Shown: positions 1 to 64,000, numbered from the stretch's first letter. The stretch is 64,000 nt of DNA from an uncultured Nitrospiraceae bacterium (GCA_963727805.1 CAVSHF010000003.1:1184001-1248000), one strand, 5' to 3'. The notes: generated by a model not told the origin, from the letters alone. Numbers and translations are program-made.

Positions 1-984
1 CTTGTCCCATAACTCTATGGGCCATGCATTCCGTACAATCCCATCGTCGAATTTTGAGGCACTGAGGACATCGTTTTCTGTAAGTATGTATTCTCCTGAA
101 ATTCTTTTCCCCTCTCTTTCCATAACACGGAGAGAAGTTTCCACAATAGCAGAGTGCCTGAATTCAGGCAAGGTGTCTGCAAGATAGTGGTGTACCAGAG
201 TTGCATTCTTTTCGGCATCCCGCTCGCGTTCATCCCCTTCGGCACTGTCAAGGCTCATTTTACAGTACCCCTCATCCGGGGTATCGCCAGGACTGTAAGT
301 CGTAAACATTACGGCAGGCGGAAGCATATTCTTTCTGGCCGCTTCGTTTAGGTAATAGGGAACCTTGATCGCAAGGCTTTCATCGTTTCCTTTAATTCCC
401 GTGAGGTGGATCGTGTAGCCAGCCAGTTGTATCTGTTCATTAGGAGCTAATTCAAAAGAAGCCCCTGCCATGGCAGCAACATCTCCGCTCCCCGAACAGT
501 CGATAACCACCTCGGGAATAATGTTGCAGATCGTTCCTGCATGCCCAGCCAATACCTTCCCAATATGTGGTCCTGATTTTTCGACAGCAATTGCAGTTGT
601 CGCATCGTAAACACTCAACAGCGGCTCACTGTTGCAGAGAAAGTTGAAAACATTCCGAAAATCCTCCCTCGAGTAGGGGAGGACGTATACCAGGCCCATC
701 TTTTTCACAACCAGGTGCGGGGAGAGATCATGCAAATGACCGACGACTTCACGAACTATCCCCGGATTGAGTGTCTCCTCCGGAAAGGGGCCGCCATTCA
801 GGTACAACCCGCAGATATGCCTGAGTAGCCCTGCATACCCTGCACCGCCGAGAAAGGTTTCCCTTTCCATCAGTGCCGTCGGAACGCCACTGCGTGCGGA
901 TGCAAGAGCAGCAGCTGTCCCTGAAACCCCTCCTCCAACAACGAGAATACCGACTGGAACATTCTTGATATCTCCGGCGCTCAC
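1..984 (-). CDS. FAD-dependent oxidoreductase (FAD_oxidored-like), 3' end cut by window edge
   Basis: Absent from the ORF track; translated by hand. GTG at 984 overlaps the upstream stop (GTGA). Reads MSAGDIKNVPVGILVVGGGVSGTAAALASARSG...MERETFLGG...VIDCSGSGDVAAMAG...EREGKRISGEYILT, open to base 1. Rossmann GxGxxG motif. Confidence 0.85.
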   Translation of the reverse strand, partial: MSAGDIKNVPVGILVVGGGVSGTAAALASARSGVPTALMERETFLGGAGYAGLLRHICGLYLNGGPFPEETLNPGIVREVVGHLHDLSPHLVVKKMGLVYVLPYSREDFRNVFNFLCNSEPLLSVYDATTAIAVEKSGPHIGKVLAGHAGTICNIIPEVVIDCSGSGDVAAMAGASFELAPNEQIQLAGYTIHLTGIKGNDESLAIKVPYYLNEAARKNMLPPAVMFTTYSPGDTPDEGYCKMSLDSAEGDERERDAEKNATLVHHYLADTLPEFRHSAIVETSLRVMEREGKRISGEYILTENDVLSASKFDDGIVRNAWPIELWDK

Positions 985-2303
985 AAGCTCTCTCTCATTC
1001 TTTTTTCAAACTGCAGGATATCCTCATCCCCTATCAGGCCCTCTATGGAAGAGAGTACAAGGTTGAGCCGTCCGTTGAAATAACTAAAAAAAATTCCCAG
1101 CCCGGGCGGCACCGGGACCCTGGGCATGTGAATAATGTTAACAATCTCAGTGTCCATAAAACGACAGGATGAGGAGGGGCCCTTCCCCAGATAGGAGAAG
1201 CAGAACGAGGCGATTTTCCCTTTAAACGGGATTCGGAATAGTCTTTTCATGATCGACAGGGGTGCGATCCTGGTCAACATGCAAGCCTCGGCAACGTCTG
1301 CGGGCATGCCCGACTTCACCTGATCGTACAACTGCTGCTTGATCATCTGTATTAGACCCCTCAGGTCCCCTGCCTCTCCCGCATGGACATTGAAGAACAG
1401 ATACGAAACATAGTTAAAAAATAATTCCTGCCTGATGTCCTCATTATTTCTCATATCAAGTGAAACGGGAATTACATAATTCAGCGCCATGATTCCTTTC
1501 CTTTGAAAAAGCTCATGTACCGCCTGTACAGTTACCGCTAACAGGTAGGGCATCTCCATAAAGAATCCAGCGGTCCTATTTGCATTATCATAAATTTTTC
1601 CGGTCTCTTCAACTCCGAATGAGACTACCCTGAACCGGAAGCCCTTATCACTGCCTGCCGGTATGGGCAATGCCTCCGGTGCTGTCTTCGAAAGAGAAAT
1701 GATCTTGCGGTTGAGATTTTGTCCCGCTTTGAACTTCCTTCCCCATTCGGAAAGGCATGCTGCGGCCGTCAGGCAAACCCCATCGGTGATCCGGGAACCC
1801 ACAGCTTCGGTCAGATACTGTCGAAACAGGTGCAGAAATGATTCGGCGCCGCGGGCATCGAGCAGACGGTGATCGAACGTCATCGCAAAACAGGCCCGAT
1901 CGCCCCACTGAATGAGATGAAAGGTCAAATGCTCATTATCGTCCTTAAATGGCCTATTGACAAATTGTTCCAGGGAAGGAAGTGCATCGTCAAAGCATGA
2001 AAATGCATCCAAACGGGAGGCACTGAAACTGGGGTTAGCAGTTGCTTTTTTCGGGATTTGCCAATAAGGGGCAAGATTGAGGTCACGAGAGATGTTTCCC
2101 CCAACAACGGGGAACTCTCCTATGAAGCTGTCCAGACGGGAGCGGAGGACCGTCTCTTCTATCTCTCCGTCGAGAACGAGCACAATCTGCGACATATTCC
2201 CTGCGCAGGTCACTGCCTTCAACATGCAATCAAGAGTGCTGATTATCCAGTCGGCACCGGAGAGGTGGCGTTTGCGGCTCGATGACGGGATAACGAATCC
2301 CAT
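981..2303 (-). CDS. Condensation-domain-like / CoA-dependent acyltransferase
   Basis: MTFDHRLLDARG resembles the HHxxxDG motif of CAT-fold acyltransferases; PVSLDMR and C-terminal SYFNGRLNL are typical of the fold; 440 aa. Confidence 0.65.
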   Translation of the reverse strand: MGFVIPSSSRKRHLSGADWIISTLDCMLKAVTCAGNMSQIVLVLDGEIEETVLRSRLDSFIGEFPVVGGNISRDLNLAPYWQIPKKATANPSFSASRLDAFSCFDDALPSLEQFVNRPFKDDNEHLTFHLIQWGDRACFAMTFDHRLLDARGAESFLHLFRQYLTEAVGSRITDGVCLTAAACLSEWGRKFKAGQNLNRKIISLSKTAPEALPIPAGSDKGFRFRVVSFGVEETGKIYDNANRTAGFFMEMPYLLAVTVQAVHELFQRKGIMALNYVIPVSLDMRNNEDIRQELFFNYVSYLFFNVHAGEAGDLRGLIQMIKQQLYDQVKSGMPADVAEACMLTRIAPLSIMKRLFRIPFKGKIASFCFSYLGKGPSSSCRFMDTEIVNIIHMPRVPVPPGLGIFFSYFNGRLNLVLSSIEGLIGDEDILQFEKRMRESL

Positions 2304-2304
2304 A

Positions 2305-2547
2305 CTATAGTTTGGCGGCGATGAATGATGCTAAAGCACGAATCGTTTCGAGGTCTTTTTTTGTGAGATCGAGTTCAATCAGCCGGAGATTGAAACTCTT
2401 TTCTATAAAGACAAGTATTTCGACAAAGCTGAGGGAATCGATGCCCATTTCATGAAGGGGAATTTCGACCGCAAGAGAGGACTTGTCCCTCGATGTTATT
2501 GAGGCAATTCCCTGCCTGAGTCTTTCTTCGATTTCATCTCTTGTCAT
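2305..2547 (-). CDS. Acyl carrier protein
   Basis: 80 aa, MGIDSLSFVEI phosphopantetheine motif. Confidence 0.9.
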   Translation of the reverse strand: MTRDEIEERLRQGIASITSRDKSSLAVEIPLHEMGIDSLSFVEILVFIEKSFNLRLIELDLTKKDLETIRALASFIAAKL

Positions 2548-2551
2548 TTTC

Positions 2552-3610
2552 TTAATTATCCTTTTTCTTCAAATAGATAACAGCTTTTTCGCAGTGACAA
2601 TTATACCTTACGCAACGAATTAATTCAATATTTGCGGCGCCTCCCCTGTCAAGAAGATTCATGCCGTGCGGGTTTTCCAGGACCGGGTTTGCGTAATACT
2701 TCTGCCTCTTGAGCATCAACGCCCCCGCAACGCAATTAAAAGCACTGCCGATCATCATGCTGCCGAATAACGGAGAGTAAGCAGTGAGGGGGAAATCAGC
2801 AGAAAGTGAAGTTAAATAGACAGATTCATCAAGAAGCATGCCGTCAGTGTCGATAATAGTCACATCAGCGGTCTCTTGTTGCTCAGGTGAATTGCCGATT
2901 GTGATCGTACCAACCTTACAGAAGGCCCCCTCTTCCGGGTCCCTGCCAAGCAGAAAGAAAGCAGCGCCTTCGCCGGGCACCTGATATGTTGGGTTGAGAT
3001 TGAACGGCCTGATACATCCATCAGGAGCAGGAGTCAATTTTCTATCATAGACATATCTCATAACATCTCCATACTGGTCGACCGCACCTGCAAGCACATA
3101 ATCGCAACGTCCTTCCTCCAGCCAGAGGCGAGCCAACTGCAACGCATTCTGGCAAGAGTGGAAGAACTGTGTGATCGTCATGGTCGGCCCCTGGATGTTG
3201 AGTGCCTGTGCTATGTATGAGGCAGCCGCATTATGAACGGAGTTTGAAAATGTAGAAGGAGAGACGTTGGCATCACCGTAATCGAGGATAGTATCGAGAA
3301 AGCCGAACGTCGTGACATGCGGACCGAAGGCGGTGGAGAGAATCACCCCGGCTCTTTTGCCCTGAAGGCTGCCCATCCGACTGTACGCTACGGCATCAGA
3401 GGCCGCAAGCACGGACATCCTGCTGAATTTGTCCGAGCGGCGGAGCCCCTTTAAAAGGCTCTTATCCGTGATTGTCCCAAGGTCGACCTGATATGAGAAA
3501 AGCCCAAGCCTATCAACTGCCGGCCTCTGCCACGGACCTTCGAGCGCCTGCTCGAATTGTCCGATGCCAAATCCCCCGGCAAAAGCCAGTCCGATTCCCA
3601 GGATATACAT
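2552..3610 (-). CDS. Ketosynthase-like chain length factor (probably non-catalytic)
   Basis: KS N-terminal similarity (LRRSDKFSRM, FSNSVHNAAASYIA); no xACxS, HGT or GH motifs. Confidence 0.75.
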   Translation of the reverse strand: MYILGIGLAFAGGFGIGQFEQALEGPWQRPAVDRLGLFSYQVDLGTITDKSLLKGLRRSDKFSRMSVLAASDAVAYSRMGSLQGKRAGVILSTAFGPHVTTFGFLDTILDYGDANVSPSTFSNSVHNAAASYIAQALNIQGPTMTITQFFHSCQNALQLARLWLEEGRCDYVLAGAVDQYGDVMRYVYDRKLTPAPDGCIRPFNLNPTYQVPGEGAAFFLLGRDPEEGAFCKVGTITIGNSPEQQETADVTIIDTDGMLLDESVYLTSLSADFPLTAYSPLFGSMMIGSAFNCVAGALMLKRQKYYANPVLENPHGMNLLDRGGAANIELIRCVRYNCHCEKAVIYLKKKDN

Positions 3611-4794
3611 CAGTCACCTACCCTGAACACGAGGGCTGCATTATTCCCTCCGAACGCAAGAGATGTCGAAAGGGCATAGCAACCCTTGATTGAAGTCTTC
3701 TCAATTACCGGTGCTATCCCGATCTCCTCATCGAATGTCCTGAATCCAGCGTTTCCGGGAATCCAGCCATACCTCAATCCCGCAGTAGTAAAGACAGCCT
3801 CGATGCCACCGGCTGCGCCGAGCGTGTGCCCGGTATAGCCCTTTGTGGAGACTATTCTGATCCCGTTGCCGAACAATTCGCCCATCACCCTTCCCTCTAC
3901 CTTATCGTTGTCGGGGGTTGCTGTGCCGTGGGCATTAATGAAGTCGATCTCGTTAGGCCCGATGCCCGATTCCTCAAGTGCCCTTCCAATCGCCCTCTTG
4001 AGCCCGGCGCCATCAGGCCTCGGCGCCGTAAGGTGATAGGCATCGCTCGAAGAACCGTAGCCGGTGAGCTGCACTCCGGAAGTAATGCCTCTCCTGAGCG
4101 CTGAACTCACTGTCTCCATGATGACAACACCAGCCCCCTCCCCAAGATTCAATCCCTTGCGATCCCTATCAAATGGAGCACACATCTCATGACTGACGAT
4201 GCCCAATGAGCCAAATCCGCAGTAAGGCACACGGTTCAACTCATCAGCCCCGCCTGCAATCGCAATATCGCAAAGCCCTCCCCTGAGCCATGACAAGGCG
4301 ATCCCTATTGCGTCAGTGCCTGATGAGCATGCATTCGCAACGGTCAATACCGGACCTCTTGCCCCGATCTTCCTTGCAATAAAATCAGCCAGGTTCCCGT
4401 CGAGGTATCTGTCCACCGGGGTCATAGAAATAGAACCCTCTTTTTGATTCATACACCGGAAGCTACGGTAAAAATCGATATCGTTCAACTGGCTGGCAAT
4501 CGTCGTTCCCATGCAGATACCTACTCGAAGCGCTGACAGTTCATCCTCAAGCTGTGCACTGTTCAGCGCTTCATCAACGGCGCATAATGCCAGGCCCAAT
4601 GTTCTCTGACCCTCGATACAGAATCTGTCGGGTAAGGATAAGGCTTCAAAGACAGGATACGTCAGAGGTGTTTGAAAGAGGGTCACCGGTCCGGCATTTC
4701 TCCTTACAGCTGCAAGAGCATCGAGGTTCTCCGTGAGATTTTCACCCGCTGCGGAGATCACGCCAAGACCTGTTATGAGTGCGCTCTGTTGCAT
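3610..4794 (-). CDS. Beta-ketoacyl-ACP synthase
   Basis: NACSSG, NAHGTAT, KGYTGHTLGAAG, SLAFGGNN. Confidence 0.93.
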   Translation of the reverse strand: MQQSALITGLGVISAAGENLTENLDALAAVRRNAGPVTLFQTPLTYPVFEALSLPDRFCIEGQRTLGLALCAVDEALNSAQLEDELSALRVGICMGTTIASQLNDIDFYRSFRCMNQKEGSISMTPVDRYLDGNLADFIARKIGARGPVLTVANACSSGTDAIGIALSWLRGGLCDIAIAGGADELNRVPYCGFGSLGIVSHEMCAPFDRDRKGLNLGEGAGVVIMETVSSALRRGITSGVQLTGYGSSSDAYHLTAPRPDGAGLKRAIGRALEESGIGPNEIDFINAHGTATPDNDKVEGRVMGELFGNGIRIVSTKGYTGHTLGAAGGIEAVFTTAGLRYGWIPGNAGFRTFDEEIGIAPVIEKTSIKGCYALSTSLAFGGNNAALVFRVGD

Positions 4795-4914
4795 AAATTA
4801 TGGATGGTCCCCAGTGTACTCCCGCGATGTCGGAGCACTGCCCTGCTGCATGTTATCGGGCAGGGCAATAGGCAATCGAGTGCCGGTCAAGCCGAGGCCC
4901 TGCATGGTTCATTG

Positions 4915-5193
4915 CTATTTCTTATTCTCGTAAACATACTTAGCGAGGGTATCGATGGAATAGAAGATCTCCTTTCCCTTTTCCATATCTTTGATCTCAA
5001 TGCCGAAATTCCGCTGCAGGAGGACGACGATCTCAACCGCATCAAGGGAATCCAGTCCCAGTCCCTCGCCGAACAAAATCTCATCGTCCTTGATATCCTC
5101 AGGATTAATGTCCTCCAGAGCTAAATCCTTTACGAGCATCTCTTTCAAACTCTTTCTTATTTGTGCCAATCCGTCCGAATTGCTGTTCTGCAT
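4915..5193 (-). CDS. Acyl carrier protein
   Basis: GLGLDSLDAVEIV motif; start moved to ATG 5193, which follows an AAGGAG SD. Confidence 0.92.
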   Translation of the reverse strand: MQNSNSDGLAQIRKSLKEMLVKDLALEDINPEDIKDDEILFGEGLGLDSLDAVEIVVLLQRNFGIEIKDMEKGKEIFYSIDTLAKYVYENKK

Positions 5194-5209
5194 CGTTACA
5201 CTCCTTAGC

Positions 5210-6127
5210 TCATTTTTCAGCAGCACTTTTATTTATATTCCATAAATCGCTATAGACAAACCACTGGAAAGGATGCAGACCGGCATACTCTTCCAATATC
5301 GAGGCAAACTCCTGGACGCAGCCCCTGATCCTCTCATGCTTTTTGCCTCTCGAACCCGCAGGGGGTACTATGAGATGGGAAACGTCCACTAAATATTTCG
5401 TTGTTGCGATCTTCGTCGACAGAAGGACCACCACCGGGCATTGCGCTGCGGCTGCTATTGCGAATGCGGCGTAGGGAAGATTCACCGTTTCCCCAAATAA
5501 AGTGGCCTCAACACTATTATCGCCATAACTACGGTCCCCCATTATTGAAACTATATTACCCTCACTAATGGCCTTCATCATTTCGACAACGCCATCGAGG
5601 AATTGCTCTGGAGCGATGACCCTTATTCTGTTATCTTCATTATCAATGTTCAGGGTGCTTTTTACAGCAATGTTATCCTCAGGTCGCATCAGCAGATAGA
5701 CGGTCCTCCTGAATCTTTCAAGGGCGATCATCGCAATTTGCCAGTTGCCGACATGAGCGGTCACCAGCACAACACCTTTTCGGGTCTCATCCAATAAGGT
5801 ATTTAGTTTATCATATCCGTAAATTTCGACGTCAAATGTGCGGAGCCCTGAAATAGCGGCGTAGCGATCGATAAGGTTCTTTCCCTGATTTATGAATATC
5901 CTGTAGACGCAGAGTATCCTCCGAAGGGAGCCCGCTCCTTTAAACCGTCTCTTTACGTATGCCATGCAGGATAAAAATGCCGCCCTATCAAAAAAAAGGT
6001 AGTAGAGACAAACGAAATAGAGGAGCCCATAAGCTCCTGGAAGACCAAACAGCTTTAGAGAGGCCCCGAAGATCCAGAATCCCAACCGGTTCCCCCTTTT
6101 TTTGATTGCAGTTCCCCCCCCCGACAT
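5210..6127 (-). CDS. LpxL-like lipid acyltransferase
   Basis: VTAHVGNW, MGDR and C-terminal PFQWF motifs. Confidence 0.8.
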   Translation of the reverse strand: MSGGGTAIKKRGNRLGFWIFGASLKLFGLPGAYGLLYFVCLYYLFFDRAAFLSCMAYVKRRFKGAGSLRRILCVYRIFINQGKNLIDRYAAISGLRTFDVEIYGYDKLNTLLDETRKGVVLVTAHVGNWQIAMIALERFRRTVYLLMRPEDNIAVKSTLNIDNEDNRIRVIAPEQFLDGVVEMMKAISEGNIVSIMGDRSYGDNSVEATLFGETVNLPYAAFAIAAAAQCPVVVLLSTKIATTKYLVDVSHLIVPPAGSRGKKHERIRGCVQEFASILEEYAGLHPFQWFVYSDLWNINKSAAEK

Positions 6128-7305
6128 CAGTTACGCCTTGTCTTTTGTACAAGGAGTGCGGAAGCGTAAAAAAAAGCTCCAACAAGAACAGCACCGGCCG
6201 GAGCGATGATCAGAGAGCCTAGAAACCACTCAAACAGCCGGGAGGAAAACTGGGAAAAAACTGTTGCAAAAGACAGGTCCGTAAGCCACTGGCCATGTCG
6301 CAGGTAGTATCCAACTTCGATACAGAGGGCAGGCACAAAAGGGGGCATGCAGAGGTGTTGTACGCTGACCGCCACGACTTTATTCAAGCTGAGACGCGTG
6401 GCAACATAGAGGATGACCAATGTGTGGACGAACAACAGCGGAAGCACGGCAAAAAAAATACCCACAGCCGCTGCCATGGCCAGTCCTCCAGGGGTTGCGT
6501 TTTCCTTTAACAGCATCATGAGAAACTTGCCAGGATGCCTCAGAAACGTGAAGTCAGGTTTGTTACCGCGTTCCACAAATTTCTTGTGTCTCAAGGGCAG
6601 CAGGCGCCTCCCCACCAGCATAGAGTGAATAAGCGAAAGACGCAGATTGTCGAGAAACGGCCTGAAGCTTGATACACGCTCTTCAGGTTTGGGATAATAG
6701 ACATCTATTGGCACAGGCCGGAGACGCAATCCGGCCCAGACTGCTTTCGCCAGGACCTCGGCCTCGAAATCGTAGTGGAGCCCCTTGAATTGCAATTGAT
6801 TCAAATACCTGACCGGATAGGCACGGAAGCCGCTCTGGCAATCGTCGATCCCCACGCCGGTCTCTACCCGTAACCAGAAGTTGGCAAACTTCCTTCCGAA
6901 CCGGCTCTTTTCCGGGACATTGCTGGTATCGAAATTTCTGCAGCCGATGATAATGTCTGAATCACTTTCCGATATCAGGGGAATGAATTTCCTGATATCC
7001 TCCGGATAGTGCTGTCCATCGGCATCGATGGTGATCATATAAAGTCCTCTCTGCTCCTCTATATAGCGTGCAGCTGTAAGGATCGCGACCCCCTTGCCCA
7101 AATTCTTCTCATGTCTCAGCAGCTTGACATCAAGACCGGACAGTAAGGCAGCAACGTTGGCATCAGTACTTCCGTCATCGATGACAACCACCTGCCTGAG
7201 AAGGGCACGACACCCTGCTGCAACGGCCCTCACCGTCTCTTTATTATTGAAGACAGGTATAGCACACCATATTCTGTCCAATGCCATAGATCTGCTATCC
7301 TGCAC
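6127..7305 (-). CDS. Glycosyltransferase family 2 with C-terminal DUF2062-like membrane domain
   Basis: IPVFNN, IDDGSTD, NLGKG, IDADGQH, DCQSGFR; hydrophobic C-terminus; probable GTG start overlapping the upstream TAG. Confidence 0.85.
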   Translation of the reverse strand: MQDSRSMALDRIWCAIPVFNNKETVRAVAAGCRALLRQVVVIDDGSTDANVAALLSGLDVKLLRHEKNLGKGVAILTAARYIEEQRGLYMITIDADGQHYPEDIRKFIPLISESDSDIIIGCRNFDTSNVPEKSRFGRKFANFWLRVETGVGIDDCQSGFRAYPVRYLNQLQFKGLHYDFEAEVLAKAVWAGLRLRPVPIDVYYPKPEERVSSFRPFLDNLRLSLIHSMLVGRRLLPLRHKKFVERGNKPDFTFLRHPGKFLMMLLKENATPGGLAMAAAVGIFFAVLPLLFVHTLVILYVATRLSLNKVVAVSVQHLCMPPFVPALCIEVGYYLRHGQWLTDLSFATVFSQFSSRLFEWFLGSLIIAPAGAVLVGAFFYASALLVQKTRRN

Positions 7306-8645
7306 TACTTCTTCTTTTTGAGAAGCATGTCCCATAAAGTTCCGGTATACCCAGTTTTATGAAGGACCCTCGTAATATTATCGAGCGCATCGGCGGGAAA
7401 TATGCAGTGCCTGACATCAGCAAAGGCCTTGGTCAGGGTTTCTTCCAGCCATATTCTTTCTGTTGCCGGAGAGAGATAATAGACCGGTTTGAGCATTTCC
7501 TGATCGGAGGAGATGACATTCTCCTGGACCGCAATCCGGGCAAGAGGGGTATTCGGCAATATCCTGATCCCCATAAAGATGAACACGACGCTCCCTGCTA
7601 ATCTCTTGATATTCTCGATTCCCTCAAAGACGGTTTCTTTTGTTTCGCCCGGTCCGCCGAACATAAAAAAGTGGGAAGTGGCAACCTTATGTTTAGTGAA
7701 CAGATCATTGCACTTGACGATGTCCTCAAAGGTGAACTGCTTTCCCAACTTGCGAAGGGTAATATCACAGGTAGCATCGGACCCGATTTCAGCGGCAACA
7801 AGTCCTGTCTTCCTCATCATCTCGATGATCTCATCGTTGAGACCGAGCGGCTGGAAAAAACCTGTCCACGGAGTGCTCACTTTACGGCGAATCATTTCTT
7901 CCATAATCTCCAGGTACGCACCTTCATCGTCGTTGAAAACGGAATCAACAAAGAAGATGTACTTGGCATTATGCTTGTCGCGGAGTGCTTCAATATCATC
8001 GACCACCAGACCTGCATCCCTTTTCCTGATTTGCGAGCCCTCCAGGAGGGGATATGAACAATAAACACACTTATGGGTACATCCGCGCTTTGTCTGCACC
8101 GCGGCAATGTTCCCGCTTTGCAGGTAGTATGACATCAACCGCTCGTCATATATTGCCGAGGGAATGCCGGCCCCCGAGAGTCCTATTCGCGAATCGATGA
8201 GGCGCCCCTCAGGATAAATCCCCTTCGCTGCATTGTCGGCAAAATCGACCATCAGCACTTCGCCTTCCCCGATGACTCCGTAATCAGCTTCAGTCTCGCG
8301 CAGGATCAAATCTGGGATGAGAGAGAATCCCGCTCCACCCAGGATTACTTTTGCCGTAGAGACTTCCCTGATTTTTTGGACGATATCCTTTACAACCCCG
8401 ATGTAATACTGCTCGCTCACCAGATTGACGTTGTCGATATTGCGGATGGAGATACCAATTAATTCAGGGTTAAAAGTCCTGATTTCCTGTGCGAGAGCAT
8501 CCAGTGAAGTCTTCTTCTCCAGAAAGTCAGCCTGCCGAACTTCATGGTCGGCATGCGTCAATGCAGACGCGATCATGCTGAGGCCTAGAGGGTAGATAGG
8601 ATAGGGTGTGACGGCAATATTTGAGGAAATCAATAATATCTTCAT
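7305..8645 (-). CDS. B12-binding radical SAM protein (lipid-cluster type)
   Basis: N-terminal cobalamin-binding domain (PLGL...IGISIRNID...GGAGFS), RGCTHKCVYC motif; start set at ATG 8645 (ATGA overlap). Confidence 0.9.
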   Translation of the reverse strand: MKILLISSNIAVTPYPIYPLGLSMIASALTHADHEVRQADFLEKKTSLDALAQEIRTFNPELIGISIRNIDNVNLVSEQYYIGVVKDIVQKIREVSTAKVILGGAGFSLIPDLILRETEADYGVIGEGEVLMVDFADNAAKGIYPEGRLIDSRIGLSGAGIPSAIYDERLMSYYLQSGNIAAVQTKRGCTHKCVYCSYPLLEGSQIRKRDAGLVVDDIEALRDKHNAKYIFFVDSVFNDDEGAYLEIMEEMIRRKVSTPWTGFFQPLGLNDEIIEMMRKTGLVAAEIGSDATCDITLRKLGKQFTFEDIVKCNDLFTKHKVATSHFFMFGGPGETKETVFEGIENIKRLAGSVVFIFMGIRILPNTPLARIAVQENVISSDQEMLKPVYYLSPATERIWLEETLTKAFADVRHCIFPADALDNITRVLHKTGYTGTLWDMLLKKKK

Positions 8646-9913
8646 CGGAGGCTCTCGTTCTTTTTCTTTAGACCCCATCCCCGACCCTTGTGCAGGGTAT
8701 TATGATAAGTGCCGTCAGCCTTCTCCTTTTCTATGACCTTCATGAAAAGCTTCGCCATTTTAAGGGGCTGGCTGCAATCCTTGTAGAACATATCCCATGC
8801 ATAATGGTACAGCTCCTGCAATTTATCGGTGCTCATCATCGCCGGCTTGAAAACAACCTCCCCAGCAGTATACCGTGCCCAGTCGTTATGCAGAATCCTC
8901 CCTTCCTCTATGAGCTTCTCCCGTATGGGAGTATGGGGAAAGGGCGTCAGGATAGTAAATTCCGCCAGATCCAGGTCGATTTCAAGGAGGAAATCAACAA
9001 GTCTTTTTATATAGTCTTCATCATGGTCATCCGTGCCGAGGATGATTGTCCCCTCAACGCCGATACCACGCTCCTGTAAACGCTTAACACGGTTTTTAAT
9101 GTAATCCGATGTATCAAAAATCGCCTGATAGACATACCAGCATCCGGCCTCTGCTGCCAGATCCAGTATTTCATCATCATCCTTGATCGGATGGGAGATC
9201 CATTTTTTCTTCATGGGGATCATCGCCCGGAAGAGCTGTTTCTCCCATTCGTCATCCTGTGCGAGAGAGTTATCGACAACGAACAGGCGATTATTGTCTA
9301 TTCCCTTCAACTCCTCTATGAAGGAATCGATAGGCCTGGGTCTGAATTTCCTTCCTCCAAGGAACGGGGTGCAGCAAGGGAAGCAGTTGAACCGGCAGCC
9401 GCGTGAGGCGTGGACGAGATCGACCATTTGCACGCCACGGTAGTTGTATAACTGTCGGTTCAGGATGTCACGTCTGGCAGGGCCTACCAGACTGGTATCC
9501 GGGTAGCTCCTGAGATAGTCGTACATCTTCTTCAATTTCCCATCATTCAGGTCCTTGATGACCTCTTCGAAATGCCCCTCTGCTTCACCAAGAAATACGG
9601 CATCCGCATGCAGCAGTGCCTCTTCATGGTGCAGCATCGTAGCGATACCGCCGGTGATGACCGGGATACCTTCCGCCCGGCACCGGTCGGCTATCTCCCA
9701 CGCCCGTGGGGTTTGGCAGGTAAGCATCACAGAAAGGGCCACCAAATCGGCCTTTTCGCTGAAATCGATCTCCTGTACATTTTCATCGCAGAAAGAGACC
9801 TCAACATCGCGGGGGATAGCCGCGGCAAAGCAGATCGGACCATGCGGCGGCAGGTGGAATTCAGTCTGCCCATTTAATTTCGGCCACTTTGGATAAATAA
9901 TTTTTATTTTCAC
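8642..9913 (-). CDS. B12-binding radical SAM protein
   Basis: B12 domain (DLVALS, TGGIA, GEAE), SRGCRFNCFPC, TPFPHTP. Confidence 0.88.
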   Translation of the reverse strand: MKIKIIYPKWPKLNGQTEFHLPPHGPICFAAAIPRDVEVSFCDENVQEIDFSEKADLVALSVMLTCQTPRAWEIADRCRAEGIPVITGGIATMLHHEEALLHADAVFLGEAEGHFEEVIKDLNDGKLKKMYDYLRSYPDTSLVGPARRDILNRQLYNYRGVQMVDLVHASRGCRFNCFPCCTPFLGGRKFRPRPIDSFIEELKGIDNNRLFVVDNSLAQDDEWEKQLFRAMIPMKKKWISHPIKDDDEILDLAAEAGCWYVYQAIFDTSDYIKNRVKRLQERGIGVEGTIILGTDDHDEDYIKRLVDFLLEIDLDLAEFTILTPFPHTPIREKLIEEGRILHNDWARYTAGEVVFKPAMMSTDKLQELYHYAWDMFYKDCSQPLKMAKLFMKVIEKEKADGTYHNTLHKGRGWGLKKKNESLR

Positions 9914-10575
9914 TCTGGCTGTTTCCTCTCTTTAAGTTTTGAGAATTTCTTTATGATTTCAGCGAGCTCCATGCGTTCCCCCGCCAGTTGCCTAACCAGG
10001 GCAATGTCGCACACGTATTTCTGTCCGATACATGCGGTAGCCTTCTTAAGTACAAAGCAGATAGCCGCGTTCTCCTCAAATATCCCTGCAAGCATCGAAG
10101 GGACTTCATCGAGGACAATCATTTCTGCCGCTGCATCTATTATCATCATCAGCGGGTTTTCCGCTCCTGCCATATAAAGAAGTGGCCCCTGAAGCCCGAA
10201 ATGGATAGCCGTTTCACCGAGCGGGCTTGATGGCAAGGTATAAATAAAAAGATTCCCCCTTGCAGTCGTCCTCCCGGTCGCCACGTAATCTCTGAAATAC
10301 CGGATATCGGAACTAAGTGACCCAGATGCATTCGTACCGATAATCCCCATATCATGCTTACGATCCTGCGCATAATCGAGTCCGGCATCCTTCAGCGCGA
10401 TGGCAACCGTATAAGCGGTCATCCTGGAAATTTGGTCAAGCCGGCCGAGGTTCTTGAATGGATAAGCAAATATTGCCTTCCCCGGCAACTCCACAGTCCA
10501 GTCATTGCATTCATGCGAGGTGGGAATCCCTCTCCCCTCTCCATCTATCCAACCTATACCAAGGACTGAAATCAT
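9910..10575 (-). CDS. Short ketosynthase-like / chain length factor protein
   Basis: 221 aa, KS N-terminal similarity (RLDQISRM, FIYTLPS, GLQGP), no catalytic triad. Confidence 0.7.
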   Translation of the reverse strand: MISVLGIGWIDGEGRGIPTSHECNDWTVELPGKAIFAYPFKNLGRLDQISRMTAYTVAIALKDAGLDYAQDRKHDMGIIGTNASGSLSSDIRYFRDYVATGRTTARGNLFIYTLPSSPLGETAIHFGLQGPLLYMAGAENPLMMIIDAAAEMIVLDEVPSMLAGIFEENAAICFVLKKATACIGQKYVCDIALVRQLAGERMELAEIIKKFSKLKERKQPE

Positions 10576-11705
10576 TTAGTCTTCTCTCGGGCAATCACAA
10601 GCGCGGCATTAATCCCACTAAATCCGGCGTTTGTCAGGAGCGCCATCTTGTTTGCGCTAACCGGACGATGTCCGACAGAAACCCATTCCCGGAAGTCCTC
10701 ATCGGGATTATGCAGATTGACGGTAGCAGGGACATGTCCGTCTCTTAACGCTCTCAAAGCGATGATCATTTCAACCAACCCCGTTGCCCCCATCGTATGG
10801 CCGGTCCCACCTTTTATTGAGTAAACGGGGACCTTGTTATTGAAGATAACATCGAATGCTTTTATTTCCATGGCATCATTATAGACCGTTCCAGTGCCAT
10901 GCGCGGAGATAACCCCAATTTCGCTCTCGTCCGCACATGCCGACTTCAGAGCCTTTCGTATGGCGAGAATCATCCCTTCGCTGCCACGGGAGGGACCAGT
11001 CATATGATTGGCGTCGTCGCTCAGTCCCCAGCCGGCCACCTCACCGATGATCTCTCTTCCATCGTGCCGAGCTCTGGCTTCGCTCATAAGAACAACATAA
11101 GCCGCTGCCTCGCCCAAGCTCAGCCCGCCCCTGTCTCTGTCAAAAGGCCGGGCAGCGCATTTATCCAGCGCCATGAGAGCAGAGAATCCCGAGAAGACAA
11201 ATTCGGTGACACTGTCGCACGCGACTATCAGCACGCAGTCGGTGATCCCACTGCGGACCATTGCCGCCGCCCTCGCCACAGCTGAAGAGGAAGAAGCACA
11301 TGCCGCCGAAATGATGATGCCCGCATCGTCAATGCCCGGAAGCGATGCGACTTTCCCAAGAAGCACGCCGGGCTTGCTGGATAAGATGTCCTGTTCCCCT
11401 TCAAGAATCCCTCTTTCCAAATGATCTATTTCTCCCTTTGTCGTTGCCAGAATCAGCTTCGCGTCCCGGGGAATCGAAACTGGATACGCAGCGAATAAAA
11501 GTGTCAGCAACTGCATGACAAGGGATTCTCCGTGATGATACTCCAGGCCCTCTAATGTTGCCGCATTATCGGACTGGAATGCCTGAGTCGGGAATCTGTT
11601 TAGTCGTGAAATGGCGCTCTTCCCTGCAATGATGCCTTCCCAGCAGGCATCTGTCCCCTTCCCGTAGGCAGTGACCATATTGCATGAGACGATAACTGCC
11701 TTCAT
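10572..11705 (-). CDS. Beta-ketoacyl-ACP synthase
   Basis: AACASS, SAHGTGT, KGGTGHTMGA; start set at ATG 11705 (ATGA overlap). Confidence 0.92.
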   Translation of the reverse strand: MKAVIVSCNMVTAYGKGTDACWEGIIAGKSAISRLNRFPTQAFQSDNAATLEGLEYHHGESLVMQLLTLLFAAYPVSIPRDAKLILATTKGEIDHLERGILEGEQDILSSKPGVLLGKVASLPGIDDAGIIISAACASSSSAVARAAAMVRSGITDCVLIVACDSVTEFVFSGFSALMALDKCAARPFDRDRGGLSLGEAAAYVVLMSEARARHDGREIIGEVAGWGLSDDANHMTGPSRGSEGMILAIRKALKSACADESEIGVISAHGTGTVYNDAMEIKAFDVIFNNKVPVYSIKGGTGHTMGATGLVEMIIALRALRDGHVPATVNLHNPDEDFREWVSVGHRPVSANKMALLTNAGFSGINAALVIAREKTK

Positions 11706-12187
11706 TCCGGCAGTTGGAATTCGCCGCTTTTCCATCTTCTTCGACACCTTTCAAGCAATGGAGGAGTGATGATACAAGCCTCCCCCGATTTTGCATCTGT
11801 AAACAACTGCACAGTGTACCCGCTTGCCGCCAGACTTCCATCTTGCTTTAACAGGTGATACTCTGTGTTGATTCGCGCTCCCTCATGCCAGATCAGCGAT
11901 GCCCTGATATCGAACTCCTCATCGAGAAAAAGTGACTGGTAATAATCGATATGAAACTCGACAATGGGGGCGCGCAGTTCCGCTTCATAAAAATCTCTAT
12001 AGGACAAACCGCAGCGTCTGCCTACCTCGGCTGCTGCCTCTTCGAAAAAAAGCGCATATCTGCCATACCAGATAATTCCCATCACATCCACTTCGCTGAA
12101 ATGAACGCGTCTCCTGATCTGCAGGACAATAGGCTCCGGGACCCCGCTGATTCGTTCAAAATAAACTTTTTTTCTTCGGGGGGGCAT
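11702..12187 (-). CDS. Acyl-CoA/ACP thioesterase (4HBT/YbgC, ApeK-like)
   Basis: VHFSEVDVMGIIWYGRYALFFE hotdog thioesterase motif. Confidence 0.88.
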   Translation of the reverse strand: MPPRRKKVYFERISGVPEPIVLQIRRRVHFSEVDVMGIIWYGRYALFFEEAAAEVGRRCGLSYRDFYEAELRAPIVEFHIDYYQSLFLDEEFDIRASLIWHEGARINTEYHLLKQDGSLAASGYTVQLFTDAKSGEACIITPPLLERCRRRWKSGEFQLPE

Positions 12188-12580
12188 CTACTCTTCTTTC
12201 CCAACAAATCGGGCGCGCAATTTTATTTCAGCAGCTTTCAGGTCGCCTTTGCCAACAATCGCCTTTACAATAAAAACCTCACCGTTGGCCCTGATAACGC
12301 TAATGTCCCTGCACACGCATTTCAGCTCTTCCATGGGGAAGACAGGTACAAAGAACTTGGCGAGGACGATCTCATCTATAATGAGCTTTTTACTTTTCAT
12401 CTTTTCGAGCGACGCAGTGACGCATTGAATCTGGCAGATACCCGGCAGGAGCTTCCTTGAAGGGAAATGTCCCTGAAAGCCTATAAAGTCCTCGGGAAAA
12501 ACAAAATGAGTAGTGAGTGTCCCATCCGACTCAGTGAATCCGGTCATGCATTGCGCGACTTCCTTGCTGATAGAGCTCAC
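12188..12580 (-). CDS. FabZ/ApeI-like hotdog dehydratase
   Basis: FQGHFPSRKLLPGICQI motif. Confidence 0.82.
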   Translation of the reverse strand: MSSISKEVAQCMTGFTESDGTLTTHFVFPEDFIGFQGHFPSRKLLPGICQIQCVTASLEKMKSKKLIIDEIVLAKFFVPVFPMEELKCVCRDISVIRANGEVFIVKAIVGKGDLKAAEIKLRARFVGKEE

Positions 12581-13251
12581 TGCTGTATCTCCTTTAGTTT
12601 TACAATGAGACGGTATCCGAACTTAACATTTGTCAAGATAGTGCCTATCGGATAGAGCTTCCCCTTATTCCGCTTATATTCATAGTAAGAAACCGTCCAG
12701 ACCGTAGCTCCGTCTTCATAATAGTTCTTTTCAACCAGGTTCCCCTCCGGACCGGCAAAGACATACTCCATCAGCCCCGACCCGGAACTCTGCTTGAAGA
12801 CAAGCCGGTACCGTTCCCTCTCTATTGTAGCATCCGGAGAAGGGAGCAGATCAAAGTAAATCCTTTTGATATCCTCTCCCACAGCCGCACCGAAATCACC
12901 CTGCTTTGTGAATTCCGGCATCACAAAAACGGTGGTCACTCCATCTTTATTCCCAGTCAACTCGAACAGATTGACACCCATCTGGTTAATACAGGCGAGA
13001 GTAAATGTCCTGTCCTTTATATTGACCACCACAATCCCCAGCGCCGAAAATTTTCGCCATCGGTACTCAAAGACAATCGTATTAAGCAATTGGAGCTCTT
13101 CAGGTGAGTCGGCTCCAAATCGTTCTACTATTGTCGACGGGTCAGCTTTGTCCAAAGAAACGAGAGGAGTTTCGTGAAAGGGGATGCTCGTGCATCCGGT
13201 AATCAGCAACAACATGAATAGCAATACCGCCGTCAAGTTTCTCACATTCAC
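12577..13251 (-). CDS. Lipoprotein, DUF3261/ApeN-like
   Basis: Lipobox LITG-C; adjacent to MMPL as in aryl polyene clusters. Confidence 0.6.
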   Translation of the reverse strand: MNVRNLTAVLLFMLLLITGCTSIPFHETPLVSLDKADPSTIVERFGADSPEELQLLNTIVFEYRWRKFSALGIVVVNIKDRTFTLACINQMGVNLFELTGNKDGVTTVFVMPEFTKQGDFGAAVGEDIKRIYFDLLPSPDATIERERYRLVFKQSSGSGLMEYVFAGPEGNLVEKNYYEDGATVWTVSYYEYKRNKGKLYPIGTILTNVKFGYRLIVKLKEIQQ

Positions 13252-15629
13252 CGTTTCTCCGCCCTTAACGGCATGAGAAGACGGTACAGCTGAGGAATAA
13301 CGAGCAGGGAGGAAAGATACCCAGCTCCTATCCCGACTGTCATGGTTAAGCCCACATAAAACAGGGCCGGATGATCGGCCAAAATCAGTACTCCTGTTCC
13401 TATAAGCGTTGCGATGGCGGACAGGGCCACTGCCATGACAATCCCCGATTTCAAATTATACCGGCATCGATAGACCATGAATATCCCGTAGTCGACACAA
13501 ATCCCCATAAGGGCAATGCCCGTGATCAAAGTCGATAAATTAAATGAGATACCGAATATCGACATCAGCCCGAAGAGCCAAATAATTCCGGTCACTACGG
13601 GCACCAGGGCCATCAGGAGTTCCTTCACATTCTGGAAGTAAAGGTAGGTCAGCAGGATAACGAGAACTGAAGTAATGGCCGTCATCAACGCGATATCCGA
13701 ATAAATCACTTCCGAAATTCTTTGGGACATGGACCTGCCCGAGACCAGGAATGTTTCCGGATGTCTCTTGCTCAACTCAGAGATGGCATCGACGTATTTC
13801 TTCTCATCCGGGAAAAAAGACAAGACCTGATAACTATCCCGTGACTTATTGATGAATCTCTCCTTTAATTTAGATATAAAATCGTTGTCGATAGAGGTGG
13901 TATCGGTAACCGTTCCCTTGTAAAGGTTGCTAAAAAATGGAGAAAAGGCATCCGCTGCAAACCCATACTTCTCGCCTGCCACTCCAAGCAATTTTTTCAA
14001 CTCGGTTTCCCTCCCCTGTCCCCAGAATTTCTTCCACCGTTCAAGGTTTCCTCTTCTCGCCTTTTCCGATGGCCACAACATGGACAGGCTGGAGAAGTGA
14101 TCCACTCCGATTGCCTTTGTCGCCTCTTGAGCAATCATATCGCTCCTTTCGAGGGCCTCTTCAAGGCTCTTGCCCGCAGTAACAAGGATGGCCGGTCTGT
14201 CCTGCCCCCAGACCTCCTGGAACCGCTTTTCAGCTTGTAGAATAGAGGATTCGGTACCGTCGATCTTATAAATATTGCTGTCGAATTTCACATTAAAGGC
14301 GAAGAAAAGGAAGACCAGAGTGAGTCCCAGCCAAATGCCAACAACAGCATTATTCGACCAGTTTACCTCTTCGAGCTTCCATCCGACCTTCAATCCCATC
14401 GTTTTCTTTGATACGAAATGGGGGAGGATCATAAAGCAGTAGATAAGAGATAGTGCGAGACCCAGGATCGACAGGTATCCCAACTGCTGATATCCCTCGA
14501 TTCGTGAGAACAGAAATGAAAAAAAGACAGCGACGGTTGTCAGGGCGCCAACAGCAACAGGCCGGGCAATCCGGCTGATGTCATTTGCGGTATCTTTCGC
14601 ATTCCTCGCTGCAACGTACACCTGAATTCCATAATCGACTGAAATGCCCGCGAGCACGGTAGCTAACCCTATAACCGAATAGGAGAGCCCACCCATAAAG
14701 AAGTAACAGATATAAATCGCCTGAAAAATTGAAAACAACGGGATCAGAAAGATCAGGACAGCGCTGGCATCCTTAAAAACAAAAAGGAAAAGGAGAACAA
14801 AAACAACCGAAGCAACGATACTTGTAAGTGCGACATCTTTTTTCATAACCTTCTCGTTGCTTAGGGTGTGTGAGTGCCCGCTGACAATATCGGCGGAAAT
14901 ATAGTTCGGAAGCTTCCTGAGCTGTTCATCAATGCCCTTGAAGAGCTTTTGAGAGCCGAGGGCGTCCGTTACCGGAACGGTGGTCTGAACAATGATCATG
15001 GCATGCCTGTTGTCCGGGCTGATAAAGTGCCCTCCTTCCATCGTAACGTTGTATCCGAGGGATGCGGACAGCGATTTCAATTTATTGAGCATGACAAGGT
15101 TGAATCCAAGAGGATCGGAACGGAGCATCGAATTCATAAAAATGCCCTCCGGCTTCAGCAGTTGGAGATAATTCTTTCGCATCCTCTCGGAAATGCTTTT
15201 TTGATTGATCTGGCCGCTAATAGCCGTTAAGTCATCATCAGTAAATATTTGCGGTATCTTGTCGAAAAAGAACTCCATATTGTCCGTCATCTGCAATTCT
15301 GAAAGACCGACAGTAACTTTTGTAAATAAAGGGGGCTTGAGGGAACCCGCCAGTTGATCGACGGCTGCGAAAAGATCTTTTTTATCTTTATCAGAGTTCG
15401 TCAGAGCAAGGGAAATAACAACCTTATTGGAAAGATTGGAGTCTTTCAGAAAGGCCATGCTGCGCGATATAGCAGGGTCTGCAGGGAGCAGGACCTCGAT
15501 GTTATTGCTGAACTTGATGAAACGGAGTCCAACAAGAGCTGCGGTAATCAGCACCATGACGACAATAAATACCGGCCACTTTCTCTTGCCAATAACGTTA
15601 TAGAAGAGTTCGAAATACTTATCAAACAC
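13248..15629 (-). CDS. MMPL/RND family lipid exporter
   Basis: Two repeats of a large loop plus TM helices with GISVDYG and GICVDYG motifs. Confidence 0.9.
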   Translation of the reverse strand: MFDKYFELFYNVIGKRKWPVFIVVMVLITAALVGLRFIKFSNNIEVLLPADPAISRSMAFLKDSNLSNKVVISLALTNSDKDKKDLFAAVDQLAGSLKPPLFTKVTVGLSELQMTDNMEFFFDKIPQIFTDDDLTAISGQINQKSISERMRKNYLQLLKPEGIFMNSMLRSDPLGFNLVMLNKLKSLSASLGYNVTMEGGHFISPDNRHAMIIVQTTVPVTDALGSQKLFKGIDEQLRKLPNYISADIVSGHSHTLSNEKVMKKDVALTSIVASVVFVLLFLFVFKDASAVLIFLIPLFSIFQAIYICYFFMGGLSYSVIGLATVLAGISVDYGIQVYVAARNAKDTANDISRIARPVAVGALTTVAVFFSFLFSRIEGYQQLGYLSILGLALSLIYCFMILPHFVSKKTMGLKVGWKLEEVNWSNNAVVGIWLGLTLVFLFFAFNVKFDSNIYKIDGTESSILQAEKRFQEVWGQDRPAILVTAGKSLEEALERSDMIAQEATKAIGVDHFSSLSMLWPSEKARRGNLERWKKFWGQGRETELKKLLGVAGEKYGFAADAFSPFFSNLYKGTVTDTTSIDNDFISKLKERFINKSRDSYQVLSFFPDEKKYVDAISELSKRHPETFLVSGRSMSQRISEVIYSDIALMTAITSVLVILLTYLYFQNVKELLMALVPVVTGIIWLFGLMSIFGISFNLSTLITGIALMGICVDYGIFMVYRCRYNLKSGIVMAVALSAIATLIGTGVLILADHPALFYVGLTMTVGIGAGYLSSLLVIPQLYRLLMPLRAEKR

Positions 15630-16299
15630 GACGCTTCACTTCAAAAAACCGGCTGTCGAGAGGGACGTCGATAACGGTGTTTTCAAATGTAATCGTGGTA
15701 CTGTCTCCGCTCATCTCTTGTATCTTTATCTTTTCAAGATACTTCTCGTCTTCTCTAAAGGTGATTGTAATGGACTTCACAATCTTCCTCGAAAAATTTG
15801 TCTCATTGGGCATGAACTCAAAGACATAGGGGTGCTGATGCAAAACCTTCACGACATAATCATTCAGGAGAGAGCCATAATTACCGGAAAACCACGTTGT
15901 CAGCTGGTTAAGCACTATCTTGAACATAGGGTTCTTCGAGAAGGAGATTTCTTGTACCTGATCTGTATCCTCATCCCACTGGCGGATCTCTTTATCTGTA
16001 ATCAGTACGGAGTATTTGACAGGTTTGTCGACGTGCCAAGCAATCGTGTTCGGCTTCTGCAGATAGATCCGCCCTCGCATAATAATCTTCCTTTTGAATA
16101 TCGCGAGGCTCTTCTCTTGTACAAAATCGGTCTTCAGGGTTTTAAACTGCGCAACCTTTTCACCTATACCAGTCAGGAGATCAGAGATGCCGGGTGCCTC
16201 TGTTGCGCCAGTAGATGAAGTCCTTGCCATAAGGGCCAGTAAAAGGGATATCAGGGATAGGAACACAAGGCTTCTTTTAGTTCTCATCTTTATCCCCAT
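15622..16299 (-). CDS. LolA-like periplasmic carrier protein
   Basis: Signal peptide, DFVQEK...GRIYLQKP...W...P pattern. Confidence 0.8.
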   Translation of the reverse strand: MGIKMRTKRSLVFLSLISLLLALMARTSSTGATEAPGISDLLTGIGEKVAQFKTLKTDFVQEKSLAIFKRKIIMRGRIYLQKPNTIAWHVDKPVKYSVLITDKEIRQWDEDTDQVQEISFSKNPMFKIVLNQLTTWFSGNYGSLLNDYVVKVLHQHPYVFEFMPNETNFSRKIVKSITITFREDEKYLEKIKIQEMSGDSTTITFENTVIDVPLDSRFFEVKRRV

Positions 16300-17761
16300 T
16301 GTGCCAGATTTTCACCTCGCCTCTGGCGATGATCTCCTCACCTTTAAAGACCTCCCCATGGATGATACCAAAGTCGCCAAACTGAGCAGCCTTGAAGACC
16401 GATACGCGAAGTCTATCACCCACCCGCGCCTCTCCAAGGACCTCCAGGTTCTTGATCCCCAGCAGGAAACCTTCCGCCTGGTAGTTTGGGTTCCCCAGGT
16501 TTCTAAACCCCTTGTCAGCTGCAATCGCCTGCGAAATAATCTCAGGATAAGATGCCTCGTCAAGCTTGCCGTCCTCACCAATAAAGACGGTTTCTTCCGT
16601 GATATTCACCTCAGATACGCACTTCCTCTCCGCAACCTCGAGCACCTTATCGATAATAAGCATTGGGGGTTTATGGGGAACAAGCCTACTTGCATCGGTC
16701 GGCAGGCAGATAATATCGTCCCGTCTGTCAGCATTGTTCCAGCATAACGGATCGGACGCCAGATAATCGCCTGTGCACTGATAAGCGGCGCCCCGACAGC
16801 CATAGCATTCATTCAGCCGCTCGCACTGGCTGCAGGGTCCTTTTATCGTCTTTTTATAATTCCTGAGGTCTTTGATAACTTCGCTCTCTCTGATAATATC
16901 CTTCAGCTTTCTCTCTCTTATATTGCCGACAGGAATGGTGACCCCAACACATGGCTGGACATCCCCGCGGGAATTTACGGAGCATGAGAACTGGTGCCTC
17001 AGGCATTGTCCGCCGACAAGAGGAGGTTGCGGGATCCAATCATGACCGTACTTCGACCGGTCAATCTCCGCAATCTGGTGGAAAAGCTCCTGGACCTGAT
17101 GGTCCTCGACCTCCAGAAAGCCGCTTTCCTTTGCCTTTCCCTGAGGGGTGATCATCTCAAAATACGGGCTGACTCCTTGGTCTCTCAGCCATTCCCACAT
17201 CTTCGCCAGTTCATCGATATTTTGCCGGCAGATGACTGTGCTGATCCCCATAGAACACCCTGCCGGGTATCCTGCTTTCTTCAGATTCTCAAAGGCCTTC
17301 CGGATTTGCACCGAAGCTCCTTTTTTCCCGGAAAGCATATCCTGCACTGTATTATCGAAAGAGTTCATTTTCAGGACAACAACGACGCCATATTTGATCA
17401 ATTTCCTTGCAGCCGCGAGGGTTATATTGGCCCCGTTCGTAAAGAGCTCTATCTCCATCTCCTGATCCTTTATGAACTTGATCATTTCGAAGAGATGCTC
17501 GTAAAGCATGGGCTCTCCGCCCAATATGATAATCTTCTTCGCTCCTAAGTCCCGAGCTTGAAGAATGAGGTCCTTGAGTTCGGCTCTGCTCAACTCACCT
17601 TCACATCCCGAATTGTTTGATGCATAGCAATAGACACAACTAAAATTACAATTGCTGTTGAACTCCATCTCCATCGATAAAAGCTTGCCTTCCTTAACAG
17701 TACTCTCTATCTCTGTATCAGTAAATTCCGCGCCATAAATACGATTGCGACAACTCGACAT
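16277..17761 (-). CDS. Radical SAM/SPASM protein fused to C-terminal ApeP/FabZ-like hotdog domain
   Basis: CNFSCVYC, GGEP, SPASM cysteines (PC...CSQCERLNECYGC); then LVPHKPPMLIIDKV...EIISQA...GFLLG. Confidence 0.85.
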   Translation of the reverse strand: MSSCRNRIYGAEFTDTEIESTVKEGKLLSMEMEFNSNCNFSCVYCYASNNSGCEGELSRAELKDLILQARDLGAKKIIILGGEPMLYEHLFEMIKFIKDQEMEIELFTNGANITLAAARKLIKYGVVVVLKMNSFDNTVQDMLSGKKGASVQIRKAFENLKKAGYPAGCSMGISTVICRQNIDELAKMWEWLRDQGVSPYFEMITPQGKAKESGFLEVEDHQVQELFHQIAEIDRSKYGHDWIPQPPLVGGQCLRHQFSCSVNSRGDVQPCVGVTIPVGNIRERKLKDIIRESEVIKDLRNYKKTIKGPCSQCERLNECYGCRGAAYQCTGDYLASDPLCWNNADRRDDIICLPTDASRLVPHKPPMLIIDKVLEVAERKCVSEVNITEETVFIGEDGKLDEASYPEIISQAIAADKGFRNLGNPNYQAEGFLLGIKNLEVLGEARVGDRLRVSVFKAAQFGDFGIIHGEVFKGEEIIARGEVKIWHNGDKDEN

Positions 17762-19101
17762 TAGTTTGTTCTCCTATCTTTGAAGCGAATTAATTTGCGC
17801 GAGTTCTCAGCGCATACCTCTTTTCGGATGCTCTCTTCACTTGCTATGATAACTTCGGGTCTTATCCTCAAATGCGCCTGCAGCTTGTCCATGATCGTTT
17901 CTGCAGAACATGAATCATCCTTAAGGGAAACATATATCCTCACCTGATCGGAGAGATCAAAGTCGTTTGTTACTTCAAGGTAGTATTCACTGATCTCGCC
18001 GATCTCGTCGAGGACAGAGTGTATAGCGTTGGGATAGAGCGTCGTACCGCGGCACTTTATCATCTGTTTTTTTCTCCCCATTATCGGCCCGAGCCGGAGA
18101 GAGTTTCTTCCGCATGCGCAGGGACCCTCTATTAGGAAGCTCACATCACCGGTTTTAAAGCGCAGCAGGGGCATGCCCTCGATGGACAACGGAGTCACCA
18201 CAACCTCGCCAACATCACCGTGCGGAAGGGTCTCCCCTTCGTCATTGACAATCTCTACGATCGCAAGGTCAGGATGGAGATGCCCGCCTCGCATGGAAGT
18301 GCATTCGCAGAATGTCGTTATTGTTTCCGAAGATGCGTACGTGGAAAATACCGCTGCCCCCCATATTGCTTCAAGGTATTCCCCTATCTTTAGCAGTGAA
18401 AGGTCCTTGTCCCTGATAGGCTCGCCTATGCACACAAGCCTCTTCACGCCGATCTCGCGTGGATCGATATTTTGAGATTTCAGGAACTGCCCCAGCTTGA
18501 GCAGCAATGTCGGAACTCCCACAATCGCCGTTGGTCTCATCTGCTGAATAATTTCCCGATGGCTTGCCATGCTGCTGATGCCATTTCTTATGACAGCGGC
18601 ACCGAGGCCCCTTGCCCCCGAATAGTAAGCCAGTCCAGCGATAAAGCACCTGTCCATCGTGCAGGTAAGAAGGACCACATCGTCCTGCATAAGGCCGCAG
18701 CTGGCAAGGGATATCTTTTCGTTGTAAGCCAGTCGCTTGAGGTCATGTTCAGTATACATGATTCGCGTTGGCTTTCCGGTCGTCCCCGACGACATAACAA
18801 TATCGACGACTTTTGACATGGGTACAGCAAGAAAATCATCATTGTATTCTTCAATTGCGTTCTTATCGGTAAAAGGTAAACAAGAGAGCTTATTGAGATT
18901 AACACTGTCGATTTCCACCCCTCTTAACACCCGACCGTAGTAAGGAGAATGTGAAGAAAGATAGCGCAGATGCTCCATCAGAAGCGTCTCCTGCAACTCC
19001 CTGATCATCGCAGTTCCGGAGAACTCAATACCACTATATTTTCCGATCATTCCCTGGCCAATCATCCCTTGTTCCGTCTTTCCATTTGTTCTCGCCAACA
19101 C
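17761..19101 (-). CDS. Phenylacetate-CoA ligase family AMP-binding enzyme
   Basis: SSGTTGKP, TYASSE, PLLRFKTGD, CACGR motifs; start uncertain. Confidence 0.88.
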   Translation of the reverse strand: MLARTNGKTEQGMIGQGMIGKYSGIEFSGTAMIRELQETLLMEHLRYLSSHSPYYGRVLRGVEIDSVNLNKLSCLPFTDKNAIEEYNDDFLAVPMSKVVDIVMSSGTTGKPTRIMYTEHDLKRLAYNEKISLASCGLMQDDVVLLTCTMDRCFIAGLAYYSGARGLGAAVIRNGISSMASHREIIQQMRPTAIVGVPTLLLKLGQFLKSQNIDPREIGVKRLVCIGEPIRDKDLSLLKIGEYLEAIWGAAVFSTYASSETITTFCECTSMRGGHLHPDLAIVEIVNDEGETLPHGDVGEVVVTPLSIEGMPLLRFKTGDVSFLIEGPCACGRNSLRLGPIMGRKKQMIKCRGTTLYPNAIHSVLDEIGEISEYYLEVTNDFDLSDQVRIYVSLKDDSCSAETIMDKLQAHLRIRPEVIIASEESIRKEVCAENSRKLIRFKDRRTN

Positions 19102-19106
19102 CCCAT

Positions 19107-19853
19107 TTAATTCTCCATGAGCTGCAGCTCATTAGAGATGATCTCACGTACCTTATTTTTCAGCGAAAATACAGTCAGATCCTTGTACTCCGCCCAGGTT
19201 ATGGCTGGCAATCGGCGCACCCTGATGGTCCCTGGTCTCAGGAGCAGGGAGCCTTTCGGGGGGATATTCTCGTTTCCCGAGATGCAAAGGGGAACAATGG
19301 GGGCTTTTGATTTCAAGGCAAGCCGGAATGCCGAGCCATGGAAATTACCCATTTGTTTTCCTCCCGAGCGTGTCCCCTCAGGGAAAAATATGATAGAGAC
19401 CTTTTCTTTCAGGAGTATGACTGCCTGTTCAAAGAAGAGATCAGGCGGCATATTTTTTATATTTAGGTACCCCGACATCCTAGCATAAAAACCAAGGACA
19501 GGAATACGGAACGGCCATGTATTGACGATCTGAACAGCCTCATGCGGGAGTACGCACATTAGGAAGGCATCGGATGAAGATCGGTGATTACTTACAAAGA
19601 TATAAGGTTCCTCAGTATCCCCCTTTGAGCTGTCCTCATAACGGAGCTTTATAAATGGAAAAGGAATGGACGTCACAAGGATTCCATACCAGCTGATAGC
19701 ACGGCGGAAACGTTTCATTGCGCTGCGATGTGACATAAAGACCGACAGAACAGCAACGAGGACCGTCAAAAGCGGAATGCTTACTGCAGAGAGCAGGAGG
19801 ATAAGCGTATAAATATAGATATTGAGACAATAAAGCTTGAAATTGCTCATCAT
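19107..19853 (-). CDS. PlsC-type lysophospholipid acyltransferase
   Basis: SNHRSSSD (HxxxxD) and FPEGTRS. Confidence 0.9.
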   Translation of the reverse strand: MMSNFKLYCLNIYIYTLILLLSAVSIPLLTVLVAVLSVFMSHRSAMKRFRRAISWYGILVTSIPFPFIKLRYEDSSKGDTEEPYIFVSNHRSSSDAFLMCVLPHEAVQIVNTWPFRIPVLGFYARMSGYLNIKNMPPDLFFEQAVILLKEKVSIIFFPEGTRSGGKQMGNFHGSAFRLALKSKAPIVPLCISGNENIPPKGSLLLRPGTIRVRRLPAITWAEYKDLTVFSLKNKVREIISNELQLMEN

Positions 19854-19855
19854 TC

Positions 19856-20113
19856 TTACGTCGTCTCTTGCTCTTTTATTGCGAAGATGAATTGATAAAC
19901 ATCCTGAAGTGTCCGGATGTCCCTCACCTTGTCATCATTGCGTATCTTGACCCCGAAGCTCTTTTCAAGGGCAACCACAAGGTCGACGGCATCGAGACTG
20001 TCCAGTCCCAGGTCATTGAAGATATGCGCCTGAGGCTGTAATTTTTCCTTCTCTATCTCAAAAGACTCCTCAAACACTTTATTCGTAATATTGATTATCT
20101 CCTGCTCAGTCAT
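19856..20113 (-). CDS. Acyl carrier protein
   Basis: DLGLDSLDAVDLV; start ATG 20113 overlaps the KS stop. Confidence 0.92.
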   Translation of the reverse strand: MTEQEIINITNKVFEESFEIEKEKLQPQAHIFNDLGLDSLDAVDLVVALEKSFGVKIRNDDKVRDIRTLQDVYQFIFAIKEQETT

Positions 20114-21369
20114 TTGCTTCCTCCATTGGATTTTCCTGCGCCCTCGGAACGCCTGCATAGTAGTGCGGCATTGATGCCGCCAAATGCAAAACCGTTCTTC
20201 AGGATTGTCGTGATCTTTTTGCCGGTCTTCTCTGTAACATGATTAATCCCCCCGCAATCAGGACTGACAGTATCGAGGTTCCTAGTCGGATAAACGACCG
20301 ATCTCTCCATCATCATCAGGGAGGCGATCAGTTCAATCGCGCCTGAAGCACCCAGGGTATGGCCGATATGTCCCTTAAGGCTGCTTACCGGAACAGAATC
20401 CCCGAACACTTCTCTGATAGCCTCAGCCTCTTCCGTGTCACCCTGAAGCGTTGCCGTTGCATGAGCGTTGATATAATCCACTTCATCCGGCGCAATCCGA
20501 GCATCTTTCATTGCCTCTCTCATGCAGTGGATCATGGAATCCCTGTTGGACTGGCTCACATGAGCACCGTTTCCGCTTGTAGAATAGCCGAGGATTTCAG
20601 CGTAAATCTTTGCATCCCTGCCGACGGCCCGTTCATACTCTTCCAAAACCAATATTCCGCTCCCCTCTCCGCAGACGAGTCCGTCACGTTCTTTGTCAAA
20701 AGGCCTGGGGGTCTTTTGAGGGGTCTGGTTATAATTAGTTGAGGTAGCATAAAGTATATCGAAAGAGCCTGTCACCGTCGGGTGAAGCTCTTCGGCCCCG
20801 CCGCAAAGCATGATCTCCTGCCTCCCCAACCTTATCAGGTCATAGCCGGTACCGATGGCCTGGAGAGAGGATGCGCAGGCTGCAGAGGTAGCCATTATAT
20901 AACCGCTCAATTCGAGATATTGGGCGACATTCACCGCCGCCGTATGAGACATGCACTGGAAAAACATCGAGGAGTTGAGCTGGCTAATGTCCCTGTCGGG
21001 AAGCATTATTTCGAAGGTATCATTGATACTCTTGGCGCTCCCCATGGTTGAGCCGATAACGCATCCGACTTGCCATGTCTGCATTCCGGGCAGCGCAATG
21101 CCCGCGTCAGCAAGTGCCTGCTCTGCAGCTTGGGCGGCGAAGATGCTCATGCGGCCCATAGTGCGCCTCTTTTGTCGCGGTATCTTCTTCTCATCCCGTA
21201 TCTCGGCAGGAGCGCCAACAAGACTGCGCAGACCGATATACCGGTCCCAACCCTCCATATAGCGCACGGCGCTTCGTCCTTCCTCAATCCCCTCCATCAG
21301 TGCATGCACATCGTTTCCAAAAGGAGAGACGGCACCCACCCCTGTGATCACTACTCTTTTCAGCTGCAT
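20110..21369 (-). CDS. Beta-ketoacyl-ACP synthase (FabF/FabB-like)
   Basis: AACASS, NAHATAT, KGHIGHTLGASG, FAFGGIN. Confidence 0.93.
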   Translation of the reverse strand: MQLKRVVITGVGAVSPFGNDVHALMEGIEEGRSAVRYMEGWDRYIGLRSLVGAPAEIRDEKKIPRQKRRTMGRMSIFAAQAAEQALADAGIALPGMQTWQVGCVIGSTMGSAKSINDTFEIMLPDRDISQLNSSMFFQCMSHTAAVNVAQYLELSGYIMATSAACASSLQAIGTGYDLIRLGRQEIMLCGGAEELHPTVTGSFDILYATSTNYNQTPQKTPRPFDKERDGLVCGEGSGILVLEEYERAVGRDAKIYAEILGYSTSGNGAHVSQSNRDSMIHCMREAMKDARIAPDEVDYINAHATATLQGDTEEAEAIREVFGDSVPVSSLKGHIGHTLGASGAIELIASLMMMERSVVYPTRNLDTVSPDCGGINHVTEKTGKKITTILKNGFAFGGINAALLCRRSEGAGKSNGGSK

Positions 21370-22871
21370 AAATACCTGCGCAGAAATGAGTTGTATTGTT
21401 CCTCTTTTATAAGAGACCTCCCGACAATAAACGAAGACATCATTGCGCCAATTATCCCTGGCAACAGAGAACTTTGGCCCGCTGCGTAAAGGTTCCGCAG
21501 TGGAAGCTTTCCGAAGAGATTGTATTGTCCCATCTTCTGCTTTATTCCGTAGGCAGCCCCGTCATAATTGTTCAGATAATCCCTGAACGTCAGTATTGAT
21601 GCAGAATCATAGGCTTTCAGGCGTCCTCGGTATTGCGGAAAGACAGTAAAAATCCGCTCCATGGTACGCTCAACCTTTCTCTTTTTATAATCGTAGTATG
21701 CCTGTGGTCTTTTCCCGACCGTCAGGCCTTTCCATGCCGCAACATGCTCTGGAGCGGAGGGCTCGCAGGTATTAATGACCTTGTGAATCTTCTCACCCTC
21801 TTGCTCCACCGATTTGATGAGTACCAGTGCCGAATCACCTTCGCTTGCAGCATCAAGGAGCTCATTGATGTCATGATTAGGGAGGAGCGTAATGATAGAC
21901 GCATCGAAATCGGGATCATCATCTCCCGGAGCAAGAGCTGAAAAAACGGAAAAAAATCCGGAGGACGGCTCGAATGATGCAACCCTGTTCATAAAGGCCT
22001 TGCTCAAATGTTTCTCAGGCAGGATCTTTACTATCTCTTTGGGATGTATCGTGAGAATACAATTGTCAGCCGATACTTCCTCGCCGGTATTCAGAATGAA
22101 ACGTCCGACCCTGTTGTTGGAGATATCGGCCATTTCCGCGATGTGCGTCCCGCAACGAATTTCGATATCGTGGTCCACAAATCGTGATTTAAAGGCCTTT
22201 ATGAATGCTCCGCCGCCGCCCTTGACCCGCGCGACCGATTCGTACAAGCCAATGCATATCCTGCTGTGATTGGCAAACGAAACCTCTTGAGGTTTTACCC
22301 CATAGCACATCGCGAAACCGCAGAGCAAAGCCTTTAGCATAGAGTTCCTTGTCAACCCGTTCAACACATCTTCAAGTGAAACGTAGTCCTCATCCAAAGA
22401 CGTATGCAAGGCGTCAAGTGTGCGTAAATTCATCGAGGGGGTCCGATCACAGACGCTTTGGACTTTATCGAAGTATCTGTCGACAGCCTCGGCCTCTTTC
22501 GGGAAATATCCCTTGAATTTATTTTTCATTCTTTCAATCCCATAAGGGATTTCATAGAGCTTGCCTTCAGACTCAAGGATAAACTGGTTGGCGCTGTCTT
22601 CGGTCAGGAAGATCGGCTGTATTAAATCACGGATACCCAGAACAACAAGGATTTCATCGAGTATCCCCCCTTTTTGGAGTCCCCCAGTGAAATGGAAGCC
22701 GGTATCGAATGGTATCCCTCCCCTGCAAAACCGCGACATCGACCCGCCGATAGCTGGACTCTTTTCCAGAAGTAAAACCTTTCTCCCGTTCAGGGCGAGA
22801 ATAAGGCTCATCGTTAGTCCGCTGATGCCACTCCCGACCACAATATCATCATATTTTTTTATGTTCGACAT
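21360..22871 (-). CDS. Phytoene desaturase family FAD oxidoreductase
   Basis: VVGSGISGL, FDTGFH, GAAYG, NLYAAGQ; start set at ATG 22871. Confidence 0.85.
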   Translation of the reverse strand: MSNIKKYDDIVVGSGISGLTMSLILALNGRKVLLLEKSPAIGGSMSRFCRGGIPFDTGFHFTGGLQKGGILDEILVVLGIRDLIQPIFLTEDSANQFILESEGKLYEIPYGIERMKNKFKGYFPKEAEAVDRYFDKVQSVCDRTPSMNLRTLDALHTSLDEDYVSLEDVLNGLTRNSMLKALLCGFAMCYGVKPQEVSFANHSRICIGLYESVARVKGGGGAFIKAFKSRFVDHDIEIRCGTHIAEMADISNNRVGRFILNTGEEVSADNCILTIHPKEIVKILPEKHLSKAFMNRVASFEPSSGFFSVFSALAPGDDDPDFDASIITLLPNHDINELLDAASEGDSALVLIKSVEQEGEKIHKVINTCEPSAPEHVAAWKGLTVGKRPQAYYDYKKRKVERTMERIFTVFPQYRGRLKAYDSASILTFRDYLNNYDGAAYGIKQKMGQYNLFGKLPLRNLYAAGQSSLLPGIIGAMMSSFIVGRSLIKEEQYNSFLRRYLCS

Positions 22872-22881
22872 AGAGCCACCA

Positions 22882-23625
22882 CTACATCGATATCCCGCCG
22901 TTGACACCGATGACCTGTCCATGAATATACATATTCTCTTCAGTGCACAGGAAATTGACTACTGAAGCAACATCCTCAGGTCGGCCGAAGCGGTTAACGG
23001 GGATTAATGTAAGAATCTGCTCTTTGGCAAGATTTTCTGTCATATCTGTTTCAATAAAGCCAGGGGCAACCACGTTGACATACACTTTCTTTTTTCCCAC
23101 CTCACGAGCCAGGGCCTTTGCTGCGCCAATCAGGCCGGCTTTAGAAGCAGAATAATTGACTTGACCCGCCTGGCCGATTTGGCCTGCAGTAGAGGAGATC
23201 ACTACAACTCGCCCTCTCTTTTCCTTCAGCATCGAAAACAGCACTGTACGGGTCACATTAAAAAACCCGTCCAGATTTGTAGAAAGAACGGTATCCCATT
23301 CCTCTTTTTTCATCCAAAGTAAAAGGTTATCCTTGGTAATCCCTGCGTTGTACACCAGGACATGCGGAGCATTCTCCTCAACTCTGGCGCTCAGGGCGAC
23401 TACCGTCTCCTCATAGCTGGAGACATCAAACGGGATTAATTCACAGGTCATTCCTGTTTTTTCTATCTCCGCTCTGACCTGGTGAGCGGCGTCATGATTG
23501 CTCTTATACGTGAGCCAGATAGAAAATCCGGACTGCGCCAATCGCAAAGCAATAGCACGTCCTATCCCTCGGCTGCCGCCAATTATTAACGCAATATTAT
23601 TATGATTCATAAGTGCATTTTTCAA
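22882..23625 (-). CDS. fabG: 3-oxoacyl-ACP reductase (cluster copy)
   Basis: GGSRGIG, NAGIT, YSASK, APGFIET; start TTG 23625 or ATG 23610. Confidence 0.9.
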   Translation of the reverse strand: MKNALMNHNNIALIIGGSRGIGRAIALRLAQSGFSIWLTYKSNHDAAHQVRAEIEKTGMTCELIPFDVSSYEETVVALSARVEENAPHVLVYNAGITKDNLLLWMKKEEWDTVLSTNLDGFFNVTRTVLFSMLKEKRGRVVVISSTAGQIGQAGQVNYSASKAGLIGAAKALAREVGKKKVYVNVVAPGFIETDMTENLAKEQILTLIPVNRFGRPEDVASVVNFLCTEENMYIHGQVIGVNGGISM

Positions 23626-23631
23626 ACCTGT

Positions 23632-23660
23632 AGTCTACATATTTTCAGTTTTCTTTTCAA
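23632..23660 (-). promoter_or_regulatory. Putative sigma70 promoter of the lipid operon
   Basis: Minus strand TTGAAA-N17-TAGACT immediately upstream of fabG. Confidence 0.55.
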
Positions 23661-23776
23661 ATAATCGAGGCCCGTATGACTATGTTTTCAACATTATTAT
23701 GATAAACTTATACAAATACAATCAAGTTTGGATTATAATTGTTAACTTAAGAACTTTCACCGATGCATAAATAACA

Positions 23777-25231
23777 TTGACAGAAAAAAAGAAAATATTA
23801 CTGGTCCATCCACTGGGAGAGAACTGGATGCCTGGCGAGCAAGATATGTCGCGCATTACCAATATCATGCCGCCCCAGGGTCTACTTTCCTTGGCGGCCT
23901 GGGTAGAAAAACACGGGCATCAGACGGCAATTCATGACTGCTATGCATTTCCTGGACTGGACAATGGAATTTATAGTTATTTAAAAGAACAACGCCCTGA
24001 TTTTGTTGGGTTCTCCACAACAACTTCCAGCTTTTTGGACGGCATACGTCTGGCAGAGCAGGCAAAAAAAATATTACACTCCGTAAAGGTTGTCTTTGGT
24101 GGAGTCCATATGTCGGCACTGCGGGATCAGCTTCTGCGTGATTTCCCGATTATAGATTACGGAGTAGTCGGCGAGGGCGAAGAGACGCTATTGGAACTAA
24201 TGGAATCGGATGGCAATGGACTGCGTGACATTGAAGGGCTCGTCTTCCGTGAAAAAGATGATATCATTTTCAACGGCTTCAGAAAAAAGCTGCTCGAAAT
24301 GGATTCACTGCCGTTTCCCTCTTATGAGAAATTACACGGATTCCCTGACAGTTATCAATTACCCATTTTCAGCTATCCCAAAGCGCCCAATACCACGGTC
24401 ATCACAAGCCGCGGTTGTCCGTATACCTGCTCGTACTGTGATCGTTCAGTCTTCCGCCGCACCTATCGTTATAATTCACCTGAGTATATGGTGGAATATA
24501 TGTTCCACCTGCAGAGCCGTTTCAATATCAGACATGTCATTATCTATGACGATACATTCACTCTTAAGCGCCAGAGGGTGATCGACTTCTGCGAGCTCAA
24601 GATTAAATCAGGCCTTAAGATGACATTCAATTGTGCCGCCCGTACCGAGCAGCTTGATTTCGAGATGCTCAAACTCTTAAAAAAAGCCGGCTGCTGGATG
24701 ATCAGTCTCGGCATCGAGACGGGTGATCCCGAGCTGCTGAAAAAACATCGGTCCTATTTACCCAATAATAAAATGGACAATCCGCTCGAAAATATCCGCG
24801 ATATGGTCCATCTTATCAGAAAAGCGGGTATCCGCGTTAAAGGGCTTTTTATGCTTGGCCTGCCCGGTGAAACAGAACAGAGCATCAGCAATAGCATGAA
24901 TTATGTGTTCACTCTTCCGCTCGATGAGTTCAATCTGACCAAGCTTACTCCCTTCCCCGGCGCACCTATATACAACGGGATTCGCGAGCAGGGCAGTTTT
25001 GAAGAGAACTGGGAGTTGATGAACGCCCTCAATTTTATCTTTGTTCCCAAAGGATTCACAAAAGAGCGGCTGGAAGAATGCCACCGAGAATTCTATCGCC
25101 GTTATTTTTCGAGAACTAAGATCCTGCTGAAATATGTAACAATGATCTGGAAATCGCCCCACAGCTGGCAGCGTTTTATAAAGAATTTACCGACTTTTTT
25201 ACGTTTCAGAAGAGGATATACAAAGAAGTAG
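23777..25231 (+). CDS. B12-binding radical SAM protein
   Basis: PPQGLLSLAA, GGVH, VGEGE, SRGCPYTCSYC, TPFPGAP; divergent from the operon. Confidence 0.9.
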   Translation: MTEKKKILLVHPLGENWMPGEQDMSRITNIMPPQGLLSLAAWVEKHGHQTAIHDCYAFPGLDNGIYSYLKEQRPDFVGFSTTTSSFLDGIRLAEQAKKILHSVKVVFGGVHMSALRDQLLRDFPIIDYGVVGEGEETLLELMESDGNGLRDIEGLVFREKDDIIFNGFRKKLLEMDSLPFPSYEKLHGFPDSYQLPIFSYPKAPNTTVITSRGCPYTCSYCDRSVFRRTYRYNSPEYMVEYMFHLQSRFNIRHVIIYDDTFTLKRQRVIDFCELKIKSGLKMTFNCAARTEQLDFEMLKLLKKAGCWMISLGIETGDPELLKKHRSYLPNNKMDNPLENIRDMVHLIRKAGIRVKGLFMLGLPGETEQSISNSMNYVFTLPLDEFNLTKLTPFPGAPIYNGIREQGSFEENWELMNALNFIFVPKGFTKERLEECHREFYRRYFSRTKILLKYVTMIWKSPHSWQRFIKNLPTFLRFRRGYTKK

Positions 25232-25521
25232 TGGCTCAAGAGAATTCATGAGAATAGATCTGTGCTTAATCCGGAGATATCCTGATAACTGCATGCATTC
25301 CCCGCTCATTTCCCGCCAGTCGATCCGATTCATTCCTTCCGCCTGTTCCGGCGCAAAAGTGCCACTGTTGGCAGGGGAGAGTTGCGTCTCGGATTGAAAT
25401 ATGCACCGACCTATACTTCCTGAAATCCCCGCAGGAGGGCAGCATGAAAATGCTGATAGTTGTAACCGGCAATGCGCAGGGATTGAAGCAAGTGTCCACC
25501 TACTCATCCACAGGTACCCTC

Positions 25522-26112
25522 CTATTTCTTGATTGCAGCGTTGAATTCCTGATTGTTCAGAAGGGTTTTGACTGCATCAAGAAAGGCGTAACTTAAGCTC
25601 TCCTGATAATTTTCAAGCTTATAGGAACGGCCAAAGCGCTGTGCTTGGGCAGAAATTACTCCCTGCCAGAGGACCTTTCCTTTTGGGTCGGATGCCGATA
25701 CCCGCAGGGTCACAATAGCGTTGTAGAGGTTACTTTCAGTAACATAAAAATTGATGAGTTCAGCCTTAATGATGACCGTTGCATCGTTTTCCACCACAGA
25801 CATCCCATATTGCCTTAAGATATCTTTCATCCTGTCGGTGCACCAGGCTGCCACATTATCCTTTGTGGTAACAGTGCGAACCTCTGCTTTTTCGATATTT
25901 TTTCCTATTTCCTGTTTGTTGGGACGTGAGTCGCCAAAGGGCGCCAGCTTTATCTTGTGTGTCAGCAGACCAGTGAGCGTTGTTGAATCAGAAAAAAGTG
26001 CATTATTGTCCGCTTTCCATACAAGGGGGACATCAGTGAGGTCTGCTGATGCCATTCCACATGACAATGCCGTAATAATGATACACCCCAGAAGCAGCTT
26101 GATCGTTCTCAT
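25522..26112 (-). CDS. Exported protein, YajG-like
   Basis: Signal peptide, GGAGG SD, DSRP and GKVLWQG pattern. Confidence 0.55.
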   Translation of the reverse strand: MRTIKLLLGCIIITALSCGMASADLTDVPLVWKADNNALFSDSTTLTGLLTHKIKLAPFGDSRPNKQEIGKNIEKAEVRTVTTKDNVAAWCTDRMKDILRQYGMSVVENDATVIIKAELINFYVTESNLYNAIVTLRVSASDPKGKVLWQGVISAQAQRFGRSYKLENYQESLSYAFLDAVKTLLNNQEFNAAIKK

Positions 26113-26453
26113 TCAGGCACCTCCCGAATTCGCTATTATAGTCGTTAAGTAAAGTTCCAATATAACATTCTGTTTTATTCACATTCTATCGGCCTGCATC
26201 CGCGTAATCAAGCAATGATTCGCGTTAATTCGCCTTTAAAGGGTCGTGTAATTCCGCATAATAGTACTCTGGAGCGTGTTAAACCGGCTACGTATAAAAA
26301 TGCAATAACCAATCTTCACGCTTTAAGGCTTATTGCGGATTTCAAATACAAATATTTGTAATTTTACAGACTCCCGAATGTGCATGTTGTCCCTTGTATA
26401 GTAACAACATGCCCGCGGATTACCAATGATCTTCTCAGGGCCACCCGAAAAAC

Positions 26454-26481
26454 TTGACAATGTCTTTTTTTATTGTATAAA
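26454..26481 (+). promoter_or_regulatory. Putative sigma70 promoter
   Basis: TTGACA-N16-TATAAA; lies inside the called ORF, so the true start is probably downstream. Confidence 0.5.
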
Positions 26482-26533
26482 TAAATATAGATTCTATTAT
26501 ATGGATGATATTACGGATCGCAATATGGAGACC

Positions 26534-27520
26534 ATGATGCATCGGCAACACAGATCAACCCTGATTGACTTAATCAACCCAAATCAAATAAGTCCGCAAA
26601 GAATGCAGCCTGATCGAGTCAAACATTTTCTTAGGCAGGGATTACTCGCAGTACTTCTCGGCGTTGCGTGTGCAGTACCGGTCATGGCCGCACCGATCCA
26701 GTTACCAGCGATTGTTGAGCCAGCCAGCCAAGAACATCACGTTGGCAAAATTATATTTGTTGAATTGGTAACGCCGGACCTCGCTGCAGCCAAACTGTTC
26801 TATGCGGGACTGTTTGGCTGGACATTTCACGACATTCAGGCCGGTGGGACAGAGTACGCTGAGGCATTTCTCGACGGTCGTCCGGTCGCAGGACTGATTC
26901 ACAAGAAAGTCCCGGCGAACGAGCACCGACAGCCAGCGTGGCTGAGCTTCTTCGCCGTGCGCGATGTCGATGCAGTCAAGAAGGTTGCTTTGCAAAATGC
27001 CGCTAAGATGCTGTTCGAACCGCATAGCATCCCTGACCGCGGCCGGGAAGCAGTCTTCTCGGATCCACAGGGAGCCGTTTTTGCGGTCCTCGCATCCAGT
27101 AGCGGTGATCCGTCTGATGTTCTGGCAGCACCCGGAGAATGGATTTGGAGCTCGTTAATCACGAGCGATCCGGAGACCGCTGCTGCTTTCTACCAGAAGC
27201 TATTCGACTATGACGTCTTCGAGTTACCCGCGAGTGAGGGCGCCGAACATCTCTTGCTTGCATGCGACAACTATGCTCGTGCGAGCGTGAATACGCTGCG
27301 TGCGAAGGGGCCCAAAGCTCATCCCCACTGGCTCAACTACATACGCGTCGAAGATGCGGTCAAGATGACAGCAAAAGTCGTGGCGCTCGGTGGCCGCGTG
27401 CTGGTTGAGCCGCGAATTGATCGCCATGGCGGAAAGGTCGCGGTGGTCGCCGACCCGTTGGGGGCACCCTTTGGATTGCTTGAATGGACGGACACTGACA
27501 GTAAAGAGGTGCCCAAGTGA
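26534..27520 (+). CDS. VOC (glyoxalase/bleomycin resistance) family protein with signal-peptide-like segment
   Basis: Two VOC repeats (FVELVTPD..FY..LFGW...DPQGAVFA; WSSL...FY..LF...DPLGAPFG); start uncertain (26534 follows GGAG). Confidence 0.8.
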   Translation: MMHRQHRSTLIDLINPNQISPQRMQPDRVKHFLRQGLLAVLLGVACAVPVMAAPIQLPAIVEPASQEHHVGKIIFVELVTPDLAAAKLFYAGLFGWTFHDIQAGGTEYAEAFLDGRPVAGLIHKKVPANEHRQPAWLSFFAVRDVDAVKKVALQNAAKMLFEPHSIPDRGREAVFSDPQGAVFAVLASSSGDPSDVLAAPGEWIWSSLITSDPETAAAFYQKLFDYDVFELPASEGAEHLLLACDNYARASVNTLRAKGPKAHPHWLNYIRVEDAVKMTAKVVALGGRVLVEPRIDRHGGKVAVVADPLGAPFGLLEWTDTDSKEVPK

Positions 27521-27852
27521 ATATCTCACTCTTACGCGGATTAGCGCTTGCCTTCGTGGTCTGTACGGCGACGGTTCTGTTGTTCGGCTGTATTGGGGTA
27601 AATGGTGGCGGATACTACGACGACGGATTTATTGGACCGGGCTACTATGAACCCTCCGGTGTCGTCTACGGTGGCTGGGAATCTGGCTACCATGTGGCGC
27701 CGTATCGCGGCGGTGACCATCGTCCAAGCAGTGGAGTTGGCCACGCATCTGCGCGAGCTTACAGATCAGCGCCTGCTTCCCACTCGGTGCCGTCTATTCC
27801 GTCGCAGTCGCGTTCTGGTGGCTCGCATTCTGGTGGCTCGCGATCACGTTGA
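27517..27852 (+). CDS. Small Gly/Tyr/Ser-rich putative lipoprotein
   Basis: Lipobox LFG-C; GTGA overlap with the VOC gene. Confidence 0.65.
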   Translation: MNISLLRGLALAFVVCTATVLLFGCIGVNGGGYYDDGFIGPGYYEPSGVVYGGWESGYHVAPYRGGDHRPSSGVGHASARAYRSAPASHSVPSIPSQSRSGGSHSGGSRSR

Positions 27853-28263
27853 GTGCGGCCAGACAAATCTTGAATTTCCTTCAGGGAAGCTCTTGAATCA
27901 TCGGAATCACTTATGATTCAAAATTGGCGGCCCGATTAGACTGCCAGTTGCCGACTAGATCGGGTATATCTTGCACGCTCATATTTTAGACGTTACGACT
28001 GGAATTAAACACTTTCCCGGCATACCTTAAAACGTTTAGTAGAGACACACCGCACAAAAAGAGACTGTTAATTACGGGGCAAACTATGCAATAGCCTTTG
28101 AAGTTTTCGGATGGCAGGATCCCGTCGGAATAGGCTGCAAATTATCCGGAACTGGTAGCAGAATTGCGGCGGATTCAGTGGATGGATTCACCAGAATACG
28201 TAAACTGTCGTTTATTCGTTTACGAAGAAAGAACTTTTTACCTCATTGACAGTTGGGGGAATA

Positions 28264-28833
28264 CTATTTGATGTACTTCTTCATCTCTCCAGGATAGATT
28301 TTACGTTCATCGGCAGGAGTTTCCTGCTCTGCCGATTTCCATTTGCCCTGCTGCGGCTCAGAGCCTTCTTTTGTCACATCGGCCGGTGATGCATCGGAGA
28401 TTATTGGATTTCTCCGGATATCGATATTTTCCACGCTGCAGCTGAATTCAAGGGATATGCCGTTCGGGTCGAAGGTGAAGATGGAATGGATGAAACTATT
28501 ATCGATTAACTCCGAAACCCAGATATCGTTCGCCTCCAGCTTTTGTTTCAACTTCCAGAGAGTATCATCGTTTTCGACACCAAGCGCCACATGATCAAAA
28601 GCGAATGGCCCCTCGCTAACTCTGCCTGCATCTTTCTCCTCGATCGGTTCAACATTAGGCCACTCAAAAAAAGCGATGAGGTCGTCCGCAGATACTTCAA
28701 AGAAATATTGCCGGTATCCCGGCTTACCCATCGCCGCAACAAGCCGCATGCCCAGTAAGTCCCGCCAAAAGCGTACTGTCTTGTTGATATCCCCCGTTGC
28801 CAAGGCAAGATGATTGATGCCGCGGTATTTCAT
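28264..28833 (-). CDS. VOC family protein
   Basis: GINHLAL, FDHVAL, FDPNGISLE metal-binding motifs. Confidence 0.85.
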   Translation of the reverse strand: MKYRGINHLALATGDINKTVRFWRDLLGMRLVAAMGKPGYRQYFFEVSADDLIAFFEWPNVEPIEEKDAGRVSEGPFAFDHVALGVENDDTLWKLKQKLEANDIWVSELIDNSFIHSIFTFDPNGISLEFSCSVENIDIRRNPIISDASPADVTKEGSEPQQGKWKSAEQETPADERKIYPGEMKKYIK

Positions 28834-28845
28834 TGTCCCTCCCTG

Positions 28846-29282
28846 TTAATAGCCGGGGCCAGTCATTCTCATCCTATTTAGTTTCATTAGATCGATCAAG
28901 CTCTTCACTAATTGTCCATGACCTTCATGAATGAATATCCCCACTTGTGCAATCAAGGCAAAGGCAACCGCAAACAGGGCGAGAGCATACCCGGCAACTG
29001 CGAATTGACCAATGCTGATAAAGCCAATTCCAAACTGAGAAATAGTAAGGATCCCGCACGCAAACTGACCGATTGCAATGACGCCTTTGACCACGACCGG
29101 CACTCGTTCGAGCGATATTTAAACGAGATATGGACGAGGAGTAAACTCAAAATGTTTTTTTGTGTTTTATATTCGAATCCCCTTCCATCCCATTTGTCCT
29201 GGGCGGGATATGGTGCCCCACAACGGGGACAGGTGAAGGCTTGCTCTGAAATGTCGCTTTTACGTTCTCTGCATGGATACAC
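28846..29282 (-). pseudogene. Frameshifted zinc-ribbon/membrane protein gene
   Basis: GTG 29282 after AAGGAG gives YPCRERK..CPRCG...HISFKYRSN; the sequence continues as RVPVVVKGVIAIGQF in another frame near 29107. Confidence 0.6.
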
Positions 29283-29370
29283 GGTTGCTCCTTTCAATCC
29301 GAGAGCAGCAATGCACTTCTCGCCATTTCCACGAAGGTCAACCGTATAATTGCGTCCACTCTCCACAATC

Positions 29371-30492
29371 TCAGTTCAGCTCTACCAGCTCGTAATCCCT
29401 ATTGCCGAGGCCGAGTCGAACAGCCTCTTCTAACTGAAGCATATAGGGTTTATGGTGAATTTTCATTAAGATATCCTCTCCATCCACTATATTCTCATCC
29501 GCAGCAACAGAGGAAGGCAATGGCTTCGAATGAAGCAGCATATCGATAGATGCCTGTTCGATCGCCACAATATCAGCCGAAATAAGGATACCCAAATCCT
29601 GAATAACCGGCACTTCTGCAGCGGGCATGCAGTCACATTCTGGCTGTATTTCGGTCAGAAAATTGATGTACAAAACCTTTCCTGTCTTGAAAGTGCCAAG
29701 CACAGCCCTTGTCGCTTCGGCGAGAGATTTCATGAAAAGTTCATCATCCCCAGGAAGGGTCAGGCCTCCTTCCGGGCAGACCCTCGTGCATCTTCCGCAG
29801 CGCCAGCATCGTTCGTTGTCATATGTCAGGCATCCATCTTTGAACTCGATGCAGTCGAGGGGGCAAATCTCTTCACATTGATAGCAGAACGTGCACTTCT
29901 GTTCATCCCAAATGAGCTTTCCCTCTCCAATGGTATGCATGGCACCCCTGCCGCATTTCCATCCGCAATGCCGATGTCGTGCACTTACTCCGCCCATCGC
30001 CAGATTCTTGATGGCACCGGCATATCCCGCATTGATATGCCCTTTTACGTGGGAACAGACCACCATTGCAGGAACATCGTGGATCACCGAGGCGATGGCG
30101 ATCTCCCCGAGGATGTCCCCTGCTTGCACCATAATGTTATCTTGCCCATAAAGGCCATCGGCAAGCACCACGGGTGCTCCAACCGAGAGCTGGTTGATTC
30201 CGTTCTGATTCGCGACTTCAATATAATCGAGGCCCATAATTCGCACCGTATCGGTCACAAAGGGTTTTGTCCCCGCCATTTTCAGGGCATCGACTACTTT
30301 TCTTAGGAATATTGACCGCACTATCCGGTGAGCTCCCTCTGACCCGAAGTGGGTCTTTACTGCTACCCATTCTTTGAGCTCAAAATAGCAAGCAAGGTTG
30401 ATTTCCCGCAACAATCGTTCCAGTTTGCCCGGCATGCTCTCAGAATATCTCCACTTCTTTACTCGTGCTGAAGTGAAATAGACTTTAGACAT
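29371..30492 (-). CDS. DUF362 domain 4Fe-4S protein
   Basis: VKTHFG, SHVKGH, GAIKNLAMG, two CxxCxxCxxxCP motifs, CDC; ATG 30492 follows GAAGGAG. Confidence 0.85.
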   Translation of the reverse strand: MSKVYFTSARVKKWRYSESMPGKLERLLREINLACYFELKEWVAVKTHFGSEGAHRIVRSIFLRKVVDALKMAGTKPFVTDTVRIMGLDYIEVANQNGINQLSVGAPVVLADGLYGQDNIMVQAGDILGEIAIASVIHDVPAMVVCSHVKGHINAGYAGAIKNLAMGGVSARHRHCGWKCGRGAMHTIGEGKLIWDEQKCTFCYQCEEICPLDCIEFKDGCLTYDNERCWRCGRCTRVCPEGGLTLPGDDELFMKSLAEATRAVLGTFKTGKVLYINFLTEIQPECDCMPAAEVPVIQDLGILISADIVAIEQASIDMLLHSKPLPSSVAADENIVDGEDILMKIHHKPYMLQLEEAVRLGLGNRDYELVELN

Positions 30493-30641
30493 ATAGACTC
30501 CTTCATACGCTGATGTCATACGCTTCCAAGGGCAAAAGGCTGCAGTTTCAAAATGTCTTCTTGAGCCTCATTTCTTTGTATATTAGATATAGTATATATT
30601 GTATAGTATAGTCTTCAAATTTCATTATAAAGCGGGGGGGA

Positions 30642-33641
30642 ATGAGATATATATATTTTGTCATCGCCTTGCTGATGATGTGCCCGGCGGCTTTTTCGGA
30701 TGCATCGAATGATCCCGGCCTCATTGGACCGGAATACACTCTCTCTGTCTCATGCGATATCCTGCATTCCAGCATCAGAGGACATGCGCGCATCGCTGTC
30801 TCCGGCGATAGAGAACTAGTTTTCAATGTCTCTCATCTCTCAATTCATGACGTGACGATCAACGGCAGAAAAATTGCATTTACTAGCAGCCGAGACACAA
30901 TAAGCATCAAAACCAAGGAAGAAGGGGTGCTCGAAATCGGCTATGAAGGCACCTTCAGGCCATCCAGGGCAGAAGAGGCGAGGGATGATATAATCGATAA
31001 TGTCATCAGCGAACAGGGGATCTCGCTCACCGGGATCTGGTATCCACGCCTCGATGGCCTGATGACTTACAGACTGACCGCTCTCCTGCCCGACAGTTAC
31101 GAGGCAATATCGGAAGCCGAACGCATCGCCTCAACAATAAAGGCTGGAAAGCGGGAGTTTACTTTTTTTTTCGACCATCCAGTTGATCATCTGACATTCG
31201 TTGCGTCAGACAGATACAAAGTACTTCGAGACAGATCCGGAGCCGTCGACCTTTATGCCTATTTCTTCGAAGAAGACCTGGATCTTGCGAAACAGTATGT
31301 CGAACACGCAAAAAAATACATTGATATGTATCGAAAATTGATTTATCCCTATCCGTACCAAAGATTTTCGATAGTCGAAAATATTTTACCCACCGGATAT
31401 TCCATGCCGACCTTCACTCTCCTGGGCCGGGATGTCGTGAAATTGCCCTTTATCGTCGAAACATCGCTCGGCCATGAGATCCTTCATCAATGGTTCGGCA
31501 ATTCCGTGTACGTCGACTACAAAAAAGGCAATTGGTCCGAAGGCCTGACGACCTATCTTTCAGACTATCTTTATGAGGAGCAAAAAGGCAACGGTGCCGA
31601 TTACCGAAAGCAGATAATGATCGATTACCAGAGTTACGTCAACAATGACAATGTCTTTCCGCTCAGGGAGTTCAGGGGAAGGACCGATTTTTCTTCCAAG
31701 ACGATAGGATACGGTAAAGCGGCGATGCTCTTTCACATGTTGAGAAAGGAGCTCGGCGATAACAAGTTCTATGAAGCCCTCAAGGACTTCGTTAAGAAGA
31801 ATTCCTTTAGAATGGCTTCCTGGGGCGCTCTTATCTCATCCTTTGAAACAACATCAGGGATAGAGCTCAAAAATATCGTCAACCAGTGGCTGGATAGACC
31901 GATTATCCCAGAACTGCAGGCCGGAAGAGCTTTAGTGCGACAGAAAGCCGAAGGCTATGAGACATCGTTTTCATTAAAACAAGAAGAGGGACCTTTTAAC
32001 TTGACTGTGCCGATAACTATATATGCCGGGGGCGCCAAAGAGACGATTCCCAGGAAGGTCGACAAAACAGTCAACACCATAACGTTGTACTCAAGAGAAC
32101 GGCCCGAAAAGATCGTTATAGATGAAAATTATGATGTCATGAGAAAGCTTTCCCTCGAAGAATTCCCGCCGATCATCGCACGGATTATCGACGATAAAAG
32201 TCTCGTGGTGGGCCTTCCTGTTTCAAAGAATACTATCTACGAAAATATAATAGATGCCTTCAAGAAAAAGGGAGCAATGATAAAAGAGACTGTAGCCATA
32301 AGCGAGGCCGATCTCAGTAATTCTTCTTTTATCATCCTTGGCGACGACAATCCCCTGTTGGAGAAATTTCGGGGTGTAATCCCCAGAGATACAACCTCCG
32401 GCGGGTTCACTATGTCAGTCGACAAGAATCCGTTCAATGCCGATAAGGTGATCGCTCTCATCAGTGCTGCATCCAGTCAAGAGGCCGACGCGGCTTTTCC
32501 CAAAATATTCCATTATGGAAAATTCAGCCGGCTGGCTTTCAGCAAGGGGAAGAATATACTCAAAGAAACGGCCCCTTCAAAGAGAGGACTGATTATGGAA
32601 CTGGAAACGGACGCGCCGGCGGTACATGTACCCGACGTAAAGAGCCTATCCCAGGTTATAGACAATGTCAGGGATAAGCGCATCGTTTATGTAGGCGAAG
32701 AACATACCAACTATGCCCACCACGCCGTACAGCTCGAGGTTATACAGGGGTTGCTCGAAAAAGACAGAAAGATTGTTATCGGAATGGAGATGTTTCAGAG
32801 ACCTTACCAGTCAGTGCTTGACGACTATATAAATGGGGCCATCGACCGTAAAACATTTTTGAAGAAAACTGAATACTTCGTAAGATGGAGTTTCGATTAT
32901 GAACTTTATAAACAGATCATCGATTTTGCAAGGGAAAACAGGATACCGATTCTCGCCCTCAACATCGAACGCGAAATCGTGGAACTCGTCTCGAAAAATG
33001 GCCTTGATGCCCTGCCCTCTGACCTCAAGGAAAACATCCCTCCCGATATGGATTTTTCCGATGTTCAGTACAGGGAAAGGCTAAAAAAAGTATTTTCCAA
33101 ACATACGTCCCTAAAGGATCGCAACTTCGATTTCTTTTTCCAGTCACAGATTCTCTGGGATGAGACAATGTCACAATCAGCTGATAAATATCTCTCAACA
33201 CATTCCGATTACCGTATGATTATCCTGGCGGGAAGCGGTCACCTGCTGTACGGGTCAGGAATACCCAAGAGGACATTTAGAAGGAACGGACTCAGTTATG
33301 CCGTCATTTTGAGTGATGTTGATCTCGACAAAGACGTAGCCGACTATGTCGTCTTCCCACGGTACACCGAGGGGGCGAAACCGGTACGAATGATGGTACT
33401 CCTGAACGAAGAGAAAGGTAAAGTAACAATAACAGGGTTTCCGGATAATAGTATTTCCAAAAAAGCTGGACTTGAAGAAGGAGATACAATTCTTTCCTTA
33501 GATGAAGTTCCCGTTACAAGCATTGCGGACGTTAAGATATTCCTCGTTGACAAGAAAAAAGGAGATACGATCTGGGTAGAGGTATTGAGAAAAAACGCTG
33601 CAGAAAAAGGAATGCAAACTCAGTTTAAGCTCGTATTATAA
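30642..33641 (+). CDS. M1 family aminopeptidase - ChaN-like - PDZ multidomain protein
   Basis: Signal peptide; HEILH...WSEG zinc motif; VYVGEEH, GMEMF, WDETM, AGSGH ChaN-like motifs; AGLEEGDTI PDZ. Confidence 0.8.
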   Translation: MRYIYFVIALLMMCPAAFSDASNDPGLIGPEYTLSVSCDILHSSIRGHARIAVSGDRELVFNVSHLSIHDVTINGRKIAFTSSRDTISIKTKEEGVLEIGYEGTFRPSRAEEARDDIIDNVISEQGISLTGIWYPRLDGLMTYRLTALLPDSYEAISEAERIASTIKAGKREFTFFFDHPVDHLTFVASDRYKVLRDRSGAVDLYAYFFEEDLDLAKQYVEHAKKYIDMYRKLIYPYPYQRFSIVENILPTGYSMPTFTLLGRDVVKLPFIVETSLGHEILHQWFGNSVYVDYKKGNWSEGLTTYLSDYLYEEQKGNGADYRKQIMIDYQSYVNNDNVFPLREFRGRTDFSSKTIGYGKAAMLFHMLRKELGDNKFYEALKDFVKKNSFRMASWGALISSFETTSGIELKNIVNQWLDRPIIPELQAGRALVRQKAEGYETSFSLKQEEGPFNLTVPITIYAGGAKETIPRKVDKTVNTITLYSRERPEKIVIDENYDVMRKLSLEEFPPIIARIIDDKSLVVGLPVSKNTIYENIIDAFKKKGAMIKETVAISEADLSNSSFIILGDDNPLLEKFRGVIPRDTTSGGFTMSVDKNPFNADKVIALISAASSQEADAAFPKIFHYGKFSRLAFSKGKNILKETAPSKRGLIMELETDAPAVHVPDVKSLSQVIDNVRDKRIVYVGEEHTNYAHHAVQLEVIQGLLEKDRKIVIGMEMFQRPYQSVLDDYINGAIDRKTFLKKTEYFVRWSFDYELYKQIIDFARENRIPILALNIEREIVELVSKNGLDALPSDLKENIPPDMDFSDVQYRERLKKVFSKHTSLKDRNFDFFFQSQILWDETMSQSADKYLSTHSDYRMIILAGSGHLLYGSGIPKRTFRRNGLSYAVILSDVDLDKDVADYVVFPRYTEGAKPVRMMVLLNEEKGKVTITGFPDNSISKKAGLEEGDTILSLDEVPVTSIADVKIFLVDKKKGDTIWVEVLRKNAAEKGMQTQFKLVL

Positions 33642-33719
33642 TCATCGACTGGAATCACATGATCATGCGAAAGCCATTTAATAATAATCGCAAAAGGCAT
33701 CGATGAGGTAAAAAACATC

Positions 33720-35858
33720 ATGGACGGCTTAAAGTTACAGCCTTTTGATCTTCCTGAGAGAATATCGGGGCTTGCGGAACTTTCGTATAATCTCTGGTGG
33801 AGCTGGCATCCAGCGGCACGAATGCTGTTCAAGATGCTCAATCGCGCTGCATGGAAAGAGAGCGGGCACAACCCCGTCAAGATGCTCAATGATCTACCTT
33901 CGGACATTTTTAAGATAGCAGCACAGGACCCTCAATATCTGCGGCACTACGATGCAATCTTGGCCCTATTTCGCAAAGAGATGGATACATCGGGCGGCTG
34001 GTTCTGCCAAAATGTTTCTGATCCTGAGTGTTTGCCGATCGCCTATTTCTCTGCGGAATATGGACTGCAGCATTCCCTGCCATTCTATGCAGGAGGATTG
34101 GGTTTTTTAGCGGGCGATCATCTGAAAGAGTGCAGCGATTTACGCGTGCCGGCGGTCGCCATCGGGTTCATGTATCCTGAAGGATATCTGCGTCAGAAGA
34201 TTCGCGAAGATGGCTGGCAGGAAGGCGTTGACGAAATCCTCGACAGGGATGCGGCACCTATCGAGAGGGTATTCGACGATAAAGGACAACACCTTGTGGT
34301 TAAGGTTCCTTTCATTGATCCACCCGTCTACGTGGCGGTATGGAAAGTGGCTGTCGGACGCATACCGTTATATCTGATGGATGCCGACATCGAGATGAAT
34401 GATCCGTGGAACCGGGCAATATCGGCCCGTCTCTATGCGGGCGATATCGAACTGCGTCTACGTCAGGAAGTTGTACTCGGGATAGGGGGAAGTAAGGTGC
34501 TGGATGTTCTCGGAATAAAGCATTCCATACTTCACCTGAATGAGGGACATCCGGCCTTTGCCATCCTAGAACGGGTTCGGGAGTGCATTGTTGAGGGTAC
34601 TCGTCTGGACGATGCGTTACAGTACGTCAGGGATACCACTGTCTTTACAACCCACACATCTGTTCCGGCAGGCCATGATGTATTCCCCTTTCACCTTATG
34701 GATAAGTATTTCAGCAGTTATTATCCGCTTCTTGGACTCACTCGTGACGCGTTTCTCAAACCGGGTATTCATCCTGAAGCCCCGTCCTCCGGGTTCAACA
34801 TGACTGCCTTCGCCCTAAGAATGTCCAAGTACTGCAATGGCGTTAGCAAAAGACATGGCGAAGTGGCACGTGGTATGTGGCGATCTCTATGGCCCAGCAC
34901 AAAAGATGAGGATATTCCCATCTCTTCAATTACAAACGGTATTCACGTTCCCACATGGATCGAACCAAAAATGGACCTTCTTTTCGACAAATACCTCGGC
35001 CCGGGCTGGCTTGAGGACCATGACAACCCGGCAATTTGGGAGTTGGCATCTGATATACCCGATCAGGAGTTATGGCAGACCCATTACTGGCACAAGATCA
35101 AACTCATTAATTTCATCAGAGATCGCGCCCGCCTGCGATGGGCAGAAGATCACGTAAGCCCGACCAATATCGTCGCCGGGGGGACGCTGCTCGACCCTCT
35201 GGCGCTGACCATCGGATTTGCCCGCCGGTTTGCTACCTATAAAAGGGCTGACCTTATCTTTCACGATCTCGACCGTCTTAAAGTGCTGTTAAATAGCCGC
35301 TGGAGGCCTATCCAGATAGTTTTCGCCGGCAAAGCCCATCCGGCTGATGATCCGGGCAAACGTCTCCTCCAAAAGATCTTCAAATTCGCATGTGACCCGG
35401 AGATGGGGGGCAGAATCGCTTTTGTAGAAAATTATGATGAGCAATTGGCTCAGTACATGACTCATGGGGTAGACGTCTGGCTTAATAATCCGTTGCCGCC
35501 CATGGAGGCAAGTGGGACGAGTGGGATGAAGGCGTCATTGAACGGAGTTCTGAATCTAAGTATTCTCGACGGGTGGTGGCCGGAAGGCTTCAATGGTAAA
35601 AACGGATGGGCTTTTGGACAGGGGCTTACTCTAGAAGGAACGAGAGACGTTTCGGATGCGGAGGAGCTTTATTCAATACTAGAAAAACAGGTTATCCCTC
35701 TCTATTATAAACTCGATGAAGATGGCATTCCTCGAGACTGGATCAAGTTAATGAAAAAAGCGATCATCAGCTTGGCGCCTTCTTTCAGCGCTAGAAGAAT
35801 GGTCAAGGAGTACGTGAATATCTTTTACCGGAACGCTCTCAAATCGGCACTCAAATAA
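33720..35858 (+). CDS. glgP: Alpha-glucan phosphorylase
   Basis: YAGGLG, HLNEGH, ARRFATYKR, EASGTSGMK PLP motif. Confidence 0.95.
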   Translation: MDGLKLQPFDLPERISGLAELSYNLWWSWHPAARMLFKMLNRAAWKESGHNPVKMLNDLPSDIFKIAAQDPQYLRHYDAILALFRKEMDTSGGWFCQNVSDPECLPIAYFSAEYGLQHSLPFYAGGLGFLAGDHLKECSDLRVPAVAIGFMYPEGYLRQKIREDGWQEGVDEILDRDAAPIERVFDDKGQHLVVKVPFIDPPVYVAVWKVAVGRIPLYLMDADIEMNDPWNRAISARLYAGDIELRLRQEVVLGIGGSKVLDVLGIKHSILHLNEGHPAFAILERVRECIVEGTRLDDALQYVRDTTVFTTHTSVPAGHDVFPFHLMDKYFSSYYPLLGLTRDAFLKPGIHPEAPSSGFNMTAFALRMSKYCNGVSKRHGEVARGMWRSLWPSTKDEDIPISSITNGIHVPTWIEPKMDLLFDKYLGPGWLEDHDNPAIWELASDIPDQELWQTHYWHKIKLINFIRDRARLRWAEDHVSPTNIVAGGTLLDPLALTIGFARRFATYKRADLIFHDLDRLKVLLNSRWRPIQIVFAGKAHPADDPGKRLLQKIFKFACDPEMGGRIAFVENYDEQLAQYMTHGVDVWLNNPLPPMEASGTSGMKASLNGVLNLSILDGWWPEGFNGKNGWAFGQGLTLEGTRDVSDAEELYSILEKQVIPLYYKLDEDGIPRDWIKLMKKAIISLAPSFSARRMVKEYVNIFYRNALKSALK

Positions 35859-35894
35859 ACATGCAAAAGATGGGAACAATGTGGCAGCGCTTTC

Positions 35895-36851
35895 TTATAT
35901 TTGATGCAGAGTAAATGATTCAAGTTGCGGCAAGATAGACTCAAAGGCCTCCACTACCCCGGGGTCGAAATACTTGCCCGCGTTTGCCACGATATGCTCG
36001 CACGCCTTTGAAGGAGAAACGCCTTTTCGGTAAGGGCGATCTGACATAAGTGCATCGTAAACATCCGCTACTGCAATGATCCTAGCGCCAAGGGGGATGT
36101 CTTCTCCTACCATCCGATGATAGCCGCTTCCGTCATATTGTTCATGATGGTACAGGATATAGGGTAATATCTGGACAACTTTCCCTCCAAGAGGTTCCAT
36201 AATTTCGACTCCCCGCGTGGTATGGGTCTTTATGATGTCACGCTCCTCACCAGTCAGAGTTCCTATTTTCCGTAAAACTTCATTGCTTACTCCCAGTTTT
36301 CCGAGATCGTGCAGCAATGCCGCTGCCCGGATGTTTTCCACCTCATACTCGGGACACTTCATAGCGCGTGAGAGCATTACGGCTATGGTAGAGACTCTGT
36401 TTGAATGACTCTGCGTCTCCTGATCAACGGAATCGATGATGAGGGAGAGCATCTCCATAATGCCCCGATACGTTGTTTTGATCTCGTCGATGGCTTTTTC
36501 TTTTTTCTCATAGAGATGTCCGATGCAATATCCGGTGACGACAAGAAACCCCGCCCATGTCGCAATATCAAGCCACTTCGAGATGGGATCTTTTGAAACA
36601 CTGAGAAAATTGTCCGGATAAATTAATGATATCAGTACGATTAATAGGACAGAAAATGTAGCAGAAAGCGTCGCATACCTTTTCCCAAAAAAGAATGCTC
36701 CAACAATAACGGGCAGATAAAATAAATTCAGAAAAGCACGCTGATTAGCAATGAAAAAAAAGATAAAGCCAGAGATTGCAACCAAGAGAAAAACAATAAG
36801 CAACTCTTTGTCAACCTTCAAATACGCAGCGATACGTTCCTTCATCCCCAT
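35895..36851 (-). CDS. Membrane-bound HD-GYP phosphodiesterase
   Basis: N-terminal TM helices; LHDLGK, HHEQYDGSGY, ADVYDA, RPYR. Confidence 0.88.
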   Translation of the reverse strand: MGMKERIAAYLKVDKELLIVFLLVAISGFIFFFIANQRAFLNLFYLPVIVGAFFFGKRYATLSATFSVLLIVLISLIYPDNFLSVSKDPISKWLDIATWAGFLVVTGYCIGHLYEKKEKAIDEIKTTYRGIMEMLSLIIDSVDQETQSHSNRVSTIAVMLSRAMKCPEYEVENIRAAALLHDLGKLGVSNEVLRKIGTLTGEERDIIKTHTTRGVEIMEPLGGKVVQILPYILYHHEQYDGSGYHRMVGEDIPLGARIIAVADVYDALMSDRPYRKGVSPSKACEHIVANAGKYFDPGVVEAFESILPQLESFTLHQI

Positions 36852-37323
36852 AGGATAAGCCCTCCGGCAATCAAGTCTATCTGTGAATATGTACTCCCAA
36901 ATCTACCATTTTCTCAATTAAATATCAATAATAACAAGAAGTCATACAGACAAAGGCCTTGAACGTTCAGCAATGCTTAGAGATTACTTGAGTCACGCGA
37001 CTTCATATTGGAAGCTAATACTCTAGCGCTATATGGGACATATTGCATAGTTGCAAATCTAACGTTGCCCCATCTTGCCAGCTCGGTAATAGTTGAATGC
37101 TGTCCCCACGTGGTACATGAGGCTCCGCCGTCTAGCGCCGTGGTTTCTTGGGGGAGTCTCCGGCAGCACAGTCCTAAACACACAGTGCTCTGCCGATAGA
37201 AGACTTCCTCGGCGCAGTCCGTGAGGACATATGGGCGACCACATCATCCACTGGCTTAAAAGCCATGGCGTTTTCTGGCCATCTTTGATAGAGAGAACTC
37301 TATGGGAAACACGTATGTCGGAT

Positions 37324-37578
37324 TCACTTCCTCATCTCGAAGTTCTTGATAAATTGTTCCACCTGAATTCCGAGGTAGACGCATTTTATGTTGTCCATGC
37401 AATCATCTGCATCCTTTTTCTCAAGATGGGTCGTAAGTTCCTTGCCATCTTTCTTGAATTTGATGATCCAGGCATTTTTCCCCTCATCGAAGCTCATTCC
37501 CACGGAGATCCCGTTCTTCCCTATCGCGGGGTACATCTCCAGTATCTTCTCCTCAAGTCCAACTTGCGTGTAGCCCAT
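37324..37578 (-). CDS. Small hypothetical protein
   Basis: Strong AGGAGG SD, 84 aa, globular-protein-like composition. Confidence 0.7.
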   Translation of the reverse strand: MGYTQVGLEEKILEMYPAIGKNGISVGMSFDEGKNAWIIKFKKDGKELTTHLEKKDADDCMDNIKCVYLGIQVEQFIKNFEMRK

Positions 37579-37640
37579 ATTTGCTCCTCCTGTGAATAAA
37601 AGTTCTTTAATCTGTATTTATTCTACCAACCTTTGGAATC

Positions 37641-37669
37641 TTGTCAAGAACAACTCCATCTGTTAAAAT
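37641..37669 (+). promoter_or_regulatory. Putative sigma70 promoter of hflX
   Basis: TTGTCA-N17-TAAAAT with TGn extended -10. Confidence 0.55.
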
Positions 37670-37691
37670 CAACTATAATGAGGTTCTTAAA

Positions 37692-39317
37692 ATAGCGACG
37701 CTTTACGGACATACCACAGGTCTCAAAAAAAGCCTTCTCCAGCTCCTTGAGAAGGTCTATCGCCGCAGGATTCCCCCCGACAAAGTTATAACTCAGGAAC
37801 TTGCCCGTTATCTTGCCGGCATTTCCTTTGAAACGGGCAAGCAGCTCGGCATTGTTGCTAACAGAAGCGGTGCGATCACCCATGTGATTGTAGGAGATGC
37901 GCATGGTGTTTTCATCCCAGAACTGGAAGGCTTCCCGCTCGGAAGAAAAGCCCTTAGGGGATTGCGTTTCATCCACACTCATCTGCGGGATGAGCCGCTC
38001 AATCGTGAAGACATCACGGACCTGGCACTCCTTCGTTTCGACATGATCGCCGCCCTTACCGTCAGGGATGGGCTGCCCGATAAAATCCATTCCGCTCATC
38101 TCATGCCGCAGGGTTCCGAGATAAGACATGAAATCATCTCATCCGATTTTTACCGTTATGATCTGAACTTCGCAGAATTCATCGAGAACCTCGAAGCTGA
38201 GATGGAACGCCAAAGAACGATAAGCCAGCGCGACAAGCGAGAAAGGGCCATCCTCGTCAGTGCATCCACGAAACCGCGGTACGAGCTTGAAGAATCTATG
38301 GAGGAGCTGAAGGAACTCGCTGAATCAAGTGACGTCATCGTACTGGATGCTTTTATCCAGAGACTGAAGGAGATCAACCCGAAATATCTGATGGGTGAGG
38401 GCAAGTTGAAAGAGATAATAATGAACGGCATGGACAAGGGTTCAACTCTCCTCATATTCAATCAGGACCTTTCGCCTTCGCAAATACGGGCCATCACTGA
38501 AACAACCGAACTTAAGGTCATCGACCGTTCGCAACTCATCCTCGATATCTTTGCGCGTAGGGCACACAGCCGGGACGGTAAGGTCCAAGTTGAGCTCGCA
38601 CAGCTCAAATATATGCTCCCGCGCCTTACCGGAAAAGGGACTGCAATGTCACGTCTTATGGGAGGAATCGGTGGAAGGGGCCCAGGCGAGACAAAGCTTG
38701 AGGTCGACAGGCGGCGCATTCGTGAAAAGATTTCTCATCTCGAACGAGAGTTAAAAACACTGAGTGAGGCACGCAAACAGAGAAAACAGCGGAGAGTTGC
38801 GGCAAGGCTGCCGATAGTCTCGATCGTCGGATATACCAATGCCGGCAAATCTACGCTTCTGAACACACTTACGAAAAGCGGCACAGTTGTTGAAGACAAA
38901 ATGTTCGCTACCCTCGACACGGCAAGTAGGCGCCTGCGCTTTCCAAAAGAACGTGAAGTGATCATCACAGACACAGTAGGCTTTATTCGGGACCTACCGA
39001 AAGACCTTATGGCAGCTTTCAAGTCGACCCTTGAGGAACTTGAGGATGCGGACCTCCTTATCCACCTCGTGGACATATCGAATCCCCGCTTTGAACAGCA
39101 CATCGAATCGGTCGAAAACATACTTAAGGACCTCAAGGTGGGAGACAAACCGAAGCTTCTTGTATTTAATAAGGCAGATAAACTCCCCGCCGATACGGTA
39201 ACCCATATCCTTCTACGGTACGATGCAACAGCCGTTTCAGCAACGCGCCCCGAAAGCCTCAGGCCCTTTCTCGGTGCCATTGAAACCCATCTGTGGGAGT
39301 CACAAAACTTCTCTTAA
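37692..39317 (+). CDS. hflX: GTPase HflX (long N-terminal type)
   Basis: GGRGPGET, GYTNAGKS, FATLD, DTVGF, NKAD; start probably ATA 37692 (ORF track gives TTG 37641). Confidence 0.92.
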   Translation: MATLYGHTTGLKKSLLQLLEKVYRRRIPPDKVITQELARYLAGISFETGKQLGIVANRSGAITHVIVGDAHGVFIPELEGFPLGRKALRGLRFIHTHLRDEPLNREDITDLALLRFDMIAALTVRDGLPDKIHSAHLMPQGSEIRHEIISSDFYRYDLNFAEFIENLEAEMERQRTISQRDKRERAILVSASTKPRYELEESMEELKELAESSDVIVLDAFIQRLKEINPKYLMGEGKLKEIIMNGMDKGSTLLIFNQDLSPSQIRAITETTELKVIDRSQLILDIFARRAHSRDGKVQVELAQLKYMLPRLTGKGTAMSRLMGGIGGRGPGETKLEVDRRRIREKISHLERELKTLSEARKQRKQRRVAARLPIVSIVGYTNAGKSTLLNTLTKSGTVVEDKMFATLDTASRRLRFPKEREVIITDTVGFIRDLPKDLMAAFKSTLEELEDADLLIHLVDISNPRFEQHIESVENILKDLKVGDKPKLLVFNKADKLPADTVTHILLRYDATAVSATRPESLRPFLGAIETHLWESQNFS

Positions 39318-39682
39318 CGATGAGGTTTCTGGCGTTTGGCGCCTGGCGTGCCGCTTTTTCTCACTTTGCTCGCACCCTTGGTCTCCCTCCCCTCAAAGCG
39401 CTCCGGATGCGCTCTGTCAGGACTGTTCCGAGTAGATCTCAAACCTTGAGTAGTCGTTTTCACCCTAACCTTTTGTCCGTGGATGAGTTTGCCGTTAAGC
39501 GCTTTGATCGCTGCAGCTCCCTCAGAATCTGTAGGCATGTCAACAAACCCGAATCCCTTTGACTTGCCAGTTAACTGGTCGATGACCACGTTAAGAGACT
39601 TTATCTTTCCAAACGGCAGAAACACTTGCATTAATTCCTTTTCGGTCACTCCCTTGGACAAATTTCGTACTAGTATATTCAT
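39314..39682 (-). CDS. RRM RNA-binding protein
   Basis: ILVRNL (RNP2), KGFGFVDM (RNP1). Confidence 0.9.
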   Translation of the reverse strand: MNILVRNLSKGVTEKELMQVFLPFGKIKSLNVVIDQLTGKSKGFGFVDMPTDSEGAAAIKALNGKLIHGQKVRVKTTTQGLRSTRNSPDRAHPERFEGRETKGASKVRKSGTPGAKRQKPHR

Positions 39683-39696
39683 TTCAACTCCTTACT

Positions 39697-39924
39697 TTAT
39701 TTTTCCTGGATTTTTATGCGAAGATATAAATCCTCAACTTTTTTTCTTGCCCAAGGGCTTTTTCTGAGAAATTTCAAACTGGACATAATACTCGGATCAC
39801 TATTGAAACATCTGATATTGATAATTCTTCCCATTTCATGCCATCCATAATGCTCAACCAGATGGGCAAGAATCATTGCCAGAGTAACGCCGTGAAGACG
39901 ATTATGGGATCGCAGGTCAGTCAT
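39697..39924 (-). CDS. VF530 (DUF2132) family DNA-binding protein
   Basis: LHGVTL...YGW...[18 protein letters not shown]. Confidence 0.85.
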
Positions 39925-40195
39925 ATGCCTGTTTGATTGTTAAATTATTACAGTCCAAGGATGAAAGGGTAGGTGACAGGATAAGGACTGTTTTTCATAC
40001 GTTATCATCGAGTATGTTTGTATAGTATAACGTCTTCAGACACTTTAATACCAATATATCTCATATTTTGGATGACTTTTCGATTCTCACACATGATTGG
40101 CACAGCATTGTCATTCGGCAACATGCATAACGTTTTATGCGATATCAGCCTCCAGCAGGTTTATGATTCCTCTTCTTTAAGGTATAATAAAGACT

Positions 40196-41266
40196 ATGGA
40201 ATTCACGCCGAAATGGATAGCCTGGGAAATAACGCGTAGGTGCAATCTTCACTGTGTTCATTGTCGCTCTTCATCGGAGATGGTCGTCAAGGAGCATCCC
40301 GATTTCCCGACTAAGGAGGCCTATCGCATGCTCGACGATATTTCGAGTTATGCGAACCCAGTCGTAGTGCTTTCAGGGGGCGAGCCCCTTCTGAGGGGCG
40401 ATGTTTTTGACATCGCCAAGTACGGGACCGAGAAGGGCCTCAGGATGTGCATGGCGACAAATGGAAGCCTTGTGACTGATGATGTCTGCGAAAAGATAAA
40501 GACATCGGGTATTAAGATCGTGTCGATGAGCCTCGATGGGGCATCACCGGAGGTCCACGATGATTTCAGGAATGAGAAGGGTGCCTTTGCTGCAGTAATG
40601 CACGCTGCAGCACTCTTCAAAAAATATGGCATCGAGTTCATCATCAACTCTTCTTTCACCAAAAGAAACGAGGAAGAGATTCCTAAGGTATATAAGCTCG
40701 CCAAAGAGATCGGCGCGACCGCCTGGTATTTGTTCATGATCGTTCCCACCGGCCGGGGAGAGGAGATCATGAATGAACTCATAACCAAGGAACATTATGA
40801 AGATATTCTCGATTGGCACTATGGGATGGAAAAGGACGAACTTGAAATGCTGGTGCGGCCTACCTGCGCACCCCACTATTACCGCATAGTGCTTCAGAAG
40901 GCAAAAGAGGAAGGCGAAAAATTCGAGAGACGGACTCTTAAATTCTCGACAGGTGGATCAAAGGGATGCCTCGCTGGACAACTCATCTGCCTGATTGACG
41001 TGGATGGCAATGTCCTGCCATGCAGCTATTTTCCCAAGCCTGCAGGGAATATGCAAACACAATCATTCATGGATATCTGGGAGAATTCCACACTCTTCCG
41101 GGAGCTAAGAGATTTCAAAAGTTACAAAGGCAAATGCGGCGCATGCGAATACGTGAATGTATGCGGCGGATGCAGGGCCCGGGCTTATGCGGTCCATGGT
41201 GACTATCTTGCTGAAGAACCCTTTTGTAATTATATTCCACGCCGGGCGAAAAAGGAGGCTCAGTGA
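40196..41266 (+). CDS. AhbD/NirJ-like radical SAM/SPASM heme biosynthesis enzyme
   Basis: [35 protein letters not shown]; overlaps hemE. Confidence 0.8.
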
Positions 41267-42288
41267 ACGATACTTTTTTAAAAGCCTGTCGGGGCGAAAG
41301 AACTGACTATACTCCAGTATGGATCATGAGACAGGCAGGCAGATATCTGCCTGAATACCGGAAGATAAGGGAAAAAGTCGATTTCCTCACACTCTGCAAG
41401 ACGCCTGAACTCGCCGCCGCAGTGACTCTCCAGCCGGTGGACATCTTGAAAGTCGATGCTGCAATTCTTTTCTCGGATATTCTTATTCCTATAGAGCCCA
41501 TGGGGATCAAGCTCGAGTTCTCGGAAGCAAAAGGTCCGATACTCTATAATCCCGTCAGGGACGAGCCATCGCTTTTAAGGCTGCGCAATATAGACCCGGA
41601 TGACGATGTCCCCTTTGTCGCTGAGACGATCAAGCTTTTGCTGAAACAGCTCAAAGTACCGCTAATCGGCTTTTCGGGAGCGCCTTTCACACTTGCTACA
41701 TATATGATCGAAGGCGGGAGCACGAAGAATTTCCTCAACTCGAAAAAGATGATGTATCAAAATCCCTTACTCTTTCATAAACTCATGGACAAGCTCACCG
41801 TTACGGTAATCAGCTATCTCGCGGCCCAGATCGATGCTGGCGTAAGTGCGGTACAGATCTTTGATTCATGGGTCGGGTCCCTCTCTCCGCTCGATTTCAA
41901 GCTCTTTGCATTACCGTATGTACAGAAAATTATAACCGCTTTACATGCCAGGGTCCCGATCATCTACTTTGCCTTTAATGGAAGTGCCATGCTCCCGCTT
42001 GTGAAAGAGAGCGGGGCTGATGTCATCGGGCTCGACTGGCGTATAGATATCGCCGATGCGGTCAATACCCTTGGCGCAGGCTGCTCGGTCCAAGGGAACC
42101 TCGACCCCTGTATCCTGTTCGGCACCCGCGATCTCATAAGAGAGCGAGCATCCCACATTCTCAAGGGCGCCAAAAATGCGCGAAGTCATATTTTCAATCT
42201 CGGCCATGGTATCCTGCCCGAGACTCCCGTGGGGAATGCGGTCTCAGTGGTTGAGTCCGTTCACGAACTAAGCTCGAAAGAGAGATAA
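41263..42288 (+). CDS. hemE: Uroporphyrinogen decarboxylase
   Basis: [24 protein letters not shown]. Confidence 0.96.
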
Positions 42289-42294
42289 AATCGC

Positions 42295-42942
42295 ATGCTT
42301 AACCTTGGCGTTCTTGCATCAGGCCGTGGCTCTAATTTCCAGTCTATAATCGATGAAATAGAGGCAGGCAATCTTAAGGCCTCGATCAGGCTTTTGATAA
42401 CCGATAACCCTGATGCGTATGTCATCGATCGCGCAAAAAGGCATTCTGTCGAATACTTATATCTCAACCCCTGTGACTTCACTTTGAAGGACGACTTCTA
42501 TGTGAAAATCGCCGACGAACTAAAAAAGTGGGATGTGGACCTTGTTATCCTCGCTGGCTTCATGAGGATCGTAAGAAAGCCGCTGATCGATGCTTTCCCA
42601 AACAGGATTATGAACATCCATCCTTCCCTGTTGCCCTCGTTCAAAGGGCTTCACGGGCAGAAACAGGTAGTCGACTACGGCGTTAGGATCAGCGGATGCA
42701 CCGTACACTTTGTCGATGGTGGCATGGATACCGGACCGATCATCATTCAGGCGGCAATTCCTGTCTCGCCGGATGACACTGAGGATACCCTTTCCGAAAG
42801 GACACTTAAACTCGAGCACAAAATATTCCCGTATGCCATCAGACTCTATTCTGAAGGACGGCTCTCCGTAGAGGGCAGGACTGTCAAGATCAAGGGTTAC
42901 GAACCCAAGGAAAATTTCATTATCAACCCGGCCCTTTCATAG
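42295..42942 (+). CDS. purN: Phosphoribosylglycinamide formyltransferase
   Basis: SGRGSNF, NIHPSLLP, GCTVHFV. Confidence 0.95.
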   Translation: MLNLGVLASGRGSNFQSIIDEIEAGNLKASIRLLITDNPDAYVIDRAKRHSVEYLYLNPCDFTLKDDFYVKIADELKKWDVDLVILAGFMRIVRKPLIDAFPNRIMNIHPSLLPSFKGLHGQKQVVDYGVRISGCTVHFVDGGMDTGPIIIQAAIPVSPDDTEDTLSERTLKLEHKIFPYAIRLYSEGRLSVEGRTVKIKGYEPKENFIINPALS

Positions 42943-42948
42943 AAACCA

Positions 42949-43554
42949 ATGAGAATATCTGGCGGCACTGCAAAAGGAAGAAAGGTCGGCACACGGAAGG
43001 CCTTTGTCGGTAAAGGTGGCAACGACGAACTGAGGCCGACTGCCGCTAAAGTCCGCGAAGCCATCTTCGACATCATGAGCGAAAGGGTAGTTGGAAGCCG
43101 GTTTGTTGACCTTTATGCCGGTACGGGTGCGGTTGGGATCGAGGCATTAAGTAGGGAAGCCGATCATGTCGTCCTGGTTGAAAATAATGCTACACGAGTA
43201 GCGATAATCAGGGATCTGATCGGTAAATTCGGATTCACTGGACGGGCCTCGGTTGTAAAGACCACAGTTGCTTCATTCCTTAACAAAACCGCCCTTGAGG
43301 CTTACGACATCATTTTTCTAGACCCCCCCTATACTTCTGATGAACTGGACCGGATTCTGCCACTTATCGACAAATCGAAACTGTTGGCAGACGATGGGAT
43401 TGTTATCGTTGAACATTCATCGAAGAAGACTTTGTCGTTTCCTCTGACGAACCTTAAGTGGAAAAAAAACTACCGTTACGGCGATGCATCCCTGACGCTC
43501 TATGAATACATAGCCAGTCCTCCCCTTAGTTTGAGGGAAGGTGAGCGAGGCTAA
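42949..43554 (+). CDS. rsmD: 16S rRNA m2G966 methyltransferase
   Basis: MRISGG, RPT, DLYAGTG, DPPY; adjacent to coaD. Confidence 0.92.
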   Translation: MRISGGTAKGRKVGTRKAFVGKGGNDELRPTAAKVREAIFDIMSERVVGSRFVDLYAGTGAVGIEALSREADHVVLVENNATRVAIIRDLIGKFGFTGRASVVKTTVASFLNKTALEAYDIIFLDPPYTSDELDRILPLIDKSKLLADDGIVIVEHSSKKTLSFPLTNLKWKKNYRYGDASLTLYEYIASPPLSLREGERG

Positions 43555-43588
43555 TCGATCTTACTCCATAACAGGAAAGGAAAAGTCC

Positions 43589-44104
43589 ATGAGAAAGAAG
43601 CTCGCCATCTATCCCGGAACATTCGATCCCATTACCAACGGACACCTTGATCTTATTGAGAGAGGATTGCGGATTTTTGACGAGTTGGTCGTCGCGGTCG
43701 CCCCGAGCACCAAAAAGCAGCCTCTCTTTGACCTTTCGGAGAGAATATCAATGATCAGGGACGCCGTCAAGAAATATAAGAATGTGAGGGTTGATTCTTT
43801 TCATGGTCTGCTCGTTGAGTTCGCGCGGGAAAGACGAGGGATTGCGCTCATCAGGGGATTAAGGGCAGTTTCTGATTTTGATTACGAGCTGCAGATAGCG
43901 CTTATGAACCGTCGCCTCGATGTGAACGTTGAGACGGTCTTTCTAATGCCCTCTGAGGAATATTCCTTCCTAAGTTCCACCATCGTTAAAGAGGTCGCCT
44001 CTTTCGGTGGTTCGATAGCCGGCCTCGTGCCCGAGGCGGTCGAGGTTGCCTTACGCGAAAAATACAATATGCTTGAAAATATGGCCGAGGAAGACGGCGG
44101 ATGA
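43589..44104 (+). CDS. coaD: Phosphopantetheine adenylyltransferase
   Basis: YPGTFDPITNGH, RGLRAVSDF; start set at ATG 43589. Confidence 0.96.
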   Translation: MRKKLAIYPGTFDPITNGHLDLIERGLRIFDELVVAVAPSTKKQPLFDLSERISMIRDAVKKYKNVRVDSFHGLLVEFARERRGIALIRGLRAVSDFDYELQIALMNRRLDVNVETVFLMPSEEYSFLSSTIVKEVASFGGSIAGLVPEAVEVALREKYNMLENMAEEDGG

Positions 44105-44113
44105 GACAGAGGG

Positions 44114-45940
44114 CTAATCGATCTTCTTCAGCTTCTTAGCCAGGGCTATAGTTTCCCCCAGAAGTACGTCTACCTCATCAAGCCCCTTCCCCCAGAAACC
44201 GGCGTCTCCTATATCGATACCCAGATTACCAAATATATTTTTGGGCGAATCGGATAGTCCCGCCGATAGAAAGACTTTTACGTTGCCGATGAATTTCTGG
44301 TCCTTTTTGACATCGCTCTGGAGCGACTTGGAGATCAAAAGTCCACTTGCGTAAGAATAGACATAGAAGAATGACCGTATGTGCCCCCAATAAATCCACC
44401 AGTTCTCAGAGCCTCGAGACTTCTCGACGTGATCTCCCATATAGCTCGCCATATGGTTCTGAAATATTCCGCCAATATCCTCACTCGATAAATACCCCTT
44501 CTTCCTGAACTTCTCATGAAGTTCCTGTTCAAAGCGATAGCAGGCGACCTGCCTGAAGATCGTCGAAACGTCATCATTCAGTTTGTTCACCATCAGAGCA
44601 AGTCTCAATTCTTCGTCAGCCTCTTTCAGTATCTCTTGAAGTACAAAATCCTCCATGAACGTACTCGCCACTTCAGCAGTCGAAAGGGACGTGCCGAAAT
44701 AGAGGGAATGCTGCCTCTTCCGAATGAGCTCGTTATTGATGCCGTGCCCCACTTCATGTGCCAAGGTCAACACATCGTTTAGAGTATCAGTGTGATTCAG
44801 AAGGATATAAGTTGGGTGAGATATCAGGTGGTGGGCGCAGAAGGCCCCGCTCGACTTACCTTTTCTAGGGAAAACATCAAACTGCCCATTTTTTAGGAAG
44901 GAAGCGAATATCAGAACAAACTCGCTGTCAAGCCTTGCAAAGACTTTTCTGATGAGTTCGACTGCATTCCAGAAAACGAATTTCCTGTCAGCCATTCCGT
45001 ATTCAACGTTCCGCTCATGATACTTCAATTTCTTAACTTTCAGGAGCTTAGCCTTAAACTCGTAAAAACGGACGGGGATATCGAACCTCCTGACTACCGC
45101 CCCAATCAGGGAATCGACCACCGCACTCTCCATATCGTCGCTGATATGCCGAGCAAGATCCGGTCTGGCTATTTTTCTTAACTCGTCGTCCGTCTTTTTA
45201 TTTGCCAGAATTGCATTGATCTCAGCCTCGGCGACAGCGGCATGCTTTGCAAGGATATTGTTGAAGGCTCTAGCCGCCGAATCCCTTACCGCCTTGTTTC
45301 TGCTATTCATGAGGCTCAGTATCTCCGAAAAGGTCTTCCGGGACTTCGCCCCGTCTTCCAAAAGCACGCTTCTTTCTTCCCTGACGAGAAAGCCGGAGGT
45401 CATCTTTACCCAGTTATAGTGAGAGGTCGACGACTTGAGGCTCATGATCTTCTCTTCAGCTTCGCTCAGCAGATATCTCGACTCGGCAAAGGCCCTTTCT
45501 ATAAAATGCCGGTAGTTGGCAAGGCTGGGGTGTTCGAGAAACATCTTCTGTCTGCTTCTCGGGACCTTGCACAAACGCAGATAAAAAAAGCGCATATCAT
45601 TTTCTATCTTTTTGCCGAATTCTTCAATCTTGTTATATTTGGCTTTAAGCTCCGCGGAATTCTGGTCCTGCTGGGTCCGGAGCCAGAAATAATAACCTTC
45701 GTCGCCGTCAGCACCGAGGCGGCGCATCCATCGCTCGTATTCGTCGAGTGCCTGACTGAGGATTACAGGATCTTCAAGATAGTCCTTTCTGCCACGCCAT
45801 GTATCGACAAACCGGCGACTCTCCATCTCGAGTTTCTTCCTCTTCTCTTTGATTCGGGAAGAGTTATCACTCTCAAAGAGAGAAGTGAGATTCCAAACGA
45901 TATTCTTGAGATTGTTCTTCTTTCCGGCCGAAGGCTTCAT
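44114..45940 (-). CDS. pepF: M3 family oligoendopeptidase F
   Basis: GKSSGAF, HEVGH, AEVAS, FYVYSY. Confidence 0.85.
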   Translation of the reverse strand: MKPSAGKKNNLKNIVWNLTSLFESDNSSRIKEKRKKLEMESRRFVDTWRGRKDYLEDPVILSQALDEYERWMRRLGADGDEGYYFWLRTQQDQNSAELKAKYNKIEEFGKKIENDMRFFYLRLCKVPRSRQKMFLEHPSLANYRHFIERAFAESRYLLSEAEEKIMSLKSSTSHYNWVKMTSGFLVREERSVLLEDGAKSRKTFSEILSLMNSRNKAVRDSAARAFNNILAKHAAVAEAEINAILANKKTDDELRKIARPDLARHISDDMESAVVDSLIGAVVRRFDIPVRFYEFKAKLLKVKKLKYHERNVEYGMADRKFVFWNAVELIRKVFARLDSEFVLIFASFLKNGQFDVFPRKGKSSGAFCAHHLISHPTYILLNHTDTLNDVLTLAHEVGHGINNELIRKRQHSLYFGTSLSTAEVASTFMEDFVLQEILKEADEELRLALMVNKLNDDVSTIFRQVACYRFEQELHEKFRKKGYLSSEDIGGIFQNHMASYMGDHVEKSRGSENWWIYWGHIRSFFYVYSYASGLLISKSLQSDVKKDQKFIGNVKVFLSAGLSDSPKNIFGNLGIDIGDAGFWGKGLDEVDVLLGETIALAKKLKKID

Positions 45941-45946
45941 TGGGTG

Positions 45947-47842
45947 CTAATCCTTCAAGGCTGTAGCCATAAGTTTTGAAAGCGCCCTGGAAAACGCAGC
46001 AGGGTCCTTCGGCCGTGAGCCTTCCATCACCAATGCCTGATCATAAAGCAGGCCGGAATATTCTCCGAGCAATACAGTTCCCCCCTCTTTGTCGAAGATC
46101 CCGCTCATCGCTTCGAAAAGAGGATGGTCCGGGTTGATTTCAAGTATCCGCTTTCCCGATGGGACTTCCTGCCCCATCGCTTTCAGGAACTTTTCCATCC
46201 GCGGATCGACGTCCCCTTCGTCGGATACAAGACAGCAGGCCGAGTCCTTCAATCGTCCCGAAAGCCTCACGTCTTTTACATCTTCCTTAAGCTGTTCCCT
46301 GATGAATTCAATGAGCTTGCCGTATTTCTTCTTCTCTTCGTCTTTTGATTGCTTACCAAGCTGTATGTCACCCCTCAAAACCGATTTAAGCTTTTTGCCC
46401 TTGTACTCAAAACCCGAGAAGATCAGATCATCGATATCATCGAGCATGAAGAGGACCTCAAAGTCTTTGTCCCTAAATGCCTCGAGATGGGGGGACTTCA
46501 TCGCTTCTTCGCGTGAACCTCCCCCGATGTAATAAATGTCCTCCTGCCCCTCTTTCATGCCCTGCAAATATGAATCAAATGTCGTATAAGCATCTGCCCC
46601 TGTCTTGGTGGACTGGAAAAGAAGCACTTCCGCTATCGCCTCGCGCCGCACAAAATCTATATGTATGCCCTCCTTCAGGACCCTGCCGAACTCTTTATAG
46701 AACTTCACAAAGCTGTCGTAGTCATTCGTCTTCATCTCGCCCAAAAGGTCCAGAACCTTTTTCGTGATGTTCTTTTTAATAATCTCCACCTGGCTATTGT
46801 TCTGGAGTACTTCCCTGGAAACATTCAAAGGCAGGTCGGAAGAATCCACCACGCCCCTGACAAAACGGAGATAAGGCGGTATCAGGTTCTCGCAGTGCTC
46901 CATTATCTTCACACGCCTTACATAGAGCGTCGGACCGATCTTATAATCCTGATAAAGTATATTAAAAGGGGCCAGAGAAGGGATGAAGAGAAGAGCGGCA
47001 AATTCGGACGTGCCCTCTGCCCTGTAATGGATCACCTTAAGGGGATCGGCGAAGTCGTGGGAGATGTGGCGATAGAATTCATTGTATTCTTCGGTGGTTA
47101 TCTCCGACTTATCCCGGAGCCAGAGTGCCTTGCGGGAATTCAGCACCTCCTCTTCCTTCACTGTTATCTTCTTTCCCTTTTCGATCGAGCTTTCCTGCTC
47201 CCTTTCGACATCCATCACAATGGAGTGTTCGATGAAATCGGAATACTTTTTTACGACACCTTTTATCTCCCATTCATCCAAGTACTTCTTGTCTTCCTCC
47301 TTGATGTGAAGGATAACATCGGTGCCTTTGCTAGCTTTCTCTGCCTCTTCTACCGTAAAGGTCCCATCTGCCGCTGATTCCCATTTTACGGCCTTCTCAC
47401 CTTTCGACCCCGCTTTTCGCGATATGACGGTGAGCCGGTCGGAGACCATAAAGGATGCATAGAACCCAACGCCGAATTGACCGATCAATTCGGGGTTTTC
47501 CTTTATCTCTTTTTCCTGGAGAAATTTTAGAAATTCGCGAGTCCCGGAATGGGCGATAGTCCCGAGTGCCTCGACCGTCTCTACCTTCGTCATGCCGATG
47601 CCATTATCACTCACAGTCAGTGTCCCGGCCTCTTTGTCGACGCTTATCTTTATTTTCCATTCATTTTCAGCTTCCAAGACGTCACTGTCGGTCAGGGACT
47701 CGTAGCGCGCCTTGTCAATGGCATCGGACGCATTGGAAATCAGTTCACGCAGGAATACTTCCTTGTGAGAATAGAGCGAATGGATCATGAGGTCAAGGAG
47801 CTGTTTGACCTCGGTTTTGAACTCCATCTTTTCTGCAGTCAT
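45947..47842 (-). CDS. htpG: Chaperone HtpG (Hsp90)
   Basis: FLRELISNASDA, DNGIGM, IGQFGVGFY, LNVSRE. Confidence 0.97.
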   Translation of the reverse strand: MTAEKMEFKTEVKQLLDLMIHSLYSHKEVFLRELISNASDAIDKARYESLTDSDVLEAENEWKIKISVDKEAGTLTVSDNGIGMTKVETVEALGTIAHSGTREFLKFLQEKEIKENPELIGQFGVGFYASFMVSDRLTVISRKAGSKGEKAVKWESAADGTFTVEEAEKASKGTDVILHIKEEDKKYLDEWEIKGVVKKYSDFIEHSIVMDVEREQESSIEKGKKITVKEEEVLNSRKALWLRDKSEITTEEYNEFYRHISHDFADPLKVIHYRAEGTSEFAALLFIPSLAPFNILYQDYKIGPTLYVRRVKIMEHCENLIPPYLRFVRGVVDSSDLPLNVSREVLQNNSQVEIIKKNITKKVLDLLGEMKTNDYDSFVKFYKEFGRVLKEGIHIDFVRREAIAEVLLFQSTKTGADAYTTFDSYLQGMKEGQEDIYYIGGGSREEAMKSPHLEAFRDKDFEVLFMLDDIDDLIFSGFEYKGKKLKSVLRGDIQLGKQSKDEEKKKYGKLIEFIREQLKEDVKDVRLSGRLKDSACCLVSDEGDVDPRMEKFLKAMGQEVPSGKRILEINPDHPLFEAMSGIFDKEGGTVLLGEYSGLLYDQALVMEGSRPKDPAAFSRALSKLMATALKD

Positions 47843-47900
47843 ATTATACACACCTCTCAATGCAGTGATTTTGTGGGCAACAAATTGCCGGATTAGCTAA

Positions 47901-48068
47901 TCAGAAATTCTGAAAAAGCGGGCGGTGGATCTTGTCCTTCTTGTCCTTTTCCTCTTTCTTCTTTTTCTTGCACCCAGAGGGACGGCACATGTTGCAACGG
48001 CTCGCGCTGCAGCACTGGCAGAACGAGCAGTCAGGACAGGGATGCTTCTTTTGTTGCTCTTCGTTCAT
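47901..48068 (-). CDS. Small Cys-rich, Lys-rich protein
   Basis: KHPCPDCSFCQCCSASRCNMC; TATAAT 7 nt before ATG 48068. Confidence 0.55.
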   Translation of the reverse strand: MNEEQQKKHPCPDCSFCQCCSASRCNMCRPSGCKKKKKEEKDKKDKIHRPLFQNF

Positions 48069-48236
48069 GATTACTATTATAACGCACTCAATACCCAAGG
48101 TAAAACCCCAATCTCTTCATCTCAGGATTTGACTCTATTTGTTCAAATCCTTTAAACTGCATGATTCCCCTTTTTAAGGATATATCGACAGGCACTATCC
48201 CTGATTGTGTCAAAAATAAATGAGAGGGTTATCTAT

Positions 48237-49724
48237 ATGGACAGCAACGAAATGATTGGCGCTGACACACCAGCCCAGGATATTGAACCGGCAGGACAGG
48301 AGAGCTTTGCCGAGCTGCTTGCAAAGAGTTCTTCGCGAAAGGCTCGGCTTACTCCGGGTGAAAGAGTTAAAGCGAAGGTCGTTGGCATATCAGGAGAAGT
48401 TGTGTACATCGACCTCGGAGGCAAAAGCGAGGGCGTTATCGATACAAGTGAATTCAGGGAAGAAAACGGAAATATTACTGTCAAAGAAGGAGATCAAGTC
48501 GAGGCCTACTTTGTTGCCGTTGTCGACGGAGCTATGAAGATGACAACTCTCGTCCGTGGCCAATCTACGGTCAAACTCGCCCAGTTTCGCGACGCCTTTG
48601 AGTCAGGAGAAGCAGTCATCGGCGAGGTCAAACGAGAGATCAAGGGGGGGTTCGAAGTTTTCATTGACGGAATAAAGAGCTTCTGCCCCTTCTCCCAAAT
48701 TGATCTGAAAGGTGGCCGCGAGGGCGGACTCTATGTCGGGCGCGCATTCCCGTTCAGGGTGATCGAATTTAAGGAAGGGGGCCGCACGATAGTCCTGTCA
48801 CGACGCGTATTACTCCGAGAAGAGAAGGCTGCTGCGGTCAACCGACTGAAGGACTCTCTTCAGATAGGAATGGTGATCGCTGGCAAGATAAGCTCATTGC
48901 AGAACTTCGGTGCCTTTGTCGACATCGGAGGTATTGAAGGGCTGATTCCGGCAAGTGAAATATCATGGGCAAAAAACAATAAACCCGGAGACTTCCTATC
49001 CATCGGTCAGGAGGTAACGGTAAAGCTGATATCAATAGACTGGGAAAAGAACCGATTGACACTGAGTTTGAAGTCAATGCAGCCCGACCCATGGGAAGGT
49101 ATCTCGGAAAGATATCCGGCGGGGAGTAAGGTGGCAGGCCCCATAGTCCGCCTGACGCCGTTTGGAGCGTTTGTTAATCTCGAGGCAGGGATAGACGGAT
49201 TGATCCACCTCTCTAATCTCGGGACCGGCAAGCGCATCAACCATCCCAAAGAAGCGGTAGAAACAGGGCAAATAATTGAAGCCTACGTGCTGTCAGTTGA
49301 TCCTCAGTCACGGAAAATCTCCCTCTCGGTACAGCCAAAATCTGCACCAAAGACGATCACCTATCCCTCCGCTGGGGAAGTTATCGATGGAGAAGTAGAC
49401 AAGGTTATGCCTTTCGGTATTTTTGTCAAAATCGGCGATGGCGTTACCGGCCTCGTTCCCAATTCTGAAATGGGTACACCGCGTGGCACTGACCATACAA
49501 AAACTTTTTTCAAGGGAAATATCATGAAAGTCCTCGTCCTTGATGTCGATCCTGAAAACACCAGGGTTACCCTCAGCAGAAAAGGGGTACTTCATAAAGA
49601 AGAAGAGGATGATCTCAAGAGCTACCGCGATGCATCGGCTAAAGTATCGAAATCGGAAAGCGGCCTGAGCAGCTTTGGAGAACTCTTGAAAGCCCGTCTT
49701 GAAGAAAAAGGACTTAAAGGCTGA
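48237..49724 (+). CDS. rpsA: 30S ribosomal protein S1 or S1 paralogue (5 S1 repeats)
   Basis: Repeated FGAFV...EGLI/DGLIH S1 motifs; ATG 48237 follows GAGAGG. Confidence 0.8.
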   Translation: MDSNEMIGADTPAQDIEPAGQESFAELLAKSSSRKARLTPGERVKAKVVGISGEVVYIDLGGKSEGVIDTSEFREENGNITVKEGDQVEAYFVAVVDGAMKMTTLVRGQSTVKLAQFRDAFESGEAVIGEVKREIKGGFEVFIDGIKSFCPFSQIDLKGGREGGLYVGRAFPFRVIEFKEGGRTIVLSRRVLLREEKAAAVNRLKDSLQIGMVIAGKISSLQNFGAFVDIGGIEGLIPASEISWAKNNKPGDFLSIGQEVTVKLISIDWEKNRLTLSLKSMQPDPWEGISERYPAGSKVAGPIVRLTPFGAFVNLEAGIDGLIHLSNLGTGKRINHPKEAVETGQIIEAYVLSVDPQSRKISLSVQPKSAPKTITYPSAGEVIDGEVDKVMPFGIFVKIGDGVTGLVPNSEMGTPRGTDHTKTFFKGNIMKVLVLDVDPENTRVTLSRKGVLHKEEEDDLKSYRDASAKVSKSESGLSSFGELLKARLEEKGLKG

Positions 49725-49812
49725 ATTTTAGCATCCACCTATCTATAGTCATCATATTATCGGAAATAACTATTAGATATAATTCGCCCGTTACGGTTAA
49801 TTTATCAGTATT

Positions 49813-50421
49813 ATGGAAAGTGTAACCGTAACATCTATTGACGCCAGGGGCATTGCCTGTCCCAAGCCCGTGATAATGGCAGAGGAAGCCCTCGCAAAAG
49901 TCAGCGATGGAACGGTTGAGATTCTTGTGGACAATGAGGCATCCGTCGCAAACCTCAAGCGGTTCTCTACAAAGTGCGGCTTCTATGCCGAATCTGCAAA
50001 GGAAGAGAAATACTGGCGCGTCAGGATTGTCAAAGGTTACGTCTGTGATGTCCCGTTGGCCAAAGACTCCCCAAAAGGACTCGAAAAAGACATCCTTGTC
50101 ATTATCGCCTCAGATACGATGGGGAAGGTTGAAGAACTTGGCACGATCCTCATGAAGGGTTATTTCGAGACCATCAAGGTCACGAAGGAGCTTCCCCACA
50201 CCATTATATTTCTCAACGCCGGCGTGAGACTTACTACGGTCAGCGACGAATTCATCCCCCTTCTGAAAGAGATCGAATCAATGGGGGTCGAGATTTTCAC
50301 CTGTGGCACCTGCCTCAAGTATTTCGGTCTTGAATCCGAGCTCAAAGTCGGCTACCGCGGCACAACTAACCATATTGTCGAAGGGATGAAAGAGTTCAGA
50401 AAAACGATCTGGGTTGGATAG
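49813..50421 (+). CDS. yedF: YedF-like sulfur/selenium transferase (TusA + DsrE domains)
   Basis: IDARGIACPKPVI, FLNAGV, CGTCL. Confidence 0.8.
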   Translation: MESVTVTSIDARGIACPKPVIMAEEALAKVSDGTVEILVDNEASVANLKRFSTKCGFYAESAKEEKYWRVRIVKGYVCDVPLAKDSPKGLEKDILVIIASDTMGKVEELGTILMKGYFETIKVTKELPHTIIFLNAGVRLTTVSDEFIPLLKEIESMGVEIFTCGTCLKYFGLESELKVGYRGTTNHIVEGMKEFRKTIWVG

Positions 50422-50423
50422 AG

Positions 50424-51323
50424 CTACAAATCAAAAAATTGTGCAATCGCTGATTGTTCCTTCTCCACCATAGCCTTAAGATCATCGATATCTTTATCAT
50501 TAAGACCATTCTCATTGAAAAGTCTTTGATGCTCATCGGTCCACTGGCCATCATGGATAACCTGGGGGTAGACAAGATCAGACAAACCCTCTGCAAGAAA
50601 AATCACATTGGAAACCTTTGCATGAGGCCCTGCCAATATGACAAAATGGTGTGTTTCGATCGGGACTATGATTTCTTCGGGAAAACAGAGGTGATCTAAA
50701 AACCACTTTGCGGCCATAGGATGCGTGCATCGAAACACGTTGGCTTCGGCTTTCAGCAGGCCTTCGCCTTTCAGTTTTATCAGATCATGGACTTTCGTAT
50801 CCATAATACTGTCAGAGATTACCTTTAAAAGTATGAGCCTCCCGATGTCGTGGAGCAGACCGGCAAGAAAACAGACACTCCTCTCTTTGCCGGATACTTT
50901 GTTGCAGAGACTCGCTGCAATATTACCGACGACGTATGAGTGGGCCCACATCTGCTTAAAATTGCCGTACTGACTGGCAAACACATTGAAAATGGAAGCA
51001 GCTAGGGAAATGCTCCTTACAAGGTCAAAACCCAGTAACATGACGGCCTGTTCGATAGCGTTGATCTTACCGGGATATCCAAGAAACGCGGAATTTGCCA
51101 CCGCGATGACACGAGAAGCAATGGCTTGATCATGGCGTATAATATCGGAGATATCGTTAATTGAGGTATTGTCCTTATTAAGGGCCTTGACCAGCTGATA
51201 TTTGACTACTGCGAGACTTGGAAGATTCGATAACTGTTGAATTTTATCCCTGACGGGGAAGGCATTTTCCGCATCGGTCTCCATATGATGCCTATCCTCT
51301 CCATTATTCATTTTTGGTCTCAA
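50424..51323 (-). CDS. HDOD domain protein
   Basis: LPSL, DQAIASRVIAVANSAF, WAHS, GLLHDIG, HH; start uncertain. Confidence 0.88.
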   Translation of the reverse strand: MRPKMNNGEDRHHMETDAENAFPVRDKIQQLSNLPSLAVVKYQLVKALNKDNTSINDISDIIRHDQAIASRVIAVANSAFLGYPGKINAIEQAVMLLGFDLVRSISLAASIFNVFASQYGNFKQMWAHSYVVGNIAASLCNKVSGKERSVCFLAGLLHDIGRLILLKVISDSIMDTKVHDLIKLKGEGLLKAEANVFRCTHPMAAKWFLDHLCFPEEIIVPIETHHFVILAGPHAKVSNVIFLAEGLSDLVYPQVIHDGQWTDEHQRLFNENGLNDKDIDDLKAMVEKEQSAIAQFFDL

Positions 51324-51640
51324 ATCCCCAGCCTGTCAGCCATCATCTTTTATAAAAATGAGGACTAGGCACCTTCCCGCTAGCTCTGTTATAAGTATAC
51401 AGAATCCAGGGAAGAAATAATATCTTGCCTTCTCATCGTCCACTCAACCAACATGGCACTTAGTTTGGCGCCGCATTACGATCGAAACGGTCTTTGTAGG
51501 GAATCTTCTTACAAACGTTGACTGCAAAATCTGACAATAAAAACAGTCTTTGCCCGATACCATACATCAACTTAATACATATATATTTGATTATAAATAG
51601 CAGAGATTTATTATTTTTATACTGAGAAAGGAGCATCCCA

Positions 51641-51811
51641 ATGAACTGCCCATGCTTTAAAGAAACATCCGTCGGATTGTGCGACGCTTCAAAGAAGCTT
51701 CGCGTCCCGAGTATCTCCGAAATGGAGATATATTGCTTCAGAACTGCTTTCAGGTATTGCCCATTTTTCACGGGCGAAGCGTTGCTAAAAATTTCGGCCA
51801 AGGTTTTTTAA
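51641..51811 (+). CDS. Small Cys-rich protein (56 aa, below ORF-track cutoff)
   Basis: AAGGAG SD; MNCPCFKETSVGLCDASKKLRVPSISEMEIYCFRTAFRYCPFF... Confidence 0.6.
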   Translation: MNCPCFKETSVGLCDASKKLRVPSISEMEIYCFRTAFRYCPFFTGEALLKISAKVF

Positions 51812-51976
51812 AAAGCAAGGCCTCGGAGAGGGACCTTCCCTCTCCAGATCTTTTCCACCCCACCCTTTATGGAAGCCGACGGATTTCATTGCTGTCGGGG
51901 TCTCTATTTACTTCTCCTTTCTTGGGATTATTATCTATAATATGCATAACTTATAAATTAATCGTAAGGACCTGCA

Positions 51977-52819
51977 ATGGTAGAAAAAAAGATTGACAAA
52001 AAAATCATCGAAATAATTGAAGCAACAAGTTTCCCCCCGGTGGCGCTAAGGATATACAACCTTGTCAGCCGTGCCAACACCAGCATGGCTGAAATAGAGA
52101 CGTCGATCTTGATGGATCCCGTTCTCTCAGCAAAGGTCCTGCAAGTCGCTAACTCCCCTTTCTTCAACCGGGGAAGGCAAACCGATACCCTCGATCATGC
52201 CCTTGCCCTCATTGGGTTTAATGCGGTACAAATGGTTGTTCTTTGCGCCGCCCTTCACGAACTTTACAAGTCTGCCTCAATAATCGATAAAAAAATGTGG
52301 GCGCACTCTCTGGGCGTTTCACTTATTGCTTCAATGCTTGCGAAAGAAACAGGACTCGTCAATGAGCACATTGCATCGACAGCAGGGCTTTTTCACGACT
52401 CCGGCAAACTAGTTCTGAAAAATGCCTCCCCGGAACAATATGCTGTAATGTCCGAGTCACTTGAGGGAAGCAACCTTTCCTTTTGCGACGCCGAAAATAA
52501 GATTTTCGGTGTTGACCACCAGGTTGCCGGCACTCTCCTCGCCAAGAATTGGAATCTCTCCAAGGAATATTCCATTGTAATCGCCTTTCATCACAAAGAC
52601 GAATATCCGACCCCCATTGCCCCGCACGAGAGGAATCTCCTTAATGTGATCAAGATTGCCGATGAGATCGCATTCTTTTTCGGCATCGGATTACGGAAGA
52701 AAGTCGACCTTTACCAACTTCCGTATAAGAATCTGGGCATAACCAAGAAACGGTTCGATGAACTCATCTGGCAGGTAAACGAAATATACGAAGAGTATGT
52801 CAATAGCCTGTCTTTCTGA
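51977..52819 (+). CDS. HDOD domain protein
   Basis: DPVLSAKVLQVANSPF, WAHS, GLFHDSGK, FHH. Confidence 0.9.
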   Translation: MVEKKIDKKIIEIIEATSFPPVALRIYNLVSRANTSMAEIETSILMDPVLSAKVLQVANSPFFNRGRQTDTLDHALALIGFNAVQMVVLCAALHELYKSASIIDKKMWAHSLGVSLIASMLAKETGLVNEHIASTAGLFHDSGKLVLKNASPEQYAVMSESLEGSNLSFCDAENKIFGVDHQVAGTLLAKNWNLSKEYSIVIAFHHKDEYPTPIAPHERNLLNVIKIADEIAFFFGIGLRKKVDLYQLPYKNLGITKKRFDELIWQVNEIYEEYVNSLSF

Positions 52820-52865
52820 GGTCCTGCCCAGTGCTTTCGGCCGGCTGCAGGACAATCACTTCCAG

Positions 52866-52918
52866 TCAGTTTCCGGGCGATAGCGCCTCCAGGACGGCGT
52901 TATCGCCGGAAAGTTGAT
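52866..52918. terminator. GC-rich hairpin between convergent genes, probable terminator
   Basis: TTTCCGGGCGATAGCGCC...GGCGTTATCGCCGGAAA inverted repeat. Confidence 0.6.
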
Positions 52919-52922
52919 CTCT

Positions 52923-53843
52923 TTACCTGCTGCATCTGCCGAGATGAAATGATTTCGAATCGGCATACCCGTAGAAAAATCTCCCGAATCCGAGACAGCC
53001 CGATATGTCCGTAAGAGCATAGCCATCCTTTGATGAGAGGAGCAGATTTCTCTTCAATGATCCTTTGCCGTTTTGGTTATCGGTTATCAGGAAAATAAAA
53101 TCGTCCTTTCCATCCCCGTTACTATCAAGGGCATAACTATCTGCAAGGTAATTGAGATTGCATCCGGTTTTTGTTGTCTTTGCCGGGTCATCGCATTTTT
53201 CCTGCGCATAACGAGCTACCATATCATATGCTTGTTTTGATTTATCATTAAGCGGAAATTTGATAAAAGGTTTTTTGGCCTCTGTGACAAACACCTTCTT
53301 GCCGTCGGGGTAGGCGACACATATCGTCTTTAGGAAGTCCGAGAACGACCTATTCGGGAATTCGGTCTGATGTGTCACTAAGGCCTCAAAGGGCAGCGGC
53401 TCCTGAGGGAACCGTTCCGACTTCTTCCCCTTTTTTACCGTCATGAAAACATTTTGTCGACTGAAACTATAGCGCGCGCCACGCAAAAATTGTTCAAAAT
53501 CCCTGCTTAAATATTGTTTTTCACTGATCTCATAAAATATACCGTTCCCCCTTGCTGCATAGGCCTTTGAACCCTGCTTTTCGAGATAGACGATAAGAAA
53601 ATGCGGTTCACGTGTGTCGTTTCGATATACGTCCGCTTTGAGAATCCCGACAGATCTTGATTTATCGAGCCATTTTACATCGAGAAATTCATCGCAGAGG
53701 CTGAAGCGCTCCTTCAATGCCGAAGAAACGTCTTTTCTGAAGCCCGCATTCTCAATATCCGCCGCATATGCACCGACGGCAAGGATGATAGCCATTAACA
53801 AGACAATAAAAATCGACACCCGTTTTATGCACCACCTGTTCAT
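52923..53843 (-). CDS. Secreted hypothetical protein
   Basis: GGAGG SD before ATG 53843, signal peptide ending AYA, DSNGDGKDD Ca-binding-like loop; alternative in-frame start at 54017. Confidence 0.7.
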   Translation of the reverse strand: MNRWCIKRVSIFIVLLMAIILAVGAYAADIENAGFRKDVSSALKERFSLCDEFLDVKWLDKSRSVGILKADVYRNDTREPHFLIVYLEKQGSKAYAARGNGIFYEISEKQYLSRDFEQFLRGARYSFSRQNVFMTVKKGKKSERFPQEPLPFEALVTHQTEFPNRSFSDFLKTICVAYPDGKKVFVTEAKKPFIKFPLNDKSKQAYDMVARYAQEKCDDPAKTTKTGCNLNYLADSYALDSNGDGKDDFIFLITDNQNGKGSLKRNLLLSSKDGYALTDISGCLGFGRFFYGYADSKSFHLGRCSR

Positions 53844-54244
53844 CTGACACCTCCGTGAAGTATGTGGAATACTCGCCACCGAACCGCAGGAACGGTTGAA
53901 GTGGTCAGCTTCGCGATTCACAGACACCAGCGTACTGGAGGCCTTGCCCACAGCACGTCTCTTGGTAGTCCCCTGCACGGTTTTACCCGAGCCATCCGTG
54001 ATACAGCACACCTCCATGGATACCTCGCTATAATTCGGGCAGTCCCTGTCCTATTTGATACTCCTCCCTAACCTCGGCGATTGTCTACTTTACCACATAA
54101 CGAGTGAGGCATTAGTGGTCAAGCCTCAGTTATGGCACAACAAATACTGCCTGCATTTCCCGATTATCAAGGTGAGTGTACCATATGGATAACACTCTGC
54201 GAAGTGACGTGGCTCACCATCGCACGGTCTTGGTAACAGTTGTC

Positions 54245-54264
54245 TATATATATATATATATATA
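54245..54264. repeat. (TA)10 microsatellite within a 24-bp palindrome
   Basis: TC(TA)10GA at 54243-54266. Confidence 0.95.
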
Positions 54265-54497
54265 GATATAGCTCCGTGCAGGAAAAAGTTAACAGCACCT
54301 GCCTACCTCCACCTAACTCTATTTTAGGCAGGAGAATGCGACGGTAAGTTTCGATCAAAACCCACTACTTGCCCCCCTTATGGCTCACGCCGAGCGGGGG
54401 GAATGTAAAACTCTTTCTTTAATGATTATTATAGTATATTTATGAGCAGGAAGAAACAATTATGGCTAACTATTGCATCTATCGTTTAAACTAAAAA

Positions 54498-55871
54498 GTG
54501 ATGACCAATAAACATTTCAGGATATTCTTTTCGGGTATAGGAGGAAGCGGCGTATCGGCCATTGCCGCTTTCATGGCGGATAAAGGGCATATTGTTTCAG
54601 GCTCGGACCGGGCTTTCGAGAAGGAGCCGTATCATCCCGCCTGCCGGACTCTGAAGAATAAGGGCGTCACCATCGTGCCACAGGATGGCAGCGGCATCGA
54701 CACGTCTTTGGATCTCGCCGTTTTCAGTACCGCTGTCGAATCTGACCGGCCGGAATATGTCAAGGCAAAGGCCCTCGGCATTCCTGTCAAAACGAGGCCG
54801 GAATACCTTTCACAGATTGTATCAGAATACAAGACGATAGCCGTGGCAGGCACGAGCGGCAAATCGACAGTCTCAGGAATGCTCGCCTATCTTATGTCGC
54901 AACTTGGATTGAAGCCAAACTTCATTGGCGGCGGAAGGGTCAAGCAGTTCAGGACCGAATCGAATCCGGGGAATTCGATTACCGGGGATTCAGAGCTCCT
55001 TGTGATCGAGGCCTGTGAAGCCGACGGAACTATTGTCGATTATAAACCGGAACATACGCTTATTCTCAACCTCGAACTTGATCATCACGCCATTCATAAA
55101 ACATCTGCTATGTTCGATACATTGATTAACAATACGAAAAAACTGGTCGTTATCAATGCCGATGACCATAATCTCTCGTCCCTTTCTTCCACACGAATGA
55201 AGGATGCCGTAACTTTCTCCCTTTCAAAACCGGCGGGATACGTTCCTCGCAATATCGTTTGCCGGCCGCTGAGCACTGACTTTTCTCTCGGCGGACAACG
55301 CTTCACCCTTTCACTGCCAGGCCGATATAATCTTTCCAATGCTCTCGCCTGCATCGCCATTCTATCCGAAATGGGCATTACTCTCCAAGAAAGTGCCGGC
55401 GTGCTGCATAAATTCTCCGGCATCGAAAGGCGTTTCGATATTCACCTCGATGACGGGATTCACCTGGTGGTCGATGATTATGCTCATAACCCTCATAAGA
55501 TATCGGCTTTAATGCAGGCTGCTAAGCCGTTACGGAAGCACATCTGCTATATATTCCAGCCTCACGGATTTGGGCCTACCCGAATGATGCAGGCAGAGTA
55601 TATTGTTGCTTTTTCTGAAGGCCTGCGGGATTCCGACCATTTGATTCTGCTTCCAATTTTTTATGCCGGCGGCACCGTGAGTGATGATATATCGAGCCAT
55701 GACCTCGCAAGAGGGATAAAAAGGAACGGCAGGTCGGTAGAAGTCGTCAAGGATAGGAATGAGGTAATAAGAGGTCTGGAGAGATCGGACAACTATATTG
55801 TTATGGGCGCACGTGACGAGACACTTTCAGGCTTTGCACGGTCTATCGCCCTTCTTCTCGGAATGGGGTAA
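54498..55871 (+). CDS. Mur ligase, MurC/Mpl family
   Basis: GIGGSGVS, GSD, AGTSGKST, EACE, RRF, DDYAHNP, FQPH. Confidence 0.88.
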   Translation: MMTNKHFRIFFSGIGGSGVSAIAAFMADKGHIVSGSDRAFEKEPYHPACRTLKNKGVTIVPQDGSGIDTSLDLAVFSTAVESDRPEYVKAKALGIPVKTRPEYLSQIVSEYKTIAVAGTSGKSTVSGMLAYLMSQLGLKPNFIGGGRVKQFRTESNPGNSITGDSELLVIEACEADGTIVDYKPEHTLILNLELDHHAIHKTSAMFDTLINNTKKLVVINADDHNLSSLSSTRMKDAVTFSLSKPAGYVPRNIVCRPLSTDFSLGGQRFTLSLPGRYNLSNALACIAILSEMGITLQESAGVLHKFSGIERRFDIHLDDGIHLVVDDYAHNPHKISALMQAAKPLRKHICYIFQPHGFGPTRMMQAEYIVAFSEGLRDSDHLILLPIFYAGGTVSDDISSHDLARGIKRNGRSVEVVKDRNEVIRGLERSDNYIVMGARDETLSGFARSIALLLGMG

Positions 55872-55912
55872 CCCTGAATATGCAGGCTGTCACTGTATAC
55901 GTCTGTGTTTGC

Positions 55913-57340
55913 TCAATCAATACGCTCCACCATATCATTACTCGTCACCCTCTTCAGAATCTCCCTCGCCGCAACCACACCTGATATAGAAGCTTGAATC
56001 AGTCCACGTGTTACCCCTGCGCCGTCGCCTACAGCAAATAAATTCTTCACTTCTGTCTCAAGTACCGAGGTGAGTTTGAGCTTCGTCGAATAGAACTTCA
56101 CCTCCACGCCATAAAGAAGCGTATCACCCGAGTTCACTCCTGGCGCGACGTTATCAAGTGCTTCAAGCATTTCTATGATATTGTGAAGATGTCGATAGGG
56201 TAATATGAAACTCACGTCGCCGGGGGTGGCGTCTTCAAGAGTCGGCCGCACAGATCCCTCGGCGATTCTCTCCGGTGTTGACCGCCTTCCCATTTTGAGG
56301 TCCCCGAGCCGCTGGACAATCACGCCCCCGCCTAAAAGGTTGGCAAGGCCGGCTATATACTTGCCGTATGACAGGGGATTGTCAAAGGGCTTCGTGAAGT
56401 CCGTACTCACCAGTAGCGCAAAGTTAGTGTTCTCAGTCTTGCGGTTCTTGTAGCTGTGGCCGTTTACACTGAATACCCCCTCGCTGTATTCCTTCACGAC
56501 CTCTCCGTAGGGATTCATGCAGAACGTCCGCACTCGGTCATGAAACTTGCCTGATGAGTAGATGAACTTGCCCTCATAAGCCACATCGGTAATATCCTTC
56601 ATAATATGTGCGGGAAGTTCAACTCGCACGCCTATGTCCACTGGATTTTTCTGAAGTGAGAGCTGTAGCCGCTTTGCCTCTCCCGAAAGCCATGTGGACC
56701 CCTCCCTGCCGACCGCGGCAATCACCACCGGTGAGACGAAATGCTTACCCTCCCCCGTCGTTACACCGCTGACCGCACCGTTATCTATGGCAACCTGCTG
56801 CACCGGTGTATCGAAGATAATATCGACTCTTCCATCGAGATGTTCCCAGATCTTCCTCAAGACCTCCTTACAGAGATCCGTGCCAATATGCCGGATACGC
56901 GCCGGGATAAGCTCGAGATTGTAACTGGCACATTTCTTTTTGAGACGCAAAAGCGCGTCGCGGTCTTCTCCATGGATATCACCTCCGGCACCAAAAAAGC
57001 GATAGATCGAGTCAACATAATCGATAAAAATAGTGATATCTTCCACGGACAGATAATCCTTCAGCCATCCGCCAAATTCCGAAGTAAGAGTGAGTTTGCC
57101 GTCACTGTATGCGCCCGCCCCTCCCCAGCCGCAGAGGATGCCGCATAAGTCGCACTGCACGCAGGGGGTATCAGACTCGACCATAGGACAGGCTCTCTTC
57201 TGAATGTCGCTACCCTTCTCAATCATGAGAATTCTAAGATTGGAATTCTTGACAAGCTCGAGTGCTGCAAAAATCCCCGCAGGACCGGAGCCGATTATGA
57301 TAACGTCGTATGAAGAAGTCATATCAACTGTAAAAGCCAT
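55913..57340 (-). CDS. NAD(P)/FAD-dependent oxidoreductase
   Basis: IIGSGPAG, GWGGAGAYSDGKL, RTFCMNP, GDGAG. Confidence 0.85.
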   Translation of the reverse strand: MAFTVDMTSSYDVIIIGSGPAGIFAALELVKNSNLRILMIEKGSDIQKRACPMVESDTPCVQCDLCGILCGWGGAGAYSDGKLTLTSEFGGWLKDYLSVEDITIFIDYVDSIYRFFGAGGDIHGEDRDALLRLKKKCASYNLELIPARIRHIGTDLCKEVLRKIWEHLDGRVDIIFDTPVQQVAIDNGAVSGVTTGEGKHFVSPVVIAAVGREGSTWLSGEAKRLQLSLQKNPVDIGVRVELPAHIMKDITDVAYEGKFIYSSGKFHDRVRTFCMNPYGEVVKEYSEGVFSVNGHSYKNRKTENTNFALLVSTDFTKPFDNPLSYGKYIAGLANLLGGGVIVQRLGDLKMGRRSTPERIAEGSVRPTLEDATPGDVSFILPYRHLHNIIEMLEALDNVAPGVNSGDTLLYGVEVKFYSTKLKLTSVLETEVKNLFAVGDGAGVTRGLIQASISGVVAAREILKRVTSNDMVERID

Positions 57341-57988
57341 TTGGACATGGTGCCCTCAGATACCGCAATTCAAAGCATGTGTCACTCACATGTAAGTTTA
57401 ACTATTATAAGCGATTCACAAAATGTCAGTGCAGACTTTATTTCAGAGCGTGTATACCAAATGAGAGACAAAAAAGCAATGCACGTTGGTTTTGCATAAT
57501 CGCCGATAACAGCCAAAGGTTGCATTGACTGTGCAAAGCGTGAATCCTTGTTCGCCCGACTGAAAACCTTTCAAATCTAATAACTGCCTAGCCGTGCGCA
57601 GGTATCGAGAGCCTGCCAAAGAATGCATACCTCTGTCCAGTGACCGTTTCACGCCAAGCTTCGCTTGCGGTGGATTTATCAGCGTGCGGGCAATGCCTTT
57701 AGATTCTGAACCGCAGTTTTTTGACAGCAGCGAACTGCCTCATCAAAAATCAAGTTGAAAGCAAATCGTTGCCTAAATTAGAATCCAGTCGTAATAATTT
57801 GCAGAAACCCCATAATGACACCTGCATTAGGAGTAGGAGGCGCTAACAGAGTATAACCGCGTATATGTGTCATGGTTGCTGACGAGGCTGCTTTAACAAT
57901 CATGGGAGTACAGGGCGAGACCATCTCCAGCTTTTAGGGGCCATCGCCCTGCTTCCCCAAATAATGTGGCCTTTGGCAAGAATCTTAA

Positions 57989-58014
57989 TGCCTGCTCATC
58001 AACATCAGCAGGCA
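57989..58014 (-). terminator. Hairpin downstream of the SphA-like gene
   Basis: TGCCTGCT...AGCAGGCA stem; weak U tract. Confidence 0.4.
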
Positions 58015-58027
58015 CTACGTACATTCG

Positions 58028-58966
58028 CTAGAAAGCATAGACAATTTTAAACCAGGCTTTACTCCCATCCGGCTTATTTTCAACCGCCATTTCCTTCTGA
58101 TATTTCAGGATAAAACTCATATTCTTATAGTCATACTTGACCTGTGGGCCAACAGCAAAAGCTTGACCTTTGAACCCATCCGTGCCTACTTTCGTCCCAT
58201 CCTGCTTGTCGTCAGTGATCTGTTTGTAATAGAAGCCCCCGACTCCTAGACTCCAGTTCTTAATATGGTAGGCAAGGGTATAATCGAAATGAAATTCTTG
58301 GCCTGAGAGATATTCCGTTTCGTGGTTCTTGAAATTATAGTCATACATGAACTTGCTCGATGCCTCAAATCCACTGTCGCTTAAATAGGTAAAGGCTAGC
58401 GCTGGCTCCAAGTTCCAGTAATTTCGTCCCGGATTTGCGATGCGAGTCACGTCATACCCGCCTGTCGGAATATTGATGTCGAGGCCTGCCACAGCATGCA
58501 AATTTTTTGAATGCCACGCTAGTATAAGAGGACTTAAAGTCGCATCCCCAATTTCGGTAATACTTTTCTTCTCATTAGGGAGGTGAACATCCAAATTTGC
58601 GACCGGAATGATTGCATGCATCGCATAATCCAATCCGAGAATTTTTATCTTAGTAACATAGATAAAACGAAACGCATCCGCGATCGCCCTCACTTTAAAA
58701 CCAGGTATCAAGCTATTGCCATCCTTGTCATTAAACCTGTTTGCCCAATAGTAATTCGTGTAATTAATAAAGTAAAAACCTGGCGGAGGGGCGGCACCAG
58801 ACATAAAATCCTCGTTGCCACCAGCATATATTGAACCGCCGCCTTCAGTTGCAAAGGCCACAGATCCCAAGATCAGGAGAAAAGAGATGATCGCAGCCTG
58901 AATAACCATAATGACTTTGACTCGTCCAGAGATACTGAGTGTTTCAATCGAAAGTGCACGCTTCAA
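58028..58966 (-). CDS. SphA / MetA-phenol-degradation family outer-membrane beta-barrel
   Basis: Signal peptide then ATEGGGS.Y..G, PPPG, PTG.Y, GRNYW, C-terminal Phe. Confidence 0.75.
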   Translation of the reverse strand: MKRALSIETLSISGRVKVIMVIQAAIISFLLILGSVAFATEGGGSIYAGGNEDFMSGAAPPPGFYFINYTNYYWANRFNDKDGNSLIPGFKVRAIADAFRFIYVTKIKILGLDYAMHAIIPVANLDVHLPNEKKSITEIGDATLSPLILAWHSKNLHAVAGLDINIPTGGYDVTRIANPGRNYWNLEPALAFTYLSDSGFEASSKFMYDYNFKNHETEYLSGQEFHFDYTLAYHIKNWSLGVGGFYYKQITDDKQDGTKVGTDGFKGQAFAVGPQVKYDYKNMSFILKYQKEMAVENKPDGSKAWFKIVYAF

Positions 58967-59127
58967 GATAACCTCCTCATTTCTATGATTTATTGCGATT
59001 GAATTCTTGCCAATTACATATCGAATTAATCCCCCGCTCTTCGCCCCCTTTGAACGAGAAAAATTACACTATCATACGCAAAGACATCGGGAAAGAGCAA
59101 CCACATCTAAAGGAGACTATCAGTCGC

Positions 59128-60369
59128 TTATACCTCCGTCCTTACAACATCTTTATCTATATATCTTGTACAGAAGAACGAGAAAAGTGCAGCGATGAAA
59201 ATGGCTAGTGGGGTAATCAGAAGCGCGGTCCTTAATCCGTTTAGATCGGACAGCCACCCTATTATTATCGGGGAAATCGCATCACCGAAGGCATGGATGA
59301 AGAATATATTTACAGCAAAGGCCATAGCCCGGATGGCCGGCTTCGTCACGTTTACAATAGTTGTATTGAGCGGCCCGGTGCTCAGGAACAGGAAGAATTC
59401 TGCAAAGAATGTTGCACCCAAACAAATTACAGCAGACTGTGTGGTAAGAGCGTAAATAGTAATGGGCACTCCTGTGAGAAAACCCCACGCTGAAACCAGT
59501 AGGTAGCCTTTGTTGCTCCTCCTTTGATAGTGGTCACCCAGCCATCCTCCTGACAGCGTACCGACGATCCCTGCCAGAATGGTTACGATGCCAAACAGAG
59601 TGTTCCCCGTGACGACGTCAAACCCGTGCATACGGCAAAGGAAGGTAGGTATCCACTGGGCCAAGCCACCGAGCGCGAACGTCATGGCAGCCATGGCCAT
59701 TGTATTAATTATGAATGACCGGTTTCTGACTAACTGAAGATAGCCTTTTGAAGCCTGTTCTTGCCGGTATTCAACAACTCCGTCGCTTTCTCCGCGGGGT
59801 GGTTCCCGAAGAAAGTAGAGGGGAAAAGACAATATAATTCCAGGAAGACTCACCACGAGAAAAGCCGCGTGCCAGCCGGCGTAATGCCCTAGAAGTCCGC
59901 CTAAAAGGTAACCGAGCGCGCTACCGACCGGAATGGCAAGATAAAAGAAGGAAAGAATTTGTCCGCGTTTTTCTCTCAAAAAATAGTCGGCAATTATCCC
60001 CGGTGAAACGGTGCCGAAACTTGCCTCTCCGACACCTACCATTGTCCGGGCTGAAAGTAGCATCCAATACCCATAAGAAAAGCCTGCTGTGGCTGTGGCG
60101 CAGCTCCAAGCCAAAAGACCGCATGCGGCGATCCTAACGCGTCTCATTCGGTCACCAAGCCATCCAAAAAGAGGAGCAGCTACCATATAGAAGATCATAA
60201 AGACACTTCCTAAAGAGCCGAGGGCGGCATCAGAGATATTCAGGTCCGCCTTGATCAGAGGGAACACGGCATAAATAACCTGCCTGTCGATATAATTGAG
60301 GAGATTGGCGGTGAAGAGAAGTGCTAAGGCGTAGCGGCTATACTTCGAAGGATTTGTGCGATAGTTCAC
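59128..60369 (-). CDS. MFS transporter, spinster-like
   Basis: LNYIDR, GWLGDR, GVGEASF, AIPVGSALGY, GDAISP. Confidence 0.85.
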   Translation of the reverse strand: MNYRTNPSKYSRYALALLFTANLLNYIDRQVIYAVFPLIKADLNISDAALGSLGSVFMIFYMVAAPLFGWLGDRMRRVRIAACGLLAWSCATATAGFSYGYWMLLSARTMVGVGEASFGTVSPGIIADYFLREKRGQILSFFYLAIPVGSALGYLLGGLLGHYAGWHAAFLVVSLPGIILSFPLYFLREPPRGESDGVVEYRQEQASKGYLQLVRNRSFIINTMAMAAMTFALGGLAQWIPTFLCRMHGFDVVTGNTLFGIVTILAGIVGTLSGGWLGDHYQRRSNKGYLLVSAWGFLTGVPITIYALTTQSAVICLGATFFAEFFLFLSTGPLNTTIVNVTKPAIRAMAFAVNIFFIHAFGDAISPIIIGWLSDLNGLRTALLITPLAIFIAALFSFFCTRYIDKDVVRTEV

Positions 60370-60375
60370 TATTCA

Positions 60376-61092
60376 TTAACCATCGGGCATCTTATCGAGG
60401 GCTTTTGCGGCAGCGAGCATCTGGGCCTCTTTCTTCGACTTCCCAGTTCCACTTCCGAACAATATTTCCTTCACATAGACCTCCGCAGTGAAGACCTTGC
60501 GGTGCTCCTCACCTTCCTGTTTCACAATCCTATATTCCGGCAACGTTCCGAAGGCCGCCTGGCACCGCTCCTGTAGCTCGCTTTTAAAGTCGTCGCGGTC
60601 TTTTCTTGCGATCACATGGCCGATTCTATTGCTGTAAAGCCTCAGGATAAGGGCTTTTACCGTTTCATAATCGCTGTCGAGGAATACCGCCCCAAACAGG
60701 GCTTCAAGCGTATCAGCAAGAATCGAGCGTTTCTGCCTGCCCCCCGTCGATTCTTCCCCCCGACCGAGCCTGACATATTCCCCCAGCGACAGAAACGCCG
60801 CAATTTCGTATAAAACCACCTTATTGACCAAACAGGATTTCATCTTCGACATATCGGCCTCACTGAGGAGACAGTTTTCAAGAAACAGAGTTTCGGCCAT
60901 GACGAGGCCAAGGACGGAATCTCCGAGGAATTCCAGCCGTTCATTATGAACTGACTGGTCCCCCGAATGCTCATGATGAAAAGATCTGTGAGTCAGGGCT
61001 TCACTGAATAAATGCGGGGTTCTGAACTGGTATCCCAACTGCTCCTGAAGTTCAGAGGGGTCACAAGTATTTTTTGAAGATGAGACAGGCAT
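60376..61092 (-). CDS. rnc: Ribonuclease III
   Basis: [15 protein letters not shown], dsRBD; probable ATG 61092 lies inside the end of fabF. Confidence 0.93.
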
Positions 61093-62305
61093 TCGTTCCA
61101 CCAAATCCGAAAGAATTGGATAATGCATAATCGACGTTGAGCTGCCTGGCTTTATGAGGAACATAATCGAGATCACATTCTGGATCAGGATTGTCAAGGT
61201 TAACCGTCGGCAGCACAATGCTGTTGAAAATGCTGAGCACACTTAGGATGGCCTCAACGCCTCCCGAGGCACCAAGCAGATGTCCCATCATCGATTTTGT
61301 CGAGCTTACACAGAGCTTATAGGCGTGCGTGCCGAATACCTTTTTGATCGCCATGGTCTCCAGTTCATCACCAAATTTAGTCGAGGTCCCATGAGCATTG
61401 ATGTAATTAATTTGTTCGGGTCCTATAGCTGCGTCCTTCAGCGCAGCCTTCATGCACCGTGCAGCACCCTCGCCTTCCGGCGCAGGAGATGAAATATGGT
61501 AAGCATCCCCGGACATCCCGTAGCCAATGATTTCGGCATATATTTTTGCATTGCGGGAAAGGGCGCTCTCAAGGCTCTCAACTACCAAAATCCCCGTGCC
61601 TTCTCCCAAGACAAAGCCGTCACGACCCGCATCAAAGGGCCTGCTTGCTCTTCCGGGCTCTTGGTTGCGCGTAGAGAGGGCCTTCATCGCCGCAAATCCC
61701 GCCACTGCGAGGGGACATATGACTGCCTCTGAACCTCCGGCGAACATTACATCGGCCTCGCCCCTCTGTATTATTCTGAAAGCCTCGCCGATAGCGTGGC
61801 TTCCTGTTGCGCAGGCGGTCACCACTGATGCATTCGGTCCCTTTGCGCCGAGATAAATCGATACATTTCCGGAAGCTAAATTGATACAGACCATGGGGAT
61901 GAAAAAAGGCGAAACCCTGCGGTGCCCTTTTTCGAGCAAGGCCTTATGATAGTACTCGATGCTTTTAAGTCCCCCAATGCCCGAGCCGATGAATACGCCG
62001 ACTCTTTCGGCGTTCTCCGGTGTGATCTTGAATCCCGAGTCCTCTGACGCCATCATCGAAGCAGCCATTGCAAAATGGATGAAGCGGTCCATCTTCTTGA
62101 TTTCCTTTGCTTCGATGTACTGGGCCGCGTCGAAGTCCTTCACCTCGCCGGCGATACGCACGGGATAGGTCGACGCATCGAATTGCGTAATGAGACCGAT
62201 GCCCACCTTCCCTGCAACAGCCGCATTCCAAGATGCCTCGACACCAATACCAAGCGGCGAGATGAGACCCAGACCAGTTATAACTACTCTTCTCTTCTCG
62301 CTCAT
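61061..62305 (-). CDS. fabF: Beta-ketoacyl-ACP synthase II
   Basis: [29 protein letters not shown]. Confidence 0.96.
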
Positions 62306-62311
62306 CAGGCC

Positions 62312-62539
62312 TTAGACTTTTTTTGTAATATATTCGATCGCGTCTTTGACCTTGGCTATTTTCTCTGCATCTTCGTCCGGAATCTCGATATTGAAGGCCT
62401 CTTCAAAAGCCATTACGAGTTCGACCGTATCGAGTGAATCGGCGCCGAGGTCTTCGACGAAAGATGCCTCGGATGTGACTTCCGCCTGATCAACTCCAAG
62501 CTGTTTAGAAATAATCTCTTTGACTTTCTCCTCTACCAT
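62312..62539 (-). CDS. acpP: Acyl carrier protein (housekeeping)
   Basis: [18 protein letters not shown]. Confidence 0.97.
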
Positions 62540-62609
62540 TATGTCCCTCCATTTGTTTTTTGTCTTTTGAGCTGATATCTATGCGGGGATTTATTCCCGC
62601 TTTCCAGAT

Positions 62610-63344
62610 CTACATATACATTCCGCCGTTTATATGAATTACCTGCCCAGTAATGTATCCGGTTTCGGGCGCCGCAAAAAAAGCGACGGCATTAGCAACA
62701 TCTTCGACCGTACCGAAACGGCCCATGGGGATCGATTTCATCATTTCGTCCCTTACATTTTCGGGTAAGGCATCGGTCATCGCGGTCGTAATAAAGCCGG
62801 GAGCAACAGCATTGGCCGTCACACCCCTACTCGCATACTCCCTCGCGGTGGTCTTGGTGAGTCCGACGATTCCCGCCTTTGAAGCGCCGTAATTGGCCTG
62901 TCCCGGATTCCCCATAAAGGCCACAACGGACGCTATGTTGACAATCCTTCCGTACCGCTGCCTCGACATCAGCCTAATCGCTTCCTTCGAGCAGAGGAAT
63001 GTCCCTTTCAAATTGATATTAAGAACAGCATCCCAATCCTCTTCCTTCATCCTCATTAATAGAGCGTCTCGCGTGATGCCGGCATTGTTGACGAGGATCT
63101 CGACCTTTTCGAACTCCTTTAGAGCAGTCTGGAAAAGCGCGCTTACATCAGCAGCGTTCGATACATCGGCCCTGGCGGGGATGCTCCTTACGCCGAGGGT
63201 TGTGATGTAGTCGGCAGTTTCCTTTGCTATGTCAAGATTGACGTCGACGACTATGATGTTGACTCCTCGGCGTGCCAGTGTCTCGGCTATGGCTTTGCCA
63301 ATTCCGCGACCACCTCCGGTGATTACCGCTGTCTGTCCCTTCAT
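62610..63344 (-). CDS. fabG: 3-oxoacyl-ACP reductase
   Basis: GGGRGIG, NNAGITRD, YGASK. Confidence 0.95.
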   Translation of the reverse strand: MKGQTAVITGGGRGIGKAIAETLARRGVNIIVVDVNLDIAKETADYITTLGVRSIPARADVSNAADVSALFQTALKEFEKVEILVNNAGITRDALLMRMKEEDWDAVLNINLKGTFLCSKEAIRLMSRQRYGRIVNIASVVAFMGNPGQANYGASKAGIVGLTKTTAREYASRGVTANAVAPGFITTAMTDALPENVRDEMMKSIPMGRFGTVEDVANAVAFFAAPETGYITGQVIHINGGMYM

Positions 63345-63440
63345 AAAACCCCTCCTGGGAAAAAATCGGCTTTCATTTTAACAGAGTAGTATACCTATTT
63401 CAAGTCGAAAATATCCAAGTGGCACACTCAATGAGTTGGG

Positions 63441-64000
63441 TTATAATCCCACCACTATATTATCGATCAACCGGGTATTCCCAATTTTTACTGCGATGGC
63501 AAGGAGATTTCTCTTTCCCGTCGCCATTCTTTCATTCAGCGTGTCGGGATCATAGATCCCTGCATACTGCAACTCGGTGACAAGAGGTTCCATTATCAGC
63601 CTTTCCTGCATGTGCTCCTTGATGACTCTCGGTTCTATGCCCTTTTCGACCATCCGTGCCGCTGATTGGAGTGTTTTATAAAGGATCGGCGCAGCTTCTC
63701 TTTCAGCCGGCAAAAGGTAGCGGTTTCTCGAGCTCATGGCCAGCCCGTCGCGCTCCCGAACCGTTGCGCAGGAGATACTTTCAACATTCAGATTGAGGTC
63801 GCTAATCATTTTTTGAATGATCCGTGCCTGCTGAAAGTCCTTTTGTCCGAAATAAGCCCTTGTCGGCAGGACCATATTAAAGAACTTACACACAATAGTC
63901 GCGACTCCGTTGAAATGATCCGACCTGAAGGCGCCGCAGAGTTTTTCTGAAAGCCCCTTAACCTCGACAGATGTCGAAAAACCTTCCGGGTACATGGCCG
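63441..64000 (-). CDS. panC: Pantothenate synthetase, 5' end outside window
   Basis: HFNGV, YFGQKD, GLAMSSRN, RLIDN. Confidence 0.93.
   Translation of the reverse strand, partial: AMYPEGFSTSVEVKGLSEKLCGAFRSDHFNGVATIVCKFFNMVLPTRAYFGQKDFQQARIIQKMISDLNLNVESISCATVRERDGLAMSSRNRYLLPAEREAAPILYKTLQSAARMVEKGIEPRVIKEHMQERLIMEPLVTELQYAGIYDPDTLNERMATGKRNLLAIAVKIGNTRLIDNIVVGL

What the first reader, a model, noticed from the sequence alone, without database searches (positions are those of the whole stretch)
1..25231. Radical-SAM-rich specialised lipid cluster combining aryl-polyene and ladderane-candidate gene sets
Seen: at least 25 genes, mostly overlapping or a few bp apart, encoding a complete second type II FAS/PKS with four radical SAM enzymes, two flavoenzymes, acyl- and glycosyltransferases and an exporter. 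A separate housekeeping fabG-acpP-fabF sits at 61-63 kb. Established: KS/CLF, ACPs, thioesterase, LolA, MMPL, DUF3261 and GT make up aryl polyene clusters. Phenylacetate-CoA ligase, phytoene-desaturase-like and B12 radical SAM genes beside fab genes mark the ladderane-candidate clusters of anammox bacteria and their relatives in Geobacter-like anaerobes, whose products are unresolved as far as I know. Inference: this cluster makes an uncharacterised, radically modified (methylated, cyclised or cross-linked) exported membrane lipid. It is the best candidate in the window for an undescribed system.
Basis: partly seen in the sequence, partly recalled or inferred. Interest (0 to 1): 0.85.

Follow-up and report, generated by a model that had tools for sequence, protein, structure and literature searches.

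The report
Six-radical-enzyme orphan lipid gene cluster
A sulfur-cycling, probably anaerobic bacterium carries a real, widely conserved 33-kb gene cluster that likely builds and exports an unknown outer-membrane lipid modified by up to six radical enzymes; it is a variant of the 'ladderane-like' clusters known since 2009, for which no product turned up in the papers searched.

Summary
Observation confirmed: 25 genes at 1-25231, plus a separate housekeeping fabG-acpP-fabF. The cluster continues about 8 kb left of the window (33 kb in all) and holds six radical-SAM genes, not four: four B12-type, one SPASM-type fused to an ApeP-like dehydratase half, one HemN-like. Gene 7305-8678 belongs to the curated family TIGR04072 (612 bits, cut-off 360), so this is the 'ladderane-like' cluster kind of Rattray 2009. 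It is not the anammox Cluster I, and the host has no hydrazine synthase. It is a sister subtype, near-identical in gene order in 9 related genomes, with three ketosynthase systems, aryl-polyene-lipid transfer and export genes, and a ligase/ACP/stand-alone condensation-enzyme module. Best reading (about 50%): an aryl-polyene-lipid-like outer-membrane glycolipid with two or three custom chains, tailored mainly by radical C-methylation; ring formation stays possible. No solved product was found in the papers searched. The scan has reported this cluster type before on other DNA. New here: 23 of 36 relatives of the SPASM-dehydratase fusion have lost the catalytic motif, so that enzyme's radical chemistry looks dispensable. 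Expression is not shown.

The parts
1..984 (-). FAD oxidoreductase (PF12831), 410 aa in full; runs off the window. Beyond it, in locus L002 (window position = L002 position minus 10000): B12 radical SAM 8275-9768, acyl-AMP ligase 6849-8273, unknown 6078-6686 (+), PagL-like barrel 5298-5912 (+), HemN-like radical SAM 3802-5199, polysaccharide deacetylase 2584-3597, methyltransferase 1872-2594
   Evidence: model ties geranylgeranyl reductase and FixC folds at Z about 21; membership of flank genes
981..2303 (-). Stand-alone condensation-fold (CAT-fold) enzyme, motif DHxxxDA
   Evidence: H145 and D149 invariant in 120 of 120 aligned homologues; model pLDDT 83; best match AzeD, Z 33.6, rmsd 3.5, 407 aligned, next Z 27.7
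2305..2547 (-). ACP3 (carrier of the ligase/condensation module)
   Evidence: PP-binding; DSL serine motif
2552..3610 (-). CLF2, triad-less KS (Phe at the Cys position)
   Evidence: no Cys there in 9 of 9 orthologues
3610..4794 (-). KS3, intact Cys-His-His
4915..5193 (-). ACP2
5210..6127 (-). Lipid A/LPLAT-family acyltransferase (ApeJ-acyltransferase-like)
   Evidence: PF03279
6127..7335 (-). GT2 glycosyltransferase fused to DUF2062
7305..8678 (-). B12 radical SAM, member of TIGR04072 (rSAM_ladder_B12)
   Evidence: 611.8 bits, cut-off 360
8642..9913 (-). B12 radical SAM of no named family, directly upstream of the TIGR04072 gene in the close clusters
   Evidence: 71-81% identity in 9 of 9 close clusters
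9910..10575 (-). CLF1, short triad-less KS (221 aa)
10572..11747 (-). KS2, intact Cys-His-His
11702..12187 (-). 4HBT thioesterase (ApeK-like)
12188..12580 (-). ApeI-like dehydratase half: His present, Gln in place of the acid residue
12577..13251 (-). DUF3261 lipoprotein (ApeN-like)
   Evidence: 22.2 bits, at cut-off
13248..15629 (-). MMPL/RND exporter (ApeM-like)
15622..16299 (-). LolA-like carrier
   Evidence: flexirubin LolA2 118 bits, cut-off 125
16277..17761 (-). Radical SAM/SPASM enzyme fused to an ApeP-like dehydratase half (Glu present, His absent)
   Evidence: fused in 9 of 9 close clusters; catalytic motif intact here, lost in 23 of 36 fused representatives
17761..19101 (-). PaaK/FlxY-like acyl-CoA ligase
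   Evidence: FlxY 461 bits, cut-off 520
19107..19853 (-). PlsC-family acyltransferase (ApeD-like)
19856..20113 (-). ACP1
20110..21369 (-). KS1, ApeR-like, intact triad
   Evidence: PRK09116 446 bits, cut-off 470; PDB 7f27 342 bits against 278 for the next family (7f27 = ApeR is recalled)
21360..22922 (-). CrtI/phytoene-desaturase-like flavoenzyme
   Evidence: all carotenoid families far below cut-off
22882..23625 (-). FabG-type ketoreductase
23777..25231 (+). Divergent B12 radical SAM that belongs to the cluster
   Evidence: 77% orthologue lies inside the operon in G006; 46-49% homologues end the operon in 5 more genomes

Best explanation
This 33-kb cluster encodes three ketosynthase systems, three carrier proteins, lipid-transfer and export proteins and six radical-SAM enzymes, and it likely makes an outer-membrane glycolipid built like an aryl-polyene lipid, whose two or three custom acyl chains are probably C-methylated by the cobalamin radical enzymes. 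Steps: (1) two ligases load starter acids on ACPs (enzyme class shown, substrates unknown). (2) KS1 (ApeR-like), KS2/CLF1 and KS3/CLF2 extend chains; FabG and a split ApeI/ApeP dehydratase give conjugated enoyl chains, since the cluster has no enoyl reductase (active sites shown, pairing and products inferred). (3) The two flavoenzymes adjust saturation or geometry (inferred). (4) The four B12 enzymes, four old and separate orthologue groups, each act at one site, most likely by methyl transfer; the HemN-like enzyme is an optional extra methylase or cyclopropanase; the SPASM domain is tethered to the dehydratase and may be partly structural (inferred). (5) The PlsC-like, GT2 and LPLAT enzymes assemble a glycerol-phosphate-sugar lipid as ApeD/ApeJ are proposed to do, and the stand-alone condensation enzyme adds the ACP3 chain as an amide or ester (inferred). 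(6) MMPL, LolA and DUF3261 move the lipid to the outer membrane (inferred by analogy).
For: All classes of the aryl-polyene core set (KS, CLF, ACP, DH, KR, transporter) plus ApeD/J/K/L/N-like genes are present; that set makes a glycerol-phosphate-GalNAc lipid with two custom chains in Xenorhabdus (10.1101/2020.12.19.423268). Three intact KS and two triad-less partners adjacent to KS2 and KS3. The two hot-dog halves carry complementary His and Glu in 10 of 10 clusters (FabZ roles recalled) and are fused into one 300-aa ORF in G052. Ligase + ACP + stand-alone C domain with a (D/H)HxxxD(S/A) motif is the layout of the OaaA/ACP/C acyl-transfer pathway (PMC13310621; our motif). The left-flank B12 enzyme scores best on the hopanoid methylase HpnR (250 bits, cut-off 650). 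The genome has a cobamide operon. Gene order is conserved across Nitrospirota and Desulfobacteraceae records.
Against: No product, mutant or enzyme assay exists for any member found here. No B12 enzyme reaches the cut-off of a methylase family, and B12 radical enzymes also form rings (GrsA/B, HpnJ; PMC13459092). No aromatic amino-acid lyase in the 100%-complete genome, and the PaaK-like ligase is missing from the G247 cluster, so an aryl head is unproven. KS2 and KS3 are below the cut-off of the ApeO-type family (192 and 292 of 407). The condensation enzyme's best structural match is a dehydratase, AzeD. The KS3-to-ligase module is transcribed separately in G006 and occurs without most of the cluster in G366 and G564, so it may make its own product.
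Confidence: 0.5

Rival explanations
1. The radical enzymes mainly form C-C bonds: the product is a ring-containing (cyclopropane, cyclobutane or cyclopentane) or cross-linked acyl lipid, a non-anammox counterpart of ladderanes or jawsamycin chains.
For: TIGR04072 member. A HemN-like enzyme sits inside the operon next to KS3 in 3 of 9 close clusters and in this genome; Jaw5, a HemN-like enzyme, cyclopropanates enoyl chains (PMC13459092). A radical SAM/SPASM domain is fused to the dehydratase half, where enoyl-ACP forms. B12 enzymes GrsA/B form rings in lipids.
Against: Desulfotalea psychrophila, with syntenic clusters, had no detectable ladderanes (PMC2649909). The cluster lacks Cluster I features and the host lacks hydrazine synthase. 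HemN is absent from 6 of 9 close clusters and no orthologue was found in 5 of 5 whole genomes searched (best 27%). The SPASM fusion has lost its catalytic motif in 23 of 36 representatives.
Confidence: 0.2
2. It is an anaerobe's aryl-polyene/flexirubin-type pigment lipid; the radical enzymes only decorate the aromatic head or supply the starter.
For: FlxY-like ligase (461 of 520 bits), FlxB-like reductase (307 of 340), LolA2 (118 of 125) and an ApeR-like KS; deacetylase, LolA, GT and exporter are flexirubin cluster genes (PMC3992019). A related Verrucomicrobia locus has an aromatic amino-acid lyase beside the TIGR04072 gene (L031).
Against: No lyase in this genome; no sign of a DarB-type enzyme (indirect); all three flexirubin families are below cut-off; two flavoenzymes could remove conjugation; six radical enzymes exceed what a phenyl head needs.
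Confidence: 0.13
3. Two pathways share the locus: an envelope lipid (or lipid A/amino-sugar acylation) from the main operon, and a separate fatty-acid amide or ester from the KS3-CLF2-ACP3-condensation-flavoenzyme-B12-ligase module.
For: Module is divergent from the main operon in G006 and stands apart in G366 and G564; OaaC-like motif; lipid A acyltransferase family gene, PagL-like barrel and deacetylase are present.
Against: The module is joined to the main operon in 8 of 9 close clusters and depends on FabG and dehydratase outside it.
Confidence: 0.12
4. It is the anaerobic polyunsaturated fatty acid/hydrocarbon pathway proposed by Rattray 2009.
For: C31:8/C31:9 hydrocarbons were found in D. 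psychrophila (PMC2649909).
Against: The reviewers called each link weak; the Kuenenia CrtI-like proteins had no phytoene desaturase activity (PMC4790861); long-chain hydrocarbons are tied to Pfa/Ole enzymes elsewhere (PMC6463001, search listing and start of abstract only); glycosyl-, acyl-transfer and export genes point to a complex lipid.
Confidence: 0.05

Closest known systems
Extended FASII 'ladderane-like' clusters: Kuenenia kuste3335-3352 and syntenic Desulfotalea/Geobacter/Pelobacter loci (Rattray 2009, PMC2649909); NCBIfam TIGR04072
   Same: TIGR04072 member; PaaK-like ligase followed by a radical SAM/SPASM gene; CrtI-like flavoenzyme; several FabF paralogues with dead partners (Phe at the Cys position as in Kuste2805 and the G. 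sulfurreducens paralogue); GT, MMPL-type protein, deacetylase; product unknown.
   Different: The Kuenenia gene order is found in G007 (same genus) and G010, whose TIGR04072 proteins are only 33-36% identical to ours. Our subtype adds the tandem B12 pair, a split ApeI/ApeP dehydratase with the SPASM fusion instead of FabZ, DUF3261, and the ACP/condensation/flavoenzyme/B12/ligase module. The named Kuenenia and Desulfotalea proteins could not be aligned; Rattray's gene-map figure was not visible.
Aryl polyene lipid (ape) clusters of E. coli CFT073 and Xenorhabdus doucetiae
   Same: Every class of core, transfer and export gene (ApeC/O/R, E/F, I/P, Q, D, J, K, L, M, N-like).
   Different: Third KS system and third ACP, six radical SAM genes, two flavoenzymes, condensation enzyme; KS2/KS3 below the ApeO-type cut-off; ligase is PaaK/FlxY-like; aryl starter unproven.
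Flexirubin cluster (Chitinophaga pinensis flxA-Y)
   Same: FlxY-, FlxB- and LolA2-like genes, deacetylase, GT, exporter, several KS.
   Different: All below family cut-offs; no tyrosine ammonia-lyase in the genome; no sign of DarAB; radical SAM genes.
Anammox Cluster I (kuste3603-3608), the present ladderane candidate
   Same: KS with a triad-less partner, ACP, CrtI-like flavoenzyme, B12 radical SAM.
   Different: Our dead KS are truncated (352, 221 aa) with Phe/Glu, not about full length with Val/Thr; dehydratase is ApeI/ApeP-type, not FabZ; host is not anammox.
OaaA/OaaACP/OaaC fatty-acid-amide pathway; AzeD stand-alone C protein
   Same: Ligase + ACP + free-standing condensation-fold enzyme; DHxxxDA motif fits the OaaC-type motif; fold closest to AzeD.
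   Different: 12% identity to AzeD; embedded in a KS/CLF, flavoenzyme and B12 radical SAM module; acceptor unknown; clade membership not tested.

Membership tests
TIGR04072 rSAM_ladder_B12 | Score above curated cut-off 360 | tested here: met
   611.8 bits for 7305-8678
Rattray 2009 ladderane-like FASII clusters | At least two FAS genes and two accessory genes (radical SAM, CrtI-like, PaaK-like, MMPL) | tested here: met
   By family assignment; criterion from PMC2649909
Rattray 2009 ladderane-like FASII clusters | At least 20% identity over 70% of length to the Kuenenia proteins | not testable with these tools
   Named Kuenenia/Desulfotalea sequences could not be retrieved as queries
Kuenenia kuste3335-3352 subtype | Order ligase - rSAM - rSAM - FabG - ACP - FabZ - MT - membrane protein - CrtI-like - GT | tested here: not met
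   Met by G007 and G010, not by this cluster
Anammox Cluster I | Near full-length amxFabFmut with Val/Thr at the catalytic Cys | tested here: not met
Anammox Cluster I | FabZ-type dehydratase (amxFabZ) | tested here: not met
   ApeI-like and ApeP-like halves; no FabA/FabZ Pfam match
Ladderane producers | Anammox host (hydrazine synthase) | tested here: not met
   No PF18582 match in a 100%-complete genome; dsrA present
Ladderane producers | Ladderane lipids detected | not testable with these tools
   Needs lipid analysis
Aryl polyene (ape) cluster | Core classes KS, CLF, ACP, DH (I and P), KR, transporter | tested here: met
   core list
Aryl polyene (ape) cluster | ApeO-type ketosynthase | tested here: not met
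   PRK09185 292 and 192 bits, cut-off 407 (PRK09185 = ApeO-type is recalled)
Aryl polyene (ape) cluster | Aromatic starter loaded by an ApeH-type enzyme | tested here: inconclusive
   Two ligases of unknown substrate; no lyase; 4-hydroxybenzoate supply not tested
Flexirubin cluster | Tyrosine ammonia-lyase FlxA | tested here: not met
   PF00221 absent from the genome
Flexirubin cluster | DarA/DarB dialkylresorcinol enzymes | tested here: inconclusive
   Only one full KS III-type gene and one fragment in the genome; no DarAB-specific model searched
OaaC-type fatty-acid-amide C domains | (D/H)HxxxD(S/A) motif with adjacent ACP and ligase | tested here: met
   D144 117, H145 120, D149 120, A150 117 of 120; motif from PMC13310621
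OaaC-type fatty-acid-amide C domains | Member of the FAA phylogenetic clade; amide-forming activity | not tested
   No reference set; best fold match is AzeD
Jaw5/C10P cyclopropanases | HemN-like class C radical SAM orthologous to Jaw5/C10P | tested here: inconclusive
   HemN-like (PF06969), best ChuW/HutW 185 of 400 bits; PDB HemN and NocN at equal distance

The most novel reading that the evidence does not exclude
Sulfur-cycling Nitrospirota and other anaerobes make an undescribed class of outer-membrane glycolipid whose ACP-built chains are cyclised or cross-linked by cobalamin and HemN-type radical SAM enzymes: non-anammox counterparts of ladderanes, giving the first handle on radical C-C chemistry in acyl lipids and a new biomarker for anoxic sediments.
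Probability: 0.2. Interest if true: 0.85.

Novelty: new variant of a known kind. Interest (0 to 1): 0.5.

Why it matters
[quoted passage not shown] A conserved cluster with four B12 enzymes in separate orthologue groups, common in one Nitrospirota family (28 of 64 genomes hold the condensation enzyme), would add a large group of lipid-modifying radical enzymes and an unknown envelope lipid of anaerobes. It also helps the ladderane question by exclusion: this gene set occurs widely outside anammox bacteria. The limits are that the cluster kind has been known since 2009, the scan has met it repeatedly, and the named carriers found here are nearly all uncultured.

Tried and rejected
Expression: contigs from two wetland RNA runs cover 25 and 29 of 30 bins of 1-20000, but almost all are under 99% alike (relatives), and a neighbouring stretch is covered as well (25 and 27 of 30), with no silent control; transcription is not shown. 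Complex prediction for the tandem B12 pair could not be run because the queue was full, so no verdict on binding. PDB sequence search gave no close solved relative for the condensation enzyme, the PF12831 flavoenzyme or the unnamed B12 enzyme. The flavoenzyme fold search ties reductases, FixC and halogenases (Z 19-21) and does not fix the reaction. KS3's best PDB hit 9s5h_B (207 bits) is no better than B. subtilis FabF (203 bits), so it is not evidence of amxFabF2 orthology. ACP3 gave only generic ACP hits. The methyltransferase and the 202-aa ORF of the left flank have no counterpart at E 1e-5 in 9 of 9 close clusters, so their membership is unsupported. No composition anomaly: 48.1% GC against 47.6% for the contig. 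Promoter-like sites in the divergent gap (5 found, 1.6 expected) are only consensus matches. A direct link deacetylase - free amine - condensation enzyme was considered; the deacetylase has a lipoprotein-like N-terminus (weak), which would place it outside the cytoplasm. The P. carbinolicus genome paper and the amxFabZ paper did not discuss these clusters in the passages searched.

Full report
Observation. The 25 genes are real and at the stated place: 24 on the minus strand from fabG (22882-23625) to a flavoenzyme that runs off the left end, and one divergent B12 radical SAM gene at 23777-25231. 21 of 24 junctions overlap or are within 5 bp. Housekeeping fabG-acpP-fabF lies at 61061-63344. 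The window is G000:C3:1184001-1248000 of a 3.9-Mb genome rated 100% complete. The nearest named loci are Thermodesulfovibrionia/Nitrospirota records (63-72% identity for the 7305-8678 protein), so that affiliation is inferred. The genome has dsrA and a cobamide operon (cobU, cobT, cobS, cobQ, cbiB, cobB above cut-off), and no hydrazine synthase or aromatic amino-acid lyase match.

True extent. The left flank (L002) adds a B12 radical SAM, an acyl-AMP ligase, an unknown ORF, a PagL-like barrel, a HemN-like radical SAM, a polysaccharide deacetylase and a methyltransferase; the span is 33,360 bp. I compared 9 close clusters, picked because they hold a cluster gene on a long contig. 22 of the 24 minus-strand genes are in 9 of 9; thioesterase and PaaK-like ligase in 8 of 9; flank ligase 8 of 9; flank B12 enzyme 7 of 9; deacetylase 7 of 9; divergent B12 enzyme 6 of 9; HemN-like 3 of 9; PagL-like 3 of 9; methyltransferase and unknown ORF 0 of 9. 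So about 30 genes belong, with six radical SAM genes, all with CxxxCxxC. A quick tree of 44 B12 enzymes from stored clusters puts the four B12 enzymes in four separate, well-supported orthologue groups (careful search unfinished); pairwise identity is 20-26%.

Distribution. The condensation-enzyme profile matches 35 of 301 genomes of the own phylum (G000 included), 28 of 64 in one family and 0 of 23 others sampled from the own family, and 5 of 401 genomes of the phylum of a Desulfobacteraceae record. TIGR04072 is over cut-off in 9 of 41 near relatives, G000 included. Within the genus two subtypes coexist: G006 has ours; G007 has deacetylase, KS, CLF, methyltransferase, KS, unknown, ligase, SPASM, TIGR04072, FabG, ACP, FabZ, methyltransferase, MMPL, CrtI-like, GT, which follows the order of Kuenenia kuste3351-3335 as listed in PMC4790861 Table 2.

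Anatomy. KS1, KS2 and KS3 keep Cys-His-His; CLF1 and CLF2 do not, in 9 of 9 orthologues for the Cys position. KS1 is ApeR-like. No enoyl reductase, FabD, FabH or PPTase is among the scanned ORFs. The dehydratase is split: the ApeI-like protein has His but Gln at the acid position, and the ApeP-like domain at the end of 16277-17761 has the Glu but no His, in 10 of 10 clusters (catalytic roles recalled from FabZ). In G052 the two halves are one ORF. Protein 981-2303 has no Pfam family above threshold but folds as an NRPS condensation domain (pLDDT 83; Foldseek; AzeD Z 33.6, next 27.7), with DHxxxDA nearly invariant in 120 homologues. That motif fits OaaC-type acyl-ACP transferases (PMC13310621), while AzeD is a dehydratase with PHxxxDG (10.64898/2026.07.17.738954); acyl transfer is preferred because of the adjacent ACP and ligase. 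The PF12831 flavoenzyme model ties geranylgeranyl reductase and FixC folds.

The SPASM fusion. A search of 1.84 billion cluster representatives returned the best 150 relatives. 36 of them are full-length SPASM-plus-hot-dog fusions; 13 keep the radical SAM CxxxCxxC motif and 23 have lost it, 13 of those 23 keeping all seven SPASM cysteines checked; 63 of 63 unfused homologues of 330-400 aa keep the motif (the unfused set includes enzymes from other contexts). A FastTree of the fused proteins needs 5 changes, at least 3 forced by strong branches. The window's copy is intact. This suggests that in many lineages the domain serves as an Fe-S or scaffold partner of the dehydratase, and that it is not the enzyme that defines the product. 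Genomic context of these 36 proteins was not checked.

Mechanism. Aryl-polyene lipids are glycerol-phosphate-GalNAc lipids with two custom chains, assembled by ApeD and ApeJ and exported by ApeM/L/N as proposed by Grammbitter et al. (PMC8253772). This cluster has each of those classes plus a third KS/ACP system with its own transfer enzyme, so the best reading is a similar outer-membrane glycolipid with two or three custom chains, tailored by radical enzymes. Methylation is favoured because it is the usual reaction of B12 radical SAM enzymes (established knowledge; PMC13142503 abstract start) and one enzyme scores best on HpnR, but none passes a methylase cut-off and ring-forming members exist. 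Enzyme classes, active sites and synteny are shown; substrates, pairings and product are inferred.

Comparison with what is known. Rattray et al. 2009 described such clusters in Kuenenia, Desulfotalea, Geobacter and Pelobacter and found no ladderanes in D. psychrophila. Expression of the Kuenenia candidates in E. coli did not give ladderanes, and the CrtI-like proteins had no phytoene desaturase activity. Current work centres on Cluster I (kuste3603-3608) and still reports no direct link to ladderanes (10.64898/2026.05.19.726425). antiSMASH 'ladderane' clusters were reported as expressed in many non-anammox phyla, with unknown function (PMC9902471). Searches returned no paper with a solved product or a description of this Nitrospirota subtype; the library lacks most subscription papers. 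Earlier scan notes report the same cluster type, the tandem B12 pair and the ACP/condensation module in other genomes.

What I saw of each paper. PMC2649909: parts 1-5 of 7, no figures. PMC4790861: part 1 and passages. 10.64898/2026.05.19.726425: parts 1, 3, 4 of 6 and passages. PMC13459092, PMC8253772, PMC3992019, PMC9902471, PMC3543383, 10.64898/2026.07.17.738954: passages. PMC10139942: term search with no hits, abstract start. 10.1101/2020.12.19.423268: whole main text. PMC13310621: abstract and section 8. PMC6463001 and PMC13142503: search listing and abstract start. No supplements were read; the gene maps in Rattray's Fig. 4 and the supplements of these papers could show a locus closer to this subtype than I could establish.

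Verdict. A real, intact, unusually rich member of a known orphan cluster family; a new variant rather than an undescribed system. Interest 0.5: the product is a long-standing open question and the cluster offers six candidate radical enzymes, but the kind is catalogued, widespread and already met by the scan.

Noticed in passing
window 16277-17761 and proteins P0241-P0390: The radical SAM/SPASM-ApeP dehydratase fusion is a broad family in which 23 of 36 full-length representatives have lost the CxxxCxxC motif, more than once, often keeping the SPASM cysteines; some carry a further FabA-like, LolA or acyltransferase domain.
   Followed up: partly
G007 (L039-L040), G010 (L043-L044): Relatives in the same genus and family carry a different cluster with the Kuenenia kuste3335-3352 gene order, plus further radical SAM and ATP-grasp genes upstream.
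   Followed up: partly
L038:6011-8965, L021:2346-5538: A BadFG-type ATPase with two 2-hydroxyacyl-CoA-dehydratase-like genes lies beside the KS genes in other TIGR04072 clusters.
   Followed up: no
L031:3858-5420: A Verrucomicrobia locus has an aromatic amino-acid lyase directly after the tandem B12 pair.
   Followed up: no
G000:C3:755854-757143 (L074:7854-9143): A second TIGR04072-like gene (331.6 bits, below cut-off) with no lipid genes recognised among its neighbours.
   Followed up: partly
G247 (L066-L067): An otherwise complete cluster lacks the PaaK-like ligase between the acyltransferase and the SPASM gene.
   Followed up: no
window 26426-27852: A two-domain glyoxalase-family gene and a small ORF draw far more RNA contig depth from relatives than their surroundings in two wetland runs; depth sums several organisms.
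   Followed up: no
L057:6070-9047 (G045): An alpha/beta-hydrolase-radical SAM/SPASM fusion and a GT28-like gene are inserted between ACP2 and the deacetylase.
   Followed up: no
window 40196-42288: A radical SAM/SPASM gene directly upstream of uroporphyrinogen decarboxylase, probably heme biosynthesis and unrelated to the cluster.
   Followed up: no
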